NCBI GenBank assembly: GCA_014237395.1
Contig: JABZFP010000028.1
Span: 585-64,584, forward strand
From: Desulfobacteraceae bacterium
GTDB taxonomy: Bacteria > Desulfobacterota > Desulfobacteria > Desulfobacterales > UBA5852
Reading direction: 5' to 3'
DNA length: 64,000 bases
Shown here: in pieces, positions 1-64,000 of the stretch
Position numbering within the stretch: the first letter of the stretch is position 1
How the letters are laid out: every line of letters starts with the position of its first letter
Position numbers and translations under genes: made by a program
Notes under the pieces: generated by a model
What the model was told of the DNA's origin: nothing
The model's database searches: none
The model's input: only the letters and a program-made list of their open reading frames with translations

Positions 1-623
1 CTTGAGTTCAAGGCTGATCGTATAAAAGGGATGGTATCGCGGTCGCTCAGCGGCGGCAGTTCCCGTGCATCATGAAATAAAGTGCGTTCGAAAAAAAGGC
101 CCAGATAACGACGCCCGATCAAATTAGCCGTCACGGCTCCGGCCAGTCCCATGGCCATGCCCGGTTTATCCTCCCGGTCGGTCATATGACGGCATCGCAC
201 GGCCAGTAAATTCATCCGGCACCAGGGATGGGCCAGAATTTCTGGAACGGCGTCTTCTGGTAAATAGCGATCCATCACCTTCCGGCTTTCCGCCGTGACT
301 TCGGCGGCGGTCGGGGCCGTAACGTAAGTTTGGTGGATATAGGCTTCCCGGAAACGATCCAGTGCATCAATGGGATCCGGCTGACTCAAGGCGGCGAAGC
401 GCCAGGCGCCGATGGAGGACCCGATGAGATGCAGAGGCGCGGTCCGCCCCTTGAAAAAGGATGAAAACAGGAGACGATCAAGGTGGTAAAGGACCAGCCA
501 TTTGGGCCCTCCGGCCGCACCGGCCAACACCCGGATGCGTTCCGGTCGCAGGCCCTCGTCGCGAATGTGTGCCAGAGCCTTGGGGCCGGCTTTTATGACG
601 AAACTGTTATCACTATATTTCAT
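1..623 (-). CDS. patatin-like phospholipase, N-terminal ~207 codons (gene continues past window start)
   Basis: Own translation of the minus strand from ATG 623-621: MKYSDNSFVIKAGPKALAHIRDEGL...VLAGAAGGPKW (Gly-rich oxyanion loop)...HLIGSSIGAW (GxSxG serine elbow). The frame stays open to position 1. It is not in the ORF track because there is no stop in the window. Confidence 0.6.
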   Translation of the reverse strand, partial: MKYSDNSFVIKAGPKALAHIRDEGLRPERIRVLAGAAGGPKWLVLYHLDRLLFSSFFKGRTAPLHLIGSSIGAWRFAALSQPDPIDALDRFREAYIHQTYVTAPTAAEVTAESRKVMDRYLPEDAVPEILAHPWCRMNLLAVRCRHMTDREDKPGMAMGLAGAVTANLIGRRYLGLFFERTLFHDARELPPLSDRDTIPFIRSALNS

Positions 624-1206
624 AGGACGGAAAACCTTTGAAAACAACTATCACCATGAAGGGCATGAAGAACATGAAGGAATCAATTTGTTTAAAACAA
701 ATTGATTCAATTCATCAACTATCGCGCTCTCTACGATCAGTCGTTGGCCATGTTTCAAATCTTGATGGACTCGTAAAAATTCCAAAAACAAGGTTGTGCG
801 TCATTCCTGCAGACGAGACTGTGTCGTAATTACAGAATGGACTCTTTTTCATTCTGTCATGCCGGACCCCGATCCGGCATCCAGTGTTGTAACACCAAAA
901 AAAACAACTGGATTCCGGGTCAAGCCCGGAATGACCTAAACCTGTAAAAGGCTGCTTTGAAATTGTGACACAGCCTCGGACGCCGGAATCCTATATTATC
1001 AAGTCGTTCTGGATGCCGAATCAAGTTTGGCATGACGGATAGAAGACTTACTACGAGTTCATCAATCTTTTCCTTGCACCCCAAAAGTTTTCGTCGCCAA
1101 ACTGGTTTTCTTCAAGATCTTCATGCTCTTCATGGTAGAAAATATGCCTTCTTTTTAGTATTCAGCTTTGATCTTGATGCTATTCGTTTATCTGCATCTG
1201 TGTTTA
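624..1206. repeat. composite repeat-filled intergenic region (HEG-box +, 29-bp palindrome, GTCAT-hairpin elements, HEG-box -, DTD-box -)
   Basis: HEG-box 652-680 caccatgaagggcatgaagaacatgaagg; palindrome 680-708; reverse HEG-box about 1108-1140; reverse DTD-box about 1168-1226. Confidence 0.85.
856..935. repeat. GTCAT...ATGAC double-hairpin element (copy 1)
   Basis: gtcatgccggaccccgatccggcatccag ... ctggattccgggtcaagcccggaatgac. Two hairpins (tgccgga/tccggca; attccggg/cccggaat) with inverted GTCAT/ATGAC ends. Confidence 0.7.
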
Positions 1207-2199
1207 TCAGCGTTCATCAGTGTCCAATCCATTTTTCTCAATCGCTTCGATCAGCAGCGGCAGAAAGGTATTCAAATCCTCCACCACGCCCACGTCAGCG
1301 GCATTGAAAATCGCGGCATGGGGGTCGATGTTGATCGCCACGACAAAGCGCGATCCGCTCATGCCGGCCAGGTGCTGAAATGCACCGGAGATGCCGCAGG
1401 CCAGATAGAGTTCGGGGGCGACCGTCGCACCGGTGACCCCCACCTGTCGATGGTATGGCAGCCAACCCGCATCACAGACGATACGGGATCCCGCCACGGC
1501 CGATTTGGGAAATAGAGCGGCCAGTCGGGAAAGGAGATCGAGATTATCTTCCGAGCCGATGCCGCGCCCTGCCGCGACGACGGTTGACGCCTGGGTCAAG
1601 GCCGCTTCGGTCGCCGATTCCTTGATCTCGATCAGACGGGTCCGGGTAACCGGCAGGGATGGTTGCTGGGTCTCCATCTCCGCAGAGTGACTGCCATTAC
1701 CCTCAAACTTGAAGTACCCCGGCAGCACCGTCAGGACGACAGGCCGATCATCCGCCTTTACGCCGGCCATATACTTGCCGCCCAATACGGCACGTTGGAA
1801 AATCGGTCCGCCGTCCTGTACCACCAGCCCTTGAACCCCGGAAACGTATGCAGCGTCGAACCTAACTGCCAAGGTCGCCGCATAGTCCTGTGAACGGGAT
1901 GTGTGGAGCAGCGCGATCACATCCGGTTGCATATCCCCTAAAAACGGTTGCAGGACCTCGGATAACAATTCTCCCGTGGGTGGCACCTCACATGGGATTT
2001 CCAGAGCGATTGCCGAATAACCCGTACTCCCCGACAACGCATCACCGGCATCGGCCGCATTGCTTCCTACCGCAAGCCAACAAACTTCGACGGATTCATT
2101 CTCTGCCAGCCTTGCCGCCAGGGCAGCCAGATCCACGATAGCCGGATGGGTTTTCCCCTGCTCAACTTCGGCAATGATGGCGACCTTGCGTGCTGACAT
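1207..2199 (-). CDS. etfA: electron transfer flavoprotein, alpha subunit
   Basis: ORF 1207..2310 trimmed to MSARKVAIIAEV (ATG 2199-2197, TGATG 1-nt overlap with the etfB stop). ETF-alpha FAD signature LYLACGISGAFQHLAGMSGSRFVVAIN. The last codons GLDTDER* are encoded by a repeat module. Confidence 0.9.
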   Translation of the reverse strand: MSARKVAIIAEVEQGKTHPAIVDLAALAARLAENESVEVCWLAVGSNAADAGDALSGSTGYSAIALEIPCEVPPTGELLSEVLQPFLGDMQPDVIALLHTSRSQDYAATLAVRFDAAYVSGVQGLVVQDGGPIFQRAVLGGKYMAGVKADDRPVVLTVLPGYFKFEGNGSHSAEMETQQPSLPVTRTRLIEIKESATEAALTQASTVVAAGRGIGSEDNLDLLSRLAALFPKSAVAGSRIVCDAGWLPYHRQVGVTGATVAPELYLACGISGAFQHLAGMSGSRFVVAINIDPHAAIFNAADVGVVEDLNTFLPLLIEAIEKNGLDTDER

Positions 2200-2981
2200 C
2201 AACACAGACCTTTCGCGTGAAACAGCTTGGATAGCTGGTGCGCCTTGCTCTCCGCGGTGCCTTCCATCATAACCCCGGCCCGCACCTTCTCCGGTGGCGT
2301 GATGGCGCATACCCGCTGTCTATCAGTCGGGGTCGACAGGGACGCCGACGGCAAAACCTCCAGCGGATATTGGTTGGCCCTCAGCAATTTTGAAAGCGCG
2401 GGATAGCGCGGCGTGTGGATTCCCGACTGGATGGTCAGCAGGGCCGGAAGCCGGACTTCCAGAACTTCTTGGCGTCCGCCCTCGACCTCTCTCTCACACC
2501 TCAGCACCCTCCCCTCCTCTTTATCGTTCATCGTATGGATCGCAGTCAGACAGGGCCATTTCAGCAGACCGGCGATGATCGGCCCCACTCCCCCTTGCAT
2601 CAGGTCTTCGGACATCACCCCGCAAAGAATCACGTCGTAAGCCTTTTCACGGGCATAAGCGGTAATCAATTCCCCAATCGTAAACGGACTCGGAAACATT
2701 TCGCGGGTCTTCTGGATATGCACGCCGTGATCGACGCCCATGCCGATAGCACGCCGGAGCACGTCGCCGGCATCTTGGTCACCCACGGTCAGCGCGTCGA
2801 TACGGGATGCACCGTGAGTTTCCCTCAGCCGAAGGGCTGCCTCGACCGCGTATTCATCGTAGCGGTTCATCCGCCAGGGGGTCCCTTCGCAGGTGAAATT
2901 CGCGGGAGATTTGGGCGGAATGTCCGGAAAGGTCATGGTTTCCAGATCCGGAATACGTTTTATGCAGACAAGAATTCGCAT
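2199..2981 (-). CDS. etfB: electron transfer flavoprotein, beta subunit
   Basis: 260 aa with an MRILVCIKRIPDLE N-terminus typical of ETF-beta. Translationally coupled to etfA. Confidence 0.9.
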   Translation of the reverse strand: MRILVCIKRIPDLETMTFPDIPPKSPANFTCEGTPWRMNRYDEYAVEAALRLRETHGASRIDALTVGDQDAGDVLRRAIGMGVDHGVHIQKTREMFPSPFTIGELITAYAREKAYDVILCGVMSEDLMQGGVGPIIAGLLKWPCLTAIHTMNDKEEGRVLRCEREVEGGRQEVLEVRLPALLTIQSGIHTPRYPALSKLLRANQYPLEVLPSASLSTPTDRQRVCAITPPEKVRAGVMMEGTAESKAHQLSKLFHAKGLC

Positions 2982-3420
2982 TTTAAAAACTCAAATAAAA
3001 AAATCATTTTTACCACGAAGGGCACGAAGAGCGGGAAGTTTTATATAAACAGAAAAACATTTTTTACCACGAAGCATATGAAGACCTTGAAGAAAACCAA
3101 AATCGTGGTTTGTTTTAATAGCTCTTTTTATTGATCTGTGGCTATCAGTGAAAATCTGTGGCTGAAAAAAAACATTTTTACCACGAAGGACACGAAGAAG
3201 GCGAAGTTTTAAAAGCACATAAACATTTTTTACCATGAAGCACATGAAGAATTTGAAGAAAACCCAATGGGACACAGATCAGCACAGATTCCCGCAGATT
3301 AAAGCAGTGATATAATTTCAGCAAAAACATTATCTGCGTGTATCTGTGCTAATCTGTGTCCTATTATCGTTCTGCACCGTATTCGTCTTTTATCCGTATT
3401 ATGTAAAATGTGTCCGTACC
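2982..3420. repeat. HEG-box/DTD-box mosaic
   Basis: Several taccacgaagg(g/a)cacgaaga..., taccatgaagcacatgaagaatttgaag and gggacacagatcagcacagattcccgcagat copies, followed by reversed atctgcgtgtatctgtgctaatctgtgtcc. Confidence 0.85.
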
Positions 3421-3437
3421 TGTGTCAACACAAATAG

Positions 3438-3485
3438 AACGAACGTTCGTTTTTTATTGACATCACCAATAGGCTCTGCCATATC
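3438..3485 (+). promoter_or_regulatory. 14-bp perfect palindrome abutting a sigma70-like promoter
   Basis: AACGAACGTTCGTT at 3438-3451; TTGACA 3457-3462; 17-nt spacer; weak -10 catatc 3480-3485; 100 nt upstream of the histidine phosphatase gene. Confidence 0.4.
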
Positions 3486-3585
3486 GCATTTAGGGCTTCA
3501 CTGACAAGGATACCCTGCAGAATATGAATTCCCCTCAATCGGGAATCGCATCGGTTCATAAACATTACCAACCAACGGTTTCGAG

Positions 3586-4296
3586 ATGAGCACAATCTAC
3601 ATGTTCCGCCACGGCCAGGCATCTTTCGGCCAGGACAACTACGATCAACTGTCGCCCACCGGCTACCGCCAGGCGCGGCTGGTGGCGGAACACCTGCGGG
3701 ATCTCGGAGTCGCCTTCGACGCGGTTTATACCGGCGCTTTGACCCGCCAGAAACAGACCTTTCAGTCGATGGCGGATGTTTTTGCCGAGAGCGAAGCCCC
3801 GTTGCCCACACCGGTCGAAACGGCCGATCTCAATGAGTATGATTCGACGGGTGTCTGGCAGCATTATTACCCCGCCACAATCAATGACCACCCGGAACTC
3901 GAACTGGATGAAACCAGCTTGGGGCAAAACCCGAAAAAGTTTCAACACGTCTTTGCCCGCATTGTCCAGCGGTGGATAAACGAACGGCACGACCCGCCTG
4001 GGATTGAATCATGGCGGGCCTTTCGCAGCCGCATCGGTGTCGGGTTGAATACCGTCATGCGGCAAGAGGGATCGGGGAAAAATGTGATGATCTTTACATC
4101 GGCCGGCCCTGTTGCCACGACCGTCCAGATGGCCACCGACATGCCCGACGACCGCTGCATCGGCATTTCCTGGCAGGTGTTGAATGCCTCCACGACGCGG
4201 TTCCGCTACAACGAAAAGGAAATAACGCTGGTGGGGTTCAATGACGTGTCCGCATTGGAACGCCAGGGCGACCCGGCTTTACTGACCTACCGATAA
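3586..4296 (+). CDS. histidine phosphatase family protein (phosphoglycerate-mutase-like)
   Basis: 236 aa with the catalytic RHG motif at the N-terminus (IYMFRHGQASFG). Confidence 0.75.
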   Translation: MSTIYMFRHGQASFGQDNYDQLSPTGYRQARLVAEHLRDLGVAFDAVYTGALTRQKQTFQSMADVFAESEAPLPTPVETADLNEYDSTGVWQHYYPATINDHPELELDETSLGQNPKKFQHVFARIVQRWINERHDPPGIESWRAFRSRIGVGLNTVMRQEGSGKNVMIFTSAGPVATTVQMATDMPDDRCIGISWQVLNASTTRFRYNEKEITLVGFNDVSALERQGDPALLTYR

Positions 4297-4524
4297 AGTC
4301 GGACTTCAGAAATTAGCCACAAATGGACACTGATGAACACAGATTAGGGGAGTAAACCTTTTTGCACCACGAAGAACACGAAGGGAAAGAAGTAAAAAAC
4401 CAATTCTCACTTTTTAGTTTGTTTTTACCTCTCAAAATAATTGGCCTTTCATCCGTGTGAATCTGTGCAAATCAGTGGCTGATTTTATTTCAAGACCTTC
4501 ATGGTAAATTGTTAGGAGCCAAAA
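4297..4524. repeat. HEG-box/DTD-box mosaic
   Basis: ggacactgatgaacacagatta, caccacgaagaacacgaaggg in + orientation; catccgtgtgaatctgtgcaaatcagtg and ccttcatggta in - orientation. Confidence 0.85.
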
Positions 4525-5715
<1,191 letters not shown>

Positions 5716-5900
5716 TGGGACACGGATAGACACAGATAAATCAAAACAAAAAATGCACCATGAAGCTCATGAAGGACTTGAAGGGAATCAATAGGAAATG
5801 GATGGACACCGATAGACACTGATCAATCAAGCAAAAAAGATGCACCACGAAGTGCACGAAGGACGCGAAGAAAAAAACAGAGCTTTGGTTTGTACCAACA
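5716..5900 (+). repeat. HEG-box/DTD-box mosaic (all + orientation)
   Basis: gggacacggatagacacagataaatc starts 2 nt after the ACAD stop. Then caccatgaagctcatgaaggacttgaaggg, ggacaccgatagacactgatcaatc, caccacgaagtgcacgaaggacgcgaag. Confidence 0.85.
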
Positions 5901-5984
5901 AAATTTAAAGTCCTGCTGCCTAAAAGTATGCCAATTTGAACGATCCAAAATTCAGGGACCTCAAACGCGTAATGTGGCTGGTAC

Positions 5985-6108
5985 CAGGTTGTAGGTTTTG
6001 GTTCCGGGCAAGGCCGCAGCCCATTGGACACCGCAGGCGTAGCTGCGCTACGTCGAGGACGTGCGATGGGCGAGAACGCCGCCCGGGGGAAAAAGATGCT
6101 GCCTGGTG
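5985..6108 (-). repeat. TCCTCGACGTAGC-family repeat (copy in - orientation)
   Basis: The reverse complement reads ggcagcatctttttcccccgggcggcgttctcgcc...tcctcgacgtagcgcagctacgcctgcgg...ctgcggccttgcccggaaccaaaacc, which aligns by eye with 18481-18637 and 18672-18785. Confidence 0.7.
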
Positions 6109-6138
6109 ACAGCCACCCTAAACAAAGGAACAAGAACA

Positions 6139-7953
6139 ATGGCCCAACAAATTGCCGACCGTCGCGACATCGATTTTGTTCTGCACGAACTTCTTGAAAT
6201 CGAGAAGTTGACCGAAACGAAAAAATTCGGGGAATTCAACCGCAAGGCCTTCGACCTGATCCTCAATGAGGCCCGGCGCTTCGCCATCAAGGAACTGTTG
6301 CCCACCTATGAGGAAGGCGACCGTATCGGCGTCCGCTATGAGGGCAACGGCACGGTCAAGGTGCCGGACAGCTTTCACCGGGTGCATAAGCTCTACCTGG
6401 AAAGCGAATGGACGGCCCCGGCCATGAATCCGGAATACGGCGGGCAGGGCCTCCCCCACTCCCTGGCGGTTGCCGCGGACGAATACCTCATGGGTGCCAA
6501 CTGGGCCATCAGCGCCTATGGTTCGATGGGCGCCGGCACCGGCTACATGATCGAGAATTACGGTACCGACGAACAGAAAAAGACCTATCTGAAAAAACTA
6601 TACATCGGCGAGTGGGGCGGCACCATGCTGCTGACCGAATCGGAAGCCGGGTCCGACGTCGGCAACCTGTCCACCACGGCCGTGCGCAACCCCGACGGCA
6701 CCTTTTCGCTGACCGGCAACAAGATCTTCATCACCAACGGCGAGCACGACCTGGTGGACAACATCATTCACCCGGTGCTGGCGCGCATCGAAGACGACCC
6801 GGCCGGCACCAAGGGCATTTCCATCTTTATCGTGCCCAAATATTTCGTCAATGAAGACGGCAGCCTGGGAGACCGCAACGACATCGTCTGCACCGGCGTC
6901 GAAGAAAAGCACGGCATCCATGCCAGCGCCACCTGCAGCATGGCGTTGGGGACAAAAGGCCAGTGCATCGGCTACCTGCTGGGCGAAGAGAAAAAGGGCA
7001 TGCGGATCATGTTCCAGATGATGAACGGCGCCCGCCTGGGGACCGGCCTGCAGGCCCTGGCCCATGCCTCCACCGCCTACCTCTATGCCCTGGACTATGC
7101 CCGCAAACGCATCCAGGGCCGCGACCTCGAGGATTTCAAGAATCATGGAGCCCCCTCGGTCGCCATTATCCGCCACCCTGACATCCGCCGCACCCTGCTG
7201 TGGATGAAAGCCCACGTGGAAGGCCTGCGCGCCCTGATCTACTATTGCTGGAATCTGATCGACCAGGCGGTGGCCTCCGAATCGGAAGAAGAGCAGACCT
7301 ATCTGATGGACCTGGTGGGGCTCATCACGCCCATCATCAAGGGCTACGGCAGTGAGCGCGGCTACGATGTCTGCGTGCAGGCGATCCAGGTTTTCGGGGG
7401 GGCCGGCTACACCCGGGACTACCCGGTGGAAGCCATCGCCCGGGACTGTAAAATCACCACCATCTTCGAGGGCTGCACCGGCATCCAGGCCCTGGATCTC
7501 TTGGGCCGCAAGCTGGGCATGAAAAAAGGCGCCATCTATATGGACTTCATCGGAAAGATGAAGGCGGCGGCCGAAGCCGGTAAAAATCAAACGGCAACAA
7601 CCGATATGGCAGGGCGATTCGACGCCGTCGTGGACCGACTGGGGCAAGTGGCCTTCCATCTGGGCCAATCCGCCATGTCGCCCAAGTTCAAGGCCGCCTT
7701 TTCCCACTCGGTCCCTTTCCTGGACGTCATGGGGGATGTGATGATGGCCTGGATGCTCCTCTGGCGGGCCACCGTGGCCGCCGAAAAGCTTGAAGCGGCT
7801 AAAAAGAAGGACAAGCAGTTCTACCAGGGCCAGATCCAGACCGCAGAATTTTTCATCCGCACCATCCTTCCGGTCACGCTGGGCAGGATGGATGCCATTG
7901 AGGACTGCAACGATGCGGCGGTGGTGATGGAAGAAGCCGCCTTCGGCGGCTGA
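6139..7953 (+). CDS. acyl-CoA dehydrogenase, long form (~604 aa) with extra C-terminal helical domain
   Basis: ORF 6061..7953 trimmed to MAQQIADRRDIDF (RBS aaagga). Motifs LLTESEAGSDV, KIFITNGEHD, GGAGYTRDYPVEAIARDCKITTIFEGCTGIQ. Confidence 0.85.
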   Translation: MAQQIADRRDIDFVLHELLEIEKLTETKKFGEFNRKAFDLILNEARRFAIKELLPTYEEGDRIGVRYEGNGTVKVPDSFHRVHKLYLESEWTAPAMNPEYGGQGLPHSLAVAADEYLMGANWAISAYGSMGAGTGYMIENYGTDEQKKTYLKKLYIGEWGGTMLLTESEAGSDVGNLSTTAVRNPDGTFSLTGNKIFITNGEHDLVDNIIHPVLARIEDDPAGTKGISIFIVPKYFVNEDGSLGDRNDIVCTGVEEKHGIHASATCSMALGTKGQCIGYLLGEEKKGMRIMFQMMNGARLGTGLQALAHASTAYLYALDYARKRIQGRDLEDFKNHGAPSVAIIRHPDIRRTLLWMKAHVEGLRALIYYCWNLIDQAVASESEEEQTYLMDLVGLITPIIKGYGSERGYDVCVQAIQVFGGAGYTRDYPVEAIARDCKITTIFEGCTGIQALDLLGRKLGMKKGAIYMDFIGKMKAAAEAGKNQTATTDMAGRFDAVVDRLGQVAFHLGQSAMSPKFKAAFSHSVPFLDVMGDVMMAWMLLWRATVAAEKLEAAKKKDKQFYQGQIQTAEFFIRTILPVTLGRMDAIEDCNDAAVVMEEAAFGG

Positions 7954-8374
7954 TTTTTCACCACGAAATACATGAAGGACATAAAGAAAACCATATTAGG
8001 ACACGGATGAACACAGATAAACACGGATAAAAAATTAGAACATATTCTACCATGAAGAACATGAAGCACTTGAAGGGTAAAATCAAAAGCTAAAAGTTTA
8101 ACACCATGAAGGGAAACGAAGTGGGAAGACGACCAGCTATCGATCGTATATTTGGACCAATTTGTCGCCGACAAATTGATATCTTCATGCGCTTCATGTC
8201 CTTCATGGTGAAAACAGCTTTTTGCTGTTTTTTTACCCCTTCCACCCCTTCGTGTTCTTCGTGGTAAAAAAGTTTTTGGTGTTGCTTTTCCTATCAGTGT
8301 TGAGCTTGGTGCGTTTATCCCAATTTAATCAGTGTCTATCGGTGTCACTCTGTGGCTAAAAAAGGAATTTTATT
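7954..8374. repeat. HEG-box/DTD-box mosaic, symmetric around a 21-bp palindrome
   Basis: HEG+ 7959-7988, DTD+ 7999-8030 (three exact 10-bp units 8001/8011/8021), HEG+ 8048-8077, HEG+ 8102-8128, palindrome 8158-8178 caatttgtcgccgacaaattg, HEG- 8183-8210, HEG- 8238-8266, DTD- 8292-8346. Confidence 0.9.
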
Positions 8375-9244
8375 ATGAAAATCGACGACATCAAAAAGAT
8401 TTGTGTGGTAGGCGCCGGCAACATGGGTCACCAGATTGCCACCCTGTGCGCTCTGAACGGCTTCCAGACGTCCTGCACCGACATCGACCAGACCACCCTC
8501 GACAAGGCTGCCGCGTTTGCGGATCACTACCTGCCCGGGCGGGTGGCCAAAGGCAAACTCACCGAACAGGCCGCCAAGGAAACCCGCGAGCGGTTGACGT
8601 TCACACCAAATCTGGCGGAGGCCGCCGAGGGCGCCGATTATGTGATCGAGGCCGCGGTGGAGGTTCTTGAGATCAAACGCCGGATCTTTGCCGACCTCGA
8701 CGACATGACCCCGGCCCACGCTGTTCTGGCCACCAACAGTTCGGCCATTGTCAGCTCGAAAATCGCCGACGCCACCGGCCGCCCGGACAAGGTGGTCAAC
8801 CTGCACTTTTTCAACCCCGCCCTGGTGATGAAGCTGGTGGAGGTCGTCCAGGGACCGCACGTGTCCCAGGAAACCGCCGACCTTTCCATGGCGTTGTGCG
8901 AAAAGTTGGGCAAAGCGCCAGTTCGCCTCAATAAAGAGGTCAACGGCTTCCTGCTGAACCGCATCTTCTTCGCCATCATCAAGGAAGCCGAATGGCTGCT
9001 GGAAATGGGGGTCGCCTCGGTCGAAGATATCGACAAGGCCTGCGTCTTCGGTGCCGGCCACCCCATGGGGCCCTTCCGCCTGATGGATCTCACCGGCATC
9101 GACCTGGCCTACACCATGGGCATGGAAGCCTTCCGCAATTCAGGGGACCGATCAGATCTGCCGGTACCCAGCCTCGTTAAACATTTTGTGAATGGCGAAT
9201 ACGGACAAAAGACGGGGCAGGGCTGGTACGACTATAAAGAATAA
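8375..9244 (+). CDS. 3-hydroxyacyl-CoA (3-hydroxybutyryl-CoA) dehydrogenase, NAD-binding
   Basis: 289 aa. Rossmann motif KKICVVGAGNMGHQIA and the HFFNPALVMKLVEVV motif of the 3HCDH family. Confidence 0.9.
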   Translation: MKIDDIKKICVVGAGNMGHQIATLCALNGFQTSCTDIDQTTLDKAAAFADHYLPGRVAKGKLTEQAAKETRERLTFTPNLAEAAEGADYVIEAAVEVLEIKRRIFADLDDMTPAHAVLATNSSAIVSSKIADATGRPDKVVNLHFFNPALVMKLVEVVQGPHVSQETADLSMALCEKLGKAPVRLNKEVNGFLLNRIFFAIIKEAEWLLEMGVASVEDIDKACVFGAGHPMGPFRLMDLTGIDLAYTMGMEAFRNSGDRSDLPVPSLVKHFVNGEYGQKTGQGWYDYKE

Positions 9245-9566
9245 GAAACAGCCATTTACCACGAAGCGCACGAAGTGACATGAAGAAAGACATTCGGGAC
9301 ACGGATGAACACAAATAGACCCTGATATAAAATGAAAAACCAGATAATACCATGAAGGTCATGAAGAGCTTGAAGGGTAAAACAAAATATCACGACGCAT
9401 AAAATCATAGATCCATATTTACACCCTAATATTTATGCTTTTGTCTAATTGAATTTGTCGCCGACAAATTCAATTCTTCATGATCTTCATGCCCTTCATG
9501 GTAAATTTCTTTTCAGTGTTTTATCCGTGTTCACCTGTGTTGATCAGTGTCCAATTAAGGTTATCA
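9245..9566. repeat. HEG-box/DTD-box mosaic, symmetric around a 25-bp palindrome
   Basis: HEG+, DTD+ (gggacacggatgaacacaaataga), HEG+, palindrome 9449-9473 ttgaatttgtcgccgacaaattcaa, HEG- (cttcatgatcttcatgcccttcatggta), DTD- (atccgtgttcacctgtgttgatcagtgtcc). Confidence 0.9.
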
Positions 9567-10256
9567 ATGAATTACCAGGATTTTCAGCAAACCATCGATA
9601 TCTCCAAAGATCATCTTTACCGGGAGATCTACCTGGCCAACCGCGACCAGATTCAGGTCAAAAAGGAAAAAACCGTTATCCGCAATCTGTCCCGCATCTT
9701 CAATGCCGCCCTTAAAATCAGTAATGAAAAGGGCTTTCAGGCCATGAGCATGCGGGACTTCAGCAAGGAAACCGGGCTCAGTATGGGCGCCCTGTACTCG
9801 TATTTCGCCAGCAAGGACGAGCTGCTGGACATGCTGCTGCGCCAGGGACGCCAACTGGTCATGCGTATCCTGCGCCAACACATCCAGCCCATCGGAGACC
9901 CGGTCGTCAAACTGGAAACTGCCATCCGGATCCATATTTATCTCAGCGAAGCGCTTCAGCCCTGGTTCTATTTTTCTTTTATGGAAGCCAAGAACATGAG
10001 CCCCAGCGAGAAGGAAAAAACGGTTGCCAGCGAGCTCTATACCGACCAAATCTTTGCCGACATTCTCCTTGAGGGCCAGGCCGCCGGCCAGTTTACGCCA
10101 CGCGACCCCCAACAGAGCGCCGGCGGTATCAAAGCCCTGCTGCAGGACTGGTATGTCAAACGCTGGAAATACGCCAAGCGTAAGACCGGCGTCGATCAGT
10201 ATGCGGACTTTATTGTTGAATTCGTGATGGCCTATCATCGCACACCATCAACCTGA
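9567..10256 (+). CDS. TetR/AcrR family transcriptional regulator
   Basis: ORF 9480..10256 trimmed to MNYQDFQQ; the upstream part of the ORF is repeat sequence. HTH region FQAMSMRDFSKETGLSMGALYSYFASKDELL. Confidence 0.85.
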   Translation: MNYQDFQQTIDISKDHLYREIYLANRDQIQVKKEKTVIRNLSRIFNAALKISNEKGFQAMSMRDFSKETGLSMGALYSYFASKDELLDMLLRQGRQLVMRILRQHIQPIGDPVVKLETAIRIHIYLSEALQPWFYFSFMEAKNMSPSEKEKTVASELYTDQIFADILLEGQAAGQFTPRDPQQSAGGIKALLQDWYVKRWKYAKRKTGVDQYADFIVEFVMAYHRTPST

Positions 10257-10292
10257 CGCCTTGTTTCGCAACCAATCGAAAGGATACCGGCC

Positions 10293-11360
10293 ATGGATTT
10301 AGCCGACAAATCACAGCCGATCCGTCCGGATGAGGGCTTTGACGAAAGCGCGCTGGAAGCCTTCCTAAAAGACAGCCTGCCGAATCTCAGCGGGCGATTG
10401 ATCGTCCACCAGTTTCCCAGCGGGTTCTCCAACCTCACGTACCACCTGCGCTTCGGCGGCCACGAATTCGTGATGCGTCGCCCCCCTTTCGGCACCAAGG
10501 CCAAGAGCGCGCATGACATGAAGCGCGAATATACCATCCTCAAGGCTTTGAAACCTTTTTACCCCTATTGCCCCGAGCCGTTGGCCTACACGGAAGACCC
10601 TTCGATACTGGGATGCCCTTTTTACGTCATGGAACGGTTGCGGGGGATCATTCTGCGCAAAAATCTTCCCGCGGGTCTCACCTTCACCCCGCATGAGATG
10701 CAGCAATTGTGCGAGACCCTGCTGGATGTCCTCGTTGAACTGCACCAGATTGACTATGACAAGGCCGGTCTGGGCGAACTGGGCCATCCCAAGGGCTATG
10801 TCCGCCGGCAGGTAGAAGGCTGGAGCAAACGCTACCGCGACGCCCGCACGGAGGATGCGCCGGACTTCGAAGCCGTCATGGGCTGGCTGGCCGCCGAGAT
10901 GCCTTCGGATACGCCATCGCCCACCATCATCCACAACGACTACCGATTCGACAACGTTGTGCTCGATGAAGCCGCGCCGCAGAAAATTATCGGGGTCCTG
11001 GACTGGGAGATGGCCACCGTGGGCGACCCCCTCATGGATCTGGGCAACACCCTGGCGTACTGGGTCCAGGCTGATGACCCGGAGGAATCCCAGTTGATGC
11101 GCCTCATGCCCACCCATCTTGAAGGCGCCCTGACACGTCGTGAACTGGTGAAACGCTATATGTCGAAAACCGGCCGCACGGCGGACGATTTTGCTTTTTA
11201 CAGTGCGTTCGGCCTTTTCCGATTAGCGGTCATCGCCCAGCAGATTTATTACCGCTACTACCACGGCCAGACCAAGGATGAACGCTTCAAAATGCTCATC
11301 TTCGGGGTGCACGTGCTCGAAAAAGCAGCCACGCGGGTCATGAACGAGGGGTTTTTCTAA
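10293..11360 (+). CDS. phosphotransferase family kinase (APH/ChoK-like; resembles LvaA and the kinase domain of ACAD10/11)
   Basis: 355 aa. Catalytic loop IIHNDYRFDNVVL and metal-binding VLDWEMATVGDPLMDLG. Confidence 0.8.
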   Translation: MDLADKSQPIRPDEGFDESALEAFLKDSLPNLSGRLIVHQFPSGFSNLTYHLRFGGHEFVMRRPPFGTKAKSAHDMKREYTILKALKPFYPYCPEPLAYTEDPSILGCPFYVMERLRGIILRKNLPAGLTFTPHEMQQLCETLLDVLVELHQIDYDKAGLGELGHPKGYVRRQVEGWSKRYRDARTEDAPDFEAVMGWLAAEMPSDTPSPTIIHNDYRFDNVVLDEAAPQKIIGVLDWEMATVGDPLMDLGNTLAYWVQADDPEESQLMRLMPTHLEGALTRRELVKRYMSKTGRTADDFAFYSAFGLFRLAVIAQQIYYRYYHGQTKDERFKMLIFGVHVLEKAATRVMNEGFF

Positions 11361-11687
11361 AACCGTTATTAGACACTGATGCACACGGATAAACACGGGT
11401 AAAGCTATTAGAAACAGCAAAAGAATTTTTCACCATGAAGGGCATGAAGAGCCTGAAGGGGTTAGGTCAAAACCGAAAAGACATTCACCACGAAGGACAC
11501 GAAGAGCGCGAAGGGATAAAAAAACAGCTAAAGCCTTTTTAATCATGAAGGGCATGAAGCGCCTGAAGAAAACAATTTTTTAATCTGTGTTCATCTGCGT
11601 TAATCTGTGTCCCCATTCTTTTCTTCGTGATCTTCGTGTGCTTCGTGGTGATCGCTTTGGATATTCGCTTCTTATAAGGGGGTCAAT
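11361..11687. repeat. HEG-box/DTD-box mosaic
   Basis: DTD+ (agacactgatgcacacggataaacacgg), three HEG+ copies, then DTD- (taatctgtgttcatctgcgttaatctgtgtcccc) and HEG- (cttcgtgatcttcgtgtgcttcgtggtg). Confidence 0.9.
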
Positions 11688-12749
11688 ATGAGTGATGTAT
11701 ACGAAAAACTGCGGCAGCGGCTCGATGACATGGCAACCGGCTATCCACCATCGGCAAACGGGGTGGAAATCAAGATCCTGAAGCGCCTCTTCTCCGAGGC
11801 TGACGCCGAAATGTTTCTGATGATGACGCCGCTGCTGGAAACCCCGGAGACGGTGGCCGAGCGTCTGCATCTCGATCCGGCCCAGACTGCCACCCATCTT
11901 GAGGACATGGCCTACCGGGGGCTGCTCTTTCGCCAGCGCAAGGCCGACCTGGTGCGCTATGCCACGATCCCGTTTGTGGTTGGCGTCTTCGAATTCCAGC
12001 TCAAAAAAGTCGACAAAGACCTGGCCAACGACCTGCAGGCTTACTACGAGGAGGCCTTGGGGAAAACTTTCGCCGCCTATAACACCGCCGTCATGCGAAC
12101 CATCCCAATCAATCGCCGGTTGGTGGAAGAATGGCCGGTAGCGCCCTACGAAGATGTGCTCAGCATTTTCGACCAGCAGAAAACCATCGCGGTGGCCCCC
12201 TGTATCTGCCGGACTACCCAGAAGAAGCTCGGCAAGGGCTGCGACAAACCCCTGGAGGCCTGTTTCCTGTTCGGTTCCCACGCCCAATACTATGTCGACA
12301 ACCACATGGGCCGATTTATCGACAAGGAGGAAGCGAAAGAACTTGTAAAAATAAACGAAGCCGCAGGCCTCGTGATGCAGCCGTTCAACTCCCAGCACGT
12401 GGGTGGCATGTGCAGCTGCTGCGGAGACTGCTGCGGCATTCTGCGGTCTCTTAAAAAGCAACCCGTGCCGGCCGCCGCTGTCAAAAGCAACTATTACGCC
12501 GTCGTGGAGGACGCCGACTGCATCGGCTGCGGCGACTGCATCGACCGCTGCCAGATGGATGCCGTTGCCATGCAGGACGACATCGCGCAGATCGATCTGG
12601 ATCGCTGCATCGGCTGCGGGCTTTGCGTTACCACCTGCCCGTCGGAAGCCCTGCACCTGGTGAAAAAATCCGACGACCAGCTCTACGAGCCCCCCGCCTC
12701 CGGCATGGAGACCTACATCCGCATCGCCCAGGAACGCGGAAAAATGTGA
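11688..12749 (+). CDS. 4Fe-4S dicluster domain protein
   Basis: 353 aa. Two ferredoxin motifs (CIGCGDCIDRCQ, CIGCGLCVTTCP) plus a Cys-rich stretch GGMCSCCGDCCG. Confidence 0.75.
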   Translation: MSDVYEKLRQRLDDMATGYPPSANGVEIKILKRLFSEADAEMFLMMTPLLETPETVAERLHLDPAQTATHLEDMAYRGLLFRQRKADLVRYATIPFVVGVFEFQLKKVDKDLANDLQAYYEEALGKTFAAYNTAVMRTIPINRRLVEEWPVAPYEDVLSIFDQQKTIAVAPCICRTTQKKLGKGCDKPLEACFLFGSHAQYYVDNHMGRFIDKEEAKELVKINEAAGLVMQPFNSQHVGGMCSCCGDCCGILRSLKKQPVPAAAVKSNYYAVVEDADCIGCGDCIDRCQMDAVAMQDDIAQIDLDRCIGCGLCVTTCPSEALHLVKKSDDQLYEPPASGMETYIRIAQERGKM

Positions 12750-13088
12750 TGGGACACTGATGGACACGGATGAACACAGATCAAGAAAATAATTACTACC
12801 ACGAAGGACATGAAGATCACGAAGTGGAAATCCTGTAGAAACGCTTTTTTACGATGAAACGCATTGAGATGATGTCGATTTATAAAAAATCTCTTTATGT
12901 GATGTGCTCGAATCCGTTTTGATCTGCGTTCCATTAGTTTTTCTTCGCAGTCTTCGTGTCCTTCGTGGTGAAGATAAACAGCTTTTGCCGTGGCATTCTC
13001 TGTTACAACTTTTTGGGTGATGTTTTAATCTGCGCGTATCTGCGTTCATCTGTGTTCCCATGAATTTTATATAACAAAAGGATAATAA
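12750..13088. repeat. HEG-box/DTD-box mosaic
   Basis: DTD+ directly after the stop (gggacactgatggacacggatgaacacagatc), HEG+, then DTD-, HEG- (cttcgcagtcttcgtgtccttcgtggtg), DTD- (atctgcgcgtatctgcgttcatctgtgttccc). Confidence 0.9.
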
Positions 13089-15221
13089 ATGTCTGACAAT
13101 CCCCTCCGGACCATCATGGCCCCACGCTCCATCGCCATCGTGGGGGCCAGCAACAACCCCACCAAGATGGGCACCATCCAGTACCTGAACCTTCGGCATA
13201 GCGGATTCCCCGGGCCGGTCTACCCCATCCATCCCAAAGAAAACCAGATTTTTGGGGTCGAAGCCTATCCGCAGATCGAGGATCTGCCGGAAGTCCCCGA
13301 TCTGGCCATGCTGGTGGTGCCCGGCCACCTGGTGGTGGATATGATCGAACGCTTCGGCGCGCTTGGCACCCGCCATGCCGTTATCATCACGGCCGGGTTC
13401 AAGGAGACCGGCCAGGATGGCGTGGCCCGCGAGGCGGCTCTCATGCAGGCCGCCCGGGCACATGGGTTGCACTTTCTTGGGCCCAACTGCATGGGTCTGG
13501 TCAATACCCACCTGCCCCTCAATGTAACGGCGGCCCCCCTGATTTCCCCGCCCGGCCACCTCAGCATCGTCTCTCAGAGCGGCACCTACATCACCCAGAC
13601 GCTCCAATACCTGCACGATCGTGGGGTGCGCCTGAACAAAGCGGTCAGTGTCGGCAACGAAGCCAGTATCGATGTGGTGGACGTTCTGGAATTCCTGGCG
13701 GAGGACCCCGAAACCAAGGCCATCGGCATGTACATCGAGTGCATTCGCCGTCCCGGTGATTTCCTTGCGGCGGCCCGGCGCATAACCCGACGCATTCCGA
13801 TTATCGCACAATATGTGGGTGGGACAGCCGCCGGCGCCCGTTCGGGATCCAGCCACACGGGCGCCCTGGCCGGTCCGGATGACATCTACGACGGCCTCTT
13901 CAAACAGGCCGGCATCATACGGGCCCAATCCATCGAAGACGTCTACCGGATCGGGCAAGCGCTGTCCAGCCAACCCCTGCCGGCCGGCAAGCGAGTGGCC
14001 ATCCTGACCAACTCCGGCGGCCCGGGCACGGCCATGGCCGACACCCTGGACCGCATGGGCATGGAAGTGCCGGCCTTCAGTGCCGCCCTGCAGGAAAAAC
14101 TGCAGGCCCTCCTGCCGGGCCACGCCAGCACGGCCAATCCGGTCGACCTGACCTTCCATGTCGACATGACCCTGATGGCCGAGACCCTACCGGAAGCGCT
14201 CCTGTCGTCAAAAGAGGTCGATGCCCTGCTGATTCACGGCATCATGGACACAGGCTGGGCCGATCTGGCCTATCCGGTCTTCAAGGATATCTTCAAAATG
14301 AGCCGGGAAGACTTTCGCAATAGCCTGAACGCCAATATCGAGGATCTTCTCGACATGCCGTCGCGCTTTCAGAAACCGGTGATCATCTCATCTTTTTTCG
14401 GACGCCAAGATCGAGCGGCTCGTCGTCTCCAGGACGGCGGCATCCCGGTTTTCGACAGCCCCGAAAAGGCCGCCGCCGCCATGGCAACCCTCCATACCTA
14501 TCGCACTATCCGATCCAAAGCAGTAACATCCACGGTGGTGCATCGCCCTGCGCCGAAAACAGCCCAAACAATTATAGATCGCGCCCGGATCGACGGCTGG
14601 AATGAATACGATGCCAAGGAAATGCTGCGGACCTATGGCGTGCCCACCTGCCATGAAATCCTGGCCGAATCGATCGAGGCCGCACGGCAAGCCGCCCACA
14701 CCATCGGGTTTCCCGTTGCGGTCAAAGGCTGCCATGCGACCCTGGCCCATAAGACCGAGCGGGGTCTCGTCCATCTGGACCTGGCCTCCGAAGCCGCGGT
14801 CACGGCGGCCTGTGAATCCATCCAAAATGAAGCCGGAGAAGCGGCCTTCCTTGTGTGCGAAATGGTTCGCGGCAAACGGGAATTCATTGCCGGCGTCCAT
14901 CGCCACCCCGGGTTCCCGCCATCGGTGCTATTCGGTTTAGGCGGTATCTTTGCCGAAGCGCTCCAGGATACGGCCATCCGACTGGCGCCCTTGACCCCAT
15001 CGGAAGCCCTGGAGCAGATCGCCGCTATCCGCTCGCAGGCGCTGCTTGACGCACACCGTGGCCTGCCGACCGTGGACCGCAAGGCCCTTGCGGATATCCT
15101 GGTCAACATCGGTCAACTGGCGTTGGATTTCCCGCAAATCGAATCGATCGACCTGAATCCCATTCTCATCCGGGATGATCAGCCGCTGGTGGTCGATGCG
15201 CTGTTTGAACAAAAGAAATAG
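13089..15221 (+). CDS. ADP(NDP)-forming acyl-/acetyl-CoA synthetase, fused alpha-beta
   Basis: 710 aa. N-terminal CoA-binding domain (SIAIVGASNNPTKMG), succinyl-CoA-synthetase-like ligase domain (SQSGTY, SGSSHTGALAG) and C-terminal ATP-grasp. Confidence 0.85.
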   Translation: MSDNPLRTIMAPRSIAIVGASNNPTKMGTIQYLNLRHSGFPGPVYPIHPKENQIFGVEAYPQIEDLPEVPDLAMLVVPGHLVVDMIERFGALGTRHAVIITAGFKETGQDGVAREAALMQAARAHGLHFLGPNCMGLVNTHLPLNVTAAPLISPPGHLSIVSQSGTYITQTLQYLHDRGVRLNKAVSVGNEASIDVVDVLEFLAEDPETKAIGMYIECIRRPGDFLAAARRITRRIPIIAQYVGGTAAGARSGSSHTGALAGPDDIYDGLFKQAGIIRAQSIEDVYRIGQALSSQPLPAGKRVAILTNSGGPGTAMADTLDRMGMEVPAFSAALQEKLQALLPGHASTANPVDLTFHVDMTLMAETLPEALLSSKEVDALLIHGIMDTGWADLAYPVFKDIFKMSREDFRNSLNANIEDLLDMPSRFQKPVIISSFFGRQDRAARRLQDGGIPVFDSPEKAAAAMATLHTYRTIRSKAVTSTVVHRPAPKTAQTIIDRARIDGWNEYDAKEMLRTYGVPTCHEILAESIEAARQAAHTIGFPVAVKGCHATLAHKTERGLVHLDLASEAAVTAACESIQNEAGEAAFLVCEMVRGKREFIAGVHRHPGFPPSVLFGLGGIFAEALQDTAIRLAPLTPSEALEQIAAIRSQALLDAHRGLPTVDRKALADILVNIGQLALDFPQIESIDLNPILIRDDQPLVVDALFEQKK

Positions 15222-15250
15222 GACACAGATGAACACTGATGACACAGATC
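15221..15250 (+). repeat. DTD-box (+)
   Basis: ggacacagatgaacactgatgacacagatc; the first G is the last base of the acyl-CoA synthetase TAG stop. Confidence 0.9.
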
Positions 15251-15288
15251 GAAGGGGTCAGTAAAAACCCACATCAGGAGATCACAGC

Positions 15289-15669
15289 GTGGCATATAAG
15301 CATGAAGAATTGACGCGCCATATTATTGAACTCTTCTATAAAGTCTATAACTCGCTGGGCTATGGCTTTTTAGAGAAAGTATACGAAAATGCGCTCGCGA
15401 TAGAATTCAAAAATTCAGGCTTGGATGCCAAACCGCAAGCACCTATTAAAGTCGTATACAACCGGCAAATCGTTGGTGAATATTATATCGATCTTCTGGT
15501 CGAAGATTGCGTCATCGTCGAAATCAAGGCCGTTAAATCCCTGTTGAAAGAGCATGAAGCACAGTTGCTCAACTATTTGAAAGCATCAAGAATGGAAGTG
15601 GGGCTCCTATTAAATTTTGGACCAAAACCCCAAATTTCCCGAAAAATATTCGATAACCATAGAAAGTAA
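15289..15669 (+). CDS. GxxExxY family protein (PD-(D/E)XK nuclease-like)
   Basis: 126 aa with a GTG start. Motifs GYGFLEKVYENAL (GxxExxY) and DLLVEDCVIVEIKAV. Bracketed by inverted DTD-box repeats. Confidence 0.8.
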   Translation: MAYKHEELTRHIIELFYKVYNSLGYGFLEKVYENALAIEFKNSGLDAKPQAPIKVVYNRQIVGEYYIDLLVEDCVIVEIKAVKSLLKEHEAQLLNYLKASRMEVGLLLNFGPKPQISRKIFDNHRK

Positions 15670-15688
15670 ATACTGTCGACGGCTCATA

Positions 15689-15722
15689 CTTATCTGTGTT
15701 TATCTGTGTTCATCTGTGTCCC
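15689..15722 (-). repeat. DTD-box (-)
   Basis: cttatctgtgtttatctgtgttcatctgtgtccc; the reverse complement gggacacagatgaacacagataaacacagataag encodes the rarD C-terminus and stop. Confidence 0.9.
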
Positions 15723-16640
15723 ATATCTCGATTTCAAAACGCGGCGATGGGAAATGACGGAATCGTAGGAATAAATCGCGAGTGCCGTCCAGATCAGGCC
15801 GAAGGTCAGCAGCTGGGTCGGCAGGAGCGGTTCGTGGTAAACGAAGACCGCCAGAAGGAAAGTGCAACTGGGGGCGGTGTACTGCAGGAATCCGACCGTG
15901 GCCAGTCGCAGCAATTTGGCCCCCATGGTGAAGAGAAGCAGGGGCAGGCCGGTCACCAGAGCGGCCCCCATCAGCATGAGGGAAATTGTTGTTCCGTCAT
16001 GCAAGAATGCGCCGCGGCCGGCGTGATCAAGATAGAGCAAGTAGGCCGTGGCCGGGATTGAAAGCAGGAGCGTTTCCACGGTCAGCCCCACCAGCGGGCC
16101 AACCGAGGCAACCTTCCGGATCAGGCCGTAGAAGCCGAAACTGAACGCCAATGCCAACGCGACCCAGGGGAACTGGCCATAGCTCAGCGTCAGATAGGTG
16201 ACGCCCGCCGCCGCCAGACCGACGGCCACAAGCTGGAGTCTGCGGAGACGCTCCTTGAGAAAAACAAACCCCAACAGCACGTTGACAAGGGGGGCAATAT
16301 AATACCCCAGACTGGCCTGCAGAATATGATCGCTGTTGATGGCCCAAATATATAGAAACCAGTTGATGCTCACGATCAGCGTGGTGAGGAGTAGAATCAA
16401 CAGCGTACGGCCGGATGTCAGTGCGCCGATCAGGTCCTTCAGATGGCCCTGAAGCAGAACGATAGGGGCCAGAAAAACAAAAGACCAGATCATGCGGTGC
16501 ATCAGGACTTCAAAGGCCGGTACGCTGGCCAGGGCTTTCCAGTAAACCGGGCTCAGCCCCCAGATGAGAAACGCGGATGCCGCCAATGCGATCCCCTGGG
16601 GAGAATCGGATGCATCGGTTGCCTGTGTTTGCCTGGGCAT
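15690..16640 (-). CDS. rarD: EamA/RarD family permease
   Basis: 316 aa, about 10 TM helices, with a GIALAASAFLIWGLSPVYWK N-terminal region typical of RarD. The last 10 codons GTQMNTDKHR and the stop lie in a DTD-box repeat. Confidence 0.75.
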   Translation of the reverse strand: MPRQTQATDASDSPQGIALAASAFLIWGLSPVYWKALASVPAFEVLMHRMIWSFVFLAPIVLLQGHLKDLIGALTSGRTLLILLLTTLIVSINWFLYIWAINSDHILQASLGYYIAPLVNVLLGFVFLKERLRRLQLVAVGLAAAGVTYLTLSYGQFPWVALALAFSFGFYGLIRKVASVGPLVGLTVETLLLSIPATAYLLYLDHAGRGAFLHDGTTISLMLMGAALVTGLPLLLFTMGAKLLRLATVGFLQYTAPSCTFLLAVFVYHEPLLPTQLLTFGLIWTALAIYSYDSVISHRRVLKSRYGTQMNTDKHR

Positions 16641-16718
16641 TGTTAGAAGTCCCTGGAGAACTTTGAAGTATAGGAGGCTGTTGTCCTCAACCCGTCAAGT
16701 CGGGCACCTTAAGCAAAA

Positions 16719-17366
16719 ATGGACCGCATGTCAAAAACAATAGACGGACAAACCATTGGCGCTATCCTCTTCGATCTCGGCAATGTCCTGATCGACATCG
16801 ATTTTTACCGTTGTGCCCGCCTCTGGAGCGATCACGCCGGCATCCCCGCCCACGTTCTGGCATCGCGGTTCTGCATCGATGATGCCTACAAGGCATTCGA
16901 GTGTGGTAAACTTGACGCCCGCGCATTTTATGAGGCCTTACGCAGGCAACTTGAGATCAGCCTGCCGGATGACATCATGCGTGAGGGATGGAATGCCATT
17001 ATCCGTGATGAAAAACCCGGTATTCGCGACTGCCTGGAACAATTGGCCCGCCGATACCCGCTGTATGTCCTGACCAACACCAACCCGGAACACGAGAACA
17101 TATGGGCCGAAAAGCACCAGGATCTTTTGTCGTATTTTGAGAAAATTTTTATTTCTTCCCACATGGGATGTCGCAAACCGGATATCGCCGCTTATCTCAA
17201 CGTGAGTCAAACCATCGGCCTGCCCTGCCCGCGAATCCTGTTCTTTGATGATGCCGACGAGAATGTCGAAGGCGCCCGCAAGGCCGGGATGCAGGCCATC
17301 CGGGTGGACCAGGACGACACCATTTCGCAATGCATCCGTCCTATCCTTTCCAGCCCCAGGAAATGA
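16719..17366 (+). CDS. HAD superfamily hydrolase (subfamily IA)
   Basis: 215 aa. Motif I FDLGNVL, later LTNTN and a FFDDADENVEGA motif IV. The start could be 16728 (MSKTIDG). Confidence 0.8.
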   Translation: MDRMSKTIDGQTIGAILFDLGNVLIDIDFYRCARLWSDHAGIPAHVLASRFCIDDAYKAFECGKLDARAFYEALRRQLEISLPDDIMREGWNAIIRDEKPGIRDCLEQLARRYPLYVLTNTNPEHENIWAEKHQDLLSYFEKIFISSHMGCRKPDIAAYLNVSQTIGLPCPRILFFDDADENVEGARKAGMQAIRVDQDDTISQCIRPILSSPRK

Positions 17367-17652
17367 CACCCGCACTCAGGCCCCGATGCATCTCCGTCAA
17401 TTACAATTTGGGATTTCATACGGTTAAAAGGCAGGATTTAAGCCGGATTTCCTGGCGAAGCGCTTGCATATACGACGCATCGTGTTTTATTTTAAAGGTT
17501 AACATTCCATTAATAGTTCTATTTGCCAGAACCGAACCCATGCACAGAAAATCCTGCCACAGGCAAGAACAGTCGCAGGCCGGCCCGTCACCCCCCTGAC
17601 GCATGAAGAATATTGCGTTCTTCACGGTCATAACCCGAAGGAGGTCGTCACG

Positions 17653-18468
17653 ATGTGGCAATGGTTTTCCAATTTGAACCCGATCTGGCAAGCCTTTTAC
17701 GCGACCATGTTTACCTGGTTTCTCACGGCCATGGGCGCCGGCGTGGTCCTGTTTTTCCGCACGATCAATCGCAAGCTGCTTGATGCCATGCTGGGGTTTG
17801 CAGCCGGGGTCATGATCGCCGCAAGCTACTGGTCGCTGCTGGCACCAGCCATCGAAATGGCCGAGGAATTCGGCAACGTCCCTTCCTGGGTCCCGGCCAC
17901 GGTTGGTTTTTTAGCCGGCGGCCTGTTTCTGTGGGGTGTCGACAAAATATTGCCCCATCTCCATCTGGGGTTCCCGAATGAAGAGGCCGAAGGCATTAAA
18001 ACCAGCTGGCAACGCAGCGTTTTGCTGGTGCTGGCCATTACCCTGCACAATTTTCCGGAAGGCCTGGCCGTCGGCGTGGCCTTCGGCGCGTTAGCCGCCG
18101 ATCTGCCATCGGCGACCTTTGCCGGCGCCGTGGCGCTGGCCATCGGTATCGGCATCCAGAACTTCCCGGAGGGGGCCGCCGTTTCCGTTCCCCTGCGTCG
18201 GGAAGGATTCTCGCGGCTTAAAAGTTTCTGGTACGGTCAACTGTCCGGTTCGGTGGAACCGATTGCCGGTGTGATCGGCGCGGCCTCGGTTTTCTATATG
18301 CGCCCGATTCTGCCCTATGCCCTGTCCTTTGCCGCCGGCGCCATGATCTACGTGGTGGTGGAGGAACTCATCCCGGAATCCCAATTGGAAAAAAATACGG
18401 ATGCCGCCACGATGGGGGCGATGTGCGGATTTGCGGTGATGATGACGTTAGACGTCGCTCTCGGCTGA
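17653..18468 (+). CDS. ZIP family divalent metal transporter
   Basis: 271 aa, multi-TM. Motifs [10 protein letters not shown] and [10 protein letters not shown]. Strong RBS gaaggagg. Confidence 0.85.
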
Positions 18469-18480
18469 TGCCCACCCAGA

Positions 18481-18637
18481 AATGGCATCTTTCGGCCCAA
18501 GCCTGCGTTCTCGCTCTTTTGAAATCCTCGACGTAGCAAACCAACGCCTGCGGTTTCCACCCACGGGGTGAATTGGATCAGGTGGGAAGTCCCGCAAAGC
18601 GGGAAAAATCGCTGCGGCCTTGGCCTGAACCAAAACT
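18481..18637 (+). repeat. TCCTCGACGTAGC-family repeat (copy with internal insertion)
   Basis: aatggcatctttcggcccaagcctgcgttctcgc...tcctcgacgtagcaaaccaacgcctgcgg...ctgcggccttggcctgaaccaaaac. Confidence 0.7.
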
Positions 18638-18671
18638 TACCATTTCTGGATAGACATGTAGTCGTGTCCAA

Positions 18672-18785
18672 AAAGGCATCTTTGGCCCTTGGACGGCGTT
18701 CTCAGTGTTTGGCGGTCCTCGACGTAGCCAATGCTACGCCTCCGGGCGCCAAAGCACCTGCGGCCTTGTCCAAAAACCAAATCTA
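18672..18785 (+). repeat. TCCTCGACGTAGC-family repeat
   Basis: aaaggcatctttggcccttggacggcgttctcag...tcctcgacgtagccaatgctacgcctccggg...ctgcggccttgtccaaaaaccaaatc. A further 5' fragment atggcatctttcggcccaaac lies at 18841-18865. Confidence 0.7.
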
Positions 18786-18933
18786 CCCCATGGAATACCG
18801 ACACGCTTTTTTTGGAACCCCAAAGAAATACTTGTGACAGATGGCATCTTTCGGCCCAAACATGGCCCCGGTAAGCTGAAACAGGGAGCTTCTCCTGAAT
18901 CTTTAATTTTGAGGTCACAAGCGGCATCCTTCT

Positions 18934-18967
18934 TTGATCTGTGGAAATCTGTGTTAATCTGTGTCCC
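18934..18967 (-). repeat. DTD-box (-)
   Basis: ttgatctgtggaaatctgtgttaatctgtgtccc, 55 nt upstream of the Gfo/Idh/MocA gene. Confidence 0.85.
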
Positions 18968-19022
18968 ATCGTTGTTTCGGTTTTGTTTTTTCTATTCAGC
19001 ACCATGATCGGAGGGCACTGTT

Positions 19023-20066
19023 ATGACAAACACGACCATTCGCGTCGGCATCGTCGGGGCTGGCGGCAACACCAAAGCCAAACATATTCCCGGCCTGCAG
19101 GCTATCGAAAAAGTTGAAATTACCGGTGTTTGCAACCGCAGCAGGACATCGTCCGAAGCGGTCGCTGCCGAGGTTGGCATTCCCCGCGTCTTCGATGATT
19201 GGCGCAAACTCGTTCAAGATCCGGACATCGATGCCGTGGTCATCGGCACCTGGCCCTATATGCACGGCCCCGTCAGCATCGCTGCCCTCGAGGCCGGCAA
19301 GCACGTTCTCTGTGAAGCCCGCATGGCCATGAACGCCCGCGAAGCCCATGACATGCTCCACGCGGCCCGGTCCCGGCCGCACCTGGTCGCCCAAGTCGTG
19401 CCCTCGCCCTTTTCGCTGAAAGTCGATCGCACCATACAGCGTCTGCTGGCCGAGGGTTTTATCGGGAATCTACTGGCAATCGATGTTCAGGACCGCGGCG
19501 GTTTTCTGGATATAGATGGTCCTATCTCCTGGCGACAGGACATCCAGTTGAGCGGCATGAATGTCATGATGCTGGGCATCTGGTACGAAGCCGTCATGCG
19601 ATGGGTTGGCGAAGCGATCCGCGTCATGGCCATGGGCAAAACCTTTGTAAAACAACGCAAGGATACAGAAGAAAAGCGACAGCAGGCGGTTCTGATACCT
19701 GAGCATGTCAACGTCCTCGCCGACATGGCCTGTGGCGCCCAGGCCCACTTTTGTTCGACCCGTGTGGCCGGTCTTGCCGGCCCGAGCGGCTGCCATCTCT
19801 ACGGTTCCGACGGAACACTGCGATTCGAAGACGGGAGGCTCTTCGGCGGACGCCGTGACGCCGCCCAGTTGACTGAAATCGCCATCCCTGCGACCGAAGA
19901 AGGGCGGTGGCGTGTTGAAGAAGAATTTGTCAACGCGATCCGTGGTATAGAGCCTGTATGCCTGACCACCTTTGAAGACGGCGTCCGCTATATGGAATTC
20001 ACCGAGGCCGTATCCCGCAGCCGGCAGACCGGGATGGCGATACCGTTACCACTTATTACACCGTAG
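19023..20066 (+). CDS. Gfo/Idh/MocA family oxidoreductase
   Basis: 347 aa. N-terminal Rossmann IRVGIVGAGGNTKAKHIPG and an EARMA motif. Confidence 0.8.
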   Translation: MTNTTIRVGIVGAGGNTKAKHIPGLQAIEKVEITGVCNRSRTSSEAVAAEVGIPRVFDDWRKLVQDPDIDAVVIGTWPYMHGPVSIAALEAGKHVLCEARMAMNAREAHDMLHAARSRPHLVAQVVPSPFSLKVDRTIQRLLAEGFIGNLLAIDVQDRGGFLDIDGPISWRQDIQLSGMNVMMLGIWYEAVMRWVGEAIRVMAMGKTFVKQRKDTEEKRQQAVLIPEHVNVLADMACGAQAHFCSTRVAGLAGPSGCHLYGSDGTLRFEDGRLFGGRRDAAQLTEIAIPATEEGRWRVEEEFVNAIRGIEPVCLTTFEDGVRYMEFTEAVSRSRQTGMAIPLPLITP

Positions 20067-20098
20067 TATCGAGGATCAATCCCCCAGGAGACACAATT

Positions 20099-21028
20099 GT
20101 GCCCCACAAGCCGGTTGAAATACTTCCCGGACTCTTTTTTATCCTGCGCGGATACCTGAACGCGAACCATTTTGCCTTGCGGTCCGACCGTCCTGTCCTG
20201 GTCGATACCGGCTACCTGGGAAACTGGGGGCAAACGGAAGACATCCTCACACGTCTCGGTTTGGATCTCAACCGGGTCGCATTGATCATCAACACCCACA
20301 CCCACTGCGATCACGTTGGCGGCAACGACGTCATCCAGAAGCGATCGGGATGCGACATCGCCCTGCACCCGCGCGGGGCGGGCTATATGCGAAATAGAGA
20401 CGATCGATCGCCGTGGTGGTCCTATTACCACCAGGAAGCGGCCTTCTTCCAGCCGACCCAAATCCTTGAGGACGGCCAGGTCGTTCATGTGGGGCCGCAC
20501 GCCTTCGAGGTGATTCACACCCCCGGCCATGCTTCAGACGGGATCGTGCTTTACAACCGCCCGACACGCATTCTATTGTCCTCGGATACGTTGTGGGAAC
20601 GCGACTTCCCGGTGATGACCCTCGCGGTGGAAGGCGACGGCGCCATCGAAAACATGATGACATCCCTGGCAAAACTTGCGGGTTTGGCAGTCGATCAGGT
20701 CTATCCGGGGCACGGTGCCCCCTTTGACGATTTTCAGTCGGCGCTCCAGCGTGCCGTAACCCGGTTGGAGCGTTTTCAGGCCGATCCCAGCCGGGTGGGA
20801 TGGGATGTGATCAAGAAGATTTTCGTGTATACCATCATGATGAAACGACGCGTGGCGATCGATACTTTTTTCGATCAATTAATGCAGACCGACTGGTTTC
20901 CCGATACGGTCGACCGTTATTTCTCGAGCGGCTATCGATCCATTTACGATCAAGTCATAACGGAATTTCATCAGCGACACATCATCAAGATAAACGGCCA
21001 CGACTGGGTAACCACGGTTCGCCCCTGA
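20099..21028 (+). CDS. MBL-fold metallo-hydrolase
   Basis: 309 aa with a GTG start after RBS aggag. HTHCDHVGG (HxHxDH) motif. Confidence 0.8.
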   Translation: MPHKPVEILPGLFFILRGYLNANHFALRSDRPVLVDTGYLGNWGQTEDILTRLGLDLNRVALIINTHTHCDHVGGNDVIQKRSGCDIALHPRGAGYMRNRDDRSPWWSYYHQEAAFFQPTQILEDGQVVHVGPHAFEVIHTPGHASDGIVLYNRPTRILLSSDTLWERDFPVMTLAVEGDGAIENMMTSLAKLAGLAVDQVYPGHGAPFDDFQSALQRAVTRLERFQADPSRVGWDVIKKIFVYTIMMKRRVAIDTFFDQLMQTDWFPDTVDRYFSSGYRSIYDQVITEFHQRHIIKINGHDWVTTVRP

Positions 21029-21085
21029 ACCTGAATGAACGGACAATCCATCGTCTTTTCTGTAATGCCTTACGAGGAGCTATCG

Positions 21086-21532
21086 ATGACACAGCGACAA
21101 TTATTTGAACTGGTGGTCACCCTGGAGAAAGATCTGGCTGATTTTTATCAAAAAATAGGCCAGATCGAACGCCTCAAACCTTTTGCCGATATTTTCTCTT
21201 ATATGACCGATCACTCGCACAACCACGCCCGCCAGATCGAACGGGCCGCCGCTTTGATCGACCTGCCCGAATTGAATATCGCCCCCATCGAGACGCTTCA
21301 TCGACGTATCAAGGAATCCTTGCAGGAAAAAATTCTCCAGGAAGACGACAACGACAGGGTTTTGGCCCAACTCGCGCGAGCCGAGGAAATCATCGGGACC
21401 CTTTATCAATCCATCGCAAACCATTACCGCAACCATGCATCCGTATATGCGGACATTGCTCAACAATTCGAGCAATTGTCCGACGAAGAAATGACCCACC
21501 GGGATTTCATCAATGGTCACGGAAAAGAATGA
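21086..21532 (+). CDS. hypothetical protein (helical, possibly ferritin-like)
   Basis: ORF 21035..21532 trimmed to MTQRQLFELV behind RBS gaggag. No motif I can name. Confidence 0.5.
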   Translation: MTQRQLFELVVTLEKDLADFYQKIGQIERLKPFADIFSYMTDHSHNHARQIERAAALIDLPELNIAPIETLHRRIKESLQEKILQEDDNDRVLAQLARAEEIIGTLYQSIANHYRNHASVYADIAQQFEQLSDEEMTHRDFINGHGKE

Positions 21533-21638
21533 TAAGGCGCAGTGGGCTTTTCGATACCGCCGGAGACCGATAGGACGATACCGGTGAATGGACATGGGCC
21601 ATTGATCGCCCCACCCTTCACAACAAGGATAAACAACC

Positions 21639-22391
21639 ATGGAATGGCTTTCCGATCCCCAGGCCTGGATTGCGCTGGGCACCCTTACGGCCCTGGAAAT
21701 CGTTTTGGGCATCGACAATATCATTTTCATCTCCGTTCTGGTCGGCCGCCTGCCCGAACAAAAGCGTCAGCGTGCCCGTCTTATTGGGCTGTCATTGGCC
21801 ATGGTCATGCGCATCCTGCTCCTGATTTCCATCACCTGGATCATGCGCCTCAGCCAACCCCTGTTTGCCATCTGGGGACACGCATTTTCCGGACGCGACC
21901 TGATCCTGATCGGCGGCGGACTGTTTCTGCTGGTCAAGAGCACCTTCGAAATCCACAACAGCCTCGAAGGTGACGAGCATGGCGCCGTCACGGCGGCCGC
22001 GGCCACTTTCGTCCAGGTATTGGTGCAGATTACGCTCCTCGACATTGTCTTCTCGCTGGATTCGGTGATCACCGCCGTCGGTCTGGCCCAGCACCTGCCG
22101 GTGATGATCATTGCCATCGTCATTGCCGTGGGCGTCATGATGGTTTCCGCCGGGCCCATCGGCATCTTTGTCGATGCACATCCCACCATCAAGATTCTGG
22201 CCCTGAGTTTTCTGATCCTGGTGGGGGTCACGCTGATGGCCGAGGGCATGGCGTTTCACATCCCCAAGGGATACATCTATTTTGCCATGGCCTTTTCCTG
22301 CTGCGTCGAGATGCTGAACCTGAAAATCCGGAAACATGTCCGTGAACCTGTCCGATTGCGTAAAACATTGCCGACGGACGTGCGTGCCTGA
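21639..22391 (+). CDS. TerC family integral membrane protein
   Basis: 250 aa. GIDNIIFISVL and DSVITAVGL repeats typical of TerC/Alx. Confidence 0.85.
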   Translation: MEWLSDPQAWIALGTLTALEIVLGIDNIIFISVLVGRLPEQKRQRARLIGLSLAMVMRILLLISITWIMRLSQPLFAIWGHAFSGRDLILIGGGLFLLVKSTFEIHNSLEGDEHGAVTAAAATFVQVLVQITLLDIVFSLDSVITAVGLAQHLPVMIIAIVIAVGVMMVSAGPIGIFVDAHPTIKILALSFLILVGVTLMAEGMAFHIPKGYIYFAMAFSCCVEMLNLKIRKHVREPVRLRKTLPTDVRA

Positions 22392-22411
22392 TGGCCTTCG
22401 AAACCGGCTAT

Positions 22412-22801
22412 CCCGAACATTTCATGAAATTTTTTCTACACCATAAATTTTATTTAAATATTCAGTGGTATAGATACCCCCGGGTAAACCCGGGGTACTA
22501 AAGGTCTACGGCTCCTGCGGAGCCACCTCACCTCTGCTGACGCAGAGACGAGGTAAAGCTCATTCATCCACGGGTAAACCCGTGGTGTTCTGTCTTCGAC
22601 CGCATAAAAGCTATTCGGGGTATAATTTTCAGGTGACACTTTGTACCCATGGCCGATTTCCAAAATCATAGAAAATATTTCACCCTGCGGGCGCGACCGA
22701 GATGCCCATTGGCCGAGTTATCAGAGGCTTGCGGTAGCATTCCTACAGCGGCGCCCCTGATGCCTTGCCAATGAACATCTCAAACGCGTGAAATATTCGG
22801 G
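22412..22801. mobile_element. MITE copy 1 (interrupted by a nested 134-bp element)
   Basis: Starts cccgaacatttcatgaaa and ends cgtgaaatattcggg (about 15-bp imperfect terminal inverted repeats). Collinear by eye with 37892-38148 except for the insertion at 22473-22606. Confidence 0.8.
22473..22606. mobile_element. nested hairpin-rich miniature element (PATE-like?)
   Basis: Present in MITE copy 1 and absent from copy 2 (copy 2 reads cagtggtataaaagctattc uninterrupted). Subterminal hairpins ccccgggtaaacccgggg and ccacgggtaaacccgtgg, central hairpins ggctcctgcggagcc and ctctgctgacgcagag. No terminal inverted repeats; ATA at both junctions. Confidence 0.65.
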
Positions 22802-22906
22802 CGATGCCATCAATCCCCAATGGCAAATCCGGAAAACGAAAGGAATCAATGCCAACACCGATTTCGTTGTTATATTAATGGGAAAGCGCCATGAGGAGGA
22901 TGCGCC

Positions 22907-23308
22907 ATGCCGAAACCCGGTTCCGTTCTTCTGGTGATCGATGCCGCCATCAACTTCCTGCTGGGACTTTTGCTGCTCGGCTTCTCCCGTCCGCTAACCG
23001 ATCTGTTGGGGGTCCCTTACACTACGGTCAGCTTCTATCCGACGATTCTTGGCGGGGTCTTATTCGGGATCGGCGTCGCCCTGACGATCGAGGCGTTTCG
23101 ACACCCCAAAGGATTAGTGGGATTGGGCCTGGGAGGTGCCGTTGCCATCAACCTCTGTGGCGGAATGGTGCTGCTTATCTGGCTCGTCAGTGGCGCCCTC
23201 GATTTACCGTTGCGCGGTCTCCTCTTTTTGTGGACCCTGGCCGTCGCCCTGGTAGGGATCAGCACCGCTGAAATGCTGGCCCATTGCCGAAAAAGGCCGC
23301 CCGCGTAA
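22907..23308 (+). CDS. hypothetical membrane protein (about 4 TM)
   Basis: 133 aa, hydrophobic, with RBS aggagga upstream. Confidence 0.55.
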   Translation: MPKPGSVLLVIDAAINFLLGLLLLGFSRPLTDLLGVPYTTVSFYPTILGGVLFGIGVALTIEAFRHPKGLVGLGLGGAVAINLCGGMVLLIWLVSGALDLPLRGLLFLWTLAVALVGISTAEMLAHCRKRPPA

Positions 23309-23350
23309 TCCGACCGCTGGATTAGGATACGGTTGGAAGGAAGAACCGCC

Positions 23351-24058
23351 ATGCCAACCATTATCACCATGCTTTTGGTCACTCTGATGCTTATGACCGG
23401 TTGCGCACCGCAATGGATGCCCTATTGGCCTGATTACGCGGCAACCTATCACTATCCTGCCGAGAAAGCGGTGCTTCGCGCGCATCAGCCGATTCTCGAT
23501 GTCGGCTATCGCTATACGCTGCCGGTCTACACACCCGTCAGGGAATACCTGCCGCCACGGTCGGCAACCTATTCTGTATCACCGCTCCAGCCCGGCCAGA
23601 AATGGATTGCCTTCGACACCCTGGAACAGGATATCCTGATCCTTCATCCCCCCAAGGATTATTCGCAGCCAGCGAAAAGTGTTTTGGGACTCGCGATCTA
23701 TCGCGACGGCCGCCTGTATTCATCGCGGCCCTGGTACGACCGGCACCGCCGAAAAAAAATCTCCCAGCTTGCCTGGCAGCCAACGTCAACCCCATTGTTT
23801 CAACAGGATGGGGTTTATGTGGTCGACTGCTTCACGTTGGATCTGGTGTATCGCGGCAATGCCGGGCCCCATCTTCTTTTTGAAGAACGCGCGTTCAAGT
23901 GCTCCTCTGCCGTTCCCGTTTATATCGAACCCATTTACCGGCCGTCGCAAGGGCCATCGACCCTGTATTTTCAGCGATTACGGGTCGACGTGCAGCCGGA
24001 TGACGATGGTGGGGCCAACCGGGTCTGCGCCACCGTGAATAAGGCGGACCCCAACTGA
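23351..24058 (+). CDS. hypothetical lipoprotein
   Basis: ORF 23333..24058 trimmed to MPTIITMLLVTLMLMTGC (lipobox LMTG-C). Confidence 0.6.
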   Translation: MPTIITMLLVTLMLMTGCAPQWMPYWPDYAATYHYPAEKAVLRAHQPILDVGYRYTLPVYTPVREYLPPRSATYSVSPLQPGQKWIAFDTLEQDILILHPPKDYSQPAKSVLGLAIYRDGRLYSSRPWYDRHRRKKISQLAWQPTSTPLFQQDGVYVVDCFTLDLVYRGNAGPHLLFEERAFKCSSAVPVYIEPIYRPSQGPSTLYFQRLRVDVQPDDDGGANRVCATVNKADPN

Positions 24059-24191
24059 AATGAGGACTGACGCCTTTACAGACAGGCCGCAAAACAGTAC
24101 CATGGCTGCCGAACGTCAAACAGTTCACGCCATCCGAGAATGACAACTTGCCGCATAACCGGCATCGATAACGCCGAAGAAAGTTTAATTC

Positions 24192-24605
24192 ATGGGCCGA
24201 TGGTTGCGTAAAATCTCGCTTTACTTTGCCGCCGGGAGTCTGGGCGGATTGGTTAACAGCATTGCCCTCTGGCTGTTTGGCCTCTATGGCATCAACGCAG
24301 CGCTTCAAGTAGCCATCCATCCCCGCCTGACACCGGGCTGGCTCTACCCGCGGATCGTCTGGGGTGGCATTTGGGGGGTGATTTTTTTGCTCCCCCTGGT
24401 GAAAAGCCGGTTTGTTCTCCGCGGTCTGATATTGAGTCTGGGACCGACGCTGGTCCAATTGTTCTACATTTTTCCGACAGTGCAGCACAAAGGCATGCTG
24501 GGATTGAAGCTGGGCATGCTGACGCCCGTGCTGGTGATACTGGTCAATGCCATATGGGGCGTTACCGCCGCGCTCTGGTTGCGCCTGCTCGACCGCAGTG
24601 CCTGA
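24192..24605 (+). CDS. hypothetical membrane protein
   Basis: 137 aa, 4 predicted TM helices. Confidence 0.5.
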   Translation: MGRWLRKISLYFAAGSLGGLVNSIALWLFGLYGINAALQVAIHPRLTPGWLYPRIVWGGIWGVIFLLPLVKSRFVLRGLILSLGPTLVQLFYIFPTVQHKGMLGLKLGMLTPVLVILVNAIWGVTAALWLRLLDRSA

Positions 24606-24694
24606 ATCCATTGTCTACCACCCCATCCATCACGGCAGCCTTCTTGATTCGGAAGGGGTTGTGCCACCACACGCATAAAGGAAGTCCTCGGCTA

Positions 24695-25156
24695 ATGTTC
24701 CGCCAACTTGCATTGCACCTGCTTTGGATCCTCGGCGCCATCCTGGTGGCGTGCCCGGCCCATGCCGAGATATGCGGCTATCCGGAGAAGGGCACCCTCG
24801 TGGTCTATCGGGGAGATCAAATGGCGGCCGACTTCCAGGTCGCCCTGGCAGAATCCCCCGAACAGTACCGCAAGGGCCTCATGGGCTGTGGGAGCATCAC
24901 ACCGGGCACCGGCCTGCTGTTTATCTATCCCGATGCCAAGCGACGGGTATTCTGGATGAAAAACACCCCCTTGGCGCTGGCCATTATCTTCGCCTCGCCG
25001 GGAGGGCAGATCCTGGCGATCGAAGCGGGGCACCCCAACAGCACCCGTCGCATCCGGTCGCCCGACGCTATTCAGTACGTTCTTGAAATCAATTACGCCG
25101 AGGCGGACCAACTCCGCATCGGGGATCGATTCGCGTTGCGGCTCATCCCTCAATAA
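24695..25156 (+). CDS. DUF192 domain protein (secreted)
   Basis: ORF 24371..25156 trimmed to MFRQLALHLLWILGAILVACPAHA (signal peptide). GLMGC...GLLFIY...VFWMKNTPLALAIIF is typical of DUF192. Confidence 0.7.
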   Translation: MFRQLALHLLWILGAILVACPAHAEICGYPEKGTLVVYRGDQMAADFQVALAESPEQYRKGLMGCGSITPGTGLLFIYPDAKRRVFWMKNTPLALAIIFASPGGQILAIEAGHPNSTRRIRSPDAIQYVLEINYAEADQLRIGDRFALRLIPQ

Positions 25157-25280
25157 ACCCATAGGATGAATCGAAGATCCGCCGCCGTCTTGATCCGGTA
25201 TCGATAAAGCCGTATAACGCCTTCCAGATCGACAAGCAGGTAGTCTCCCTATCAACACGCGTTTATGATGGAGATCGAAG

Positions 25281-25709
25281 ATGGCGCTCGTGATACGCCC
25301 AATGACCATTACCGACTTTGACGCCGTGCGCGCCCTGTGGGCATCCTGTGAAGGTGTCGGCCTGAACGATGCCGACCGGCCGGAGGTCCTTCGTTCCTAT
25401 TTGGACCGCAACCCCGGTATGAGCTTCGTGGTCCAGGCGGACAATGCGATCGTCGGGGCCGTCCTTTGCGGCCATGACGGCCGGCGGGGCTACCTGAATC
25501 ATCTGGCCGTCAGCCCGGCGTATCGCCATCGAGGTCTTGCCCGAGATCTGGTCGATAATTGCCTCACGGCCCTGCAAAAAGCCGGCATCGGAAAATGCCA
25601 CCTTTTTATTTTCAGTTCCAATCAAGATGGCCGAAACTTCTGGCGCAAAATCGGTTGGGAGCTGCGAGAAGACCTGGCTGTGGCTTCACGAATCTTGGCA
25701 CCAGAGTGA
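25281..25709 (+). CDS. GNAT family N-acetyltransferase
   Basis: 142 aa. Acetyl-CoA motif HLAVSPAYRHRGLARDLV. Confidence 0.85.
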   Translation: MALVIRPMTITDFDAVRALWASCEGVGLNDADRPEVLRSYLDRNPGMSFVVQADNAIVGAVLCGHDGRRGYLNHLAVSPAYRHRGLARDLVDNCLTALQKAGIGKCHLFIFSSNQDGRNFWRKIGWELREDLAVASRILAPE

Positions 25710-25739
25710 AGGACTTATAGGAAACGAGGAGGCCACGCC

Positions 25740-26525
25740 ATGAACGAAATCCTTATCCAGAGTTGGAATGAGCTCCAGGAGGCGCTTTTCGAAGACGCCT
25801 GGAACCCCGATATCGAACGGTACCGTTCCCGCAATGCCTTCCGGGGGCTGTCCGATGCAAGCTATCCCCTGGAAACCACCTTGATGCGCCTGGGTGGTCG
25901 CTATGTCGAACTCGAACGCCATCTGCTGCGCAACTTCCGCAAATACGCCCACCGGGATGTGGTCGAACGGGATTCCCTCTGGCACTGGATGACCGTGGCG
26001 CAGCACCACGGATTGCCTACCCGTCTCATGGACTGGACCTATTCGCCTTTCGTTGCCATGCATTTCGCCCTGACCAACCTCGAAAAATATCACACCGACG
26101 GCGTCATCTGGGCGGTGAATTACGCCAAGGCCCACGAACTCTTGCCGGACAAGCTCAAACATGCCCTCGAACAGGAAGGGGCCAATGTATTCACCGTGCG
26201 CATGCTTTCCGAACAAGTCACGTCGCTAAACGAATTAATGGAGATGGCCGCCGCCCCCTTTACGATCTTCTTTGAGCCGCCCTCCATCGACGACCGCATC
26301 GTCAACCAGTTCGCTTTTTTCTCCATCATGTCGGACCCCACCGCCTGCCTTGACCAGTGGTTCACCCACCACCCCGACATCTGGCGCAAAATCATCATTC
26401 CGGCGGATTTGAAATGGGAATTACGCGACAAGTTGGATCAGGCCAACATCAGTGAACGGGTGCTCTTCCCGGGACTCGACGGCCTGAGCTCATGGCTCAA
26501 ACGGCAGTACAGCCCGAAGGTATAA
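25740..26525 (+). CDS. FRG domain protein
   Basis: 261 aa. FRGLSDASYPL and VAQHHGLPTRLMDWTYSPFVAMHFA are the FRG-domain core. Confidence 0.75.
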   Translation: MNEILIQSWNELQEALFEDAWNPDIERYRSRNAFRGLSDASYPLETTLMRLGGRYVELERHLLRNFRKYAHRDVVERDSLWHWMTVAQHHGLPTRLMDWTYSPFVAMHFALTNLEKYHTDGVIWAVNYAKAHELLPDKLKHALEQEGANVFTVRMLSEQVTSLNELMEMAAAPFTIFFEPPSIDDRIVNQFAFFSIMSDPTACLDQWFTHHPDIWRKIIIPADLKWELRDKLDQANISERVLFPGLDGLSSWLKRQYSPKV

Positions 26526-26870
26526 AACGATTGGGACACGGATGAACGCAGATAAACGCGGATCAACATCAATGATAACGATCAACCTTGAAGATCATAG
26601 ATCCGATCGAAACGGGAACCCCTTTATTTACCATGAAGAACATGAAGGGAATGAAGAAAAAATAAAAAATGACCCCATACTGAAAAACTTTTTTCTCCAC
26701 GAAGGACGCGAAGGAACACGAAGAAATCAATTGCCTCTGAAAAATTGTTTTTTGGATCTAACGTAAACATAAAGCTTTGTGCGCCATTCTGTCCTTCGTG
26801 GTCAACATCCCTTAGCGCTGGTTTTAAACCTTCATGATCTTCATGCCCTTCATGGTGATTGCTTTTCATT
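26526..26870. repeat. HEG-box/DTD-box mosaic
   Basis: DTD+ (gggacacggatgaacgcagataaacgcggatc), HEG+ x2 (taccatgaagaacatgaagggaatgaagaa; ctccacgaaggacgcgaaggaacacgaag), HEG- (ccttcatgatcttcatgcccttcatggtg). Confidence 0.9.
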
Positions 26871-26891
26871 TCTTTTCAAAAGGAGAACGAG

Positions 26892-27095
26892 ATGCCCTAC
26901 GTCAATATCCGCATCACGCGTGAAGGCGCCACCGCCGAACAGAAAGCCACGCTCATCCGGGGCGTGACCCGCCTCTTGCAGGAAACCCTGGGGAAGAACC
27001 CGGCCACCACAGTGGTCACCATCGACGAGGTGGATACGGACAATTGGGGGATCGGGGGGGAAACTGTGACCGTCCTCCGAGGTGCCCGGAAATGA
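26892..27095 (+). CDS. 4-oxalocrotonate tautomerase family protein
   Basis: ORF 26859..27095 trimmed to MPYVNIRITREG (catalytic Pro1), 67 aa. Confidence 0.8.
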   Translation: MPYVNIRITREGATAEQKATLIRGVTRLLQETLGKNPATTVVTIDEVDTDNWGIGGETVTVLRGARK

Positions 27096-27131
27096 GTGGT
27101 TCGAATAAGGCCTCACGTAACCCATATAAGT

Positions 27132-27490
27132 GAGCTTGGAAACAGTTTTCAAGCTATTGGTTTGAATATCCCGTTGTTCCGCGCCGAGCATCGACGAGGC
27201 GGACGGATTAAAGCGCGCGGACTGTCTGAGTCCGCCAAAAGGCGGGTGAGTTTCCGCGTGCTCCGGCCGCATAAACCGGGCGATGCCGCAAGTATCGTGC
27301 TGTCAGGTAAGGCGCCAGGCGAAGCGAGGCGCGCAGCAATCGCCAGATTGTGAGCACCCGAACAAACATAGCAACGCCACATGGCGACACGAGGCGCAGC
27401 ATCATCGCCCGGTTTGGCGACACGCAGGGTAAAGCTGGACACGGGCGTGTTCTTTTGCTTCGTTTTCTGTCACGGGACAGAAAATGAAGA
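27132..27490 (+). repeat. GC-rich dispersed repeat, copy 1 (long variant)
   Basis: Shares ...ttccgcgccgagcatcgacg.ggcggacgg.ttaaagcgcgcggactgtctgag.ccgcc.aaaggcgggtgagtttccgcg... and the 3' end ggacacgggcg.gttcttttgcttcgttttctgtcacgggacagaaaatgaag with copies at 47538 and 54305. Has about 150 bp of extra internal sequence. Confidence 0.8.
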
Positions 27491-27579
27491 ACCGATTTCA
27501 GAAAATCATCCCGGAACGGTTGGAACTCTCCTGACCCGTCACGAGTCTTGTCGGGCTTGTATCAACACAAAGGCTCCCG

Positions 27580-30063
27580 TTAATCAAAATTCGCCCGAAA
27601 ACGACGATTGATTTCCAGCTTCTCCAGGGACAGGTTGACCACGTCACGCGCCTGGGGCGCCGCTTCGACATAGCGCGCCATAAACGACCGAACGGCAGGC
27701 GGATCCACCAGGCCCGCCACGGGAACGATCGCCGCAATGACCCGCTCGAACAGCAGGGGATGAAAATCCTTGAAACGGTCCTGGGTGTCCACGAACCATG
27801 ACCATAGCGCCGTCACCGCATGGGGATTTGCCGCCATGGCCACGAGTGGGATGAATCGATTGCGGTCGGGCACATGGTCCAGCACATAATCACGGGCGGC
27901 CGCCAGCGTGGCGGCGTCTCGGAAGCACCCCATGGCCGCCATGATGGTCAACCGTTCGTGTTCGCTGGCCGTTTGGTCGAGCCGGCGGGTCATCCATGTG
28001 AAGGCCCGGGCGTTGTGCAGCAGCGCACCACTCTGGAGAACGGCCTTCAGGATGTCGGGGTGAACGGTTTCCCCCGCCATGAGGCGCTGAAAGGCGCCAT
28101 CGGCAAAAGCCTGTGCCGCCTCGGATCCGTAAAGCACGGCATGCCACAGCAGTTGATCGCGCAAGGCGGCCGTCACGTGCGCTTCCTCCGGGGCCGGGCG
28201 CCAACCGATCGATGTCAACACCCGTTCGGCTATCTGCCGGCCGGCCTCAGCCGCCGCTTCCCGGGTGGCGGCGTCCCCGATCAGGTGGCTGTGGCGCAAA
28301 TGCCCGTCGATGCTCACCAGGGGCAGAAAGGCATCCTCGTCCGCGTACCATTCCAGAAAGGCCAGATACGCCTTAAAGGCAACGTCACCGGCCTGCACCC
28401 TGGCAAAAAAATCGTTCTGCAGCCCCCAGCGGTCTTCGGCGGCCAGCTGCTTGTCGCGCACCCGTTCGCCCAAAGCCGTTAAATCAGCATGCCGCTCATA
28501 ACATACTCGGTAAAAACCCGACTGACCGTCATTGATTTTAACGGCCTCGGCCGCACCGATATCCACCTGGAGGGTCTTGTCGCGCATCAATACCCGCATG
28601 CGGCGCTCACTGCCGTCCGGATCGAACAGCCGCAGCGTGAGGGGTATCGGCCAGCAACTCTCGAAATCTTCGGAAAGATAGGTGAAGCGTTCTTGCGACA
28701 GCGCCAGGGTTTGTCCGTCGCGATGCACCCGGACCAGGGGATGCCCCGGCTGTTCCACCCAGGCCCGCATGATCTCGCTGACCGGCTGGTCGGAAACCGT
28801 TTCAAAAGCTTCCCAGAACTGGAGGCTGTCGGCACACCCATAGGCATGCCGGCGAAGATAGTCGCGCAGGCCGCGCTGGAAGGCGTCATCGCCGATAAAA
28901 CCGCGAATCTGGCGCAGGACGCTGCCGCCCTTGCTGTAGATAATCGGCGCCGTGCTGGTGTTGATTACCAGGTGCTCGCCGCCGGGGATTTCAATGGGAA
29001 ACGTTTCCTGGAGGCCGTCCCGCCGCAGGGCGGCATCGGTCTGGGATAGAATGAACTGGCTCCATATGTCCCAGTCCGGTCGATAGTGATCCACGATCCC
29101 GAAGCCGAAATAAGTGGCAAAACTCTCATTAAGCCAGAGGTAGCGCCAATCCGCCGGCGTGACGAGGTTGCCGAACCACTGGTGGGTGATTTCGTGGGCC
29201 ACCACTTCGAAAATGCGCTCCTGGCCGGCTTTGGACGTGATGCCCGGATAGTCCAGCAGGAGATTTTCCCGAAACGTCACCGCCCCCCAGTTCTCCATCG
29301 CCCCGAAAGCGAAATCGGGAATGCTGATCAAGTCCATCTTGGTCAACGGGTAGGGGATGTCGAAATAGGACTCGCAGAACTGAAGGGATTGACGCCCGCA
29401 CACCAGACCCAGATCGCCATATTGCGTGCCGCCCGGCGGCGTCAAAATCCGGACCCGCTGGTCCTCCGCATCCTGAACAGACTCAAAATGCCCAGCGCCG
29501 AAAAATAAAAGATAGGTGGACATGCGGGGCGTGCGCTCAAACCGCACACACTTTTTATGGCCTTCCAGAGAAATTTCTTCCCGCACCGCGCCGTTGGAAA
29601 TCGCAGTCAAGTCAGCATCGACGGTCAGTTCGATATCAAAGGTCGCCTTGTGCCGGGGATGGTCGAAACAGGGAAACGCCCGACGGGCATCACTTTCCTG
29701 GAATTGGGTCACCGCCATAAAGTGCTCCTGGTCGTTCCACCGGTAGCCGCTGCGGTAAAACCCGGCCATGCGGTCGTTGATCAGGCCGTGGAAATCGAAT
29801 TCGAGCGTAAAGGGCCCCGAAACCCGCGATGCCAGCCGGACTTCCAACGCCTCCTTTTCCGGGTCGAGCGCAAATTCGGTCTGGATCCGCGTATCGCCCT
29901 GCTTCGCCGTGCAGCGCTTGATCTCGAGCTCGATGGCGTTCAGGTGCAGCACCGCCAGTGGCACGGTGGGCGTCATCGTCAGCCGAAGCTTCCCGTCAAA
30001 GGTAAACTTATCCAGATGCGGTTCGATTTGGAGCGCATAGTGAATATCGGTTAGATCAGACAT
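27580..30063 (-). CDS. M1 family aminopeptidase (aminopeptidase N-like)
   Basis: ORF 27580..30135 trimmed to MSDLTDIHYAL. Canonical FGAMENWG exopeptidase motif and HEITHQWFGN-X..-WLNESFA zinc site. Confidence 0.9.
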   Translation of the reverse strand: MSDLTDIHYALQIEPHLDKFTFDGKLRLTMTPTVPLAVLHLNAIELEIKRCTAKQGDTRIQTEFALDPEKEALEVRLASRVSGPFTLEFDFHGLINDRMAGFYRSGYRWNDQEHFMAVTQFQESDARRAFPCFDHPRHKATFDIELTVDADLTAISNGAVREEISLEGHKKCVRFERTPRMSTYLLFFGAGHFESVQDAEDQRVRILTPPGGTQYGDLGLVCGRQSLQFCESYFDIPYPLTKMDLISIPDFAFGAMENWGAVTFRENLLLDYPGITSKAGQERIFEVVAHEITHQWFGNLVTPADWRYLWLNESFATYFGFGIVDHYRPDWDIWSQFILSQTDAALRRDGLQETFPIEIPGGEHLVINTSTAPIIYSKGGSVLRQIRGFIGDDAFQRGLRDYLRRHAYGCADSLQFWEAFETVSDQPVSEIMRAWVEQPGHPLVRVHRDGQTLALSQERFTYLSEDFESCWPIPLTLRLFDPDGSERRMRVLMRDKTLQVDIGAAEAVKINDGQSGFYRVCYERHADLTALGERVRDKQLAAEDRWGLQNDFFARVQAGDVAFKAYLAFLEWYADEDAFLPLVSIDGHLRHSHLIGDAATREAAAEAGRQIAERVLTSIGWRPAPEEAHVTAALRDQLLWHAVLYGSEAAQAFADGAFQRLMAGETVHPDILKAVLQSGALLHNARAFTWMTRRLDQTASEHERLTIMAAMGCFRDAATLAAARDYVLDHVPDRNRFIPLVAMAANPHAVTALWSWFVDTQDRFKDFHPLLFERVIAAIVPVAGLVDPPAVRSFMARYVEAAPQARDVVNLSLEKLEINRRFRANFD

Positions 30064-30235
30064 GAAAATCCTCTTCGTAGATTTGGGGTGCTGAAAATAG
30101 AGCTGAGCAAATGACGGATTGGGTTTCGGATACAAGCGGCATCAATCGCGGCATACGTGTCGGGTGGGATCATAGGTGCAATGCCATGGCCGGGCGACCC
30201 CGCAAAAAGGATCGGGCGGTTTGGTTCCCCGGCCT

Positions 30236-32428
30236 TTACATCAAATCTTTTAGGTTGCGCAACCGAACCACCATCTCGTGCAGCGACGTTTCGGCCTGTT
30301 TCAAAAATGTCCGAAGGGGCGGCAATTCTTCATGCGAGAAATCCTTGACCGCCGTTGCCAGACGCACTTTCAGCGGAAGCCCTTTGATATTGTAGACATG
30401 CCGATGGAGTTCACTGACAATGCGCTGGCGGGCCGTCTGGGCATCTTCAGGGATGGTCATGGGTAGCAGCCAGATCATGCGGCTTTTGTCCAGCGATCCC
30501 ACCATGTCCGGATCCCGGGCAATGCGGGCCAGTCGCTCGAGCACCGCCAGGTAGACGTCGTCTTGATTGATCGCCCCGGGGGCGGCCTTGGCCCGGGGGA
30601 TCGCCCGGATGATGGCAAAAAGCACGACCGAAAAGGGCGTGCCGTACCGCACGGCCCGCTGGATTTCCTTTTCGGTAAAAAACAGGATGCTGGACCGGTT
30701 CAAGGCTCCGCTGGGGATATCTTTTTTTTCCTTCTGCTTTTTCCAGGCAATGCGCCCCTTGACGATCTCCTGATAGACCTCTTTGAAATTCTTCTCGTCC
30801 ACACCCCGCTCGCGCAGCGAACCGCGCACGTGATCCAGAATCGAATGGAGCTCTTCCCCTTCATCCGTTCCGGCTTCCAAGGCGCCTAACACACTGAACT
30901 CGCGCAACTCCTTGGCGTCCACCGGCAAGGACTGGCGTTTATCCCAATCCACCTGCAAGCGGTCCAACATCCCTTCCATCCGCTGCTTCAGGCGCTCCTC
31001 GACTTCCTGCAGGATATCGGGTTTGACGTCCTTGCTTTTCAGGCGATCGAGAATTTGCGACTGGACTCGCCGATACACTTTGTCCAGGTGTGATGCACCG
31101 CCGTCTTCGTTGGCGGCCTCGTCCATCGACAGTTGACCGCCGACACGCTCCACATAGTCCACCAGAAGATCCGACAGGAGCTTTTCATCGCCCGTTCCTT
31201 TCCGAATTTCCGCGGAAAGATAGATCAGTTCCGCCGCGATCTGGGGACTGGTCATCACCTCCTTGATCAGTTCTTCTCCGTCCACGCCGATGGTGGCCGC
31301 GCTTTTCTGCAACACTTGGGCAAGCCCCTGGCTCTGAAGCTCGCGCCCCAACTCTTCCACCAGTTCGGCGAAATCCGTCGGCGGCATGCCTTCTTCCAGC
31401 AGGGCCCGCTTGAGGGTCGGCAATAGCCGCTGGATCTCCGCCGGATCCGGCACCAGGCGACGCAGGATCTGGGCCAGGCGTTTGACCGATACTTCCCCCC
31501 CGCGATATTCCTGCCGCACCAGTTGCACGAACACGCGATCCGTCAACTGGTCGGCTTCGTCACGGATCAACGCCTCGTCACTATAGACAACCCCGACCGT
31601 TTTCTGGGATTCGATCCCGCTGAGCAGTTTCCGTTTCATGTCGAAAACCGCCTCGGCCAGCTCCGCCAAACCGGCACCTTCCATATCGGGCGCCACTTTT
31701 TCCACTTCACCGCGCAGTCGGGTCAGCTGTTTGACAATCACCGGGCCGGACGGGCCGCCACCGCCACCACCATCGGCCCTGGCGGATGCAAGGTCGGAGT
31801 CGATCAAGGCCCGGGATGCCGCCCCGGGGTTGTCGATCACCATGCGCAGCGACATGGCCTGTTCCAGTTCTTCGGCCACCAGCCCTCCCGCCACCACATC
31901 CAGGATGCTGCTGCCTTTCCCGTCACCGCTCCACGTCCCGCCCTCGCTCGTCTTTTCCAGGGCTTCCCGGGAAACCACTTCGTCGTCTTCGGTGACCTTG
32001 CGGAAAAAGACGTGATTGATCTTGATGGCACCCACCCCCTTGCGCTTGAGTTCCTTTTTCATGGCCTCCGCGCTGGCGTAGGATGTCAGATCGGTAAAGA
32101 TACGCACAAACTCGGACACATCGGTAGTTTGGACTCCCCTTTCAAAGGAGACCGACTGGATACCCACTTTTTTAAAATGGGACACCATGCGGGCAACGTT
32201 CAATCGGGGATCAAGGGGCTCGTCTTCGATAAAAAACTGGTCCCGATTCATGATAAGGACCAGCGGCGACTGCACCTTGAGCGCGTTAGCGATGGTCTGG
32301 GAAAAATCCTTGATAGACTGGGCGGTATAGGGATGTTCCGACTGGTACATGGTCGACCGGTTGAACAACAGGGAAAAGGATCGACCGATGCGGTCGTATT
32401 CGGTTTTCTTCAGTTTATCCTTTGCCAT
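30236..32428 (-). CDS. large conserved hypothetical protein (730 aa); C-terminus possibly a degenerate GGDEF-like fold
   Basis: Clean long ORF with coding-like composition. The C-terminal RYGTPFSVVLFAI...VGSLDKSRMIWLL resembles a GGDEF domain without the GGDEF signature (weak call). Confidence 0.7.
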   Translation of the reverse strand: MAKDKLKKTEYDRIGRSFSLLFNRSTMYQSEHPYTAQSIKDFSQTIANALKVQSPLVLIMNRDQFFIEDEPLDPRLNVARMVSHFKKVGIQSVSFERGVQTTDVSEFVRIFTDLTSYASAEAMKKELKRKGVGAIKINHVFFRKVTEDDEVVSREALEKTSEGGTWSGDGKGSSILDVVAGGLVAEELEQAMSLRMVIDNPGAASRALIDSDLASARADGGGGGGPSGPVIVKQLTRLRGEVEKVAPDMEGAGLAELAEAVFDMKRKLLSGIESQKTVGVVYSDEALIRDEADQLTDRVFVQLVRQEYRGGEVSVKRLAQILRRLVPDPAEIQRLLPTLKRALLEEGMPPTDFAELVEELGRELQSQGLAQVLQKSAATIGVDGEELIKEVMTSPQIAAELIYLSAEIRKGTGDEKLLSDLLVDYVERVGGQLSMDEAANEDGGASHLDKVYRRVQSQILDRLKSKDVKPDILQEVEERLKQRMEGMLDRLQVDWDKRQSLPVDAKELREFSVLGALEAGTDEGEELHSILDHVRGSLRERGVDEKNFKEVYQEIVKGRIAWKKQKEKKDIPSGALNRSSILFFTEKEIQRAVRYGTPFSVVLFAIIRAIPRAKAAPGAINQDDVYLAVLERLARIARDPDMVGSLDKSRMIWLLPMTIPEDAQTARQRIVSELHRHVYNIKGLPLKVRLATAVKDFSHEELPPLRTFLKQAETSLHEMVVRLRNLKDLM

Positions 32429-32521
32429 AGCGCCTGATTCTCCAAATCATACCGAGTTGATCCTGGTGCTCAAAGGCCGGCAGCACGGACGATGCCCCCT
32501 TCTGTTCGAAACGCTCCGGTT

Positions 32522-33472
32522 TCAATTAGACTGCGCATAGGTTTCTAAATCCTGCTTGAACTGACGGCAGTCCTCATAGCGATCCTCTTTCCGGTAGGCC
32601 GTCGCCTTAAAAACGATCCGATCGATGGCTTCGTCGGCAGAGGGATTCATCTCCGACGGTCGCTTGAGAAAGATGCCGTCCTTGCGCCGCACTTTCTGCT
32701 TCAACAAATCCGTTTTGGAGCTGTAAGGCGGAAACGGCAGTTCAGGGGCCAGCATTTTAAACAACATGGTTCCCACGGCATAGATATCACTGCGGGCATC
32801 GACCACCCGCCCCAGAATCTGCTCCGGCGGCATGTAGACGGGGGTGCCCTGGATCATTGGCATCCGCTCGTCTTCTCCGCGCAGGACCTTGGCCACCCCG
32901 AAATCGGTAATCAATGGCCGCTGGGTATGCTTTTCCACCAAGATATTGTCCGGTTTGATATCCCGATGGATAATATCTTCACCATGGGCGTAGTAAAGGG
33001 CATCCAGAACCTCCGTGGTGATCCGGACGGCCTCCTCCAAAGGCAGCGTTCGGCGGGACGGTAGCAGATTCTTCCGCACCATATCGATAATGCGTCCCAG
33101 CGATTTGCCCTGCACCAGCTGCATGGTAAAAAAAAGAAAGTCGTCGGTCTCACCCACCTCGTAAACGGGGATGATATTGGGGTGAGAAAGAATCGCCGCC
33201 GATTCGGCCTCCGACTGAAACCGCTGCGCCGTCTTGGGTGTCAGAAGCTTCTTGGGAAGAATCTTCAAGGCAATCTGGCGCTTCAATGTCCGCTGGTAGG
33301 CAATAAAGACAATGGCCATCCCCCCGCGGGCCAGCTCTTTGAGGATCGTGGCGGTGCCGACTTCTTTCCCGATCAGGTGATCAACGTTTATGTTAGCAAT
33401 GGCGCCCATGGCATTCACCGCCTTCGGCTTCTCGAATAAGGCCGTCGCATGATGCCCTGCCGTCAAAGCCAT
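32522..33472 (-). CDS. Ser/Thr protein kinase (Hanks type)
   Basis: 316 aa. IALKIL (VAIK-like Lys), HRDIKPDNIL catalytic loop, DFGVAK, GTPVYMPPEQ. The true start may be the internal ATG at 33409 (MGAIANI). Confidence 0.85.
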   Translation of the reverse strand: MALTAGHHATALFEKPKAVNAMGAIANINVDHLIGKEVGTATILKELARGGMAIVFIAYQRTLKRQIALKILPKKLLTPKTAQRFQSEAESAAILSHPNIIPVYEVGETDDFLFFTMQLVQGKSLGRIIDMVRKNLLPSRRTLPLEEAVRITTEVLDALYYAHGEDIIHRDIKPDNILVEKHTQRPLITDFGVAKVLRGEDERMPMIQGTPVYMPPEQILGRVVDARSDIYAVGTMLFKMLAPELPFPPYSSKTDLLKQKVRRKDGIFLKRPSEMNPSADEAIDRIVFKATAYRKEDRYEDCRQFKQDLETYAQSN

Positions 33473-33874
33473 CCGTTATGATGCCGATCCGTTCATCGAC
33501 ATCATGGGAATGGGAAAAAGCCGGTCAGCGGCACTGAACTGGTAAAGAACCTACTGAATCTTTTATTTATATTACAATTGACGCCCCAGGTCAAACCCCG
33601 TAAAGGGCATAAAATGGCAACGAGCACAACGGCGTCAATTGTCCAAACGCGTTTTGACATGACAATTATGATTGCTAAATTATCGGGGAACCAAGATTAA
33701 TGGACTCGTAAAAAGCCATGTTTCAGACGGTTTCGAAAAACGTTCGAGATACGTCTTGTGAATCCCGAGGAGCGAGGCGTATTTGTTGTACGCCGCAGTA
33801 ACGAGGGGTGAAGCGTAACGCCGATATCGAGCGTTTTACGAAACCGTCAAGATCGAAAGGCGACCCGGCATCCA

Positions 33875-36016
33875 ATGGCTTTTGCTGCTCCACGAAAACT
33901 TCTTGAATTTTCCCAGCGGGGAACACCGACCCGGCGAATCATGGGGGTAGGCTTTACAGCGGTTTTTTGGCTTCTACTCTGCTCCAAGAGTGTTGCGTTT
34001 CAGGCCTCCCACGAATTGACGGTCGTTATCGATCCGGATAAAGGCGCTCTGTCGGGAACCGACCGAATCCTTCTGAGCGACGTCCCGCAGGACCTGCTGC
34101 CGATTGGGCTGCATCCCCGCATCCGCATCCAATCCCTGCAGGTCAATGGCCGCCCCCAGGCAGCCGTTGCCGGCGATTCAGGTCTGGTCGTTGACCTGTC
34201 AGGGGCAGACCGAAGCATGCCCATCGAACTGATCCTCCATTTTGACGGGCGCTTCCAGGACGAAGCGCCGGTACTGCCCGTCAATACCGACAATCCCGGT
34301 TACGGCGTTACGGGAACGATCAGCCCCCGGGGGACACTGCTGCTCGGTGGCGCGGGTTGGTATCCCGCCATCGATGGGGCCGTCGAGACCCTGCGGGTGC
34401 GGGTGGAAGCGCCCGAGGGATGGACCGCCGTGACGGCGGGCCGATCCACCGGCGTTGCCACGATGGCTGGCAAAACCGTTTCGAGCTGGCAGGTCGATCC
34501 GCCGGCCGAACGCCTGGCCCTGTCCGTCGGTCGCTACACGACAACGGCGTCCCAAGCGGGTGACATCGAAACCGCGACCTACCTGTTGTCCGACGATCCT
34601 CGACTGGCTGACACCTACTTGAAGGCCACGTCAGGCTATCTTTCCCTCTATGAAAACCAGTTCGGCCCATATCCTTTCCCGAAATTCGCCATCGTCGAAA
34701 ATTTTTTCCCCACCGGCTATGGGTTTCCCTCCTATACGCTCATCGGCGGCCGTGTGCTGCGGCTGCCCTTTATCGTCCAAACAAGCCTGGGGCATGAAAT
34801 CGCCCATTGCTGGTGGGGCAATGGTGTCCGTATCGACCCCGCCGACGGCAACTGGAGCGAAGGGTTGACCAGTTACGTGGCCGAGCACCAGTACCAGGAA
34901 ATGGATTCGGCCGAGGCCGGCCGGCAGCACCGCCGACAGCTTCTCAGGAACTACGCCACCATCGTCGCCCCCCGGGAGGATTTTCCCCTGCGCCGGTTTA
35001 CCCACCGCTACAACCCGCTGACCAAAGTTGTCGGCTATGACAAAAGCGCCATGGTCTTCCACATGCTGCGGCAAACCCTCGGCGATACGGCCTTCCAAGC
35101 AGGGCTGCGGCAGCTTTATGCCACGCGTCTTCACCAGAAAACCGGCTGGCAGGATGTGCAGGCTGCCTTCGAGGCCGTCGCGGGCACCAACCTTTCCTGG
35201 TTTTTTGAGCAGTGGCTCGATCGCGCAGGGGCTCCCACCCTGTGGTTGGCGGACGTGCAAACCGCGACGGTTTCCCCTAAGACCTATCGCGTCCAAGGCG
35301 TTCTGCGGCAGAACCCGCCGTTCTATCGGCTGCAGGTACCGGTGACCCTTTCCAGCCAGACATCCGAGGCGATTGTCACAGTCGCCATCGATGGACCGGC
35401 GGCGCCTTTTCAGATCACCGTTGCCGGCCAACCGACCCGCCTCGCAGCGGATCCGGAAACCCACCTCTTTCGCCGTCTGACCCCGGCCGAAATACCCGCT
35501 TCCATCAATAAACTTAAGCGAAATGCGCCCCTCCTGGTGGTCATTCCCTCAGATCATATAACCCCCGAGCAGCAACAAGCGGCTCGGACACTTGCCTCCG
35601 CCCTGGGCCGCCGCGAAATGACGATCGCACGTGAAAAAGACCTTGATTTCAATCAGGCGCCAACCCACGACCTGGTGGTGATGGGAATTCCCGAACATCC
35701 GCGGCTGAAGCGCGCCTTACAAGATCGCGTCACGCTCCACCCCCAGGGCTTCGACCTCAACGGAGAGGCCTATCGGGCGCCAACGGACTGTTTTTTCGGG
35801 GTGTGGCCCCATCCACTGTCCCAAGAGCACACCATGGCCGTCATGCTTTATGGCAACCAACGCCATCTGGAAACGATCGCGCGCAAAATCCCGCATTACG
35901 GCCGTTACAGTTTCCTGGTGTTCGCGGAAACCACCAACCGGGTTAAAGGGATCTGGCCGACGGCATCGTCTCCCCTGGTCTATGACTGGCCCTCCGACCC
36001 CCCGGGTTCGCCCTGA
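33875..36016 (+). CDS. secreted M1-like (gluzincin) peptidase lacking the GAMEN motif
   Basis: 713 aa. HEIAHCWWGN...WSEGLTSY zinc site, but the position of GAMEN reads FPTGYGFPSY. Signal-like N-terminus; an alternative start at 33941 (MGVGFTAVFWLLL) is plausible. Confidence 0.75.
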   Translation: MAFAAPRKLLEFSQRGTPTRRIMGVGFTAVFWLLLCSKSVAFQASHELTVVIDPDKGALSGTDRILLSDVPQDLLPIGLHPRIRIQSLQVNGRPQAAVAGDSGLVVDLSGADRSMPIELILHFDGRFQDEAPVLPVNTDNPGYGVTGTISPRGTLLLGGAGWYPAIDGAVETLRVRVEAPEGWTAVTAGRSTGVATMAGKTVSSWQVDPPAERLALSVGRYTTTASQAGDIETATYLLSDDPRLADTYLKATSGYLSLYENQFGPYPFPKFAIVENFFPTGYGFPSYTLIGGRVLRLPFIVQTSLGHEIAHCWWGNGVRIDPADGNWSEGLTSYVAEHQYQEMDSAEAGRQHRRQLLRNYATIVAPREDFPLRRFTHRYNPLTKVVGYDKSAMVFHMLRQTLGDTAFQAGLRQLYATRLHQKTGWQDVQAAFEAVAGTNLSWFFEQWLDRAGAPTLWLADVQTATVSPKTYRVQGVLRQNPPFYRLQVPVTLSSQTSEAIVTVAIDGPAAPFQITVAGQPTRLAADPETHLFRRLTPAEIPASINKLKRNAPLLVVIPSDHITPEQQQAARTLASALGRREMTIAREKDLDFNQAPTHDLVVMGIPEHPRLKRALQDRVTLHPQGFDLNGEAYRAPTDCFFGVWPHPLSQEHTMAVMLYGNQRHLETIARKIPHYGRYSFLVFAETTNRVKGIWPTASSPLVYDWPSDPPGSP

Positions 36017-36646
36017 CCCCTCCGAGCTGCTGACGGCAACGACCGGGAACCAACCATGTCCCTGCGAGGGCTTTTCGCTTGACAGTGCCCATAGCAAATG
36101 ATTACGTTGGTGTATATTGAAGTAACGTTTCTACCCCCTGATCTCTTTCGCGATCAAGCTGATGGCAGGCCTCGACCACACGCCCCTATCGCCTGGACAT
36201 GCGACACTCCAAGACCTCACATGGCAACCACCACGCACCACGGGAAAATGTCACGCTGTGACTGAATTCCATTAGGTTTCAACCCTCTTCACAAACGGCA
36301 TGCCGGTTTAACGGCCGACAGATAGTTTTTGCAATCGTCAGGGATGGACCCGGGACGCCGGCGCCGGCCTTGCGCCGACGCATCCGCCTGTTGCGGCCGA
36401 CCCCGTCATTGCGTCCCCGCTGTGTCGAGACAAGCGTCCCGGTGTCCCCCCTGATTTGGGGCTGTTGCACCCCACCCCGATACGTTCGATAACGGACCGC
36501 ACATCGATGGGAAATTGCCGCATGGGCACCCGCTTGCATCCTTTCTCCATCAGACCCGCGGTATCGTTGGCGAACACGGGATAGAGGGCAAAGCAACATC
36601 CGACGATAGCATTCGGCAACCACCACCACGACGGGAGGAGGAGCGT

Positions 36647-37276
36647 ATGGAAAAAAACTTGCTCAACTACGAGACCCTATTGAAAATCACACAGCGCATT
36701 TCCATGTCACGGGAATTTGACGATATCGCCTTGTTGAGCGTCACCGGCGTCCGAGATGCCCTGGAAGCGAAGGGATGCGCCCTTTTTCTGATCAATCCCA
36801 AAACGCAGGAGCTGGAGCTGGCATCTTCCACCGGCCTCAGCCATGAGTATCTGCACAAGGGCCCGGTCAGCGCCCTGCGCTCCATCGCCGATTCGCTCAA
36901 GGAAGGCCCGGTGGCCATCTATGATGTCAAGGACGACCCACGCATCCAGTACCCGGCCGAAGCCGTAAAGGAAGGCATCGCCTCCATCCTGGCCGTTCCC
37001 ATCATGGCCCGCGGCAACCCCATCGGCGCCATTCGCATCTACACGGCCGAGCCATGGGAATTCAAGATTGAAGATGTCAGTTTTGTCCAGGCGGTCGCCC
37101 AGATTGCCGGAATGGCCATTGAAATGTCCCGCCTCTTCAAAGGACTCAAGAGCAGCATCGAGATTCTCAAAGCGGCCCGTGATACGCGTGAAATGGGTGC
37201 CAAACGCTGGACGCCGCATGAAGGGGTGCCGGTCAGCGCCGGAAAAATGCGCTATTCCACGGAAAGTTCCACCTGA
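36647..37276 (+). CDS. GAF domain protein
   Basis: ORF 36515..37276 trimmed to MEKNLLNYE behind RBS gggaggagga. GAF-like core CALFLINPKTQELELASSTG...ASILAVPIMARGNPIGAIRIY. Confidence 0.7.
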   Translation: MEKNLLNYETLLKITQRISMSREFDDIALLSVTGVRDALEAKGCALFLINPKTQELELASSTGLSHEYLHKGPVSALRSIADSLKEGPVAIYDVKDDPRIQYPAEAVKEGIASILAVPIMARGNPIGAIRIYTAEPWEFKIEDVSFVQAVAQIAGMAIEMSRLFKGLKSSIEILKAARDTREMGAKRWTPHEGVPVSAGKMRYSTESST

Positions 37277-37437
37277 TACCGACCGGAGGGCGGATATGGT
37301 CATTCTAAAATAGCGGGCGACGTGATTGCCACCAGCGGCGTCGCCCGCCTTTTATAGAACGCGTTATCCATCGCAGGGCGTCTGCCCGCGGGGAAAAACG
37401 CACGGGTATCGACCCGACGGTCGGAAGAGAAACCACT

Positions 37438-37872
37438 ATGAAAGGGAGCTGCATTCTTCTACCGGTGGATGGTTCGGCGCACGCCGATCAGGCCGCGGAC
37501 TGCGCGGTTGACTTAGCGCGCCTGGCAGAGGGCCGGATTCTCCTGCTCTACTGTCACCGACCCTTTCCCAAAGTCATCGGGGAGCCCTATCTTCAGGCCA
37601 TGATCACGCGCACCCTGGAAGACGCGCAGGAGCGCTTGACGCCTTATTGCGACCGCCTTCGTCAAGCCGGTGTGCAATTCGAGGACCGCATCATTGAGGG
37701 TCCGGCGGGAAAGGCCATCGTAGAGGTTGCAGCCATCGAGAAATGCAACTTTATTGTGATGGGCACCCGGGGTAGAAGCGACCTGCAGGGCCTTTTATTG
37801 GGGAGTGTGACCCATCGGGTGCTCCAGACAGCCCCCTGCCCGGTCCTGGTGACCCGTCACGGCCAGACATAA
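37438..37872 (+). CDS. universal stress protein (UspA family)
   Basis: 144 aa. VMGTRGRSDLQGLLLGSVTHRVLQTAPCPVLV. Confidence 0.85.
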   Translation: MKGSCILLPVDGSAHADQAADCAVDLARLAEGRILLLYCHRPFPKVIGEPYLQAMITRTLEDAQERLTPYCDRLRQAGVQFEDRIIEGPAGKAIVEVAAIEKCNFIVMGTRGRSDLQGLLLGSVTHRVLQTAPCPVLVTRHGQT

Positions 37873-37891
37873 GTCATCCACACCTGTTTAA

Positions 37892-38148
37892 CCCGAACAT
37901 TTCATGAAATTTTTTCATACACCATAAATTTTATGTAAATATTCAGTGGTATAAAAGCTATTCGGGGTATAATTTTCAGGTGACCCTTTGTACCCTTTGC
38001 CCATTTCCAAAATCATCGATAAAATTTCACCCTGCGGGCGCACCCGAGATGCCCATTGGCCGCGTTATCATGGGCTTGCGGTAGCATTCGTACAGCGGCG
38101 CCCCTGATGCCTTGCCAATGAACATCTCGAACGCGTGAAATATTCGGG
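37892..38148. mobile_element. MITE copy 2 (intact, 257 bp)
   Basis: cccgaacatttcatgaaa...cgtgaaatattcggg, flanked by TTAA on both sides (gtTTAA|ccc ... ggg|TTAAtc), which looks like a 4-bp target-site duplication. Confidence 0.8.
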
Positions 38149-38309
38149 TTAATCTGACGACGGATCGGTTCACACCTTTGCCAATTGCCGATCCATTGAC
38201 CTTATTCCACAAAAATCTTGTGATTTCCCCCTGACAAACGGCCTCGACTTTGTTATTTTCTATCTGTTGCCATTACCGCTCCAGCGACCCTTGATAGGAG
38301 AGGCCTTCG

Positions 38310-39053
38310 ATGACACCCACCCGACAACGCCAACTGCTGTTCGCTTTACTGGCGGCCGGCTTGCTGGTTGTGATCATAGCGACCATCATCGCCTTGACCC
38401 GACCCCAACGGGATATCCAAATTGCGGCGCCTGCCGATCCTTCCTCGTCCCCGGGCGGTTTCACCTTTTTCGATGTTGACCGCGCGACGGTGCTTGACCG
38501 CAGCCTTCGCAAAAAACTGGCCGAAACCCTGGGTTCGGATGCCATTGCCCATGCCACGCCGATCGATCTTACCACCGTCGGCCCCCACTTCCTGCGAGAC
38601 CACCTGCCCGTGCTGGACACCCTCAATCAGCGACTCAATCCGGCCATGGGCGGACGCCGGGAGCACGACACCACCCGCCTGACCTATCACCGGGCCGAAC
38701 GCCACAACATGCCCTTCCGCTATATCGAACTGGTCTTTTCCAACCGCAATGGCCGGCCCCTGTATTTCATCATCAACCCGACCGAAGACTTTGCGGACAG
38801 CATCGCCACCCTGGCATCCAAATATGGTCCGCCCCGCATCATCCAGACAGATAACGGTGACGCTCCCGTGCGCATATGGGAACAGGCGGGCGATATTCTC
38901 GTTGGAACCAGTTTCACCCGCCGTAATGGGCGTTTGGCGCAGGAGTTGCGCATTTATTTTGTGGACAACCTGAAAAAATTGGTGGCCAGCGAAGACCAGG
39001 CCCTGAAACAGCAGGAAAGCAGTTCCCGCAAGGCCGGCGAGCGGGCCTTCTGA
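38310..39053 (+). CDS. hypothetical membrane-anchored protein
   Basis: 247 aa. One N-terminal TM helix (LLFALLAAGLLVVIIATIIAL); no recognisable motif. Confidence 0.55.
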   Translation: MTPTRQRQLLFALLAAGLLVVIIATIIALTRPQRDIQIAAPADPSSSPGGFTFFDVDRATVLDRSLRKKLAETLGSDAIAHATPIDLTTVGPHFLRDHLPVLDTLNQRLNPAMGGRREHDTTRLTYHRAERHNMPFRYIELVFSNRNGRPLYFIINPTEDFADSIATLASKYGPPRIIQTDNGDAPVRIWEQAGDILVGTSFTRRNGRLAQELRIYFVDNLKKLVASEDQALKQQESSSRKAGERAF

Positions 39054-39131
39054 AGCCAGGGGCACCGCCCATCCAGGTTACCATGCTTGATAAGGGGGCA
39101 AACCCTTTTCCCATCTTATCTGAATTGTATT

Positions 39132-39174
39132 CTAATGCGGGTTTAACATAACCCTAACATCTACCGCGTAATTG
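39132..39174 (+). promoter_or_regulatory. candidate Pho box (3 units) and -10, upstream of phoB
   Basis: CTAAT(39132) N6 TTAAC(39143) N6 CTAAC(39154), exact 11-bp phasing; TAATTG at 39169-39174, 10 nt after the last unit. Confidence 0.55.
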
Positions 39175-39219
39175 TCCGGCTAACGCTATACTGACATCAA
39201 CCTGCAACGAGCGGAAACC

Positions 39220-39912
39220 ATGGCCAAAGAAACCATTCTGGTGGTTGACGACGAAGAGGATATTCTGGAGCTGGTGCGGCACCATCTCAAACGCGAGGGC
39301 TATGCGGTCCAGTGCGCCGACTCCGGTGAAAAAGCGCTCACGGCCGCCCGCACCGGTCCCGTGGACTTGATCGTACTGGATCTCATGCTGCCGGGCATCG
39401 ACGGTCTGGAGGTGACCCGCCAGCTGAAAAACGCCCCCCAGACCAAACACATCCCCATTCTCATGCTGACCGCCAAGGGCGAGGAATCGGACGTGGTCAC
39501 CGGGTTGGAACTCGGCGCGGATGATTACGTTACCAAACCGTTCAGTCCCCGTATCCTGATCGCACGCACGCGCGCCATTATGCGCCGCGGCAGCCGTGAA
39601 ACACTCGATGAGACGGCCGTGATCCGGGTGCATGACATCGAAATCCATCCGGGACGCCGCACCGTAACGCTTCAGGGGGAACCGGTCACGCTGACCTATA
39701 CCGAATTTCAGGTTCTCAGCATCCTGGCCCGCCGACCGGGCTGGGTATTTACCCGTTCGCAAATCGTGGATATGGTGCGCGGCGACGATTATCCGGTGAC
39801 CGACCGCTCGGTGGATGTTCAAATTGTCGGCCTGCGCAAGAAACTGGGTCGCTTCGGCGACACCATCGAAACCGTTCGGGGCGTCGGCTATCGCTTCAAA
39901 GAAACCTCATGA
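39220..39912 (+). CDS. phoB: phosphate regulon response regulator (OmpR/PhoB family)
   Basis: 230 aa. Receiver domain (ILVVDDEEDI, DLMLPGIDG, LTAKG) plus a winged-helix C-terminus (VRGVGYRF). Overlaps the kinase gene by 4 nt. Pho context: pst/phoU nearby and a Pho-box-like repeat upstream. Confidence 0.8.
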   Translation: MAKETILVVDDEEDILELVRHHLKREGYAVQCADSGEKALTAARTGPVDLIVLDLMLPGIDGLEVTRQLKNAPQTKHIPILMLTAKGEESDVVTGLELGADDYVTKPFSPRILIARTRAIMRRGSRETLDETAVIRVHDIEIHPGRRTVTLQGEPVTLTYTEFQVLSILARRPGWVFTRSQIVDMVRGDDYPVTDRSVDVQIVGLRKKLGRFGDTIETVRGVGYRFKETS

Positions 39913-41675
39913 AACGCAAACGCTTGGTCTGGCAGATTTTCCCGTCCTTTCTGTTGATCACCCTCCTATCGATTATCACAGCCATCTGGTTTGCCTCACA
40001 TGCCATGGAGCGGTTCTTTCTGGACCAGACCGCAACAGACCTGACGGACCGCATCACCCTGGTCCGCTACCAGATCGAACCCCACTTTCGGCCGCTGCAG
40101 GCCGATCGCATCGACCGCATTTGCAAAGAGGCCGGCCAGCTTTCTTCGACACGCTTTACGGTCATTCTACCCGATGGCACCGTGGTCGGCGACTCCCAGG
40201 AAAACCCGTCCCACATGGACAACCATGCCGGGCGTCCGGAAATCAACGCGGCCAGGCAGCACGGATCCGGGCAATCGGTTCGCTATAGCAAAACCCTCGA
40301 CCGCCGTTTGATGTATGTCGCCGTGGCCGTCACCGTGGATAACGAACTGACGGGCGTCGTTCGAGCGGCCTTCGCGGTCAACGCCCTGGATGAACGGATG
40401 GGCGCCATTCGCTGGCGGATGGCTGGGGGCGGCGCGCTTATCGCCATTCTGGTGGGATTGATCAGCCTTCTGGCAGCGCGCAAAATAAGCCATCCCATCG
40501 AAAGGCTCAAGCAGGGCGCCGATGCCTTTGCCGCCGGCAACCTGACCGACAAGCTGGCCCTGCCCGAAACCGAGGAACTGGCCGGATTGGCGCAGGCCAT
40601 GAACCAGATGGCCGCCCGCCTGGACCGCCGGATCGCCAGCGCCATCCAACAGAAAAACGAGCTGGAAACCGTTCTGTCGAGCATGCGCGAAGGGGTGGTG
40701 GCCATCGACAGCAATGAAGCCATCATGAGCATGAACCCGCTGGCCGCGGAAATGTTTGAGTGCGATCGCGAACGCGCGAAAAACCGCAGTATTCAGGAAA
40801 TAGTCCGCAACCTCGCCCTGCAGAATTTCGTGGCCAAGGCGGTGAAGGCGGAAGATTCGCTGGAAGACGATATTCCGTTCTTCCGCCAGGCGGAACATAT
40901 CCTCAATATCAAAAGCTCGCCCATCGTCGACAGCAATGAAAAACGCATCGGCACCCTCCTGGTCATGACGGACGTCACGCGGTTGCGGCGCCTGGAACAC
41001 ATGCGGCGCGACTTTGTGGCCAATGTCTCCCATGAAATCAAAACGCCCCTGACCGCCATCAAAGGCTATGTGGAAACCCTTTTCAATCGCGAAGTGGATT
41101 CAGCGGAAGACACCCACCGGTTTCTGGGAATCGTCATCAAACATGTCAATCGGCTGGAATCCATTGTGGAAGACCTTCTCGCCCTGTCGCGCATCGAACG
41201 GGAAAATTTCCGGGAAGCGCTCAATCTCGCCACGGTGCGACTGGGGAACATTTGCCAGACCGCCATCCAGGTCTGCCATAAAAATGCCGAAGCCAAACAC
41301 ATTGCCATCGACGTCCAATGCGGGGAAGACTTGCAGGCCACCGTAGATGCCACCCTGCTGGAGCAGGCCATTGTCAATCTTCTGGACAACGCCATCAAAT
41401 ACAGCGAGGACGGCAGTCGTGTCGAGATCAGCGCCGAAAACCGCGATGGCATGACCGCCATCCATATCCGGGACTATGGCTGCGGGATCGCCCAGCGCAA
41501 TCTTTCACGCCTGTTCGAGCGATTTTATCGGGTGGACAAGGCCCGCAGCCGCCAACTGGGCGGGACGGGGCTGGGGCTGGCCATTGTCAAGCATATCGTG
41601 CAGGCGCACGAGGGTGAAGTAACGGTGGAAAGCCGGCTGGGAGAGGGAAGTACGTTTTCGATTTATCTGCCCTGA
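39909..41675 (+). CDS. phoR: phosphate regulon sensor histidine kinase
   Basis: 588 aa. 2 TM, HAMP, PAS, H-box [18 protein letters not shown] boxes ([19 protein letters not shown]). Confidence 0.75.
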
Positions 41676-41688
41676 GTGTTTGGCAGAC

Positions 41689-42093
41689 TCACTTGGAACG
41701 ATCTTTGGCCACCTGCCGCACGAATTTGACCCCGATGCCGTCATCCGTAAGGCGCACGACTTTTCCCCTGACTTTAATTGGATCGGCGTTGCGGGACGGG
41801 GTGAAATTGAGCAAGATCTCCTGCCCAACATCAAACGGTTCGCGCGTTTCGATAAACACCCCGGTCGGGCTGATGTTCTGGATGGTATCACGGTAGGCAC
41901 GGTCGTGGGTGGCATAATAAACGGTCAGGCTGGTTTCGCGACGTTTATGGCGGCGTGTGCGGCGGGTTTGCTTTTTTTCGAGTTCCTCGAGCATGGCCAA
42001 CTGCTCTTCAAATGTCATATCCGTGATCAGTTCGAACAACCGGAAGGTAACATCCGTCGGGCTGATTTGCTTTTTGGTTTCCGCCATCGTCAC
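41689..42093 (-). CDS. PilZ domain protein
   Basis: 134 aa. RRHKRRE...DTIQNISPTGVFI (RxxxR ... D/NxSxxG c-di-GMP motifs). Confidence 0.75.
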   Translation of the reverse strand: MTMAETKKQISPTDVTFRLFELITDMTFEEQLAMLEELEKKQTRRTRRHKRRETSLTVYYATHDRAYRDTIQNISPTGVFIETREPFDVGQEILLNFTPSRNADPIKVRGKVVRLTDDGIGVKFVRQVAKDRSK

Positions 42094-42173
42094 GCTCCTC
42101 CATAGTTCTCGCTTGCATGCCGTTCCGCCAGCCAGCCACAGGGATTCAGCGCTGCAACCCTGTCAATCTGATT

Positions 42174-42202
42174 TTATTAGTCGGATCACCGGTTATTGTC
42201 AA
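42174..42202 (-). promoter_or_regulatory. sigma70-like promoter for the PilZ gene
   Basis: The minus strand reads tttttttttTTGACA-ataaccggtgatccgac(17)-TAATAA. -35 at 42202-42197, -10 at 42179-42174, with a T-tract UP-like element upstream. Confidence 0.5.
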
Positions 42203-42566
42203 AAAAAAAATGGGCGGCTAAGGGGCGGGCAGCACCGGCATCCGTTAATGCGAAATGCGACGCGGGGGATGACCGGCAGCGCTGGTGGCCCCATTGACCA
42301 CCCCCTCGTTCGCGAATTCAATCGACCCCACCACTCATCAATACCCGATCGCGTGTCAATTAACACGATCCTCACACACCTCTAACATCTTCCATATGGA
42401 CCGGTGGGTATGCATGGCATCAGATGCCCCTGAAGGTATTGCAACGGCATTCCGACACCATGGATCCGACCGTCCTGCGGGAGGGCCGATTCGCGCTCAC
42501 GATATCCATCGCATCTATCCATGCGAAGCACCTAAGCTCATCTGCTGTGTCAGAAGGACTTTTCGT

Positions 42567-42734
42567 ATGACATCTGCCATTTTGTGTATCGCCATAACAG
42601 GCGTCGTCGTGGCCATAGCCGCAACGTTGCGCCGCCGGAAGTTGTCGGCGGAAACCGTTCTCCTCCTGTCCGTGCTCGAATCACTACAGACCTCGCCGCA
42701 ATCCGTCGACCCCGGGGATTCACGTTCAGCGTAA
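42567..42734 (+). CDS. possible small membrane protein (55 aa)
   Basis: Internal ATG of ORF 42285..42734 preceded by aagga. One TM helix (AILCIAITGVVVAIAATL). Weak call. Confidence 0.25.
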   Translation: MTSAILCIAITGVVVAIAATLRRRKLSAETVLLLSVLESLQTSPQSVDPGDSRSA

Positions 42735-42833
42735 CGGCTATGCCCCCCGCCCGATGAATTTCAATTCTTCACACCGCCCCATGATACCCCGTTATCACGA
42801 GCAGGGGCCGCCGTCCTCACCATTCCCCGATAA

Positions 42834-42888
42834 TTCACAAAATTAGAACTTGAATTTAACACCGGCGGAACAATTCGGGCCCATAAAT
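42834..42888 (+). promoter_or_regulatory. candidate Pho box (4 units) and -10, upstream of the 809-aa/PSD-like/Lgt-like operon
   Basis: TTCAC(42834) AGAAC(42845) TTAAC(42856) GGAAC(42867), exact 11-bp phasing; ATAAAT at 42883-42888, 11 nt after the last unit; ATG at 42933. Confidence 0.5.
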
Positions 42889-42932
42889 GGCAGTGATCAT
42901 TTTATGAATCCGTTTTTTGGTGGAGGAAGTGA

Positions 42933-45362
42933 ATGCCATCGACCGCTGCCCAGTTAAACGTGATCCGCCCCCAAGCCTTTCGTCCCCTTTCAGCGAAGGC
43001 GGTACCATCGATGGCGGATCGATTGGGGATCGACGCCCGCACGGCGGAATCGCTGGCGCGAACCCTCCCATTTTCCGGGGAAGATACGACCGCCGGTGTC
43101 GAGAACGAAATTCAGGCCTCCGTGGCGGGAGAAGCCTCCCGGGTGGATCTGCCCATGTCCATCGCGGCTTCCGAAGTCTTTGACCATATTCGTCAGATGG
43201 CCCGGGCGGGTGATACGTCGCCGAAACTAAAAGAGGACCTGGACGCCTACCTCGATCACAACACCGATCGGATATGGGAGAACAGCTGGGTCCAATTCCC
43301 CGAAGACCGGCTATCCGCCTTCGCCCGCAAGGTTTTCGAAAACGATCTGCGATCCGACAAGCAGGATCTTGACAGTCCTTTGCGACAGGATGCGGACCGT
43401 TTCCATTGCCACCGCAACGGAGAGCCGCATATCCGCGTTCCAATCAGCTACCTGATGAAACTGGCTTTGGCCGAAGCCGTCAGCGATCCCCAACTGGATC
43501 CAATGATCCGGACGGAAGCCCGTCGCATGATGGCACACTTTATCAGTGACAACACCTCCCCGGAAACCCATTCGTTTCATACGCCCACCCTCAGGCCCGG
43601 GCCGCGGATGGGGGCCGCCATCGCCGATGAGACCGCCCAACGCCTCCTGTTTTCCCAACTTCTCGTGATGTATGCAAACCGACGGTTCAACCTGCTGTCC
43701 GACGGCCAGCGTGCCCTGATCTATATGGCACCGCATCCGCCACAGCGGCAAAAGCGACTGAACGAACTCATTCCGGATGCCTTTTACCGGGAGCTTTTTA
43801 TGAGCCCGTGCCTTTCCGGATGGGATCGGGGCGAGGAAAAGCAGGCCTACATGGCCCACTGCCATAAAGTGCTTTCCCGCAGTCAGCTCAACGCCGTCAA
43901 AAAGCTCCGGGACGCCGGTATCATCACGCGCAATCTCGTGGTTCTGCCCAATCTGTCCAATACCAGTCTGGCCAACAACGGGACCCATATGAGCATCGGC
44001 AGCCGCATGCTCAGTCGGCAACTGAAAGCGTCCCACCCGGGATTCGGTGCCCGCGAGGAAAAATGGCTCGGCGATCTCGCCATCAAAATTCTGGAGCATT
44101 TTCTCCCGCTGTTCGTCGGGACCTACAGCGGGGCACCGTATCGGCTCGATTTCAGTGACATGCATCCCGAAAAGGCGCTCAGTTTTCTGCCCCATGAGCT
44201 TCATGAAATCCATTTGCGTATGATCTGGCGGCGCTGGAAAAAGAAAGCCCGCATGAAGATCCTGGGGAAATCCATCACCCCCTTCGGGCCGGCCTGGATC
44301 GATCGTTCGCTCGCCCGTTGCCTGCAATTGAAGGGCGACTTTGTGACCGACTTCCGCCTGGTCGACTACATGGCCTGCCTGATGAGCACCCATACCGCAG
44401 GCGCCTTGAACGGCACCGTCGGCAATGATGCCAAATTGAAAGCCGACCTGACGTCGTTGGGAACGTTTCACACAACCATGCCGCTCTACCTGCTGTATCG
44501 GCTGCGGCGCTATGACGAACTTGGCTTTTCGGGTTTTGAAGGACGCCACTACAGTCAATTTGAAAGCATCCAGAACGATCTGGGACACGCCGCAAGCCTC
44601 CAGGTGCTGCTGTCGGCGCTGTCCTTTCACTATATTTTTCGCGACGGCATTCACCATGTCGACATTCCGGACACCCCCCGGATTGAAAGTGAGCGTCGGC
44701 AGATTTTTTTTGCCGCGGCCATTGGCATTCCAACCGTCTATATCCACCGCCAGAGCCGCAACCGTTTTCTGCAGCGGCTTCTCCGGGATATTCCGGAAAC
44801 CCGCTTCAGCCATCGTTATCCGGGATATGTCCGGGTCAAGATCAAGGCCTACCAACGGGCCCTGGTGCGCATCATCCGACGGGATGCGCCCGAACTGATC
44901 GAACAATTTCAGGCCGGGACATGCCTGGATGACCTGGAAGCCCGCCTGGCGTCTCCCCGGGACGGTGCTGCCGGTCGGCTGACCCGCGGCATCCTGAACG
45001 AAGCTGGTGCCAAAGCCCCCTTGCAACTTCCCGCGGAAGCTTTCAACCAGGCCGGCGAACAATATTATCGCGAAACACTGCGCCGCAAGCATATGGAGGA
45101 AGGTCTCGATTTGTTTGAAAAGGCGCTGGCCACGATCGACGCCCCCGCCATCTGGCGGCAAGGTCGTTATAACCGCCCCCTCTACCAGCTTCTCCGGGGA
45201 AGAAATGCAGGGGAATTTCTGGCGCGCCAGCGACAGGCCCTGCTGTTCGAAATGGCCTCGGAGGAAACACTGGCCAAACTCATTCATTTATTCATCCTGA
45301 CGACCTTGAAAGCACGCCACGAAGATGCCTCGCAGGCTTCGCCCTCCGGGGAAAAGGACTGA
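42933..45362 (+). CDS. large hypothetical protein (809 aa), no recognisable domain
   Basis: RBS ggaggaag 4 nt upstream. Long clean ORF; its stop overlaps the next start (TGATG). First gene of a 3-gene operon. Confidence 0.8.
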   Translation: MPSTAAQLNVIRPQAFRPLSAKAVPSMADRLGIDARTAESLARTLPFSGEDTTAGVENEIQASVAGEASRVDLPMSIAASEVFDHIRQMARAGDTSPKLKEDLDAYLDHNTDRIWENSWVQFPEDRLSAFARKVFENDLRSDKQDLDSPLRQDADRFHCHRNGEPHIRVPISYLMKLALAEAVSDPQLDPMIRTEARRMMAHFISDNTSPETHSFHTPTLRPGPRMGAAIADETAQRLLFSQLLVMYANRRFNLLSDGQRALIYMAPHPPQRQKRLNELIPDAFYRELFMSPCLSGWDRGEEKQAYMAHCHKVLSRSQLNAVKKLRDAGIITRNLVVLPNLSNTSLANNGTHMSIGSRMLSRQLKASHPGFGAREEKWLGDLAIKILEHFLPLFVGTYSGAPYRLDFSDMHPEKALSFLPHELHEIHLRMIWRRWKKKARMKILGKSITPFGPAWIDRSLARCLQLKGDFVTDFRLVDYMACLMSTHTAGALNGTVGNDAKLKADLTSLGTFHTTMPLYLLYRLRRYDELGFSGFEGRHYSQFESIQNDLGHAASLQVLLSALSFHYIFRDGIHHVDIPDTPRIESERRQIFFAAAIGIPTVYIHRQSRNRFLQRLLRDIPETRFSHRYPGYVRVKIKAYQRALVRIIRRDAPELIEQFQAGTCLDDLEARLASPRDGAAGRLTRGILNEAGAKAPLQLPAEAFNQAGEQYYRETLRRKHMEEGLDLFEKALATIDAPAIWRQGRYNRPLYQLLRGRNAGEFLARQRQALLFEMASEETLAKLIHLFILTTLKARHEDASQASPSGEKD

Positions 45363-46444
45363 TGGCGACGCCTTGCATGGACACGCCCATCGCCTCTTCC
45401 GAAAGGCACAATCACATGCGCATGCTTGCCCGACCTGAGCATCAATACATCCAGCGTCATACCGGCCGCGTGGTCACCGAACGCTTGTTTTCCGACCGGA
45501 TCATCCACCTGCTCTATGCCCATGCCCGGGAAAATGCGCCACGGGTGTTCGACATGCTGACCTCCCGCCGCGCCAACGACGGGTATGCTCTCTGGCAATA
45601 CGACTTGCCGACACGCCGCTCACCGGCCGCGGTTACACGACTGATCCGGCAACTCGGCATCTGCCTGGAAGAGTGTCTGGCGCCGGAGGCCTTGACGTCG
45701 CCGCGCCGTTTGTTCGAACGGCAGATTCGATTCTGGCAGCACCGCCCCATGGCGAGCGACAAATGCCACATCGTGTCACCCGCCGACGCCCGCATGCTGG
45801 TGGGTGCGTTTGCCAGCCAGTCCCAACTTTTTCTGAAGGAGAAGTTCTTCGATTATCAGGACCTGCTGGGTGCGGATAAACCGAAATGGCTGAATGCTTT
45901 CCGGGGGGGACAGTTTGCCATTTTTCGTCTGACGCCGGAGAAATACCACTATAACCATCTCCCCGTATCCGGTCATGTCCGCGACATCTATGAAATCCAG
46001 GGAGTTTACCATTCCTGCAATCCAGGAGCCGTCGTCCGCATGGTAACCCCTTACTCCAAGAACCGGCGGGTCGTCACCATTATCGACACCGATGTCCCCA
46101 ATGGCAGCCATATCGGCCTGGTGGCCATGATCGAGGTCGTGGCGCTGATGATCGGCGACATCGTGCAATGCTACAGCGCACATCATTACGATGCCCCGCG
46201 CGCGGTTGCGCCGGGAATGTTTCTCAAGCGCGGGCAGCCGAAAAGTCTCTACCGCCCGGGCAGTTCGGTCGACGTCCTTCTTTTCCAGAAAAACCGCGTC
46301 CGCTTCTGTGACGACATCCTGTCCAATCAGCACCACCTTTCAGCCCACAGCCGTTTTTCTTCCGGCTTCGGACGCCAGTTGGTCGAAACCGATGTCCGGG
46401 TGCGTGAAACCATCGCCATGAAAGGAACTCATGATGGCGGATGA
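45362..46444 (+). CDS. phosphatidylserine decarboxylase-like protein
   Basis: 360 aa. PSD-family blocks (SPADARMLVG, FRLTPEKYHYNHLPVSG, VAMIEVVALMIGDI) and a GSS self-cleavage-type site in YRPGSSVDVLLF. Confidence 0.7.
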   Translation: MATPCMDTPIASSERHNHMRMLARPEHQYIQRHTGRVVTERLFSDRIIHLLYAHARENAPRVFDMLTSRRANDGYALWQYDLPTRRSPAAVTRLIRQLGICLEECLAPEALTSPRRLFERQIRFWQHRPMASDKCHIVSPADARMLVGAFASQSQLFLKEKFFDYQDLLGADKPKWLNAFRGGQFAIFRLTPEKYHYNHLPVSGHVRDIYEIQGVYHSCNPGAVVRMVTPYSKNRRVVTIIDTDVPNGSHIGLVAMIEVVALMIGDIVQCYSAHHYDAPRAVAPGMFLKRGQPKSLYRPGSSVDVLLFQKNRVRFCDDILSNQHHLSAHSRFSSGFGRQLVETDVRVRETIAMKGTHDGG

Positions 46445-47489
46445 ACTGTTTGTAGCGGTTTGCAGTCTGTTTACGATGATCTTGTTTCACTGGTCCTTTC
46501 ACCACCTGCCGCAGGAGAAATGGCAGTTCCTGGCCGCTGTTCCAACCTGCAAAGGTCCCGGCAACTGCTGGCAAGGCATCAATCTGACCTATTACGGTTT
46601 TTTCAACGCCACCGCCTATACCCTGGCCTGCATGCTGGTGATTTTTCTCACCGCTGCGGCCGGCATTCCGATAGGGTATACGCTGGCACTGCTGGTGATC
46701 ATTCTGGGCGTCTGCATGCCGGGATCCCGCATCGTCGCCCGCGTGGTCGAAAAAAAGCCGCATACCTTCAGTGTCGGCGGCGCTTTTTTTATCGGGATTC
46801 TGCTGACGCCCCCCCTGTTGATGCTGACCCAGCCCCTGGCAGTGCGCTGTTTCCAAGCCACCGTCGATCCTGTGGTTTTTCTATCGGCGGTGGCGATCGC
46901 CTATTGCTGGGGCGAAGGCATCGGACGGCTGGCCTGCATCAGTTTCGGCTGTTGCTATGGCAAACCGCTGTCCGAGGTCCATCCTCTCTTGCAACGGCTT
47001 TTTCACCGTTGGCATTTCATTTTCCACGGTCCCACCCGTAAAATCGCCTATGCCCATCATCTCGACGGTGTGCAGGTTGTGCCTGTGCAGGCGATTACCG
47101 CCGTACTCTACAGCCTGACCGCCCTGGTCAGCCTGTATGCCTTTCTCAACAACTATTTCCGAACGGCCATGCTGCTGTCCCTGATCGTCAGTCAATTATG
47201 GCGGTTTGCCTCGGAGTTCCTGCGGGCTGATTACCGGGGCGAACGCCGTATCAGTGCTTACCAGTATATGAGTTTGTTGGCCGTCGCGGTTGCGCTGGTA
47301 TTGGCCGGCATGCCTTTCGACGCACCGTCGCTGCCGGTTGCACACATCATCCTGGGCTTAACGGTCCTCTGGCACCCGGCCATGCTGCTTTTTCTGCAGG
47401 TGTTGTGGGTCGCCGCCTTCATCTACACCGGGCGCAGCAGCGTCACCGGTGCGACGATTGAATTTCACGTGCACCAGCATCTCACGTGA
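46431..47489 (+). CDS. prolipoprotein diacylglyceryl transferase (Lgt)-family membrane protein, atypical
   Basis: 352 aa, polytopic. GRLACISFGCCYGKP (Lgt GRxGxxxxGCCYG-type block) and WRFASEFLRADYRG (Lgt RFxxEFxRxD block). Overlaps the PSD-like gene by 14 nt. Confidence 0.65.
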   Translation: MMADELFVAVCSLFTMILFHWSFHHLPQEKWQFLAAVPTCKGPGNCWQGINLTYYGFFNATAYTLACMLVIFLTAAAGIPIGYTLALLVIILGVCMPGSRIVARVVEKKPHTFSVGGAFFIGILLTPPLLMLTQPLAVRCFQATVDPVVFLSAVAIAYCWGEGIGRLACISFGCCYGKPLSEVHPLLQRLFHRWHFIFHGPTRKIAYAHHLDGVQVVPVQAITAVLYSLTALVSLYAFLNNYFRTAMLLSLIVSQLWRFASEFLRADYRGERRISAYQYMSLLAVAVALVLAGMPFDAPSLPVAHIILGLTVLWHPAMLLFLQVLWVAAFIYTGRSSVTGATIEFHVHQHLT

Positions 47490-47537
47490 GATTCACCCTC
47501 CGCGCAGTGTTAAGCCTGATGCAACCCCCTTGAAAGG

Positions 47538-47750
47538 GGCTTGAAAACTGTTTTTGACGTTATGGGGTTTTTCTTCCCTTTGTCCCGCGCCGAGCATCGG
47601 CGGTGCGGACGGGAAAAAGCGCGCGGACTGTTTGAGCCCGCCGCAAAGCGGGTGAGTTTCTGCGCGCGCCGGCCGTAGCGATGACGCGCAGGTTTGAGCG
47701 GGGAACGGCGTTTTCTTTTGCTTCGTTTCTGCTGACGGCGTAAAAAGTTC
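47538..47750 (+). repeat. GC-rich dispersed repeat, copy 2
   Basis: gcttgaaaactgtttttgacgttatgg...gtcccgcgccgagcatcggcggtgcggacgggaaaaagcgcgcggactgtttgagcccgccgcaaagcgggtgagtttctgcg...ttcttttgcttcgtttctgctgacgg. Confidence 0.8.
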
Positions 47751-47757
47751 TGAAGCC

Positions 47758-47826
47758 GTCACTCCCGCGCAGGCGGGAGTCCATACCCCATTGAAATGAA
47801 TGGATCCCAGCCTGCGCGGGGATGAC
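47758..47826. repeat. GTCAT...ATGAC double-hairpin element (copy 2)
   Basis: gtcactcccgcgcaggcgggagtcca ... tggatcccagcctgcgcggggatgac; same architecture as 856-935. Confidence 0.7.
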
Positions 47827-47933
47827 AAAAAAATTATTTCAACGATTTTTTAAGGAATAATCCCTGCCGATCGCAGGAAGAGGGGTCTCGGGAGCAGGTA
47901 CCAAAGCAACGATAGCATGGATAAGGCGGACAA

Positions 47934-48536
47934 CTACGGCGCGGTGGTATCGACCCGGCGATCCTTCTTCCTCTGGATCGCATCCCGCCGACGCGCCCGC
48001 CATCGCCTGCCGATCACCAGGCTCGCCAGCAGCACCATGCAGAGCAGCGCATACTTCTGGATCGATCGCCCTTCGAGGATCAGCCGCTGAAAGACCTCGC
48101 CGAAAAAATAACCGCCGGTTCCGATGACCGTGGCCCATACCATGGCACTGGCGGCACTGAGCAGGGTGAACGTGCACACACGGCATCGCCCGGACCCAAG
48201 CAGAAAAGGGATCACCGCGCGCATGCCGTAAATAAATCGATAGAGCAGGATGACAATACTTTGCCGGTGGTTCAGCCAGCGGCCGGCACGGTCGAGTTTC
48301 CGCTGCCACGCCGCCCGGTGACCCAAAAGACAGGCGCCTTTGAGGCGCCCCAACTGAAAAAAAAACTGATCGCCGGCAAAGGCGCCGGCGGCCGAAGCCA
48401 ACAAGACCGCTTTAAAGTCCAGCAGGCCCTGCTGGACAAGAACGGCCGCGATCAGCAAGACCGTTTCACCCTCGAGCACGGCACCGATGAAAATGGCCGT
48501 GTAGCCGTATTGGGCGACAAAGGATTCCACGCTCAT
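47934..48536 (-). CDS. DedA family membrane protein
   Basis: 200 aa. YGYTAIFIGAVLEGETVLL and GDQFFFQLGR motifs. Confidence 0.85.
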   Translation of the reverse strand: MSVESFVAQYGYTAIFIGAVLEGETVLLIAAVLVQQGLLDFKAVLLASAAGAFAGDQFFFQLGRLKGACLLGHRAAWQRKLDRAGRWLNHRQSIVILLYRFIYGMRAVIPFLLGSGRCRVCTFTLLSAASAMVWATVIGTGGYFFGEVFQRLILEGRSIQKYALLCMVLLASLVIGRRWRARRRDAIQRKKDRRVDTTAP

Positions 48537-48579
48537 CGCGTTGTGCGATGGATCGCGTCAGGCGGCATTACCCCCCGCT

Positions 48580-48789
48580 TCAAGATAGATGACCGTGGAT
48601 CAAATCGAGGGTGGGAACAGCATGCTCCGCTTGCTGTCGTGTTATTTCCGTGGCACTCAAACGCAGCGCCATCATCATTTCGGTATGGTCAAAGAGCTCA
48701 ATCCGCTCCGGATTGACCCGAAACACCTCATGCGTATCGGGATGAAAAATATAAATCTCGTCGTTCAACAGCAAATACTTTTCCGTCAT
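48580..48789 (-). CDS. small hypothetical protein (69 aa)
   Basis: ORF 48580..48954 trimmed to MTEKYLLLNDEIYIF behind aagga. Sits 13 nt after the zinc-ribbon gene. Confidence 0.5.
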   Translation of the reverse strand: MTEKYLLLNDEIYIFHPDTHEVFRVNPERIELFDHTEMMMALRLSATEITRQQAEHAVPTLDLIHGHLS

Positions 48790-48802
48790 TGAAATTTTCC
48801 TT

Positions 48803-48985
48803 TTAGGACCGTCTTGGCGGCAGATGCAGAGGATAACCATTATCGACCGCCAGTGCGGCGCTGAACTCCAGATCGCAGGCCAGTCGCCGCAAATAGGCCA
48901 TGCGTTTGTCGCACACGCGGCACTGGCTGTTGTTCTTATCTTTGTGCAGGCCATGGCACTGACGACAAGGATTGAGTCGATTCAT
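48803..48985 (-). CDS. small zinc-ribbon protein (60 aa)
   Basis: ORF 48803..49081 trimmed to MNRLNPCRQCHGLHKDKNNSQCRVCDK (CxxC-X12-CxxC) behind a strong RBS aaggagg. Confidence 0.6.
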   Translation of the reverse strand: MNRLNPCRQCHGLHKDKNNSQCRVCDKRMAYLRRLACDLEFSAALAVDNGYPLHLPPRRS

Positions 48986-49131
48986 CGCAACCTCCTTGAT
49001 GTACAACCCCCAAGATGAGGCGTCGGTTGGGTTTATCGGGTAAATGGGGCGGGGGGCTTTCCCATGACCCTCAGCATGCAAGAAGGCCTCCCGTTGCCGA
49101 TAAGGTTTATCGATGGCTTAAACCGTTTGAA

Positions 49132-50556
49132 TTAGCGCCGAATGACCATGCGGTTAGAATCAAATGATGGTGTCATCTTCCGGACCACGGGTTGGATGCC
49201 ATTGCCTGCCCTAAAGCGCCGCAAGCGCTCCGGCCGGGCCGGGCGGCGGCCGTCGAAAAAATCACAGGCCTGATAATAGTGCAGGTCCTTCAGCCACAAT
49301 TTTATGAATCCGGCATCTTTCCACCATCGGCGCAGGGATTTAAACGGGTGCCGCACCAAATCCTGAAGGGGCCCCCCCAGTTCCGAAGGATCACGAAAAC
49401 ACTCCCATTCACAGGCATAGCACGCCCTGCTGTCACCACCAGGCATCGTCGGCCGATCGCTAAAAACGCCCAGATCTTCTTCACCGCGATATCCGCAGGG
49501 ATAGGTATGTCCTGTAACAGCGTCAATAAAAAAGAAATCCTTGCCGCCACGGCATGGGTATCCGCGTTCGCCACGGCCGAATTGCCGTTTGAGCGCGTCG
49601 AGCGCGAAGAGGGGTGTAAAAATCCTCAGACGCGCGCGATTTTCCCTTACGGATTGACCGAGCACATCAAAAAGGTGGGCTTTTTCCCGGGAGGAAAACG
49701 ACACGATGGCCGATGTCGCCGTGGCGCCATAGACCGCATTCAGCTCACCGCTGCCACCATCATCCGCGATACTCATGGGATAGCAGACATTCGCGGTCGA
49801 AAAGCCCATCCCGGCCACAAATTGAAAAAAGCGGGAAAGCCCTGAATGGAGACGTTCACGAAAGACCGCGACCGGGACGCCCTTGGCCCCAGGAACGCCG
49901 TTCTCAAGTACGGGAATGCTTCCGGGACCATCGAGGTTGCGATTGATACCCAGGTTGGCGGAGGGGAACAGGCCGTAGCGGTGAAAAATGGGCAGGGCCC
50001 GTTCGATGCCGCGGATGATTCCGGGAAACCCCCGCATTTTTTCGTGGGTGGCCGGATCCGCGGAATCGATACTGATCCAGAAATTGCGCAGAGGGGTGGC
50101 CGCCAGGGTTTCGGCCAGCCGATGGATGCGGTCGGGAAAATCCGGATTGTCGGGCGACCGGAAGACAAAACCGTTGGTTCCCGTCCGGATGTAGGCGATC
50201 CCTGCGGCACCAGCATGATCGATCAGCGTCACGAGATCCTGCAGCACGAGCAGCGGCTCGCCACCGGTAAAGGAAACAGCGGCGATACCCCGCTGGGCAG
50301 CGGCATCGATCATGCGCTTGACGTCATCCAGCGGCAGGCTGTGCCGCGGAAAGTGTTCGTTGATGTTCATCCCGCATTGCGGACAGGTGGCGTTGCACCG
50401 ATCGGTCAATTGGATCACCAACTGACCCGGCAAATTGCCGTGGCGGAGAAGATGGAGCACGTGTCGTAGTTTCATGGATGTTTTTCGAATAGACGGCTGC
50501 TGTAGGTGCTCAGCGGCGGCATTGGAGACGGCATATCCGTTCTGGTAAAGTACCAT
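49132..50556 (-). CDS. radical SAM protein with Cys-rich C-terminal extension
   Basis: CNATCPQCG (CxxxCxxC) plus the GGEPLL SAM motif. C-terminal cysteines (CRGG...CGYRG...CYACEWEC) are suggestive of an auxiliary cluster. The start is uncertain (50556 or MKLRHVL at 50475). Confidence 0.8.
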   Translation of the reverse strand: MVLYQNGYAVSNAAAEHLQQPSIRKTSMKLRHVLHLLRHGNLPGQLVIQLTDRCNATCPQCGMNINEHFPRHSLPLDDVKRMIDAAAQRGIAAVSFTGGEPLLVLQDLVTLIDHAGAAGIAYIRTGTNGFVFRSPDNPDFPDRIHRLAETLAATPLRNFWISIDSADPATHEKMRGFPGIIRGIERALPIFHRYGLFPSANLGINRNLDGPGSIPVLENGVPGAKGVPVAVFRERLHSGLSRFFQFVAGMGFSTANVCYPMSIADDGGSGELNAVYGATATSAIVSFSSREKAHLFDVLGQSVRENRARLRIFTPLFALDALKRQFGRGERGYPCRGGKDFFFIDAVTGHTYPCGYRGEEDLGVFSDRPTMPGGDSRACYACEWECFRDPSELGGPLQDLVRHPFKSLRRWWKDAGFIKLWLKDLHYYQACDFFDGRRPARPERLRRFRAGNGIQPVVRKMTPSFDSNRMVIRR

Positions 50557-50569
50557 TCCAACGCAGGCA

Positions 50570-53032
50570 TCAGAAACCGGCCACCCATTGAAACCTTTCT
50601 CCGGCGGAGATGGTCTGGTAAGACTCCCAGGTCTTCAGGAAAGCCGCATCGAACGAGCGCTCTTCCATGGATCGCCGGGCCGCCCGTCCCATGGCCCGCC
50701 GTTGTCGGGGATTCGACAGGATGTCGTTGAGCGCCGCCGCCAGAGCCTCCACATCGTTGCCGGGAACGACGCGTCCTGTCGTGTCGGGAAGCATGTTTTC
50801 GCAGGGGCCGCCCTGATCCGACACCACCACCGGCAGCCCGGAGGCCTGGGCTTCCAGGACCACATTGCCGAACGTATCCGTCGTACTGGGGAACACGAAG
50901 ATGTCTGCCGAAGCGTAGGCTTTGGCAAGATCGTCGCCTGCAAGAGCACCGGTAAAGGTGCACGGCAAATCGCTTAGCAGCGCCTTCATTTCGTTCAAAT
51001 AGGGGCCATCGCCCACAATCACCAGATGGGCTTGGGCCTGTCTGGCATAAAGAAGGCGGAAAGCGTCCCCGAGAACCGCCAGGTTTTTTTCTTTGGAGAT
51101 CCGCCCGACATACAACAGTTTGGTCGATGCGGCCACCCCGTAGGATTGCTCGAAAAAGCCGTTTCGTTTTTCCGGTGAAAACCGTTCCGTATCGATGCCA
51201 CGGGGATACAAAGCGATCTTGTCGCCATTGATCCCGCGCGCGATCAGTTCCTGACGCGTATCTTCGGACGGCGCATAGATCAGGTCCATCTGGTCGTAGT
51301 ACCAGACGACAAATTTCCAGGTGAGCTCCGCCATAGCGTCATCACCGGTGAGAAACTGGGCATATTGCGGCAGCTGGGTATGGTAGGTGCCGCAGATCGG
51401 CAGTTTCAAGATGCGCGCAATGGCCAGAGCGGCCAGACCGATCGGACCCGGGGTGGCGGAATGGATGCGGGTGAAACCCTGTTCGTAGCAGTACCGCAGC
51501 ATTTCCATCAGCGGGGGATAAAACAGCTTCTGCTCAGGGTATTCGGGCAGGTCATACGTGCCGATCGGCTGGAAGGCCTTGACCCCCGGTTGGGACAGAT
51601 GCGGATCTTCATTGCAGGTGATCACCTGCAGCGACTTGCCGTGCCGCAGGGCCACCTGCACCTGCTGTTGCAGGGTCAGGGCCACGCCGTTGGTGTCATA
51701 GAAAGTGTCCGTAAAATGACCGACCCGCAGCGTGTCGGCGGTCCCGGCATTGGCCGGGGACGGAACACCGAAATGGTCTCGAACGGCATGCGTAAAGTCA
51801 CGATCCTTTGAAAAGAGAGAAAACGCGATAAAGTAAGGGGCCAGCAGGCCATATAGTCCACCGGCCGATCCAAGTGTATGGAAGATATTGAAGACATTTC
51901 CACCGAGCAGATGATTCATGGCATGATTGGCAAAATTGATCAGGGCCTGGTTGGACACCTGGTTCACGAAATCGAACCACCCGATTTCCGGCGGGAGATC
52001 ATTCTGTGCGCCCGTCAGGGCCAAGCGCTTGAATTGCCGGTCATCTTTCAACAGACTGGCGGTGGTATGCCGCAGCAGACCGATAAGATCATCGGAAACC
52101 GGTTCGGGCCGGGTGCGCCGATGGGCGTTTAGAAAACAATAGACCTTGTCGATCAGGCGGCCATCATGACCCTTGCCGTCACAGCCGTTGGGCCGCAGCG
52201 ACCGGTCGAGATATTTGATCAGAAGATCTTTTCCCTGGAAACGTTCCAGGTTGAATTTGCTCCGGTAGTACTGATAGGCGATACTGTAAAAATTGTGCGC
52301 CATGGTTTCCGGGAGGGAGGGCTGTCGTACGGCCCGGCTTTGCCCGTTTTCAAGGCCCGCCAGACCGTCCTTCAGATTCCCGGCACCGGGAATTTCAGTG
52401 AAGGTCCGCGCAATGTTCAGGGAACTGTGGTCATCCGATCCGCCGGTGATATTTTTTTCCCACGGCTCCGGAAAGGCCGGATCGATGCCGTGGCGGTCGC
52501 TTAGCGCCTCGATCATATCCGGCGAGAGGGCCTTCAATACCGCTTCGAGCCCCTCATTGGCCACATCGTTGCGGGCCCCGTTCATCTCGAAATTCTTGAA
52601 GAGCAGCAGCATTTTCTCGAAGTGCTCGATGCTCAACCGATCATTGACACCGTAAAGGGGATGTGCCACCACGTGCACGATCCCCTGCGCCCGCAGATAG
52701 TCCACCAAATAAAACACGTTGTCCCGGCACTGCTGGATGTCGGCATGCTGGCGCTCGGTGATGTCCAGTGCCAGCACGTGCAGCTTGCATCGATCCTCGG
52801 GGAAATAGGTGGTAATCTCTTCGCTAATAAAGGTGTGCGGCAAATGGGCGATTGCCAAAGCGCCCTCGATCCGGTTATGATCCGAAATCGTCACGTGTGT
52901 CATGCCACGCGCAAGGGCAATCCGGTAGATATCCTGCGGCTCTGTGAAGCTTTCCGGGCAACCGATTTTTTTCAATACCCAGGCCGAAGGCCGCTTGGAG
53001 TATTTGGAATGAACATGAAGGTCAACACGCAT
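50570..53032 (-). CDS. PHP-domain phosphoesterase fused to GT4 glycosyltransferase (820 aa)
   Basis: N-terminus MRVDLHVHSKYS...TISDHNRIEG (PHP metal-binding His/Asp). C-terminus GRISKEKNL...FPSTTDTFGNVVLEAQASGLPVVVS (GT4 E-x7-E). Confidence 0.85.
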   Translation of the reverse strand: MRVDLHVHSKYSKRPSAWVLKKIGCPESFTEPQDIYRIALARGMTHVTISDHNRIEGALAIAHLPHTFISEEITTYFPEDRCKLHVLALDITERQHADIQQCRDNVFYLVDYLRAQGIVHVVAHPLYGVNDRLSIEHFEKMLLLFKNFEMNGARNDVANEGLEAVLKALSPDMIEALSDRHGIDPAFPEPWEKNITGGSDDHSSLNIARTFTEIPGAGNLKDGLAGLENGQSRAVRQPSLPETMAHNFYSIAYQYYRSKFNLERFQGKDLLIKYLDRSLRPNGCDGKGHDGRLIDKVYCFLNAHRRTRPEPVSDDLIGLLRHTTASLLKDDRQFKRLALTGAQNDLPPEIGWFDFVNQVSNQALINFANHAMNHLLGGNVFNIFHTLGSAGGLYGLLAPYFIAFSLFSKDRDFTHAVRDHFGVPSPANAGTADTLRVGHFTDTFYDTNGVALTLQQQVQVALRHGKSLQVITCNEDPHLSQPGVKAFQPIGTYDLPEYPEQKLFYPPLMEMLRYCYEQGFTRIHSATPGPIGLAALAIARILKLPICGTYHTQLPQYAQFLTGDDAMAELTWKFVVWYYDQMDLIYAPSEDTRQELIARGINGDKIALYPRGIDTERFSPEKRNGFFEQSYGVAASTKLLYVGRISKEKNLAVLGDAFRLLYARQAQAHLVIVGDGPYLNEMKALLSDLPCTFTGALAGDDLAKAYASADIFVFPSTTDTFGNVVLEAQASGLPVVVSDQGGPCENMLPDTTGRVVPGNDVEALAAALNDILSNPRQRRAMGRAARRSMEERSFDAAFLKTWESYQTISAGERFQWVAGF

Positions 53033-53226
53033 CGGCGATTCCTTTTCTGTACGATCTCGATTGGGGTCCTTATTCGTTCCATCAAATCGCCTTGAACTAT
53101 TTCGCTGTTAAGCTCAAATGAGCCTCTGTTTAGGAATTCATTAGCAAAAGAAAAACCGTCGTATTGCGCGCACCTGCCCTCTGACGAAAAGTAAAAAATT
53201 ATAAAAATCAGCTGATTATCGAAACC

Positions 53227-53270
53227 CTAACGCATTTCTAACGTTCGTCTAACAATACTTGCCCTATATG
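53227..53270 (+). promoter_or_regulatory. candidate Pho box (3 units) and -10, upstream of phoU
   Basis: CTAAC at 53227, 53238 and 53249 (perfect 11-bp phasing); TATATG at 53265-53270, 11 nt after the last unit. Confidence 0.6.
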
Positions 53271-53379
53271 TACGGTCACACGACGAAATCACCGTCACGA
53301 GTCAAACCTCAGCGGCAACACGTTGTGGGGAATGAAACACCGCGGCTTATCCGCTGGGAAACAACGAAAAGGGACGCCC

Positions 53380-54036
53380 ATGGCCAGACACTTTCATAAA
53401 GAACTTGAAAAAATCAAAAAAATGATCCTGTCGCTCGGCGCGATGGTCGAAGAGCGCGTGCGGCGGATTGCAACCGCCATCACCGAACGGGATGGCGACC
53501 TGGCGCAGGAACTCATCCGCTCGGATTTTGAAATCGATGAAATGGAAGTGGAAATCGAGGAGGAGTGCCTTAAGATCATGGCGCTGCATCAACCGGTGGC
53601 CATCGACTTGCGCTTTCTCGTCGCCGTCATCAAAATCAATAACGACCTGGAGCGCATCGCCGATGAAACGGTCAATATCGCCCAGCGCATCAAAACCATG
53701 ACAAAAGACAGCCCGGCCAGCTTTTTTTTCGACTACGACCCCATGAGCGCGGAAGTCGAAAACATGCTGAAACTGAGCCTCGATGCCCTAGTCAACATGG
53801 ACGTGGACACCGCCTTCAAGGTCGTTACCATGGATGACGATGTCGACAGCATCCACCGCCAAGTATACCAGCTCATCTGCGATGAAATGGCCCATCATCC
53901 GGACCAGATGGCCTTTTTGATCAACTTTTATCTGATTTCACGCCATCTGGAACGTATCGGCGATCACGCCACCAACATCGCCGAAGAAGTGATTTATCTG
54001 ATCGAGGGCGAAATCGTCCGGCATGCCGATTATTAA
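53380..54036 (+). CDS. phoU: phosphate transport system regulator PhoU
   Basis: ORF 53323..54036 trimmed to MARHFHKELEKIKK. Two PhoU repeats (NNDLERIADE / SRHLERIGDH). Confidence 0.9.
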   Translation: MARHFHKELEKIKKMILSLGAMVEERVRRIATAITERDGDLAQELIRSDFEIDEMEVEIEEECLKIMALHQPVAIDLRFLVAVIKINNDLERIADETVNIAQRIKTMTKDSPASFFFDYDPMSAEVENMLKLSLDALVNMDVDTAFKVVTMDDDVDSIHRQVYQLICDEMAHHPDQMAFLINFYLISRHLERIGDHATNIAEEVIYLIEGEIVRHADY

Positions 54037-54228
54037 CACCTTGATCTTCCCCGATTCTATCGCGATCTGGCGTCGCCTGAGATCCAGCATCTTTTGATCC
54101 GGGGAATCAATGACGGCGTGAATTCGGGTGTCTCGGGAACCCCGACCGTCTTCGTCAACCATACCCGGATGGTGTCGTTAGGCATCGATGATCTCCGACA
54201 GGCCATCGGCCAAGCGGCCGCGCCATAA
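54037..54228 (+). pseudogene. C-terminal remnant of a DsbA-like thioredoxin-fold protein
   Basis: Own translation, in frame directly after the phoU TAA: HLDLPRFYRDLASPEIQHLLIRGINDGVNSGVSGTPTVFVNHTRMVSLGIDDLRQAIGQAAAP*. G(V)xGTPTxF(I/V)N is the DsbA-family C-terminal block. There is no start codon and no CxxC part. Confidence 0.45.
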
Positions 54229-54304
54229 CTATGCGCCTTGCTGCAGAACGCCATACCGCAGGTGCTTCGAAGCGGATCGCTAAGGAAATACGATGAAATT
54301 TTGT

Positions 54305-54490
54305 CACGCCCCCTTTGTCCCGCGCTGAGCATCGACGCGGTGGACGGAAAAAAGCGCGCGGACTGTCTGAGCCCGCCGAAAGGCGGGTGAGTTTCCGCGG
54401 GCTACGGCCGCCGCGGCGACGCGCAGGATGAAGCGGGACACGGGCGCTTTCTTTTGGTTCCGTTTTCTTTCGCGTGAAAGAAAATGAACA
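54305..54490 (+). repeat. GC-rich dispersed repeat, copy 3
   Basis: ccctttgtcccgcgctgagcatcgacgcggtggacggaaaaaagcgcgcggactgtctgagcccgccgaaaggcgggtgagtttccgcg...ggacacgggcgctttcttttggttccgttttctttcgcgtgaaagaaaatgaac. Confidence 0.8.
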
Positions 54491-54621
54491 GACTTTATAG
54501 ATAAACCATCCCGAATCGGCGGTAACTGCAAAAACCTCCACCAAGAGCGGCATACGATAGTCAAATACAAAGCCTTCCTATGCCTGCATTCACACGAATC
54601 TATTGCAAAACTAGCCGTATG

Positions 54622-54664
54622 GTAACCGGCCCCTAACACGTTTCTAACACGCCCCCACTATCTA
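54622..54664 (+). promoter_or_regulatory. candidate Pho box (3 units) and -10, upstream of pstC
   Basis: GTAAC(54622) CTAAC(54633) CTAAC(54644); TATCTA at 54659-54664, 10 nt after the last unit. Confidence 0.6.
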
Positions 54665-54728
54665 TTGTCCGCAATGGAAGAGCCGCTGCCAATGGCGGCT
54701 CAAACCGCTAAACCAAGAGATACCGAAA

Positions 54729-56120
54729 ATGATGTCGCCATCGGTCATATTTATCGCCATTCTGCTATTGATGTCGGCTGCCTATTACGCGGGGAGAAAA
54801 CGCGCCTTGGCGGTGGCGGGCAGTCGCGCCGGTCTGGCGCGGATGCATTCGCGCCCCACATATTATGGCTTGTTGACCGCCATGTGGTGCGGTATTCCGG
54901 CGCTGCTGGTATTCAGTTCCTGGTCCGTTTTCGAATCCGGCATCATCACCCATCTGGTTGTCGCCGGACTGCCCGATGCCATCCGCGACCTGCCGGCCGA
55001 CCGCCTGAATCTGGTTGTCAACGATATCCGGAACCTGGTCAGCGGCAATATCGTTTCCGCCGATATCGATCAGACCATGCGATCCGCGGCGGACCACTAT
55101 CTGGAACTCCAGGCGATCAGTCATGCGTCCCTGGCCGTGGTCATCCTGGCAATGACCATGGCGGCCATCGCTATCCTCATGCGTATCATCGCGCCCGGTC
55201 TGCGGGCACGCAATCAGGTTGAAAGCATCATCAAGTGGATTCTGATCGCCTGCTCCACGATCGCGATTTTTACGACCATCGGAATCCTGCTGTCGGTCCT
55301 GTTCGAGGCCATTCGTTTTTTTGAAAAAATTTCCATCACGGAATTCTTATTCGGCTTGAAGTGGAGTCCCCAGATGGCCATCCGGGCCGACCAGGTAGGC
55401 TCTTCGGGCGCTTTCGGCGCCGTTCCGGTGTTTGCCGGCACGCTGATGATCTCCGCCATCGCCATGGTGGTGGCCGTTCCGGTTGGCCTGCTGTCCGCTA
55501 TCTACCTTTCTGAATACGCCGATCGCCGTTTTCGAGCGGTTGCCAAGCCGCTGATGGAAATCCTGGCCGGCATCCCAACCGTCGTTTATGGCTTTTTTGC
55601 CGCCCTGACCGTGGCCCCCCTTATCCGTGAGACCGGTATCGGATTGGGGCTCGATGTGTCCTCCGAAAGTGCTCTTGCTGCCGGTTTGGTGATGGGCATC
55701 ATGATCATTCCTTTCGTCTCTTCGCTGTCCGACGACGTCATCAACGCCGTGCCCCAGGCCATGCGGGACGGCGCCTATGGGTTAGGCGCCACCAAGTCCG
55801 AGACCGTCAAACAGGTCGTGCTGCCGGCGGCTTTGCCCGGCATCGTGGGGGGTGTGCTGCTGGCCGTCTCCCGTGCCATCGGAGAGACCATGATCGTCGT
55901 CATGGCGGCCGGGTTGGCGGCCAACCTGACCGCCAATCCGCTGAAAACCGTCACCACCGTCACCGTCCAAATTGTTACGCTCCTGGTGGGTGATCAGGAA
56001 TTCGACAGCCCCAAGACCCTGGCCGCTTTTGCCCTGGGCCTGATTTTGTTTATCGCGACCCTGATCCTTAACGTCATCGCCCTCCATGTGGTGCGCAAAT
56101 ACAGGGAACAATATGAATAA
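54729..56120 (+). CDS. pstC: phosphate ABC transporter permease PstC (long type)
   Basis: 463 aa polytopic permease. The EAA-loop region AMRDGAYGLGATKSETVKQVVLPAALPGI is typical of PstC. Confidence 0.85.
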   Translation: MMSPSVIFIAILLLMSAAYYAGRKRALAVAGSRAGLARMHSRPTYYGLLTAMWCGIPALLVFSSWSVFESGIITHLVVAGLPDAIRDLPADRLNLVVNDIRNLVSGNIVSADIDQTMRSAADHYLELQAISHASLAVVILAMTMAAIAILMRIIAPGLRARNQVESIIKWILIACSTIAIFTTIGILLSVLFEAIRFFEKISITEFLFGLKWSPQMAIRADQVGSSGAFGAVPVFAGTLMISAIAMVVAVPVGLLSAIYLSEYADRRFRAVAKPLMEILAGIPTVVYGFFAALTVAPLIRETGIGLGLDVSSESALAAGLVMGIMIIPFVSSLSDDVINAVPQAMRDGAYGLGATKSETVKQVVLPAALPGIVGGVLLAVSRAIGETMIVVMAAGLAANLTANPLKTVTTVTVQIVTLLVGDQEFDSPKTLAAFALGLILFIATLILNVIALHVVRKYREQYE

Positions 56121-57405
56121 CGCCACTGCCAACGGCTTGCCCCCCGGCCGTCGTGCCATCGATATCGTGAACGCCGGATTATCCAAACGCTACCGTCGGG
56201 AACGCCGGTTCCGCCTCTATGGCATCAGTGCCATCCTGGCCAGCCTCCTTTTTCTTTCGTTTCTGTTCGGCAGCATCATCAGCAAAGGCTATACGGCGTT
56301 TCAGCAAACCTTTATCCGGCTGGACATCTTCTTCGATCCGGCCATCTTGAGCCAGGAGTCCCTGACCACCGCCAATTACCCCGGTGTGGTGAAGCAATCC
56401 CTGCGGCAGATGTTTCCGGAAGTCACCACGCGCCAGGATAAACGCATGCTCTATGGCATGGTCAGCAATGATGCTGCCTTCCAGGTTCGCAAGCTTGTAT
56501 TGGATTCTCCGGAAATGATCGGGCAGACCCTGCCCATCTGGGTGGCGGCGGACGATGATATCGACATGCTCATGAAGGGACACTTTGACCTCGATGTGCC
56601 GGAAAGCGAGCGCCGCATAAATGACGTCCAGTTGGCCTGGGTCGATCGCCTGCAACAGGAAAATCGCGTGGAAAAACGGTTCAACCGAACGTTTTTTACC
56701 GCCGGGGACTCGCGCGAACCTGAACAGGCCGGGATTCTGGGGGCGGTGATGGGATCTTTTTACACCCTTCTGGTAACGCTGCTGCTGTCGTTTCCGATCG
56801 GCATCGCCTCGGCCGTCTACCTGGAGGAGTTCGCGCCCAAGAACCGCTGGACCGATCTGATCGAAGTCAATATCAACAACCTCGCCGCAGTGCCCTCCAT
56901 TGTCTTCGGACTGCTGGGCCTGGCTGTTTTTCTGAATTTCTTCGGTCTGCCGCGCTCGGCCCCGCTGGTGGGGGGTCTCGTGTTGACCTTGATGACCCTG
57001 CCGACGATCATCATTGCCAGCCGGGCCTCGCTGCAGTCGGTTCCCCCGTCTATCCGGGAGGCGGCCCTGGGCATCGGGGCCTCCAAGATGCAGATGGTCA
57101 CCCACCATGTCCTTCCCCTGGCCCTGCCCGGCATCCTGACGGGCACGATTATCGGCATGGCCCGTGCGCTGGGAGAATCCGCACCACTGCTGATGATCGG
57201 GATGGTGGCCTTTATCGTGGATATTCCGGGAGGGCTGACGGATTCCGCAACCGTCCTGCCGGTCCAAATCTTTCTCTGGGCGGACAGCCCTGAACGGGCT
57301 TTCGTGGAGCGGACATCGGCGGCAACGATTGTCTTGCTCGCGTTTCTGATCGTGATGAACGCCACGGCCGTCATTCTGCGCAAGAAGTTTGAACGGCGTT
57401 GGTAA
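56113..57405 (+). CDS. pstA: phosphate ABC transporter permease PstA (long type)
   Basis: ORF 56086..57405 trimmed to MNNATANG (ATGAATAA overlap with the pstC stop). IREAALGIGASKMQMVTHHVLPLALPGI. Confidence 0.85.
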   Translation: MNNATANGLPPGRRAIDIVNAGLSKRYRRERRFRLYGISAILASLLFLSFLFGSIISKGYTAFQQTFIRLDIFFDPAILSQESLTTANYPGVVKQSLRQMFPEVTTRQDKRMLYGMVSNDAAFQVRKLVLDSPEMIGQTLPIWVAADDDIDMLMKGHFDLDVPESERRINDVQLAWVDRLQQENRVEKRFNRTFFTAGDSREPEQAGILGAVMGSFYTLLVTLLLSFPIGIASAVYLEEFAPKNRWTDLIEVNINNLAAVPSIVFGLLGLAVFLNFFGLPRSAPLVGGLVLTLMTLPTIIIASRASLQSVPPSIREAALGIGASKMQMVTHHVLPLALPGILTGTIIGMARALGESAPLLMIGMVAFIVDIPGGLTDSATVLPVQIFLWADSPERAFVERTSAATIVLLAFLIVMNATAVILRKKFERRW

Positions 57406-57437
57406 CGATCGGCATTTTTTATGATGAAAACATGATT

Positions 57438-57480
57438 TTAATACCACCCTAACAAAACCCTAAAACTGGGTTTTTATAGT
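57438..57480 (+). promoter_or_regulatory. candidate Pho box (3 units) and -10, upstream of pstS
   Basis: TTAAT(57438) CTAAC(57449) CTAAA(57460); TATAGT at 57475-57480, 10 nt after the last unit. Confidence 0.55.
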
Positions 57481-57553
57481 GGGCAACGTGCACGGTTACC
57501 CTAACTTGACCATAATGGTTTTTTTATTGATTAAAATTCTTCAGGAGGAACAC

Positions 57554-58597
57554 ATGATTAGAAAGTCAATTCTGTTGGCCACCGCCACCTTTTTCATGGC
57601 GACGGCCGGAAGCGCGTATGCGGCATCCGCCCGCGACAACATCAGCATCGTCGGCTCTTCCACGGTCTACCCGTTTGCCACCGTCGTGGCCGAGCAGTTC
57701 GGGAAAACCACGAGTTTCAAAACCCCCAAGATCGAATCCACCGGATCGGGTGGCGGCTTCAAACTTTTCTGCGCCGGCGTGGGTGTCGAACACCCGGACA
57801 TCACCAATGCCTCCCGGGCCATGAAAAAATCGGAATATGACAAATGCCAGGCCAACGGCGTCAAGGAGATCGTCGAGGTCAAGATTGGCTATGACGGTAT
57901 TGTCGTCGCCAATTCCAAGAAAGCCAGCCCGCTCAAACTGACCCGAAAGGACATCTTCCTGGCCTTGGCCAAAAACGTTCCCGATCCTTCCGGAGCTGAA
58001 AAATTGGTCCCCAACCCCTACAAAACCTGGAAAGATGTCAACAACTCCCTTCCCGCAGCGAAAATCGAAGTCCTGGGGCCACCGCCCACCTCCGGCACCC
58101 GGGATGCTTTTGTAGAGTTGGTGATGGAAGAAGCCGCCAAGGGGTTCCCCTTTATCAAGGCCATGGACAAGAACGACTTCAAAGCAGCCGCCCACACCGT
58201 CCGTGAAGACGGCCCCTATGTGGAAGCCGGTGAAAACGACAACCTGATCGTGCAGAAACTGAATGCCAATCCCGATGCCCTGGGCATCTTCGGGTTCAGC
58301 TTCCTGGATCAGAACACCGATACGATCCAGGGCTCTTTCGTGGACGGCGTGCAGCCCACCTTCGAAGCCATTGCCGACGGCTCCTACCCGGTGTCGCGCC
58401 CGCTGTTCTTCTACGTCAAAAAAGCCCACGTGGGCGTCATCCCGGGCATCCAGGAATACCTGACCGAATTTACGTCGGAGAAAACCTGGGGGGAGGATGG
58501 CTACCTGAGTGAAAAGGGATTGATCCCGATGCCGGACCAGGAACGTCAGCAATACCAGAGCGATGTCAAAGCACTCAAACCGCTCATGATGAAATAG
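57554..58597 (+). CDS. pstS: phosphate ABC transporter substrate-binding protein PstS
   Basis: ORF 57479..58597 trimmed to MIRKSILLATATFFMATAGSAYA (signal peptide) behind RBS aggagga. GSSTVYPF and TSGTRD phosphate-binding blocks. Confidence 0.85.
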   Translation: MIRKSILLATATFFMATAGSAYAASARDNISIVGSSTVYPFATVVAEQFGKTTSFKTPKIESTGSGGGFKLFCAGVGVEHPDITNASRAMKKSEYDKCQANGVKEIVEVKIGYDGIVVANSKKASPLKLTRKDIFLALAKNVPDPSGAEKLVPNPYKTWKDVNNSLPAAKIEVLGPPPTSGTRDAFVELVMEEAAKGFPFIKAMDKNDFKAAAHTVREDGPYVEAGENDNLIVQKLNANPDALGIFGFSFLDQNTDTIQGSFVDGVQPTFEAIADGSYPVSRPLFFYVKKAHVGVIPGIQEYLTEFTSEKTWGEDGYLSEKGLIPMPDQERQQYQSDVKALKPLMMK

Positions 58598-58609
58598 GAA
58601 AAAACCCGT

Positions 58610-58647
58610 GGCCGACCGGTGGAACATTTGTTTGACGCCGGTCGGCC
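58610..58647 (+). terminator. stem-loop after pstS (attenuator/terminator-like)
   Basis: ggccgaccgg (58610-58619) pairs perfectly with ccggtcggcc (58638-58647) across an 18-nt loop. It is followed by cgattatta rather than a clean T-run, so this may be a partial terminator or RNA-stability element between pstS and pstB. Confidence 0.45.
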
Positions 58648-58725
58648 CGATTATTATGATGTGGTATAGCGCCCTTTGGACTATGCCGCTTGGAATTCAC
58701 ACCAATCGACAAGAAATAAAGCGCA

Positions 58726-59625
58726 ATGGATGCCGCAGCCAACTTTGAGGAATTGACGGTGGGAATCGAAAACACACAGACGGCCTCGACCGGGCCCGCA
58801 AAAGCCAAATCAGGCCGGATACTTTTCGATCGCGACAGTCGCGACACCGTCGGCGAACCTTTTGTCGAAGATGCCCGCATGACCTGCCGTGACGTTAACG
58901 TCTACTACGGCGACAAGCAGGCCATCAAGGATGTGTCGCTCGATATCGGACGCAACGAAGTCATCGCCATGATTGGCCCCTCGGGATGCGGCAAATCGAC
59001 CTTTCTGCGATGTCTCAACCGCATGAACGATACCATCGACACCTGCCGCGTGACCGGGCAGATCACCCTGGACGGCATCGATGTGTACGGCAAGGATATC
59101 GATGTGGTCCCGCTGCGGGCCCAGGTCGGCATGGTCTTCCAGAAGCCCAACCCCTTTCCGAAATCCATCTACGACAATGTGGCCTACGGCCCTCGTATTC
59201 ACGGCCTGGCCCAGAACAGGGCCGAGTTGGACGACATCGTCGAAACCTCCCTGCGCAAAGCCGGTTTGTGGGAAGAAGTCAAAGACCGCATGGACCAGCC
59301 GGGCACCGGCCTGTCGGGTGGTCAGCAGCAGCGCCTGTGCATCGCCCGCACCATCGCCGTGAGCCCCGAAGTCATCCTGATGGACGAGCCCTGCAGCGCC
59401 CTGGACCCCATTGCTACCGCCATCATCGAAGACCTGATCGACGAGCTCAAGCAGCAGTATTCCATCGCCATCGTCACCCACTCCATGCAGCAGGCCTCCC
59501 GCGTCTCCCAGCGCACGGCCTATTTCCACCTGGGGGATTTGATCGAAGTCGGCGACACGGCCCAGATCTTCACCACCCCCCGCCACCAGTTGACCCAGGA
59601 TTACATCACCGGCCGGTTTGGTTAA
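58726..59625 (+). CDS. pstB: phosphate ABC transporter ATP-binding protein PstB
   Basis: Walker [10 protein letters not shown], PstB-typical [12 protein letters not shown], signature LSGGQQQRL, Walker B ILMDEP. The N-terminal 51 aa are atypical, so the true start may be the ATG at 58879 ([11 protein letters not shown]). Confidence 0.9.
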
Positions 59626-59743
59626 CCCCGTTAAACCCCCTCCGCCTGAAACCCATGCATTTTTCATGAAGAACATGACATTGCATTCCACAACCCCTGT
59701 ATCTGGACCCTGCAAAAACCCTTAACGCCCTCCTAAAAAATGC

Positions 59744-59772
59744 TTGACAGGATTTTGGAATCCGCATATGGT
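59744..59772 (+). promoter_or_regulatory. sigma70-like promoter with palindromic spacer, upstream of the MarR gene
   Basis: TTGACA 59744-59749, 17-nt spacer ggattttggaatccgca (contains GGATT-N4-AATCC), TATGGT 59767-59772. The MNEQ ATG at 59780 lies 7-8 nt downstream of the -10. Confidence 0.5.
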
Positions 59773-59779
59773 TCACACT

Positions 59780-60259
59780 ATGAATGAACAAACGACACAA
59801 TCAAACGACACCATTCCGAGCTACCAGGTGGATCAATTCCAGGGCCTTATCGCCAAGCTCTTCCAGTGCTGCCAGGAGCGCATGCAGTACCAGAGCGATC
59901 GCTTCAAGCTGCCGGACGCCGAGTTGCGCTGTCTGCAGCTCTTTGCCCATGAGCGGTACCTGACGCCCAAGGGCATTGCCCACAAAATGAACGTGGTCAA
60001 AAGCCGTGTCACCAAAATCATCGACGGCATGGTGCGCCGCAAGCTGATCCAGCGGGTCAAGGATCCGGAAGATTCACGCATCACCCTGCTCAGCCTGACC
60101 CCCAAAGGGCAGGATAAGCTTAATGAAATCAATTACTTTCTTGAATCCATTCACTTGGAGGTGTTGTCACAAATGGCCCCGGAACAACGCAAGGCCGTAT
60201 TGTCCAACCTCGAAGTGCTCAAGGCATCCATGGAGGCTGTTAAAGAATTAATGGTATGA
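59780..60259 (+). CDS. MarR family transcriptional regulator
   Basis: ORF 59744..60259 trimmed to MNEQTTQS because a sigma70-like promoter overlaps the upstream ATGs. Winged-helix region LTPKGIAHKMNVVKSRVTKIIDGMVRRKLIQR...DSRITLLSLTPKG. Confidence 0.75.
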   Translation: MNEQTTQSNDTIPSYQVDQFQGLIAKLFQCCQERMQYQSDRFKLPDAELRCLQLFAHERYLTPKGIAHKMNVVKSRVTKIIDGMVRRKLIQRVKDPEDSRITLLSLTPKGQDKLNEINYFLESIHLEVLSQMAPEQRKAVLSNLEVLKASMEAVKELMV

Positions 60260-60260
60260 T

Positions 60261-60295
60261 CCGCCCCCTCCATTCGGATCGAGGGCGGTTTTTTT
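60261..60295 (+). terminator. rho-independent terminator after the MarR gene
   Basis: ccgccccctc...gagggcgg stem (2-nt bulge) followed by ttttttt, immediately after the stop codon. Confidence 0.6.
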
Positions 60296-60400
60296 GGATT
60301 TTAAAGTACATACTATATACCAAAAAAGCATAAATAAATTATATATAATCGTTTTTATTATATTTTATCCGTTTATATCATCAACTTTAAGGAGGGAACC

Positions 60401-60946
60401 ATGGAACACATCGAAACCCAGCTGGCCGATCTGAAAGCGCAACTGGACGCGCTGCAGAAAAAGAGCCCGGAGAACAAACTTTCCATGATCTGCTTCAGCG
60501 GCGATCTGGACAAGGCCCTGGCGTCTTTTATCATCGCCACGGGAGCGGTCGCCATGGGCATGGACGTCGTGATGTTTTTTACGTTCTGGGGCACCCCGGT
60601 GCTGCGGGACGCCAACAAGAGCGTAGGCGGCAAGGACACCATGGGCAAAATGTTCGGCACCATGCTGCCCAAGGGTACGGGCGGCGTCAAGCTGTCAAAG
60701 ATGAACATGGGGGGCATGGGCACGGCCATGATGAAATCCCTCATGAAGCAAAAGAACGTCGCCACCCTCGATCAGATGATCGGAATGGCCGAGGAACTCG
60801 GGGTGCGCATTTTTATCTGTGAAATGTCCATGGACCTCATGGGCTTCAAGCGCGAAGAGATGATCCAGTACGAGGGCCTGGAGTACTGCGGTGTGGCCAA
60901 GTTTCTAGAAGAGGCCATGGATAGCAAAATTCAGCTTTTTATCTAA
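60401..60946 (+). CDS. DsrE/DsrF-like (DsrE2-type) sulfur-relay family protein
   Basis: 181 aa. LSMICFSGDLDKALASFIIATGA...FFTFWG...IFICEMSMDLMG resembles the DsrE2/'peroxiredoxin-like' family found next to TusA. RBS aaggaggg. Confidence 0.6.
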   Translation: MEHIETQLADLKAQLDALQKKSPENKLSMICFSGDLDKALASFIIATGAVAMGMDVVMFFTFWGTPVLRDANKSVGGKDTMGKMFGTMLPKGTGGVKLSKMNMGGMGTAMMKSLMKQKNVATLDQMIGMAEELGVRIFICEMSMDLMGFKREEMIQYEGLEYCGVAKFLEEAMDSKIQLFI

Positions 60947-60966
60947 TCAAACAAAGGAGATCTAAA

Positions 60967-61209
60967 ATGAGTGACGACATCAAAATCAGCAAAACATTCG
61001 ACCTGAAAGGGCTGGCATGCCCCATGCCGGTTGTCAAAGTCAGCAAGGGGATCAAGGACGTCGAAGTGGGCGATGTGATCGAAGCCATCTCCACGGATCC
61101 CGGCTCCCTGACCGACATCCCGGCCTGGGCGCGGACCACCGGCAACGAGGTCATAAAGACCGAACAGGACGACAAGGTGATCCGGTTCTATATCAAACGC
61201 AACGCGTGA
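60967..61209 (+). CDS. tusA: TusA/SirA family sulfurtransferase
   Basis: 80 aa. LKGLACPMPVVK (CPxP active site). Confidence 0.8.
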   Translation: MSDDIKISKTFDLKGLACPMPVVKVSKGIKDVEVGDVIEAISTDPGSLTDIPAWARTTGNEVIKTEQDDKVIRFYIKRNA

Positions 61210-61276
61210 CCGTGGGGTCCCCCCGCCGCTGCGCGCGGTGGGGGATTTACGGCCTCGGCATCCGAGGGAGGCATCC

Positions 61277-61987
61277 GTGGAAACCATATCGTATATCGTT
61301 CTCGTGCCCATGGTCTATCTGGCTGCGGCCATTTTCATCATCGGCACGACGGTGCGCCTAATCAAAATCTTCAAGGCCCCCAAACACCCGACAACCCTAC
61401 AGATATTTCCCGCCAAAAAACCGGCCTGGCTCTGGGCGCTCCACGACACCTTTCTCTTCCCGACGGTGCGGCGCCACAAACCGGTTCTGTGGGTCTTTCT
61501 CATCGTGTTTCATATCTGCCTGCTGCTGTTGATCATCGGTCACCTGGAGCTGTTCGGGGAGTTCGAAGTTCTACAGATCATTCCCCACGAAATTTTTCTC
61601 GGCAAAGGTCTGGTCGGTCTGTTGACCGCCATATCCCTGCTCTACTTCCTTTTTCGGCGCTTCCGGTCACCGGTACGCGACCTGTCTGTTCCGGAGGATT
61701 ACTACCTGCTCATCCTGCTGTTCCTGATTGTGCTGTTCGGCAGTCAGATGGACTGGGCCCGCAACTGGTACTATTACGAAACCATGTCGGTGGAAGACTA
61801 TCGGACCTATCTGGGCGGCCTGATCACATTCGAACCGTATCTACCGGAAAGCGTGACGGAAAGCGGACACGCTTTCATGCTCGTCCTGCATGTCTTCCTG
61901 GCCAACCTGTTTCTTATCTTCTTCCCTTTCAGCCAAGTCATGCATTCCTTTTTATCACTGCCAATGAACAAACTGCGGAGAGGGTAA
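61277..61987 (+). CDS. NarI/DsrM/HdrE-like membrane cytochrome b subunit
   Basis: ORF 61238..61987 trimmed to GTG 61277 (VETISYIVLVP) behind gggagg. About 5 TM helices with conserved His (FHICLLLLIIGHLE, HVFLANL). Confidence 0.6.
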   Translation: METISYIVLVPMVYLAAAIFIIGTTVRLIKIFKAPKHPTTLQIFPAKKPAWLWALHDTFLFPTVRRHKPVLWVFLIVFHICLLLLIIGHLELFGEFEVLQIIPHEIFLGKGLVGLLTAISLLYFLFRRFRSPVRDLSVPEDYYLLILLFLIVLFGSQMDWARNWYYYETMSVEDYRTYLGGLITFEPYLPESVTESGHAFMLVLHVFLANLFLIFFPFSQVMHSFLSLPMNKLRRG

Positions 61988-61990
61988 CCC

Positions 61991-63247
61991 ATGGACGCAA
62001 AGACACGGGACGATCTGCTGGGTCTTTTCCAGAGTAAACTTAACGAAGCCATGCACTTCTATCTTGAAACCTGCACCCGTTGCGGCGTCTGCACGGAAGC
62101 CTGCCACGTCCACGCCTCCATGGGACAGGTGCGCTACATCGCCGCCTACCGGCATGAAATCATCCGGCGGCTCTACAAAAAGCACTTCAAGGCCCGGGGC
62201 AAGGTCTGGCCCTCGGTGGGGGAATCGAAAGAGCTTACGGAAATGGCCCTGGACGAACTCTACGAAGCGGCCTACTCGTGCACCGGATGCCGGCGCTGCA
62301 TGATGTACTGCCCCTTCGGCATCGACACCCAGATGCTCATGTCCATCGCCAAACTGCTGTTGATCGGCGCCAACGCCGAGCCGGAGACCCTGACCATGCT
62401 GGCGGACATGTCCATCGAAAAGGGCAAATCCATCGACATTTTCAAGGAGGGTTTCATCAACGGGCTCAAGCGGTTAGAAGACGAGGTGGTGGCCAAATGG
62501 CGCCAGGAAGCTGGCGAAGCCGTCATCCCGGTGGACGTGGAAGGCGCCGATCTGCTCTATGTGGCCCTGGCCGGAGCCCATTCCATCATTCCCGCCGCGG
62601 CCATCTTCAACGCTGCCGGCGAAAAATGGACCCTGAGCTTCTTCGAAGCCGTCAACTTCGGCGCCTTTGTAGGGGATCCCACCCGCACCAAGCTCATTCT
62701 CGACCGGATCGTCAACGAAGCCCTGCGGCTCAAGGTCAAAGAAGTGTGTATCTGCGAATGCGGCACCGCCTTCCGGGTGATGAAGCAGCTGTCCGGTAAA
62801 CACCCGTTCACGGTCTCCTCCATCACCGACGTGCACGCCCGCTACCTGAAGGAAGGCCGCATCCGGCTCGACAAAACGAAGTTCAACGTTCCGATCACCT
62901 ATCACGACCCCTGCCAGATCGCGCGCAACGGGGGCGTGATAGACGCCCCGCGCTATATCCTGAAACAGCTGACCGATGATTTCCGCGAACTCGCGCCGGA
63001 GCCGGCCTACAACTGGTGCTGCGGCGGTGGCGGCGGCCTGGTGGCCCTGGGCGAAGACACCCTGGACTTCCGGATGAAGTCCTCGCGGGTCAAGGTCGAT
63101 CAGGTGCGTGGCACTGGGGCAACGATCCTGACCACGGCTTGTGAAAACTGCCACACGCAGCTCAGCAACCTGAGAGACCACTACAAGATGGAGGTCGATG
63201 TCACCTTTTTATCATCCATGGTGGCCGACGCACTGGTTCCCGCCTGA
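61991..63247 (+). CDS. HdrD/DsrK-like Fe-S oxidoreductase (CCG domains)
   Basis: 418 aa. CTRCGVCTEACH and CTGCRRCMMYCPFG ferredoxin motifs, plus CCG-type blocks CECGTAF...HDPCQIAR...WCCGGGGG...CENCHTQL. Confidence 0.8.
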   Translation: MDAKTRDDLLGLFQSKLNEAMHFYLETCTRCGVCTEACHVHASMGQVRYIAAYRHEIIRRLYKKHFKARGKVWPSVGESKELTEMALDELYEAAYSCTGCRRCMMYCPFGIDTQMLMSIAKLLLIGANAEPETLTMLADMSIEKGKSIDIFKEGFINGLKRLEDEVVAKWRQEAGEAVIPVDVEGADLLYVALAGAHSIIPAAAIFNAAGEKWTLSFFEAVNFGAFVGDPTRTKLILDRIVNEALRLKVKEVCICECGTAFRVMKQLSGKHPFTVSSITDVHARYLKEGRIRLDKTKFNVPITYHDPCQIARNGGVIDAPRYILKQLTDDFRELAPEPAYNWCCGGGGGLVALGEDTLDFRMKSSRVKVDQVRGTGATILTTACENCHTQLSNLRDHYKMEVDVTFLSSMVADALVPA

Positions 63248-63396
63248 AGCCGACCGGTTTCGACCCGTGCGCCACGCCGTCATTTAAACATGACCATGTG
63301 CTGTTTTTGACAGATCATGGTCCGTTATCTTGGGCAACGGCCCCTCACCTCTGGTTGAGGGGCCGAATATAACGATGCGTAAGGAGATATTACACC

Positions 63397-64000
63397 ATGA
63401 GGAAGATCTTTGTATGTATGGCAATCCTGGCCTGTACGCTGATGTTTGCCACAGCGTCCATGGCCACCAACGGCGACAACCTGATCGGCATCGGTCCTAT
63501 TTCCCGTGCCATGGGCGGAACGGGCATCGCGGCCCCCCAGGACGCCATCAGCGCTGTTTTTTCCAACCCGGCGGCCATGTGTTTCGGCCCCTATTGCCCG
63601 TCGTCCGAGATCAACTTCTCCGGCACCCTGTTCATGCCGAAAATCGATGCCAAGATCACGACAGCCAACGGAGTCGTCAAGGCCGACAGTGAAGACAATG
63701 TCTATGCCATTCCGGCCATCGGGCTGTCCGTGCCCATCTCCGAGACGCCCCAGAACTGGCGCTTCGGACTGGCGGCCTACGGGGTGACCGGTTTGGGCGT
63801 GGACTACCGGGACACCCCTATCGATCAGGCGTCCTATCCCAGCGGGGCTCCGGTGGCCTCCGGTGAATACACCGAGCTGCAGATCATGAAATTTGCTCCG
63901 TCCCTGTCATTTCAGCTGCTGCCCAACCTGTCCCTGGGGCTGGCCTTCCATATCGACTACGAAACCCTCGACCTGGGCGACGGCGGCTCCACCGCCTATT
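63397..64000 (+). CDS. FadL/OMPP1/TodX family outer-membrane transporter (5' part, runs off window)
   Basis: Own translation from ATG 63397 (RBS aaggaga): MRKIFVCMAILACTLMFATASMATNGDNLIGIGPISRAMGGTGIAAPQDAISAVFSNPAAM. The frame is open to the window end. Confidence 0.7.
   Translation, partial: MRKIFVCMAILACTLMFATASMATNGDNLIGIGPISRAMGGTGIAAPQDAISAVFSNPAAMCFGPYCPSSEINFSGTLFMPKIDAKITTANGVVKADSEDNVYAIPAIGLSVPISETPQNWRFGLAAYGVTGLGVDYRDTPIDQASYPSGAPVASGEYTELQIMKFAPSLSFQLLPNLSLGLAFHIDYETLDLGDGGSTAY

Follow-up and report, generated by a model that had tools for sequence, protein, structure and literature searches.

Triplet repeats in the gene gaps of a Desulfobacteraceae bacterium as putative terminal arms of a small palindromic element family with a PD-(D/E)XK nuclease gene

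Background

REP/BIME sequences and REPINs are short, extragenic inverted pairs that form hairpins and mosaics in the gaps between genes. Their enzyme, RAYT (TnpA-REP), is a Y1 HUH transposase whose small gene itself lies inside inverted repeats and is far outnumbered by them. REPs are self-complementary and have a GTAG head, and REP/RAYT pairs are lineage-specific. MITEs, for example the Correia elements of Neisseria (CREE/NEMIS), are small, non-coding, intergenic and co-transcribed elements with terminal inverted repeats, formed when a longer partner is internally deleted; we know of no autonomous partner of the Correia elements. The BOX elements of Streptococcus pneumoniae (boxA-boxB(n)-boxC) form modular intergenic mosaics with variable tandem copies and predicted folding. 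They are limited to one lineage and, to our knowledge, have no associated gene. Homing endonuclease genes, free-standing or intron-borne, are small nuclease genes that behave as selfish cassettes, and some of their products, e.g. I-Ssp6803I, are PD-(D/E)XK enzymes. The 23S rRNA intervening sequences are horizontally acquired selfish inserts of about 0.4-0.5 kb with a small ORF and complementary, stem-forming ends; in Coxiella burnetii, where the ORF encodes S23p, the stem is cut by RNase III (PMC4990558).

Here we describe two repeat modules, HEG and DTD, in a 64-kb stretch of DNA (the window) from a Desulfobacteraceae bacterium. We suggest that they are probably inverted terminal arms belonging to two lineages of a single small palindromic, apparently selfish element family, for which we found no describing paper. 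The traits listed for REP/BIME, REPINs and RAYT recur here, except that the enzyme is a predicted PD-(D/E)XK nuclease, that an arm is built of three direct 9-10-nt units, and that arm sequence and near-identical proteins span phyla. The MITE traits also recur, including derivation by internal deletion (loci L332/L334), but we found no target-site duplication here, the longer partner encodes no recognisable transposase and the arms consist of tandem sub-repeats. The likeness to BOX lies in the mosaics, variable tandem copies and folding, whereas the sequences are unrelated. The small nuclease gene as a selfish cassette is shared with homing endonuclease genes; these produce no gene-less derivatives, of which there are many here, and the present elements have no intron or intein context and no defined cleavage site. 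Size, small ORF, stem-forming ends and horizontal acquisition are shared with the 23S rRNA intervening sequences. The elements described here, however, lie between protein-coding genes, their ORF encodes a PD-(D/E)XK nuclease and not the four-helix-bundle S23p of Coxiella, and cleavage by RNase III is putative. Neither the window nor 40 loci with the nuclease gene were found to contain rRNA.

Distribution of the modules

After merging of matches, the window holds 25 HEG modules, (CAYGAAGNN)x3, 18 on the + and 7 on the - strand, and 20 DTD modules, (ACACNGATNA)x3, ten on each strand. The two-unit HEG pattern CAYGAAGNNCAYGAAG, searched with at most one mismatch, gave 41 matches where shuffles gave an expectation of 0.04, and the two-unit DTD pattern ACACNGATNNACACNGAT, with at most two mismatches, gave 37 where 0.19 were expected. 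All matches to the HEG and DTD patterns lie within 655-26854. Ahead of the units stands a conserved prefix, which is TTCACC in HEG and either TGGGAC or TAGCCAC in DTD. HEG and DTD are separate element lineages that co-reside in the window and are rarely found together elsewhere.

The first-pass annotation had described both motifs, and they were found where it placed them, as was a degenerate copy at 59665 (TCATGAAGAACATGACA). It counted 12 occupied gaps, for which our gene map gives 11. Of the gaps measuring 100 nt or more, 11 out of 16 in 0-27 kb contain modules, and none out of 17 in 27-64 kb does (Fisher p = 2e-5). The sole account that we can offer for this restriction is insertion into or beside existing copies.

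The first modules are a three-unit HEG at 655-680 (+), with a small palindrome (CAATTTGT-N5-ACAAATTG, 684-704) adjoining the GAAG side of the arm, a HEG at 1109-1134 (-) and a DTD at 1196-1223 (-). The gap 2982-3585 contains two palindromic sets, with HEG at 3014-3030, 3068-3084, 3182-3198 and 3234-3250 (all +), a degenerate DTD-like module at 3126-3167 (-), and DTD at 3272-3289 (+) and 3332-3359 (-). Further on are DTD at 4327-4344 (+; prefix TAGCCACAAATGG from about 4315), HEG at 4368-4384 (+) and DTD at 4451-4468 (-). Immediately 3' of the ACAD1 stop codon, a TGGGAC prefix from 5716 leads into DTD at 5720-5737, followed by HEG at 5759-5784, DTD at 5806-5823 and HEG at 5846-5871 (all +).

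In the gap 7954-8374 the module order given by the first-pass annotation is correct. A terminator-like hairpin (7935-7951) precedes a degenerate HEG at 7962-7987, a three-unit DTD at 8001-8028, HEG at 8051-8076 and a degenerate HEG at 8105-8130 (CATGAAGGGAAACGAAGTGGGAAG; all +); the palindrome CAATTTGTCGCCGACAAATTG (8156-8178) forms the gap centre, and HEG at 8182-8207 and 8247-8263 and DTD at 8328-8345 follow (all -), the last with its outer end ...CTGTGGCTA about 20 nt 5' of the 3HCDH start codon. Next come HEG at 9260-9276, DTD at 9299-9326 and HEG at 9351-9376 (all +), the palindrome AATTTGTCGCCGACAAATT (9450-9472), HEG at 9475-9500 (-), which falls in the mechanical ORF 9480-10256 (TetR itself starts near 9567), and DTD at 9523-9550 (-). 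In the gap 11361-11687 the sets are interleaved (D+ H+ H+ H+ D- H-) and not nested: DTD at 11373-11400 (+), a tandem HEG array with 55-nt spacing at 11434-11459 (CAT type), 11489-11514 (CAC type) and 11544-11569 (CAT type; all +), DTD at 11583-11610 (-) and HEG at 11622-11647 (-). A TGGGAC prefix from 12750, immediately 3' of the Fer4 stop codon TGA, opens the next group, with DTD at 12754-12781 (+), HEG at 12800-12825 (+), a degenerate DTD at 12912-12929 (-), HEG at 12951-12967 (-) and DTD at 13028-13055 (-). A solitary DTD at 18937-18964 (-) lies about 60 nt upstream of a GFO/IDH/MocA gene. The last group is DTD at 26536-26563 (+), 6 nt 3' of the stop codon of an FRG-domain gene, HEG at 26632-26657 and 26698-26714 (both +), and HEG at 26829-26854 (-), overlapping the end of a - strand ORF (26850-27272).

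The mosaic of dispersed inverted modules is REP/BIME-like, as had been proposed. Within any one palindromic set, + copies do lie to the left of - copies. Earlier statements that the modules are not CRISPR and that their apparent ORFs are artefacts stand.

Folding and conservation of the units

A long hairpin in read-through RNA had been predicted, and for whole gaps between co-oriented genes folding does yield long composite hairpins (z = -5.1 to -6.95 against shuffles). Watson-Crick pairing at the spacer positions of 92 hairpins was 47% and 38%, compared with 36% and 35% after shuffling, so that compensatory change is slight at most. The 7-mers of the units are invariant across phyla and the spacers between them are free, a pattern for which a unit-recognising protein would be the best explanation. 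Arms reach right up to stop codons and ribosome-binding sites, with no gene disrupted. Some extend over real gene ends: the stop codons of ETF-alpha (1207-1209) and of ACS (TAG, 15219-15221), and the final codons of EamA.

The full-length element and its nuclease gene

One full-length element, of the DTD type, is present in the window (15222-15725). In brief, a left DTD arm at 15222-15250 (+; GACACAGATGAACACTGATGACACAGAT), with the ACS stop codon in its prefix, and a right DTD arm at 15684-15725 (-), which provides the last codons and stop of EamA (15690-16640, -), enclose a GxxExxY nuclease gene at 15289-15669 (+) and are predicted to pair around it. The gene has a GTG start with the Shine-Dalgarno sequence aggaga 8 nt upstream. 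Its product of 126 aa matches Pfam PF13366 (PDDEXK_3, E=8.9e-42) and TIGR04256 (E=4.1e-41), and the AlphaFold model has a nuclease fold (pLDDT 94.7). The closest structures, Cas4, lambda exonuclease and Hjc, are distant (TM 0.4-0.6). Residues E29, D68, E78 and K80 are invariant, and the active site is intact. The gene sat inside the interval covered by the first-pass annotation and was missed there.

The modules are not orphans: DTD arms flank this gene and HEG arms flank genes of a second clade elsewhere. As ends of an apparent mobile element they come close to what the first-pass annotation had named as refuting it, ends of an annotated IS or prophage, although no IS or prophage is annotated here. 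The 64-kb window contains no HEG-type GxxExxY gene, and thus the link of the HEG modules to the nuclease depends on other genomes.

Related loci in other genomes

We picked 80 metagenome GxxExxY loci by protein only, blind to repeats, of which 73 had both flanks. In 53 of the 73 an upstream/downstream inverted repeat beat every shuffle; 20 had no significant inverted flank. The arms of the flanked loci consist of 3-4 tandem units, mostly of the CNCNGAT type with periods of mostly 9-10 nt, and related arms with periods of 9, 10 and 11 nt are all present across the family. Arm type tracks the protein clade. HEG arms were found on both sides in all four loci of the 'MEFDELSN' clade (L039, L122, L327 from Lacimicrobium and the Desantisbacteria-like L328) and in 0 of 71 DTD-clade loci. 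All six 'MEFDELSN'-clade proteins with over-called N-termini read HEG units (HEEHEG, PRRARRTRR) just upstream of Met, and the 'MNTD..' N-termini annotated on DTD-clade proteins are translated DTD units. A copy on a Bacteroides plasmid has a third unit type (CACAGAG), again with TTCACC...GGTGAA termini.

HEG-clade proteins are 80-95% identical among Gammaproteobacteria, Desantisbacteria, Bipolaricaulota and Desulfobacteraceae, indicating horizontal spread. In 50,697 phage records the GxxExxY gene was not found, and among 72,556 plasmids only 8 carry it; these searches thus point to no vector for the cross-phylum spread.

Nor are the modules a local family. A pattern scan found HEG hairpins of the form TTCACC(ACGAAGNN)3-loop-inverse in many phyla, mostly without a gene (at least 120 loci). 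Among the matches listed, close HEG pairs are +/- in 84 cases and -/+ in 6, the adjoining genes are unrelated across phyla, and PDDEXK_3 is the sole recurrent neighbour protein, always within 76 nt of a module. In loci L332 and L334 a full copy is adjoined by an internally deleted one, made up of an arm, the first 36 nt and last ~47 nt of the ORF, and an arm, which points to a MITE-like origin of gene-less forms.

Turnover between close relatives

Shared genes of the window are 88-95% identical at the nucleotide level to those of relative L323 and 82-92% to those of L324. The GxxExxY allele is only 62% identical in amino acids to that of L323 at the same site, and 94.5% identical in nucleotides (94% in amino acids) to that of the more distant relative L324, where it is more alike than its flanks (83-85% nt), as with homing endonuclease genes at fixed sites. 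The HEG tandem array near 11434-11569, with spacing of 55/110 nt, has three copies in the window, seven in L323 and one each in L324 and L325, and the HEG pair at 12800-12825 and 12951-12967 is absent from all three relatives. In the relatives' orthologous gaps, modules are missing, replaced or different in copy number, and the content of whole gaps is exchanged. These differences look like replacement or unequal recombination and not clean insertion; neither a target-site duplication nor a mobility event with defined junctions came to light.

Alternative explanations

The extragenic, high-copy, inverted and hairpin-forming repeats in their BIME-like mosaic could be REP/BIME (REPIN) sequences of the classical kind, moved in trans by a RAYT (Y1 HUH) that is encoded elsewhere in the genome, the GxxExxY gene being incidental. 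A Y1_Tnp-like gene is indeed present in relative L326 (2926-3810), but it has no module within 2.7 kb, and the Y1_Tnp domain was not found among the window proteins scanned. Single arms are direct triplets and not self-complementary REP palindromes, and arm type co-varies with the GxxExxY clade. A co-occurring RAYT-like or other protein had been suggested earlier as something to look for; clustering of the ORFs adjoining 248 HEG modules, among the matches listed, recovered PDDEXK_3 and no RAYT or other transposase. We consider this reading highly improbable. The first-pass annotation suggested a cooperative binding array phased on one helical face; iteron-like operator arrays of this kind, bound by a host protein such as the cluster TetR or a nucleoid protein, deserve hardly any credence. 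Invariant short units with a fixed 9-10-bp spacing and free spacers are typical of protein recognition, and a TetR gene lies at about 9567-10256, yet relatives keep that gene while their orthologous gaps lack modules, the identical HEG sequence recurs in many phyla with unrelated genes next to it, periods of 9, 10 and 11 nt weaken the idea of 10-bp phasing, and the arms consistently flank a nuclease gene and not a regulator.

REPs and Correia elements have known effects on RNA processing and stability, and the modules might be host-selected RNA hairpins for processing, stability or insulation in polycistronic mRNAs, here of a beta-oxidation operon, and not mobile DNA. Folding far better than shuffles between co-oriented genes, and arms abutting stops and ribosome-binding sites of undisrupted genes, are consistent with this. 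It is nonetheless unlikely: invariant 7-mers across phyla take the place of compensatory change in the 92 hairpins, orthologous gaps lack, replace or vary the modules, the neighbours are unrelated genes in unrelated phyla, and the modules match no Rfam family. An RNA side effect would be compatible with the element reading, but it does not explain where the modules came from. Passive repeat DNA would need no enzyme of its own: replication slippage, gene conversion and unequal crossing-over alone would spread it, and GxxExxY genes would simply be tolerated in its hairpins. This would agree with the copy numbers of 3, 7, 1 and 1 in the 55/110-nt array and with gap differences resembling replacement. 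We find it improbable, as it accounts neither for arms that are nearly identical and proteins that are 80-95% identical between phyla, nor for the strict match of arm type to protein clade, nor for the inverted arms around 53 of 73 genes.

A putative selfish element family

We favour the element family described at the outset. An arm consists of three, sometimes four, tandem units of 9-10 nt, and a full-length element of about 0.45-0.5 kb is made up of an arm, a GxxExxY PD-(D/E)XK gene (~125 aa) and an inverted arm. The other ~40 modules of the window would be gene-less derivatives, comparable to MITEs or REPINs, that accumulated, nested and were tandemly amplified in the gaps of the beta-oxidation cluster. 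What was observed is the architecture and its generality, the arm-clade match, one derivative with an internal deletion, and a rapid turnover in which alleles were replaced; we infer that the nuclease mobilises the family. Tentatively, it may read the 7-mers of the arms and drive spread or replacement, by a transposition-like step or by homing-like cassette exchange, in which cutting at the arms would be followed by recombinational repair. GxxExxY genes might instead have been captured by, or inserted into, pre-existing hairpins without mobilising them.

If co-transcribed, paired arms would form stems of ~27-32 bp, and by analogy with 23S rRNA intervening sequences and REPs there is an even chance that these serve as RNase III substrates or 3' stabilisers. 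Host effects of the elements are probably a side effect. The intergenic mosaic is mostly an accumulation of gene-less copies and not a regulatory array, and the family is best read as comparable to REPIN/RAYT or MITEs, its enzyme being of the PD-(D/E)XK type.

HEG and DTD modules in the window

Both motifs are present as the first-pass annotation described them, on reading 500-1400 and 7850-8500. The two-unit HEG pattern CAYGAAGNNCAYGAAG, scanned at up to one mismatch, gave 41 matches in the window against 0.04 expected from dinucleotide-preserving shuffles, and the two-unit DTD pattern ACACNGATNNACACNGAT, scanned at up to two mismatches, gave 37 against 0.19. Every match falls within 655-26854. 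After merging there are 25 HEG modules (18 on the + strand, 7 on the - strand) and 20 DTD modules (10 on each strand), and each of these 45 is intergenic or at a gene end. A Pfam-based gene map puts modules in 11 of the 16 gaps that reach 100 nt or more in 0-27 kb, whereas the 17 gaps of this size in 27-64 kb have none (Fisher p = 2e-5), which bears out the earlier claim of a restriction to the first 27 kb. Our guess for this confinement is that insertion favours existing copies or sites next to them. The G+C content of module-bearing gaps is 37-49%, against 56% window-wide. The 0-15 kb region is a beta-oxidation cluster encoding ETF alpha, ETF beta, two acyl-CoA dehydrogenases, a 3-hydroxyacyl-CoA dehydrogenase, TetR, an APH-like kinase, an Fe-S protein and an ADP-forming acyl-CoA synthetase (ACS).

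With its outer prefix, the HEG consensus is ttTTCACC-AYGAAGNN-CAYGAAGNN-CAYGAAG. That of DTD is T(G/A)GGAC-ACNGATNA-ACACNGATNA-ACACNGAT, alternatively beginning TAGCCAC. The distances to stop codons, which the annotation had proposed to tabulate, show that DTD+ arms begin 0-19 nt past stops. Three stop codons lie inside an arm, namely those of ETF-alpha (1207), ACS (TAG, 15219-15221) and EamA. The palindrome CAATTTGT-N4/5-ACAAATTG makes up a further, third module of small size, present three times (684-704, 8156-8178 and 9450-9472), and in every case it borders a HEG arm on the inner (GAAG) side. At locus L094, a similar AAGCAATTTGCTT comes after a HEG arm.

The same region also harbors other repeat families. 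REP-like hairpins of the form GTCAT(G/T)CCGG-N7-CCGG(C/A)ATCCAG are located at 856-884, 908-935 and 1009-1036, one of them inverted relative to the other two; they sit in gap 624-1206 between HEG+ and HEG- and belong to a different dispersed repeat family. Yet another family (containing CCTCGACGTAGC) is represented within 18469-18900 by two direct copies approximately 190 nt apart (18480-18540 / 18671-18731 and 18612-18641 / 18758-18787), and its stretch 18485-18559 shows 75% complementarity with 6025-6099, which lies upstream of ACAD2. Twin hairpins with a common GTAAAC loop, CCCCCGGGTAAACCCGGGG at ~22477-22498 and CCACGGGTAAACCCGTGG at ~22560-22577, sit in the 515-nt gap that follows TerC; Rfam gave no match for them.

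A full-length element encoding a predicted nuclease

The first-pass annotation overlooked a gene in the gap 15222-15689, an ORF at 15289-15669 encoding a GxxExxY protein of the PDDEXK_3 family (PF13366, E = 9e-42, 142.6 bits against a cut-off of 22; TIGR04256, E = 4e-41, 140 bits against a cut-off of 35). These were its only matches, and they make the product a putative PD-(D/E)XK nuclease. The ORF is bordered by a DTD+ arm on the left (15222-15250) and a DTD- arm on the right (15684-15725), which are predicted to pair around it (single-strand fold, z = -5.1). A search of the window found neither another PDDEXK_3 gene nor a remnant of one. The DTD- arm supplies the last residues and stop codon of EamA (15690-15725). 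EamA is 316 aa long in the window and in the relative L324 and 303 aa in the relative L323, where the shorter protein co-occurs with the other element allele.

Alignments of 24 and 62 sequences identified E29 (of GxxExxY), D68 and E78-x-K80 as invariant catalytic residues. The AlphaFold model (pLDDT 94.7) has the order alpha-alpha-beta-beta-beta-alpha-beta-beta, a minimal PD-(D/E)XK fold, and its nearest PDB neighbours, all distant (TM 0.4-0.6), are Cas4 SSO0001, the lambda and alkaline exonucleases and the Holliday-junction resolvase Hjc. No solved structure related by sequence was found in the PDB. The family comprises 16,171 representatives (50% identity clusters) at E <= 1e-3, and PDDEXK_3 was listed as 'function unknown', with multiple transfers, in a 2012 survey (PMC3424549). 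The databases also contain proteins of 250-270 aa with two PDDEXK_3 domains (P0361-P0365 and others), which could be read-through tandem elements or true fusions.

Inverted arms flank GxxExxY genes in general

We collected at least 80 metagenome loci by protein pattern and not by repeats, with relatives 47-95% identical. Where both flanks were available, the upstream and downstream flanks share an inverted repeat in 53 of 73 loci, scoring more than 6 above every one of 20 mononucleotide shuffles per locus. Direct flank similarity was seen as well in 24 of those loci, usually because a complete hairpin is present in each flank. The arms consist of three to four tandem units, for example GGACACAGATGAACACAGAT, GAACGCGGATGACGCGGATT, GGACAGGATTAACAGGAT, GCCGCAGACATACGCAGAC and AGCCACAGAAACACACAGAA, with a best period of 9 nt in 14/40, 10 nt in 17/40 and 11 nt in 3/40; an exact 6-mer census was too strict a criterion for sorting unit types. 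DTD-clade proteins in the databases often start with 'MNTD.KD.KHKE', the translation of a DTD unit (GATGAACACNGAT).

HEG modules were sought with the pattern ACCAYGAAGNNCAYGAAGNNNNNGAAG in one genome per species, which gave at least 120 loci and a taxonomic breadth that is a lower bound. Going by the names of the MAG records, matches come from Methylococcaceae (including a complete Methylotuvimicrobium genome), Syntrophobacteraceae, Desulfobacter, Acidobacteriota, Verrucomicrobiota, Planctomycetota, Chloroflexota, Binatia, Nitrospirota, Methylomirabilota, Thioalkalivibrio and others. The loci hold 248 HEG modules, forming 84 adjacent +/- pairs (5-400 nt apart) against 6 close -/+ pairs, and the HEG unit is therefore a hairpin, TTCACC(ACGAAGNN)3, a loop and the inverse, with arms of 27 nt and a span of 45-230 nt. 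A DTD module lies within 120 nt of only 3 of the 248 HEG modules among the matches listed outside the source lineage, where the two types rarely occur together.

The first-pass annotation had proposed to look for a RAYT or other co-occurring protein. No RAYT turned up among the ORFs next to the HEG modules listed, and the search for another protein did succeed: when all ORFs within 600 nt of a HEG module were clustered, PDDEXK_3 was the only recurrent neighbour that always adjoins modules (4 loci, each within 76 nt, among the matches listed). A tblastn search across the whole HEG loci listed gave no further PDDEXK_3 copies. In two of the loci with HEG-clade genes, L039 and L122, the start codon directly follows the third HEG unit (CACGAAGG-ATGGAATT), and HEG- begins 3-10 nt past the GxxExxY stop codon. 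A search with the L039 protein gave 8000 relatives, the best 120 of these 8000 being 80-95% identical, and named members of this clade come from Lacimicrobium (Gammaproteobacteria), Desantisbacteria, Bipolaricaulota and Desulfobacteraceae. In all six over-called N-termini, HEG units are read in some frame right before MEFDELS, as TTKGTKQHEG, HHEEHEGTRR or PRRARRTRR. DNA sequences confirmed HEG arms on both sides of the gene in Lacimicrobium (a complete genome, L327) and in the Desantisbacteria-like contigs (L328), and the same arm sequence flanks the genes in L039 and L122. A HEG arm was present at none of 71 DTD-clade loci.

A third unit type, ACAGAGGAC, with the same termini as HEG, was found on a Bacteroides finegoldii plasmid (NZ_OY725952.1, 535-1014), where a GxxExxY gene lies between TTCACC(ACAGAGGAC)x3 and inverse arms. 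This element occupies the entire gap from radA to the next gene, and no repeat is annotated there in RefSeq.

Gene-less copies and turnover among relatives

In the contigs L332 and L334, an internally deleted copy precedes the full element; L328 is otherwise identical and has no deleted copy. What remains in the deleted copy is a HEG+ arm, 36 nt from the start of the ORF, ~47 nt from its end, and a HEG- unit. Gene-less copies stem from full copies by internal deletion. Compared with L328, the region ~1290-1460 of L332, L334 and L337 is a strain-level polymorphism, with the deleted copy in tandem with the full one; a dCTP-deaminase gene lies to one side of the pair and a YfhO gene to the other.

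Relatives of the source genome (L323-L326) were found via the ACS protein. Nucleotide identity to the window across shared genes is 88-95% for L323, 82-92% for L324 and 75-89% for L325. In the gap between ACS and EamA, the GxxExxY gene of the window is 94.5% identical to that of L324 (94% in aa), with flanking genes at 85% and 83%, and its product is only 62% identical to the allele of L323 and L325. The gap between ACAD2 and 3HCDH contains a HEG/DTD mosaic in the window and L324, and an unrelated palindrome of ~140 nt, TTTCCATTTCAAG…CTTGAAATGGAAA, in L323 (5000-5140) and L325 (5392-5530). The gap between Fer4 and ACS measures 339 nt in the window (D+ H+ ... D- H- D-) and 145 nt (D+ ... D-) in three of three relatives. 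Between APH and Fer4, HEG+ modules of CAT and CAC type alternate in an array of 3 copies in the window and of 7, 1 and 1 in L323, L324 and L325. Among the orthologous gaps compared, we found no clean insertion junction or filled/empty pair; judged by their sequences, the differences look like replacement and unequal recombination.

Two independent metagenome contigs, L001 and L002, carry the same sequence as the window from ~8185 onward and both end in the mosaic, 190 nt upstream of 3HCDH. Many GxxExxY contigs are shorter than 2 kb. Assemblies appear to break at HEG/DTD repeats.

Folding and sequence constraint

Whole gaps fold far better than shuffles, as the annotation had anticipated: 7954-8374 reaches -126 kcal/mol (z = -6.95), and 12750-13088 has z = -5.4. 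Across 92 distinct HEG hairpins, however, Watson-Crick pairing of the 2-nt spacers reaches only 47% and 38%, barely above the 36% and 35% seen with shuffled partners, which contradicts both a structured RNA with covariation and host-selected RNA hairpins. The HEG 7-mers are near-invariant, and the C/T subtype is common to both arms in 96%. Conservation thus lies in the repeated word rather than in pairing, which suits protein recognition of each unit better than a selected RNA fold.

At gathering thresholds no Rfam family matched in the window, and at E <= 1 the sole match in 1-27.6 kb was unrelated and sub-threshold, at 27218. Consensus scans showed no enrichment of terminators (31 terminator-like sites, 24.6 +/- 6 expected) or promoters (10 promoter-like sites, 12.8 expected), and the modules themselves did not score. 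A strong terminator-like hairpin, AGCCGCCTTCGGCGGCT followed by TTTTT, overlaps the end of ACAD2 at 7935-7951, and its T-tract continues into the first HEG arm's prefix, TTTTTCACC. In other phyla, T-runs or TAA/TGA are often found just before HEG arms.

Comparison with known systems

The modules resemble REP/BIME-RAYT systems in being extragenic, in high copy and arranged as inverted doublets that form hairpins. In those systems, each repeat is an imperfect palindrome of ~20-40 nt with a conserved GTAG-like head. Here, in contrast, an arm is made of three direct 9-10-nt repeats, and a hairpin requires two inverted arms. A cognate Y1 (HUH) RAYT gene is flanked by the repeats in REP systems, whereas the flanked gene here is PDDEXK_3. 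None of the window proteins scanned matched Y1_Tnp. In the more distant relative L326, the product of a gene at 2926-3810 (294 aa) weakly matches Y1_Tnp (IS200/RAYT-like); this gene was rejected as a RAYT for the modules, being flanked by neither HEG nor DTD. RAYT-driven REPs, operator arrays and passive repeats, taken as alternative readings of the modules, each conflict with one or more of the tests.

The elements share with MITEs a short non-coding form with terminal inverted repeats, as in the 145-nt DTD+...DTD- units of the relatives, as well as ends common to a longer coding element and an internal-deletion derivative (L332/L334). The autonomous partner of a MITE encodes a transposase, whereas the partner ORF here encodes a predicted PD-(D/E)XK nuclease. 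No clean filled/empty pair was found from which to read a target-site duplication; the orthologous gaps vary through replacement or through the number of tandem copies. Intervening sequences (IVS) of 23S rRNA lie in a 23S rRNA helix, unlike the present elements, which are flanked by protein-coding genes; an rRNA location was rejected, as the window and 40 GxxExxY loci gave no rRNA match at Rfam gathering thresholds. The complementary ends of an IVS form an RNase III-cleaved stem, and a stem is predicted here from the DTD+ and DTD- arms around the ORF. The modules are not CRISPR, as had been stated, for the units are contiguous (2-3-nt spacers) with inverted arms, and the window yielded no cas domain.

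Phages and plasmids were rejected as vectors, because the GxxExxY gene is absent from GenBank phages (0 of 50,697 records) and rare on plasmids. IMG/VR contigs classed as viral (L123-L242) hold 322 HEG modules and 58 close +/- pairs, with no close -/+ pairs and no PDDEXK_3 gene among the matches listed. Within the library of papers searched, there was no description of the arms or of a link to GxxExxY genes, and none of the papers contains the 16-mers; publications on GxxExxY, PDDEXK_3, PF13366 or TIGR04256 gave nothing on repeats, and those on IVS proteins nothing relevant.

Interpretation and significance

On the evidence gathered, HEG and DTD boxes are best read as inverted arms from two lineages within one nuclease-associated palindromic element family. 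On this reading the window holds one full DTD-type element together with many gene-less, nested and tandemly amplified derivatives. We suggest that the nuclease acts on the arms, and homing-like cassette exchange would be the mode that best fits the allele discordance. In Coxiella, the stems of the IVS are processed at the RNA level (PMC4990558), and by analogy the stems of these elements may be as well.

More tentatively, and with rather more doubt than conviction, we propose that GxxExxY proteins are the enzymes of a new class of bacterial mobile or homing elements, with arms read as three 9-10-bp iterons and with ongoing movement across phyla. A minimal PD-(D/E)XK nuclease would read the iterons in both inverted arms, leading to cassette exchange and to the spread of gene-less hairpins.

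The arms account for spurious ORFs, over-extended GxxExxY N-termini and altered C-termini of neighbours (EamA), and probably for metagenome contig breaks in module gaps. If the proposal is true, the elements would be behind much of the total of 'HEGHEG', 'TKDTK', 'MNTD' and 'LRVLRG' pseudo-ORFs and of assembly breaks in environmental genomes. Turnover of modules between strains at 82-95% nucleotide identity makes them useful strain markers, and a nuclease reading tandem 7-mers would be of interest as a reagent. The proposal would also provide a repeat/enzyme partnership parallel to REPIN-RAYT, built on another catalytic fold and found across phyla, and a role for a very large protein family without assigned function or solved structure.

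Follow-up and report, generated by a model that had tools for sequence, protein, structure and literature searches.

The window is a stretch of 64,000 nucleotides from an uncultured relative of sulfate reducers, in which two convergent operons are flanked by phoBR and phoU-pstCASB. The plus-strand operon starts with the gene for A809, a protein of 809 aa, and continues with those for a PSD-like decarboxylase and an Lgt-like transferase. The minus-strand operon encodes a PHP::GT4 fusion, a radical SAM enzyme, proteins of 60 and 69 aa, and DedA. A preliminary description of this arrangement holds: every gene that it named was found in its place. Window coordinates are as follows.

39220-39912, plus strand: phoB (Pfam Response_reg and Trans_reg_C)
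39909-41675, plus strand: phoR (Pfam HAMP/PAS/HisKA/HATPase_c)
41689-42093, minus strand: PilZ-domain protein, 134 aa (Pfam PilZ, E 3e-16)
42567-42737, plus strand: candidate small ORF, 56 aa with one hydrophobic helix, read from the sequence; gene status uncertain
42933-45362, plus strand: A809, 809 aa, soluble (homologues and AF2 model; no Pfam family)
45362-46444, plus strand: PSD-like pyruvoyl-dependent decarboxylase (Pfam PS_Dcarbxylase, 125.8 bits)
46431-47489, plus strand: atypical Lgt-family diacylglyceryl transferase (Pfam LGT, 38.9 bits vs cut-off 24.9)
47576-47708, no strand: dispersed repeat of 133 nt that contains a terminator-like hairpin, between the convergent operons (sequence copies)
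47934-48536, minus strand: DedA/VTT-family membrane protein, final gene of its operon (Pfam VTT_dom, 47.5 vs 33.9)
48580-48789, minus strand: 69-aa protein, kept in loci L005, L008 and L009
48803-48985, minus strand: 60-aa CxxC...CxxC zinc-ribbon-like protein, kept in L005 and L008-L011
49132-50475 (ORF to 50556), minus strand: radical SAM enzyme (Pfam Radical_SAM, 51.9 bits)
50570-53032, minus strand: PHP::GT4, 820 aa (Pfam GT4 families; Foldseek PHP fold)
52328-53032, minus strand: its PHP phosphoesterase domain, aa 1-235 (fold and motifs)
50573-51712, minus strand: its GT4 glycosyltransferase domain, aa about 441-820 (Pfam GT4 families)
53323-54036, plus strand: phoU, probable start 53380 (Pfam)
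54025-54213, plus strand: truncated DsbA-like remnant (tblastn with the L005 DsbA-like protein)
54729-59625, plus strand: pstC, pstA, pstS and pstB (Pfam)

The region had been called an island, but its G+C is flat at 0.54-0.60 throughout; it is therefore not a compositional island, and its base composition is native. In the close clade the PilZ gene is kept beside the locus (tblastn matches in L005 and L008-L011). Further copies of the 133-nt repeat lie at 54311-54443 (83%) and 27170-27269 (84%), with one more in L005. The 56-aa ORF sits within an inserted segment of ~550 bp upstream of A809 and has no counterpart in the other loci.

A809 gave no match in Pfam or NCBIfam. It had been described as an orphan, yet clustering its homologues leaves more than 2,900 groups at 90% identity and 877 representatives at the 50% level, and they come from at least 347 species, in Desulfobacterota plus a few other phyla. 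Its AF2 model (pLDDT 81, pTM 0.87) has sole coherent Foldseek matches to GshF and GshA, from four organisms (probability 0.4-0.95, weak E of 0.1-1, TM 0.25-0.42), and ExE, GTH and ExR motifs, picked by eye, fall on predicted strands. On this model we propose that A809 may be an ATP-dependent carboxylate-amine ligase with a distant glutamate-cysteine-ligase-like fold, the predicted link to glutamate-cysteine ligase itself being weak. Assignment by sequence profile to the glutamate-cysteine ligase or glutamine synthetase type was rejected, Pfam, NCBIfam and PDB-sequence searches all being negative; a 37-sequence profile found nothing among PDB sequences, and alignment to E. coli GshA with hhalign gave no match (probability 0.1).

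The PSD-like protein, which may begin at 45416 or 45422, can be aligned with E. coli PSD (7cnw) and has invariant SPAD, YHYNH and RPGSS motifs. It retains the residues for autocleavage, an Asp-His-Ser triad and a Gly-Ser cleavage site (D142, H196/H199 and G300-S301, all invariant). Its NCBIfam equivalog score of 123 is far under the cut-off of 371, which supports membership of the family but not identity as a true PSD.

The Lgt-like protein likewise falls short of the NCBIfam equivalog (34.8 bits vs cut-off 334); its invariant motifs are GRLACISFGCCYG and WRFxSEFLRxDxRG. In a weak hhalign alignment (E 0.12) an Arg and a Gly align with R143 and G154 of E. coli Lgt, N146 and E151 become the invariant Cys169 and Cys174, and H103 becomes Ile/Val. 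The invariant WRFxSEFLRxD, in a region outside the hhalign coverage, is presumably the R239/E243 motif of the E. coli enzyme. The canonical catalytic signature (H103, R143, N146, E151, G154, R239, E243) is incomplete in the Lgt-like protein, and its chemistry may differ because N146 and E151 are Cys and H103 is missing. To our knowledge all characterised Lgt-family enzymes have protein substrates. This favours Pho-regulated surface remodelling over bulk lipid replacement, such as alternative lipoprotein lipidation or a change of exopolysaccharide or LPS, whereas the loss of canonical N146, E151 and H103 and the identity of its constant companions, the PSD-like decarboxylase and A809 and not lsp or lnt, count against it.

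In PHP::GT4 a helical linker connects the two domains, and the fusion is kept as far as Geobacterales. The PHP part scores a sub-threshold 13.8 bits in Pfam. Foldseek gives the PHP fold at probability 1.00 (E 3e-6 to 1e-3, against 7ug9, 3o0f, 2anu and 2yb1), and the metal-ligand motifs are invariant (DxHxH, DHN, E72, H85, H124, GGSDDH); motifs and fold confirm the assignment. Pfam GT4 families match the other domain strongly. Its best NCBIfam match is GpgS, the GlcNAc-PG synthase, at 146 bits (cut-off 480), while curated DAG-glycosyltransferase models give 49-63 bits, under their cut-offs. It also matches the MshA (88 bits) and BshA (78 bits) NCBIfam families and solved structures of MshA, BshA and PimA.

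The radical SAM enzyme has CX3CX2C plus C-terminal Cys clusters, and its gene adjoins PHP::GT4 in 9 of 21 systematic loci. The closest solved relative is the cytosylglucuronate decarboxylase BlsE (E 1.7e-10, core alone covered). Placement in the BlsE, Tes or MoaA subfamily was rejected, all subfamily models scoring 24-54 bits against cut-offs of 180-650. DedA missed the UptA and DedA equivalog cut-offs of NCBIfam and at this locus is confined by tblastn to the close clade (L005, L008, L009). Undecaprenyl-phosphate transporters are among DedA relatives, GT4 enzymes often work in polysaccharide synthesis, and the GT4 domain has many NCBIfam EPS matches, all of which would suit surface remodelling; against this, the top GT4 match is a lipid head-group transferase, and the lipid phenotype of Desulfatibacillum alkenivorans, taken up below, requires genes yet to be assigned (PMC11181052). 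We consider surface remodelling unlikely. The domains agree with the enzyme logic put forward at the outset, in which a lipid-type GT4 has a phosphoesterase as fusion partner, PG donates diacylglyceryl, and a head group is decarboxylated.

Conservation and linkage were surveyed in 80 systematically retrieved species loci at a distance of 10 kb. The PSD-like gene adjoins A809 in 76 of the 80, and the Lgt-like gene is also kept in 69. We refer to these three genes as module 1 and to the genes of the minus-strand operon as module 2. Both modules occur together, in differing orders, in 21/80 loci; they are divergent in Desulfosarcina alkanivorans (L004) and L007. In a Trichlorobacter MAG (L052) a single contiguous operon runs A809, PSD-like, PHP::GT4, Lgt-like, with overlapping gene ends. 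This order, with PHP::GT4 lying inside the operon between the PSD-like and Lgt-like genes, favours one joint product of the four, for instance a thio-aminolipid with a sugar attached, or a low-molecular-weight thiol with a lipid anchor. By analogy with mycothiol and bacillithiol, GT4 and phosphatase would make a glycoside, the ligase would add cysteine and the Lgt-like protein would anchor it. The pairing of a GT4 enzyme and a phosphatase is known from MshA/MshA2, and the matches to the MshA and BshA families and to the MshA, BshA and PimA structures point the same way. Against a joint product, the three genes are without PHP::GT4 inside 10 kb in 59/80 loci, and Pho control is more in keeping with an exchange of bulk lipid than with redox buffering.

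A phoU or pst gene lies within 10 kb of A809 in 20 of the 80 loci, with varied gene arrangements and from several orders of Desulfobacterota, and any Pho-related gene in 24. In Citrifermentans bremense phoB-phoR-phoU separate A809 from the PSD-like and Lgt-like genes. Against a random-gene expectation of about 1%, which is our own estimate, the linkage is about 25-fold over chance. Its absence from every relative had been named at the outset as a refutation of the lipid-remodelling reading; the linkage is conserved in relatives, and that reading is not refuted.

The Pho-box matrix was trained on the phoB, phoU, pstC and pstS promoters of this window only. Its null had a mean maximum per window of 12.5 and a largest value of 20. 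Predicted sites are listed below.

39132-39164, plus strand: box upstream of phoB, three 11-bp units CTAATG/TTAACA/CTAACA (score 27.3; training site)
42360-42392, plus strand: strong predicted box TTAACA/CTCACA/CTAACA (score 27.2; zero pattern mismatches)
42834-42877, plus strand: four-unit Pho-box-like array TTCACA/AGAACT/TTAACA/GGAACA (score 12.6)
53101-53144, minus strand: four-unit Pho-box-like array CTAATG/CTAAAC/CTCATT/TTAACA (score 11.4)
53216-53259, plus strand: box of phoU, four units of CTAACG type (score 31.1; training site)
54622-54654 and 57427-57470, plus strand: boxes in the pst region (matrix)

The four-unit array at 42834 had been singled out in the preliminary description. 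It is real and conserved in relatives, but its score is 12.6 and a much stronger box lies at 42360-42392. That box, 573 bp upstream of A809, is the top non-training site in the 64-kb window (27.2 vs the null's largest 20). It falls within the roughly 550-bp segment missing from the 96%-identical relative L008, and by this alignment the segment is a strain-specific insertion. The array at 42834-42877 precedes the A809 start by 56-99 bp, and its units 1, 3 and 4 are kept in L005 and L008-L011 (61-96% protein identity). The array at 53101-53144, which precedes the start of PHP::GT4 by 69-112 bp, is kept in L005, L008 and L009. Both promoter-proximal arrays score weakly, close to the chance maximum for 64 kb, and as judged from the aligned relatives both are conserved footprints.

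Across loci, arrays scoring at least 16 and no more than 400 bp upstream of the gene were found ahead of A809 in 18 of 84 (1.2 expected) and ahead of PHP::GT4 in 6 of 23 (0.33 expected), a ~15-fold enrichment in other loci. Desulfosarcina alkanivorans is among the loci with arrays, though it has no pho genes nearby. As to Pho regulon membership, an 11-bp-period direct-repeat box in gene orientation is present, and PhoB binding is a prediction. As far as sequence can tell, the Pho link of the locus is real.

The pho/pst adjacency might instead be accidental and the genes housekeeping paralogues that serve to make phosphatidylethanolamine, mature lipoproteins and glycosylate the cell wall. The Pho-linked share of loci is just 25-30%, about 70% having no pho/pst gene within 10 kb, and public annotation of these genes says merely phosphatidylserine decarboxylase and glycosyltransferase. 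We nevertheless find this very improbable, given a linkage so far over chance in independent arrangements, arrays enriched even without neighbouring pho genes, and scores far short of what the NCBIfam equivalogs demand of a true PSD or Lgt.

Under phosphate limitation D. alkenivorans PF2803T almost wholly replaces PE, PG and CL by GlcA and BACys lipids (PMC11181052). BACys lipids are butyramide cysteine glycerols with a head-group ion C7H13O3N2S+ at m/z 205.064 (Ding et al. 2024, PMC11181052), for which no genes were put forward; the structure is tentative, from MS2 only, and a thioether is not stated. The genome of D. alkenivorans DSM 16219 has all three genes (L027; WP_073478016.1, WP_073478017.1), and in this 22-kb locus the top Pho-like array is 59-102 bp upstream of A809. 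We computed gamma-Glu-Cys minus CO2 as C7H14N2O3S, with an (M-H)+ ion of 205.0641. BACys isomers have identical formula. The reading of lipid remodelling made in the preliminary description agrees with published lipidomics of a species that bears the three genes. GlcA and BACys lipids are separate classes in D. alkenivorans, with no combined species reported (PMC11181052), which speaks against a single glycosylated product; we hold that reading improbable.

The function that we think probable, though by no means assured, is that of a PhoB-controlled locus that would replace phospholipids by phosphorus-free membrane lipids, a thioether aminolipid and a glycolipid, through two modules that travel together in Desulfobacterota. 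From the gene content, the family and fold assignments, the conservation of the gene set, the pho/pst linkage and the Pho-box arrays, all obtained directly, we infer all substrates, the step order and the product identities. Module 1 would make a zwitterionic thioether aminolipid of BACys type. The Lgt-like protein would move diradylglyceryl from phosphatidylglycerol onto the thiol of cysteine or gamma-glutamylcysteine, liberating glycerol phosphate for phosphorus recycling. A809 would couple the glutamate gamma-carboxyl to the cysteine amine in an ATP-driven step that forms an amide, and the PSD-like pyruvoyl enzyme would strip the glutamyl alpha-carboxyl, as PSD does with phosphatidylserine, to give 4-aminobutanoyl-cysteine. 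The product of module 2 would be a glycolipid, anionic or neutral. The PHP domain would cut off a phospholipid head group to leave diradylglycerol, which the GT4 domain would glycosylate, glucuronate being the probable sugar; the glycolipid may be modified by the radical SAM enzyme and moved with the aid of DedA. The active site of E. coli Lgt faces the periplasm and an ATP-dependent ligase is necessarily cytoplasmic, which counts against the topology of this pathway. Module 1 is the best candidate yet for the sulfur-containing aminolipid found in 2024 without known genes.

Each module 1 enzyme has a known counterpart. Glutamate-cysteine ligase (GshA and the N-domain of GshF) is the one coherent fold match of A809, with ExE, GxH and ExR in the same order, but there is no detectable sequence homology and A809 is 300 residues longer, with a C-terminal helical domain. 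The PSD-like protein belongs to the family of Psd, retains its pyruvoyl autocleavage triad and Gly-Ser site, and would likewise remove an alpha-carboxyl beside a free amine in a lipid head group; it differs in an N-terminal extension and in the proposed substrate, a gamma-glutamyl unit and not phosphatidylserine. With Lgt the Lgt-like protein shares the Pfam family, the R143 and G154 equivalents, a presumed R239/E243-like motif and the proposed transfer of PG diacylglyceryl to a thiol with release of glycerol phosphate, whereas its acceptor would be a small molecule or lipid head group, not a lipobox protein.

The two lipid classes of D. alkenivorans would pair with the two modules, and the BACys head-group formula equals that of decarboxylated gamma-glutamylcysteine; that phenotype is without assigned genes, and its tie to these genes is our reading. 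GpgSDF of Pseudomonas aeruginosa, which makes glucosaminyl-PG, also uses a GT4 enzyme to add a sugar to the head group of a membrane lipid, and its operon includes a putative lipid flippase (PMC12713373). GpgS is the top NCBIfam match of our GT4 domain and a lipid head-group GT4, but this locus has no deacetylase, the GpgSDF product retains phosphorus, and its operon has not been described as a Pho regulon member. BtaAB and OlsBA/OlsF resemble module 1 in yielding Pho-induced, phosphorus-free, zwitterionic PE substitutes, with wholly unlike enzymology; as had been claimed, BtaAB and the ornithine-lipid genes OlsBA/OlsF are absent from 41689-53032 by Pfam and NCBIfam. In PlcP-Agt a Pho-regulated phospholipase C and a GT4 enzyme make MGDG and GADG in SAR11, Rhizobiales and Desulfovibrio alaskensis (Dde_3613). 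PlcP, a metallophosphoesterase of calcineurin type, was rightly said to be absent here: Pfam finds no Metallophos match, and the N-domain of PHP::GT4 has the PHP fold instead. PHP::GT4 also differs from that system in combining both activities in a single protein and in its association with a radical SAM enzyme in Desulfobacterales, and its GT4 domain is nearest GpgS and not a curated DAG glycosyltransferase model. What module 2 shares with PlcP-Agt is a phosphoesterase plus a GT4 enzyme under Pho control, in PHP::GT4 as one polypeptide, with a glycosyl or glucuronosyl diradylglycerol as the expected product.

The DNA between phoB-phoR and the phoU-pst genes of the window includes two operons, and we consider it quite probable that the locus is Pho-controlled and serves lipid remodelling. 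An ORF listing and profile searches confirmed the gene list of the preliminary description, as follows (with the identification in brackets).

39220-41675, plus strand: phoB and phoR (Pfam)
41689-42093, minus strand: PilZ gene (Pfam)
42933-45362, plus strand: A809, a protein of 809 aa (zero matches in Pfam and NCBIfam)
45362-46444, plus strand: PSD-like gene (PS_Dcarbxylase, 125.8 bits)
46431-47489, plus strand: Lgt-like gene (LGT, 38.9 bits against a cut-off of 24.9)
47934-48536, minus strand: DedA (VTT_dom)
48580-48789, minus strand: 69-aa ORF
48803-48985, minus strand: 60-aa ORF with CxxC...CxxC
49132-50475, minus strand: radical SAM gene (Radical_SAM)
50570-53032, minus strand: PHP::GT4, a fusion of 820 aa (GT4 families; PHP by fold and metal ligands)
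53323-59625, plus strand: phoU, pstC, pstA, pstS and pstB (Pfam)

Within each operon the gene ends overlap or are closely spaced. The region had also been called an island. G+C content and skews are flat over 36-60 kb and relatives keep the genes in synteny, and a horizontally acquired island was rejected on these grounds; the even G+C across the region indicates that the DNA is native. The long leaders were searched for riboswitches and other known RNAs, with zero Rfam matches at E values up to 0.1.

Some further features of the region were recorded. A dispersed repeat of ~133 nt (window 47576-47708, 54311-54443 and 27170-27269, and 1509-1622 in the related locus L005; copies 83-85% identical) contains a hairpin rich in G+C with a run of T after it; its intergenic positions include the gap that separates the convergent operons and the one from phoU to pstC. 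An apparently truncated remnant at 54025-54213, overlapping the end of phoU, matches residues 50-112 (the C-terminal half, 54% identity) of a DsbA/thioredoxin-like gene that sits between phoU and pstC in L005. A 247-aa ORF (38310-39053) without a Pfam match immediately precedes the phoB Pho box, with, further upstream, genes for a universal stress protein (37438-37872) and a GAF protein (36515-37276).

A809 is not the orphan it was first taken for. Database searching found relatives in more than 2,900 clusters, nearly all of ~810 aa and named 'hypothetical', a profile gave 877 matches among 1.84 billion representatives, and scanning a single genome for each species placed the family in at least 347 species. 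Host taxa include Desulfobacterales, Syntrophobacterales, Syntrophales, Geobacterales and Desulfuromonadales, with a few Nitrospirota and SAR324. No named family was assigned by Pfam, also when run with divergent members, by NCBIfam, by phmmer or a 37-sequence profile against the PDB, or by an hhalign comparison with E. coli GshA; the best 150 matches of the profile search were family members or fragments only, with no bridge to a named family. The predicted fold is confident (pLDDT 81, pTM 0.87), and its only coherent Foldseek matches, to proteins of four organisms, are all gamma-glutamylcysteine ligases (probability 0.4-0.95, E 0.1-1, TM 0.25-0.42). The conserved motifs GVENE, NNGTHMS and FEGRH come in the same order as the GshA motifs that they resemble, GLERE (E27, E29), SGVHYN (H150) and IEVRS (E328, R330); E57, E59, H352, E536 and R538 of A809 are candidate metal and ATP ligands. 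A gamma-glutamylcysteine-ligase-like protein is suggested, an assignment that is tentative because sequence methods give it zero support.

The PSD-like protein is alignable to E. coli PSD (phosphatidylserine decarboxylase), and its invariant motifs SPAD, YHYNH and RPGSS represent the triad for autocleavage and the Gly-Ser site that pyruvoyl enzymes have. The Lgt-like protein has two invariant motifs, GRLACISFGCCYG and WRFxSEFLRxDxRG, the second of which we take to resemble the R239/E243 motif of Lgt (prolipoprotein diacylglyceryl transferase). Searches against solved Lgt by phmmer and profile were without a match; the hhalign alignment to E. coli Lgt is weak (E 0.12), yet its register is sensible. 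In it the first motif falls on GRLGNFINGELWG, R143 and G154 are kept, H103 is lost, and N146 and E151 are each replaced by an invariant Cys (C169 and C174 of the Lgt-like protein).

We compared the window proteins by tblastn with 80 systematically fetched loci carrying A809 relatives. The PSD-like gene adjoins A809 in 76 of the 80, the Lgt-like gene is also present in 69, and most of the remaining loci are truncated by contig ends. PHP::GT4 lies within 10 kb in 21/80 loci, and in every case the fusion is retained, even at the 33-39% identity seen in Geobacterales. The order of the two gene sets varies, being convergent in the window and L005 and divergent in Desulfosarcina alkanivorans and L007, and in a Trichlorobacter MAG A809, PSD-like, PHP::GT4 and Lgt-like follow one another as one operon. 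In that MAG (L052) a 319-aa protein without a Pfam match (16829-17788) follows the Lgt-like gene, and in several Desulfobacterales loci a DUF2062 gene does so (L002 13626-14000, L004 2849-3298, and L012); both may be further accessory members. In Desulfatibacillum strain AK-01 (CP001322.1 697241-719724) a GAF-ANTAR regulator gene and divergent genes with glutamate-synthase domains stand ahead of the three genes, possibly a hint at glutamate supply.

Residues 1-235 of PHP::GT4 have a PHP phosphoesterase fold (probability 1.00, E 3e-6) with invariant PHP metal ligands, and residues 240-440 form a helical stretch predicted at low confidence. The best match of the GT4 half is GpgS (146 bits; cut-off 480), with PimA, PimB' and MshA also close. 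GpgS glycosylates the phosphatidylglycerol (PG) head group (PMC12713373). The nearest match of the radical SAM protein is BlsE, a glucuronate decarboxylase, over the common core only. The radical SAM gene accompanies PHP::GT4 in nine loci, eight in a Desulfobacterales-type group and one in Desulfuromusa. Among the 80 loci, DedA and the 60-aa and 69-aa ORFs were found by tblastn only in the close clade of the window. A radical SAM enzyme beside small peptides might be read as a RiPP system, which is possible for that clade; seven further loci with the radical SAM and PHP::GT4 pair lack both small ORFs, so these are regarded as accessory. A GT4-conflict Pfam match had prompted a defence-system reading, which was rejected when PADLOC gave only generic radical-SAM-core similarity to viperins. 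In one MAG (L009 16472-19544) the PHP::GT4 and radical SAM genes are fragmented, either as pseudogenes or by frameshifts of long-read assembly.

Linkage to Pho genes recurs outside the window. The phoU/pst genes lie within 10 kb in 20/80 loci and some Pho-related gene does in 24/80, where our estimate from genome size for a random gene near phoU/pst is ~1%. Their arrangements differ (upstream, downstream, on either strand, with two different pst types). In Citrifermentans bremense R1 (L020, 10001-19884) phoB-phoR-phoU separates A809 from the PSD-like and Lgt-like genes, the tightest linkage seen, in a cultured organism suited to experiments.

A three-unit 11-bp pattern (YTHACR-N5) has 25 matches in the window against 8.2 expected, and marks the phoB, phoU, pstC and pstS promoters. 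From these four promoters only we built a Pho-box matrix, whose best match beyond the training sites is 42360-42392 (score 27.2; the null maximum per window has a mean of 12.5 and a largest value of 20). This box sits in a ~550-bp segment between PilZ and A809 (42215-42790) that is absent from L008, a 96%-identical relative. The segment is matchless in all fetched loci and also contains an ORF (42567-42737) of 56 aa with a single hydrophobic helix. The Pho-box-like array originally proposed upstream of A809 (42834-42877) scores 12.6, near chance when taken alone, as does a minus-strand array upstream of PHP::GT4 (53101-53144, score 11.4); both are, however, conserved with their phase intact in relatives whose proteins are as little as 61-76% identical. 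An array with a score of 16 or more occurs in the 400 bp upstream of A809 in 18/84 loci (1.2 expected) and of PHP::GT4 in 6/23 (0.33 expected). In D. alkanivorans both divergent promoters have such arrays, although pho genes are absent nearby.

Two other arrays in the window overlap gene starts. One (59722-59754, score 19.1) is immediately upstream of, and extends into, a MarR-family regulator gene (59744-60259) downstream of pstB, which on this sequence pattern may be a further member of the Pho regulon. The other (13071-13103, score 18.6), which could be chance, is at an ADP-forming acetyl-CoA synthetase-type gene (13089-15221; CoA_binding, Succ_CoA_lig, ATP-grasp_5).

A lipid phenotype is available for one host. 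In phosphate-limited Desulfatibacillum alkenivorans PF2803T, phosphatidylethanolamine (PE), PG and cardiolipin are almost completely replaced by two lipid classes, glucuronosyl glycerolipids and new sulfur-containing aminolipids, tentatively N-butyramide cysteine glycerols (BACys lipids), with a head-group ion C7H13O3N2S+ at m/z 205.064 and no genes proposed (PMC11181052, Ding et al.). The literature searched contained no other paper on these lipids, and none in which an Lgt-like enzyme takes part in making phosphorus-free lipids. A809 and the PSD-like and Lgt-like genes are all present in the genome of DSM 16219, which we take as type strain PF2803T (L027; WP_073478016.1, WP_073478017.1), and also in that of strain AK-01. 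In the 22-kb L027 locus the best Pho-like array sits 59-102 bp ahead of A809, with TATATT after it. Removing CO2 from gamma-glutamylcysteine gives C7H14N2O3S, whose (M-H)+ ion, 205.0641, equals the reported ion.

The three enzymes could supply the three features of this head group. The amide would come from the ligase, A809, of a new ~800-aa family that adds glutamate; the 4-aminobutanoyl end from pyruvoyl decarboxylation of the free alpha-amino acid end by the PSD paralogue, as from PS to PE; and the thioether to glycerol from Lgt chemistry, with PG as donor and release of glycerol phosphate. That the three genes make BACys-type lipids we put at an even chance or a little less. The stricter proposal, that they are the complete pathway, in which the Lgt-like enzyme lipidates a small thiol and not a protein and turns PG into a phosphorus-free thioether lipid, is put forward with somewhat less assurance. 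The zwitterionic product of these genes would stand in for PE, and a glucuronosyl lipid from PHP::GT4 for the anionic PG; this full two-module model we moderately favour.

The observation in the preliminary description was borne out, and comparative genomics supports its lipid-remodelling interpretation to the extent that such data can. Desulfobacterota sulfate reducers, syntrophs and iron reducers dominate many phosphate-scarce anoxic sediments and aquifers. The locus offers a specific three-gene hypothesis for an aminolipid class reported in 2024 without genes, a link that is new within the literature searched, and would give function to a large uncharacterised family, an active-site-altered Lgt paralogue and a PSD paralogue. 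Should this be confirmed, the genes could be used as metagenome markers of phosphorus stress and would explain the source of unknown sulfur- and nitrogen-containing lipids in environmental lipidomes.

To our knowledge, membrane phosphorus sparing in Desulfobacterota is known only for Desulfovibrio (Agt and OlsF). For D. alaskensis G20 ornithine lipids and glycolipids are on record but BACys lipids are not, and on our model it would lack the three genes. Pho-induced phospholipid replacement is of a known kind, and the enzymes here match no described pathway. If the proposal is true, the Lgt-like protein would be the first of the Lgt family to lipidate a small thiol instead of a protein, its product would be a sulfur- and nitrogen-based PE mimic used across Desulfobacterota under phosphate scarcity, and PHP::GT4 would follow the logic of PlcP/Agt within a single protein.

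Follow-up and report, generated by a model that had tools for sequence, protein, structure and literature searches.

In this study we describe a fusion gene (P0001) that most likely makes phosphorus-free sugar lipids, which replace membrane phospholipids when phosphate is scarce. The gene lies on the minus strand (50570..53032) of a 64,000-nucleotide stretch of Desulfobacteraceae DNA, here called the window, and joins a PHP (polymerase/histidinol-phosphatase) metal-phosphoesterase barrel to a GT4 glycosyltransferase. As a whole it is best explained as the phosphate-starvation glycolipid synthase ('Agt') of a sulfate reducer, with the PHP half likely supplying the acceptor, and we consider this explanation rather probable. 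The glycolipid and phosphate-starvation reading of the fusion is well supported by the conserved catalytic residues, the gene context and published genetics of a gene annotated with the same two domains.

Architecture and distribution of the fusion

The gene is the first in a minus-strand operon. Its ORF is uninterrupted across 820 aa, with an ATG start and an AAGGAA sequence 7 nt 5' of the ATG. The initial annotation, made from the sequence alone, had read it as one 820-aa polypeptide with a PHP and a GT4 part; ORF, Pfam (for the GT4) and fold (for the PHP) agree with that reading. Three regions can be told apart: the PHP barrel (aa 1-240), a helical and partly hydrophobic domain (aa 241-432) and the GT4 (aa 436-810). 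The AF2 model of the full-length protein has a pLDDT of 89.6 and a pTM of 0.89.

In the models the middle domain (51737..52312, minus strand) consists of helices only, two of which are long (348-377 and 382-420); residues of about 386-408 form a hydrophobic stretch. Its Kyte-Doolittle 19-residue maximum of ~1.4, at aa 389-390, is under the usual transmembrane threshold. No known fold or family matched this domain in Pfam, in Foldseek or in a protein-atlas feature search. It always accompanies the PHP barrel in the family members examined, and we propose that it may act as a membrane-association module.

More than 6000 homologues of the fusion, with a length of ~815 aa, were obtained in a homologue search. 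Within the phylum 68 of the 401 genomes sampled have the fusion, and about half of the Desulfovibrionaceae genomes (121 of 251) have full-length homologues; the Desulfovibrionaceae members are ~43% identical to the window protein. A related-locus search with a 7-sequence alignment also found it in two MAGs, one of Desulfatibacillum and one of Desulfatibacillaceae, and further homologues were noted in Desulfobaccales in a second homologue search. A search of the window's own genome gave no second copy of either the PHP or the GT half. The novelty initially implied for the fusion was hence overstated: it is not rare but belongs to a large family with published genetics.

These genetics concern Dde_3613 of Desulfovibrio/Oleidesulfovibrio alaskensis G20, described as an 'Agt homolog', whose transposon mutant was without any glycolipids under phosphate limitation (Bosak 2016, PMC5193443). 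The mutant was without MGDG and GADG and grew poorly at 2-10 uM phosphate (PMC5193443). In the supplementary annotation of that study Dde_3613 is listed both as a PHP N-terminal domain protein and as a group 1 glycosyltransferase, and the main text is silent on the PHP domain and on a phospholipase (PMC5193443). Since the transposon position is not given, the phenotype can be assigned to neither half (PMC5193443).

The N-terminal half: a divergent PHP phosphoesterase

The PHP barrel is encoded at 52313..53032 (minus strand) and was assigned by VIA-align, Foldseek and conserved residues. Pfam PF02811 gives a hint only in P0001 (15.5 bits with a cutoff of 26.4, E 0.02, restricted to aa 4-60), and precomputed matches to PF02811 or PF13263 are present in some members of the fusion family. 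When the PDB was searched with the N-terminal 440 aa (phmmer/hmmsearch), neither the single sequence nor a 48-sequence profile found a PHP protein; both gave just helical or designed proteins with E values of at least 0.002. The assignment is therefore based on the fold and on motifs. An AlphaFold model (aa 1-432, pLDDT 89.9) confirms that the N-terminal half has the distorted (beta/alpha)7 barrel of PHP proteins. VIA-align Z scores of the PHP half (aa 1-239) were 18.6 with 3e38, 17.7 with 3o0f, 17.1 with 2anu, 16.5 with PsfC and 15.0 with RNase AM, and Foldseek matched it to the PHP domain of RNase AM with an E value of 3e-7. The PHP half is a divergent PHP subfamily.

A ligand set of the PHP superfamily (HxH, His, Glu, His, His, DxH) can be recognized in the P0001 sequence, with H6, H8, D51/H52, E72, H85, H124 and D200/D201/H202 as candidate metal ligands. 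Each of these residues is either invariant or conserved to at least 90% among 48-50 homologues, down to ~30% identity. They are located at or near the ends of predicted strands, and the motif pattern serves to assign them to individual putative metal sites. Fold and candidate ligands together uphold the N-terminal PHP phosphoesterase of the initial annotation. Catalysis has been lost in some PHP domains, e.g. that of E. coli Pol III alpha, and the sequence of the present one is too divergent for the Pfam PHP threshold. It could thus be imagined that the PHP domain has no catalytic activity and is only a structural or membrane-targeting module for the transferase. Since all candidate ligands are invariant or nearly so in homologues down to ~30% identity, as expected of an active site that is under selection, we regard such a role as very improbable.

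A different question is the substrate of the barrel. Characterised PHP enzymes are mostly small-molecule monoesterases (histidinol phosphate, 3',5'-pAp) or nucleases, the nearest structures are of the TrpH/RNase AM type, and JGI calls relatives of the fusion 'predicted metal-dependent phosphoesterase TrpH'. Hence the GT half might be a glycolipid synthase whose PHP partner cleaves not lipids but a soluble phosphoester from remodelling. This could be a released head group (phosphoethanolamine, glycerol-3-phosphate), whose cleavage would make the recovery of phosphate complete, or UDP or another nucleotide set free by the transferase. The locus L156, where a split form lies beside an OlsF-like acyltransferase and PhoH, also has a separate Metallophos protein that could be the true phospholipase C. 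However, the PHP barrel always occurs together with the helical hydrophobic domain and a lipid glycosyltransferase, being fused to a GT4 or directly 5' of one in the loci examined, which is a poor fit to a freely soluble substrate. Moreover, no separate PlcP-like gene is evident within the island of the window. Cleavage of a soluble phosphoester is in our opinion unlikely, although it deserves to be kept in mind.

The C-terminal half: a GT4 transferase with the Asp signature of the Agt clade

The C-terminal half (50603..51727, minus strand) is a retaining glycosyltransferase of GT-B fold, and Pfam leaves no ambiguity about the GT4 that had been annotated here: Glyco_transf_4 (PF13439) covers aa 448-617 with an E value of 1e-21 and Glycos_transf_1 (PF00534) aa 637-787 with 4e-36. 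The E-x7-E motif first reported for this half is actually D719-x7-E727. Both of these residues, like H551, hardly vary among 50 homologues. The GTcp enzyme of Pelagibacter HTCC7211 likewise has an Asp (Asp256) for the first Glu of EX7E, which is paired with His104 in a His-Asp dyad (PMC8231724). In the Agt clade of diacylglycerol glycosyltransferases GTcp is the member that has been characterised biochemically (PMC8231724), and identity within the Agt/GTcp clade is 46-58%. The GT half of P0001 carries the Asp-for-Glu signature of this clade; H551 is likened to His104 of GTcp by its relative position.

Among curated NCBIfam families the best match of the GT half is the lipid glycosyltransferase GpgS (NF053787), at 146.5 bits, and its best PDB matches by sequence are PimB' and PimA. 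All three are GT4 enzymes that act on lipids, in keeping with a glycolipid synthase. These matches would also be consistent with a transferase whose acceptor is the head group of a phospholipid, like PG for GpgS and PI for PimA. The PHP half would then trim phosphate from the product or from a precursor (e.g. PGP, PIP), and a glycophospholipid would result. But the GpgS score is far under the 480-bit cutoff of that family, and a product that retains phosphate is a poor fit to Pho control. The DX7E signature fits the DAG-dependent Agt clade, and the loss of MGDG and GADG in the Dde_3613 mutant is specific (PMC5193443). We judge a glycophospholipid product to be quite improbable.

Foldseek placed the GT half close to MshA, BshA, GlgM and PimB' (E 1e-18 to 1e-20), and sucrose-phosphate synthase was also near the top. 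Fusions of a glycosyltransferase with a phosphatase are typical of sugar-phosphate synthase/phosphatase pathways. Therefore one might think of a soluble enzyme of this kind (like sucrose-phosphate synthase/phosphatase, or MshA plus a phosphatase) that makes a compatible solute or a thiol precursor. However, the top structural matches are only 17-22% identical and reflect the generic GT4 fold, and TIGR02472 (sucrose-phosphate synthase) reaches 44 bits with a cutoff of 576 bits. The phosphatase, in addition, is of PHP type, and no HAD domain was found by Pfam or by fold. The idea of a soluble sugar-phosphate synthase/phosphatase was rejected on the lipid phenotype of G20 and the lipid and Pho gene context, and we consider it extremely improbable.

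Pho context of the operon and its Pho-box-like array

In the window phoB/phoR-like genes, phoU and pstCASB are found around the fusion operon, which comprises, on the same strand, the fusion, a radical SAM gene, two small ORFs and a DedA gene. The radical SAM gene (49132..50556, minus strand; Pfam Radical_SAM) lies 13 nt downstream of the fusion. The last sizeable gene of the cluster (47934..48536, minus strand) encodes a DedA/VTT-family membrane protein (Pfam VTT_dom, NCBIfam DedA/UptA-like), is retained in close relatives and may possibly be a lipid flippase. In two sets of related loci, some of them duplicated between the sets, the radical SAM gene adjoins the fusion in 8/42 and 26/80 loci, other phyla included, and genuine pho genes are present within 6-10 kb in 6/42 and ~14/80 loci from several families. 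The OlsF-like acyltransferase and PhoH next to the split form at L156 are in line with such a context. The divergent neighbour of the fusion is phoU (53380..54036, plus strand; TIGR02135, 207 bits, above cutoff), and with the phoU ATG at 53380 the 347-bp divergent spacer described previously is real.

A pattern search for Pho boxes gave 7 matches in the window versus 0.03 expected, all on the plus strand. Five of the 7 are upstream of the phoB-like gene, phoU (two overlapping matches), pstC and pstS, and from this position we infer that the YTAAH repeats are PhoB sites. The initial annotation had put the best Pho box of the window into the spacer shared by phoU and the fusion. A box is indeed located there, but it belongs to phoU: TTATC and three CTAAC units (the latter at 53227-53253) in 11-bp phase at 53216..53253 on the plus strand, directed toward phoU and invariant in 4 relatives. 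The fusion has a separate and more degenerate Pho-box-like array at 53107..53144 (minus strand), with four 11-bp-phased units (CTAAT / CTAAA / CTCAT / TTAAC) directed toward the fusion at -112 to -75 relative to its ATG. All four units are kept in the orthologous spacers of the loci L002, L074 and L075, where the flanking sequence has diverged. With 11-bp-phased direct repeats upstream of and directed toward the gene, the fusion has the sequence features of a putative Pho-regulon member. An ATAGTT hexamer occurs 6 nt past the last repeat of the array and is not conserved. A promoter scan gave no convincing sigma-70 promoter upstream of the fusion.

Among 120 loci, which are related to one another, 23 have Pho-box-like arrays in the upstream region of the fusion, versus 0.49 expected; dinucleotide shuffles and a comparison with the opposite strand served as control. 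An earlier control with ORF-masked 'intergenic' DNA gave only a 1.3-fold enrichment of arrays. We judged this control to be flawed: it consisted of AT-rich remnants only, arrays on either strand were counted, and the regions under test as well as other Pho promoters were part of it.

A possible route from phospholipid to glycolipid

A starvation glycolipid route resembling that of PlcP plus Agt was the core idea of the initial annotation. This idea stands, supported by the Asp signature of the Agt clade, by the Pho island together with the fusion's own array, and by the Dde_3613 genetics. According to our proposal PhoB would bind the four-unit array at low phosphate and the operon would be switched on. 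The GT4 would move glucose and/or glucuronic acid from a UDP-sugar onto the free hydroxyl of diradylglycerol. As products we would expect phosphorus-free monoglycosyl and glucuronosyl glycerolipids that substitute for PE, PG and cardiolipin. The helical hydrophobic middle domain might keep the PHP domain at the membrane. The PHP domain would most likely supply the acceptor by hydrolysing glycerophospholipids, with the activity of a phospholipase C or a phosphatidate phosphatase, and could be seen as a non-homologous replacement of PlcP. We infer, as a plausible step, that it releases diacylglycerol from phospholipid in place of PlcP.

We know of no lipid-active PHP enzyme, and we found no paper on a role of the PHP half in glycolipid synthesis. 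It might be possible, with a chance that we place a little short of even, that the N-terminal module is the first PHP-fold enzyme acting on membrane glycerophospholipids, with diradylglycerol passed at the membrane from its active site to that of the Agt-type transferase. As part of the same suggestion the fusion, rather than a PlcP/Agt pair, would be what anaerobic Desulfobacterota and scattered Hydrogenedentota, Planctomycetota and Acidobacteriota mainly use to make phosphate-sparing glycolipids, the glucuronosyl ether-lipid synthase of Desulfatibacillum included.

Sulfate reducers and other anaerobes swap nearly all of their phospholipids for glycolipids when phosphate is scarce, and in anoxic waters and sediments these glycolipids are used to trace phosphorus stress in the environment. 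Across Desulfobacterota this machinery takes the form of a three-domain fusion whose phosphoesterase half differs in fold from PlcP. If indeed its PHP half were to make diacylglycerol, the PHP superfamily would gain a new class of substrates, and a phospholipase step that is unmentioned in the G20 study would be accounted for. Phosphorus limitation could then also be followed in anoxic metagenomes by means of one marker gene that has a Pho box of its own.

Comparison with known systems

The pathway is usually described as PlcP plus Agt. [quoted passage not shown] The Agt/GTcp transferases share the Asp-for-Glu change in EX7E with the GT half of the fusion (PMC8231724). However, PlcP is a calcineurin-like metallophosphoesterase, whereas the fusion has a PHP barrel and no Metallophos match in Pfam. 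It is thus not of the PlcP family, as was already proposed when the phosphoesterase fold was initially called unrelated. In addition, Agt and GTcp stand alone with ~334 aa, while in the fusion the two halves are joined through an extra helical domain.

On the PHP side, TrpH/RNase AM, Cv1693 and uncharacterised PHP structures (7ug9, 9etk, 2yb1, 3e38, 3o0f, 2anu) have the same distorted barrel with His/Asp/Glu ligands at strand ends and are 13-21% identical to P0001. Unlike P0001, TrpH/RNase AM, Cv1693 and similar PHP proteins have neither a helical domain nor a glycosyltransferase. The substrates of the nearest PHP structures (RNase AM/TrpH, Cv1693, EndoQ, polymerase PHP domains) are nucleotides, RNA or nucleic acids. 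On the GT side GpgS, the GlcNAc-phosphatidylglycerol synthase of P. aeruginosa, is the best-scoring curated family; this GT4 has a membrane glycerolipid as its acceptor and is encoded in an operon with a putative flippase (PMC12713373). It is nevertheless not the same family as the fusion, given its score of 146 versus 480 bits, the lack of a PHP domain and the modification of a PG head group with the phosphate kept.

Dde_3613 has the same annotated two-domain architecture as P0001 and comes from the same phylum, and from annotation, architecture and family-wide presence we take it to be a probable orthologue. A radical SAM, DedA or phoU neighbourhood as in the window is not reported for it. 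In Desulfatibacillum alkenivorans phospholipids are replaced by glucuronosyl glycerolipids at phosphate limitation, as reported in a 2024 paper in which the biosynthetic genes were not discussed. For these glucuronosyl ether lipids of Desulfatibacillum the fusion provides a concrete candidate gene.

Domain architecture of the fusion protein

The fusion gene (50570..53032, - strand) is one open frame of 820 codons with an AAGGAA ribosome-binding site 7 nt 5' of its ATG. The initial annotation had described a single 820-aa polypeptide combining a PHP phosphoesterase with a GT4 glycosyltransferase, which is confirmed. Pfam detects a complete GT4 transferase in the C-terminal half (Glyco_transf_4, aa 448-617; Glycos_transf_1, aa 637-787). 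Its motif was previously given as E-x7-E; the sequence reads D719-x7-E727, with D719 common to the whole fusion family and H551 nearly invariant there. The top curated-family match of this half is the P. aeruginosa lipid transferase GpgS; scoring 146 bits where the cutoff is 480 bits, it is only related and not the same family.

The N-terminal half is nearly silent to sequence methods. The PF02811 (PHP) match covers aa 4-60 only, at 15.5 bits (E 0.02), and single-sequence and profile searches of the Protein Data Bank returned no PHP protein for this half. Its assignment is settled by structure prediction: the models of the full-length protein (pLDDT 89.6, pTM 0.89, 50-sequence alignment) and of aa 1-432 alone (pLDDT 89.9) predict a PHP fold. 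Superposed on PHP phosphoesterases, the aa 1-239 model gave Z scores of 18.6 (3e38), 17.7 (3o0f), 17.1 (2anu), 16.5 (PsfC), 15.5 (EndoQ) and 15.0 (RNase AM), with polymerase PHP domains, YcdX and histidinol phosphatases ranking lower; a Foldseek match of the N-terminal model to the RNase AM PHP domain (E 3e-7) agrees. The predicted metal-binding residues (H6-x-H8, D51/H52, E72, H85, H124 and D200-D201-H202) all show either no variation or at least 90% conservation among homologues with as little as ~30% identity. Because these expected ligands are conserved, the PHP domain is very probably catalytically active. Between barrel and transferase lies an all-helical domain (aa 241-432) with two very long helices, which matched no known fold or family. 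It contains a hydrophobic stretch at about aa 386-408, whose Kyte-Doolittle value (~1.4) is under the usual transmembrane threshold.

Distribution and split forms

The fusion is common, and the initial annotation overstated its rarity. An index of 5.8 billion proteins yielded >6000 matches, the best 120 all of ~815 aa, and the first 440 aa, searched exhaustively with HMMER, matched 1022 cluster representatives at E <= 1e-10. Seven sampled matches of ~590-670 aa break off within the GT4 domain, apparently because contig ends cut them short. The N-terminal module occurs in 68/401 sampled genomes of the phylum (52/255 genera) and in 121/251 Desulfovibrionaceae genomes (43/72 genera). Named carriers include Desulfovibrio, Nitratidesulfovibrio, Pseudodesulfovibrio, Solidesulfovibrio magneticus, Desulfosarcina, Desulfatitalea, Desulfatibacillum and Syntrophobacteraceae; the fusion was also found in MAGs assigned to Hydrogenedentota, Anaerolineales, Sedimentisphaerales and Bacteroidales. 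The genome studied here has one copy, and a search of it found no close paralogue of either half.

In some loci the protein is split, a module gene of 428-448 aa being followed at once by a GT4 gene of 381-389 aa, with an overlap or a 6-nt gap. Since the split module genes have a GT4 gene directly 3', the two halves are obligate partners. On one metagenomic contig (L156, 4011-11049) a 430-aa PHP/helical gene overlaps a 389-aa GT4 gene; its 5' neighbour encodes a 614-aa OlsF-like bifunctional acyltransferase of the ornithine-lipid-synthesising type, and PhoH and a 358-aa Metallophos protein follow on the 3' side. The arrangement resembles a compact cluster of lipid genes for phosphate starvation. 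In a Desulfosarcina cetonica draft (loci L157 and L158, 6001-8444) the genes, as called, lie 6 nt apart or overlap, whether as natural splits or through sequencing frameshifts. In the ESM Atlas, several clusters of 'hypothetical proteins' (305-467 aa, chiefly of Verrucomicrobiota and Planctomycetota) resemble the PHP and helical domains with a TM by query of 0.62-0.89 but lack a GT4 Pfam domain; these may be stand-alone forms from outside Desulfobacterota.

Pho-box-like arrays and gene neighbourhood

The Pho island of the window comprises phoB/phoR-like genes (39220-41675), an operon encoding an 809-aa protein, a PSD-like and an Lgt-like protein (42933-47489, + strand), the fusion operon, phoU and pstC-pstA-pstS-pstB. 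A YTAAY/M motif of three 11-bp-phased units has 7 matches in the window against 0.03 expected. The CTAAC x3 box in the 347-bp spacer between phoU and the fusion, described initially as the best Pho box in the window, had been read as the fusion's. We assign it to phoU, because all motif copies are on the + strand and five of them precede the phoB-like gene, phoU (two overlapping), pstC and pstS. Two further Pho-box-like matches, each with one mismatch, occur at 42360-42386 (+), ~550 nt before the 809-aa gene, and at 59722-59748 (+), overlapping the start of an ORF at 59744 that precedes a DsrE/TusA cluster.

When the spacer was aligned with those of three relatives (fusion proteins 67-76% identical), a second conserved block oriented to the fusion became apparent. 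It is a four-unit, 11-bp-phased Pho-box-like array (CTAAT, CTAAA, CTCAT, TTAAC) at 53144..53107 (- strand), -112 to -75 from the ATG. We surveyed 120 fusion upstream regions from the fetched genomes for three units with at most one mismatch, within 250 nt and in the gene's orientation. Such arrays were present in 23/120 regions versus a mean of 0.49 (maximum 3) in 100 dinucleotide shuffles, which describes a pattern and not a probability since the loci are interrelated and a few are the same contig twice. In 9 of the regions an array has the opposite orientation. Among the array-bearing loci are MAGs placed in Hydrogenedentota and Syntrophales. In 6/42 and ~14/80 loci, from several families, the fusion has genuine pho genes within 6-10 kb, and Desulfosarcina alkanivorans has a fusion without adjacent pho genes; hence the phoU adjacency is lineage-specific. 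Judged from these sequence motifs, Pho-box control of the fusion looks more general.

The 809-aa/PSD-like/Lgt-like cassette is within reach of the fusion in 8/42 and ~9/80 loci, again in several families, and it still adjoins the fusion in D. alkanivorans, as it does the split genes of D. cetonica. The 809-aa protein has no family match. A 1045-aa protein (P0299) on a 5.5-kb JGI contig was called as a PHP-GT4 fusion plus a phosphatidylserine-decarboxylase domain (PF02666); either this is a Rosetta-stone link that ties the cassette to the glycolipid gene, or the call is an artefact.

A radical SAM gene (49132-50556, - strand) starts 13 nt downstream of the fusion. Close relatives share the window's order of fusion, radical SAM, two small ORFs and a DedA-family protein, and the radical SAM gene adjoins the fusion in 8/42 and 26/80 loci, among them Desulfatibacillum, Desulfatibacillaceae and Sedimentisphaerales MAGs and Solidesulfovibrio aerotolerans. 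The protein (~420-470 aa, Cys-rich in its C-terminal half) gives generic MoaA/SPASM-type matches only; a possible role is modification of the glycolipid or of its ether/ester core. The two small genes, of 60 aa and 69-70 aa (window ~48580-48954, - strand), have no Pfam match and recur in relatives whose fusions are 72-76% identical (L002, 14030-14435; L074, 14133-14541). A terminator-like hairpin at 47861-47879 (-), ~55 nt past the DedA stop codon, is a possible end point of the fusion operon.

A probable role in phosphate-starvation glycolipid synthesis

The initial annotation had likened the fusion to the two-gene PlcP + Agt route. The reading as glycolipid synthesis under phosphate starvation is right, based on the Pho-box-like arrays, a GTcp-type Asp and a mutant of Desulfovibrio alaskensis G20. 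Bosak et al. 2016 (PMC5193443) found that a transposon insertion in Dde_3613 ("glycosyltransferase group I, Agt homolog") of this organism left the cells without any glycolipids, with poor growth at 2-10 uM phosphate. Our link to Dde_3613 rests on its annotation, which carries both domains like the window protein, on this shared architecture and on the presence of the fusion in half of the sampled Desulfovibrionaceae. A glycosyltransferase step in which UDP-sugar and diradylglycerol give glycosyl-diradylglycerol is well founded. The sugar is likely glucose and/or glucuronic acid, as in G20 and, by the same analogy, Desulfatibacillum alkenivorans, whose glucuronosyl glycerolipids, formed under phosphate limitation, have both ether and ester cores (in a lipid paper that discusses no biosynthetic genes).

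For the PHP half, the obvious missing activity would be to turn PE, PG, cardiolipin or phosphatidate into diradylglycerol, a role to which we give about an even chance. That the substrate is at the membrane is suggested by four features: conservation of the active site, the constant coupling of barrel and transferase, the hydrophobic helical domain that separates them, and the lack of a PlcP-like gene in the Pho island of the window. The main alternative, hydrolysis of a soluble phosphoester freed in remodelling (phospho-head groups or UDP), would agree better with what the closest PHP structures are known to catalyse.

A second paper supports this reading of the transferase. It concerns GTcp, a biochemically characterised Pelagibacter enzyme of the Agt clade, in which Asp256 replaces the signature Glu of MshA and forms a dyad with His104 (PMC8231724). 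The GT half of the fusion resembles it in having the same Asp (D719) and, in addition, the nearly invariant His (H551). The fusion belongs to the sulfate-reducer "Agt" family already in the literature. The main text of PMC5193443 contains neither "PHP" nor "phospholipase".
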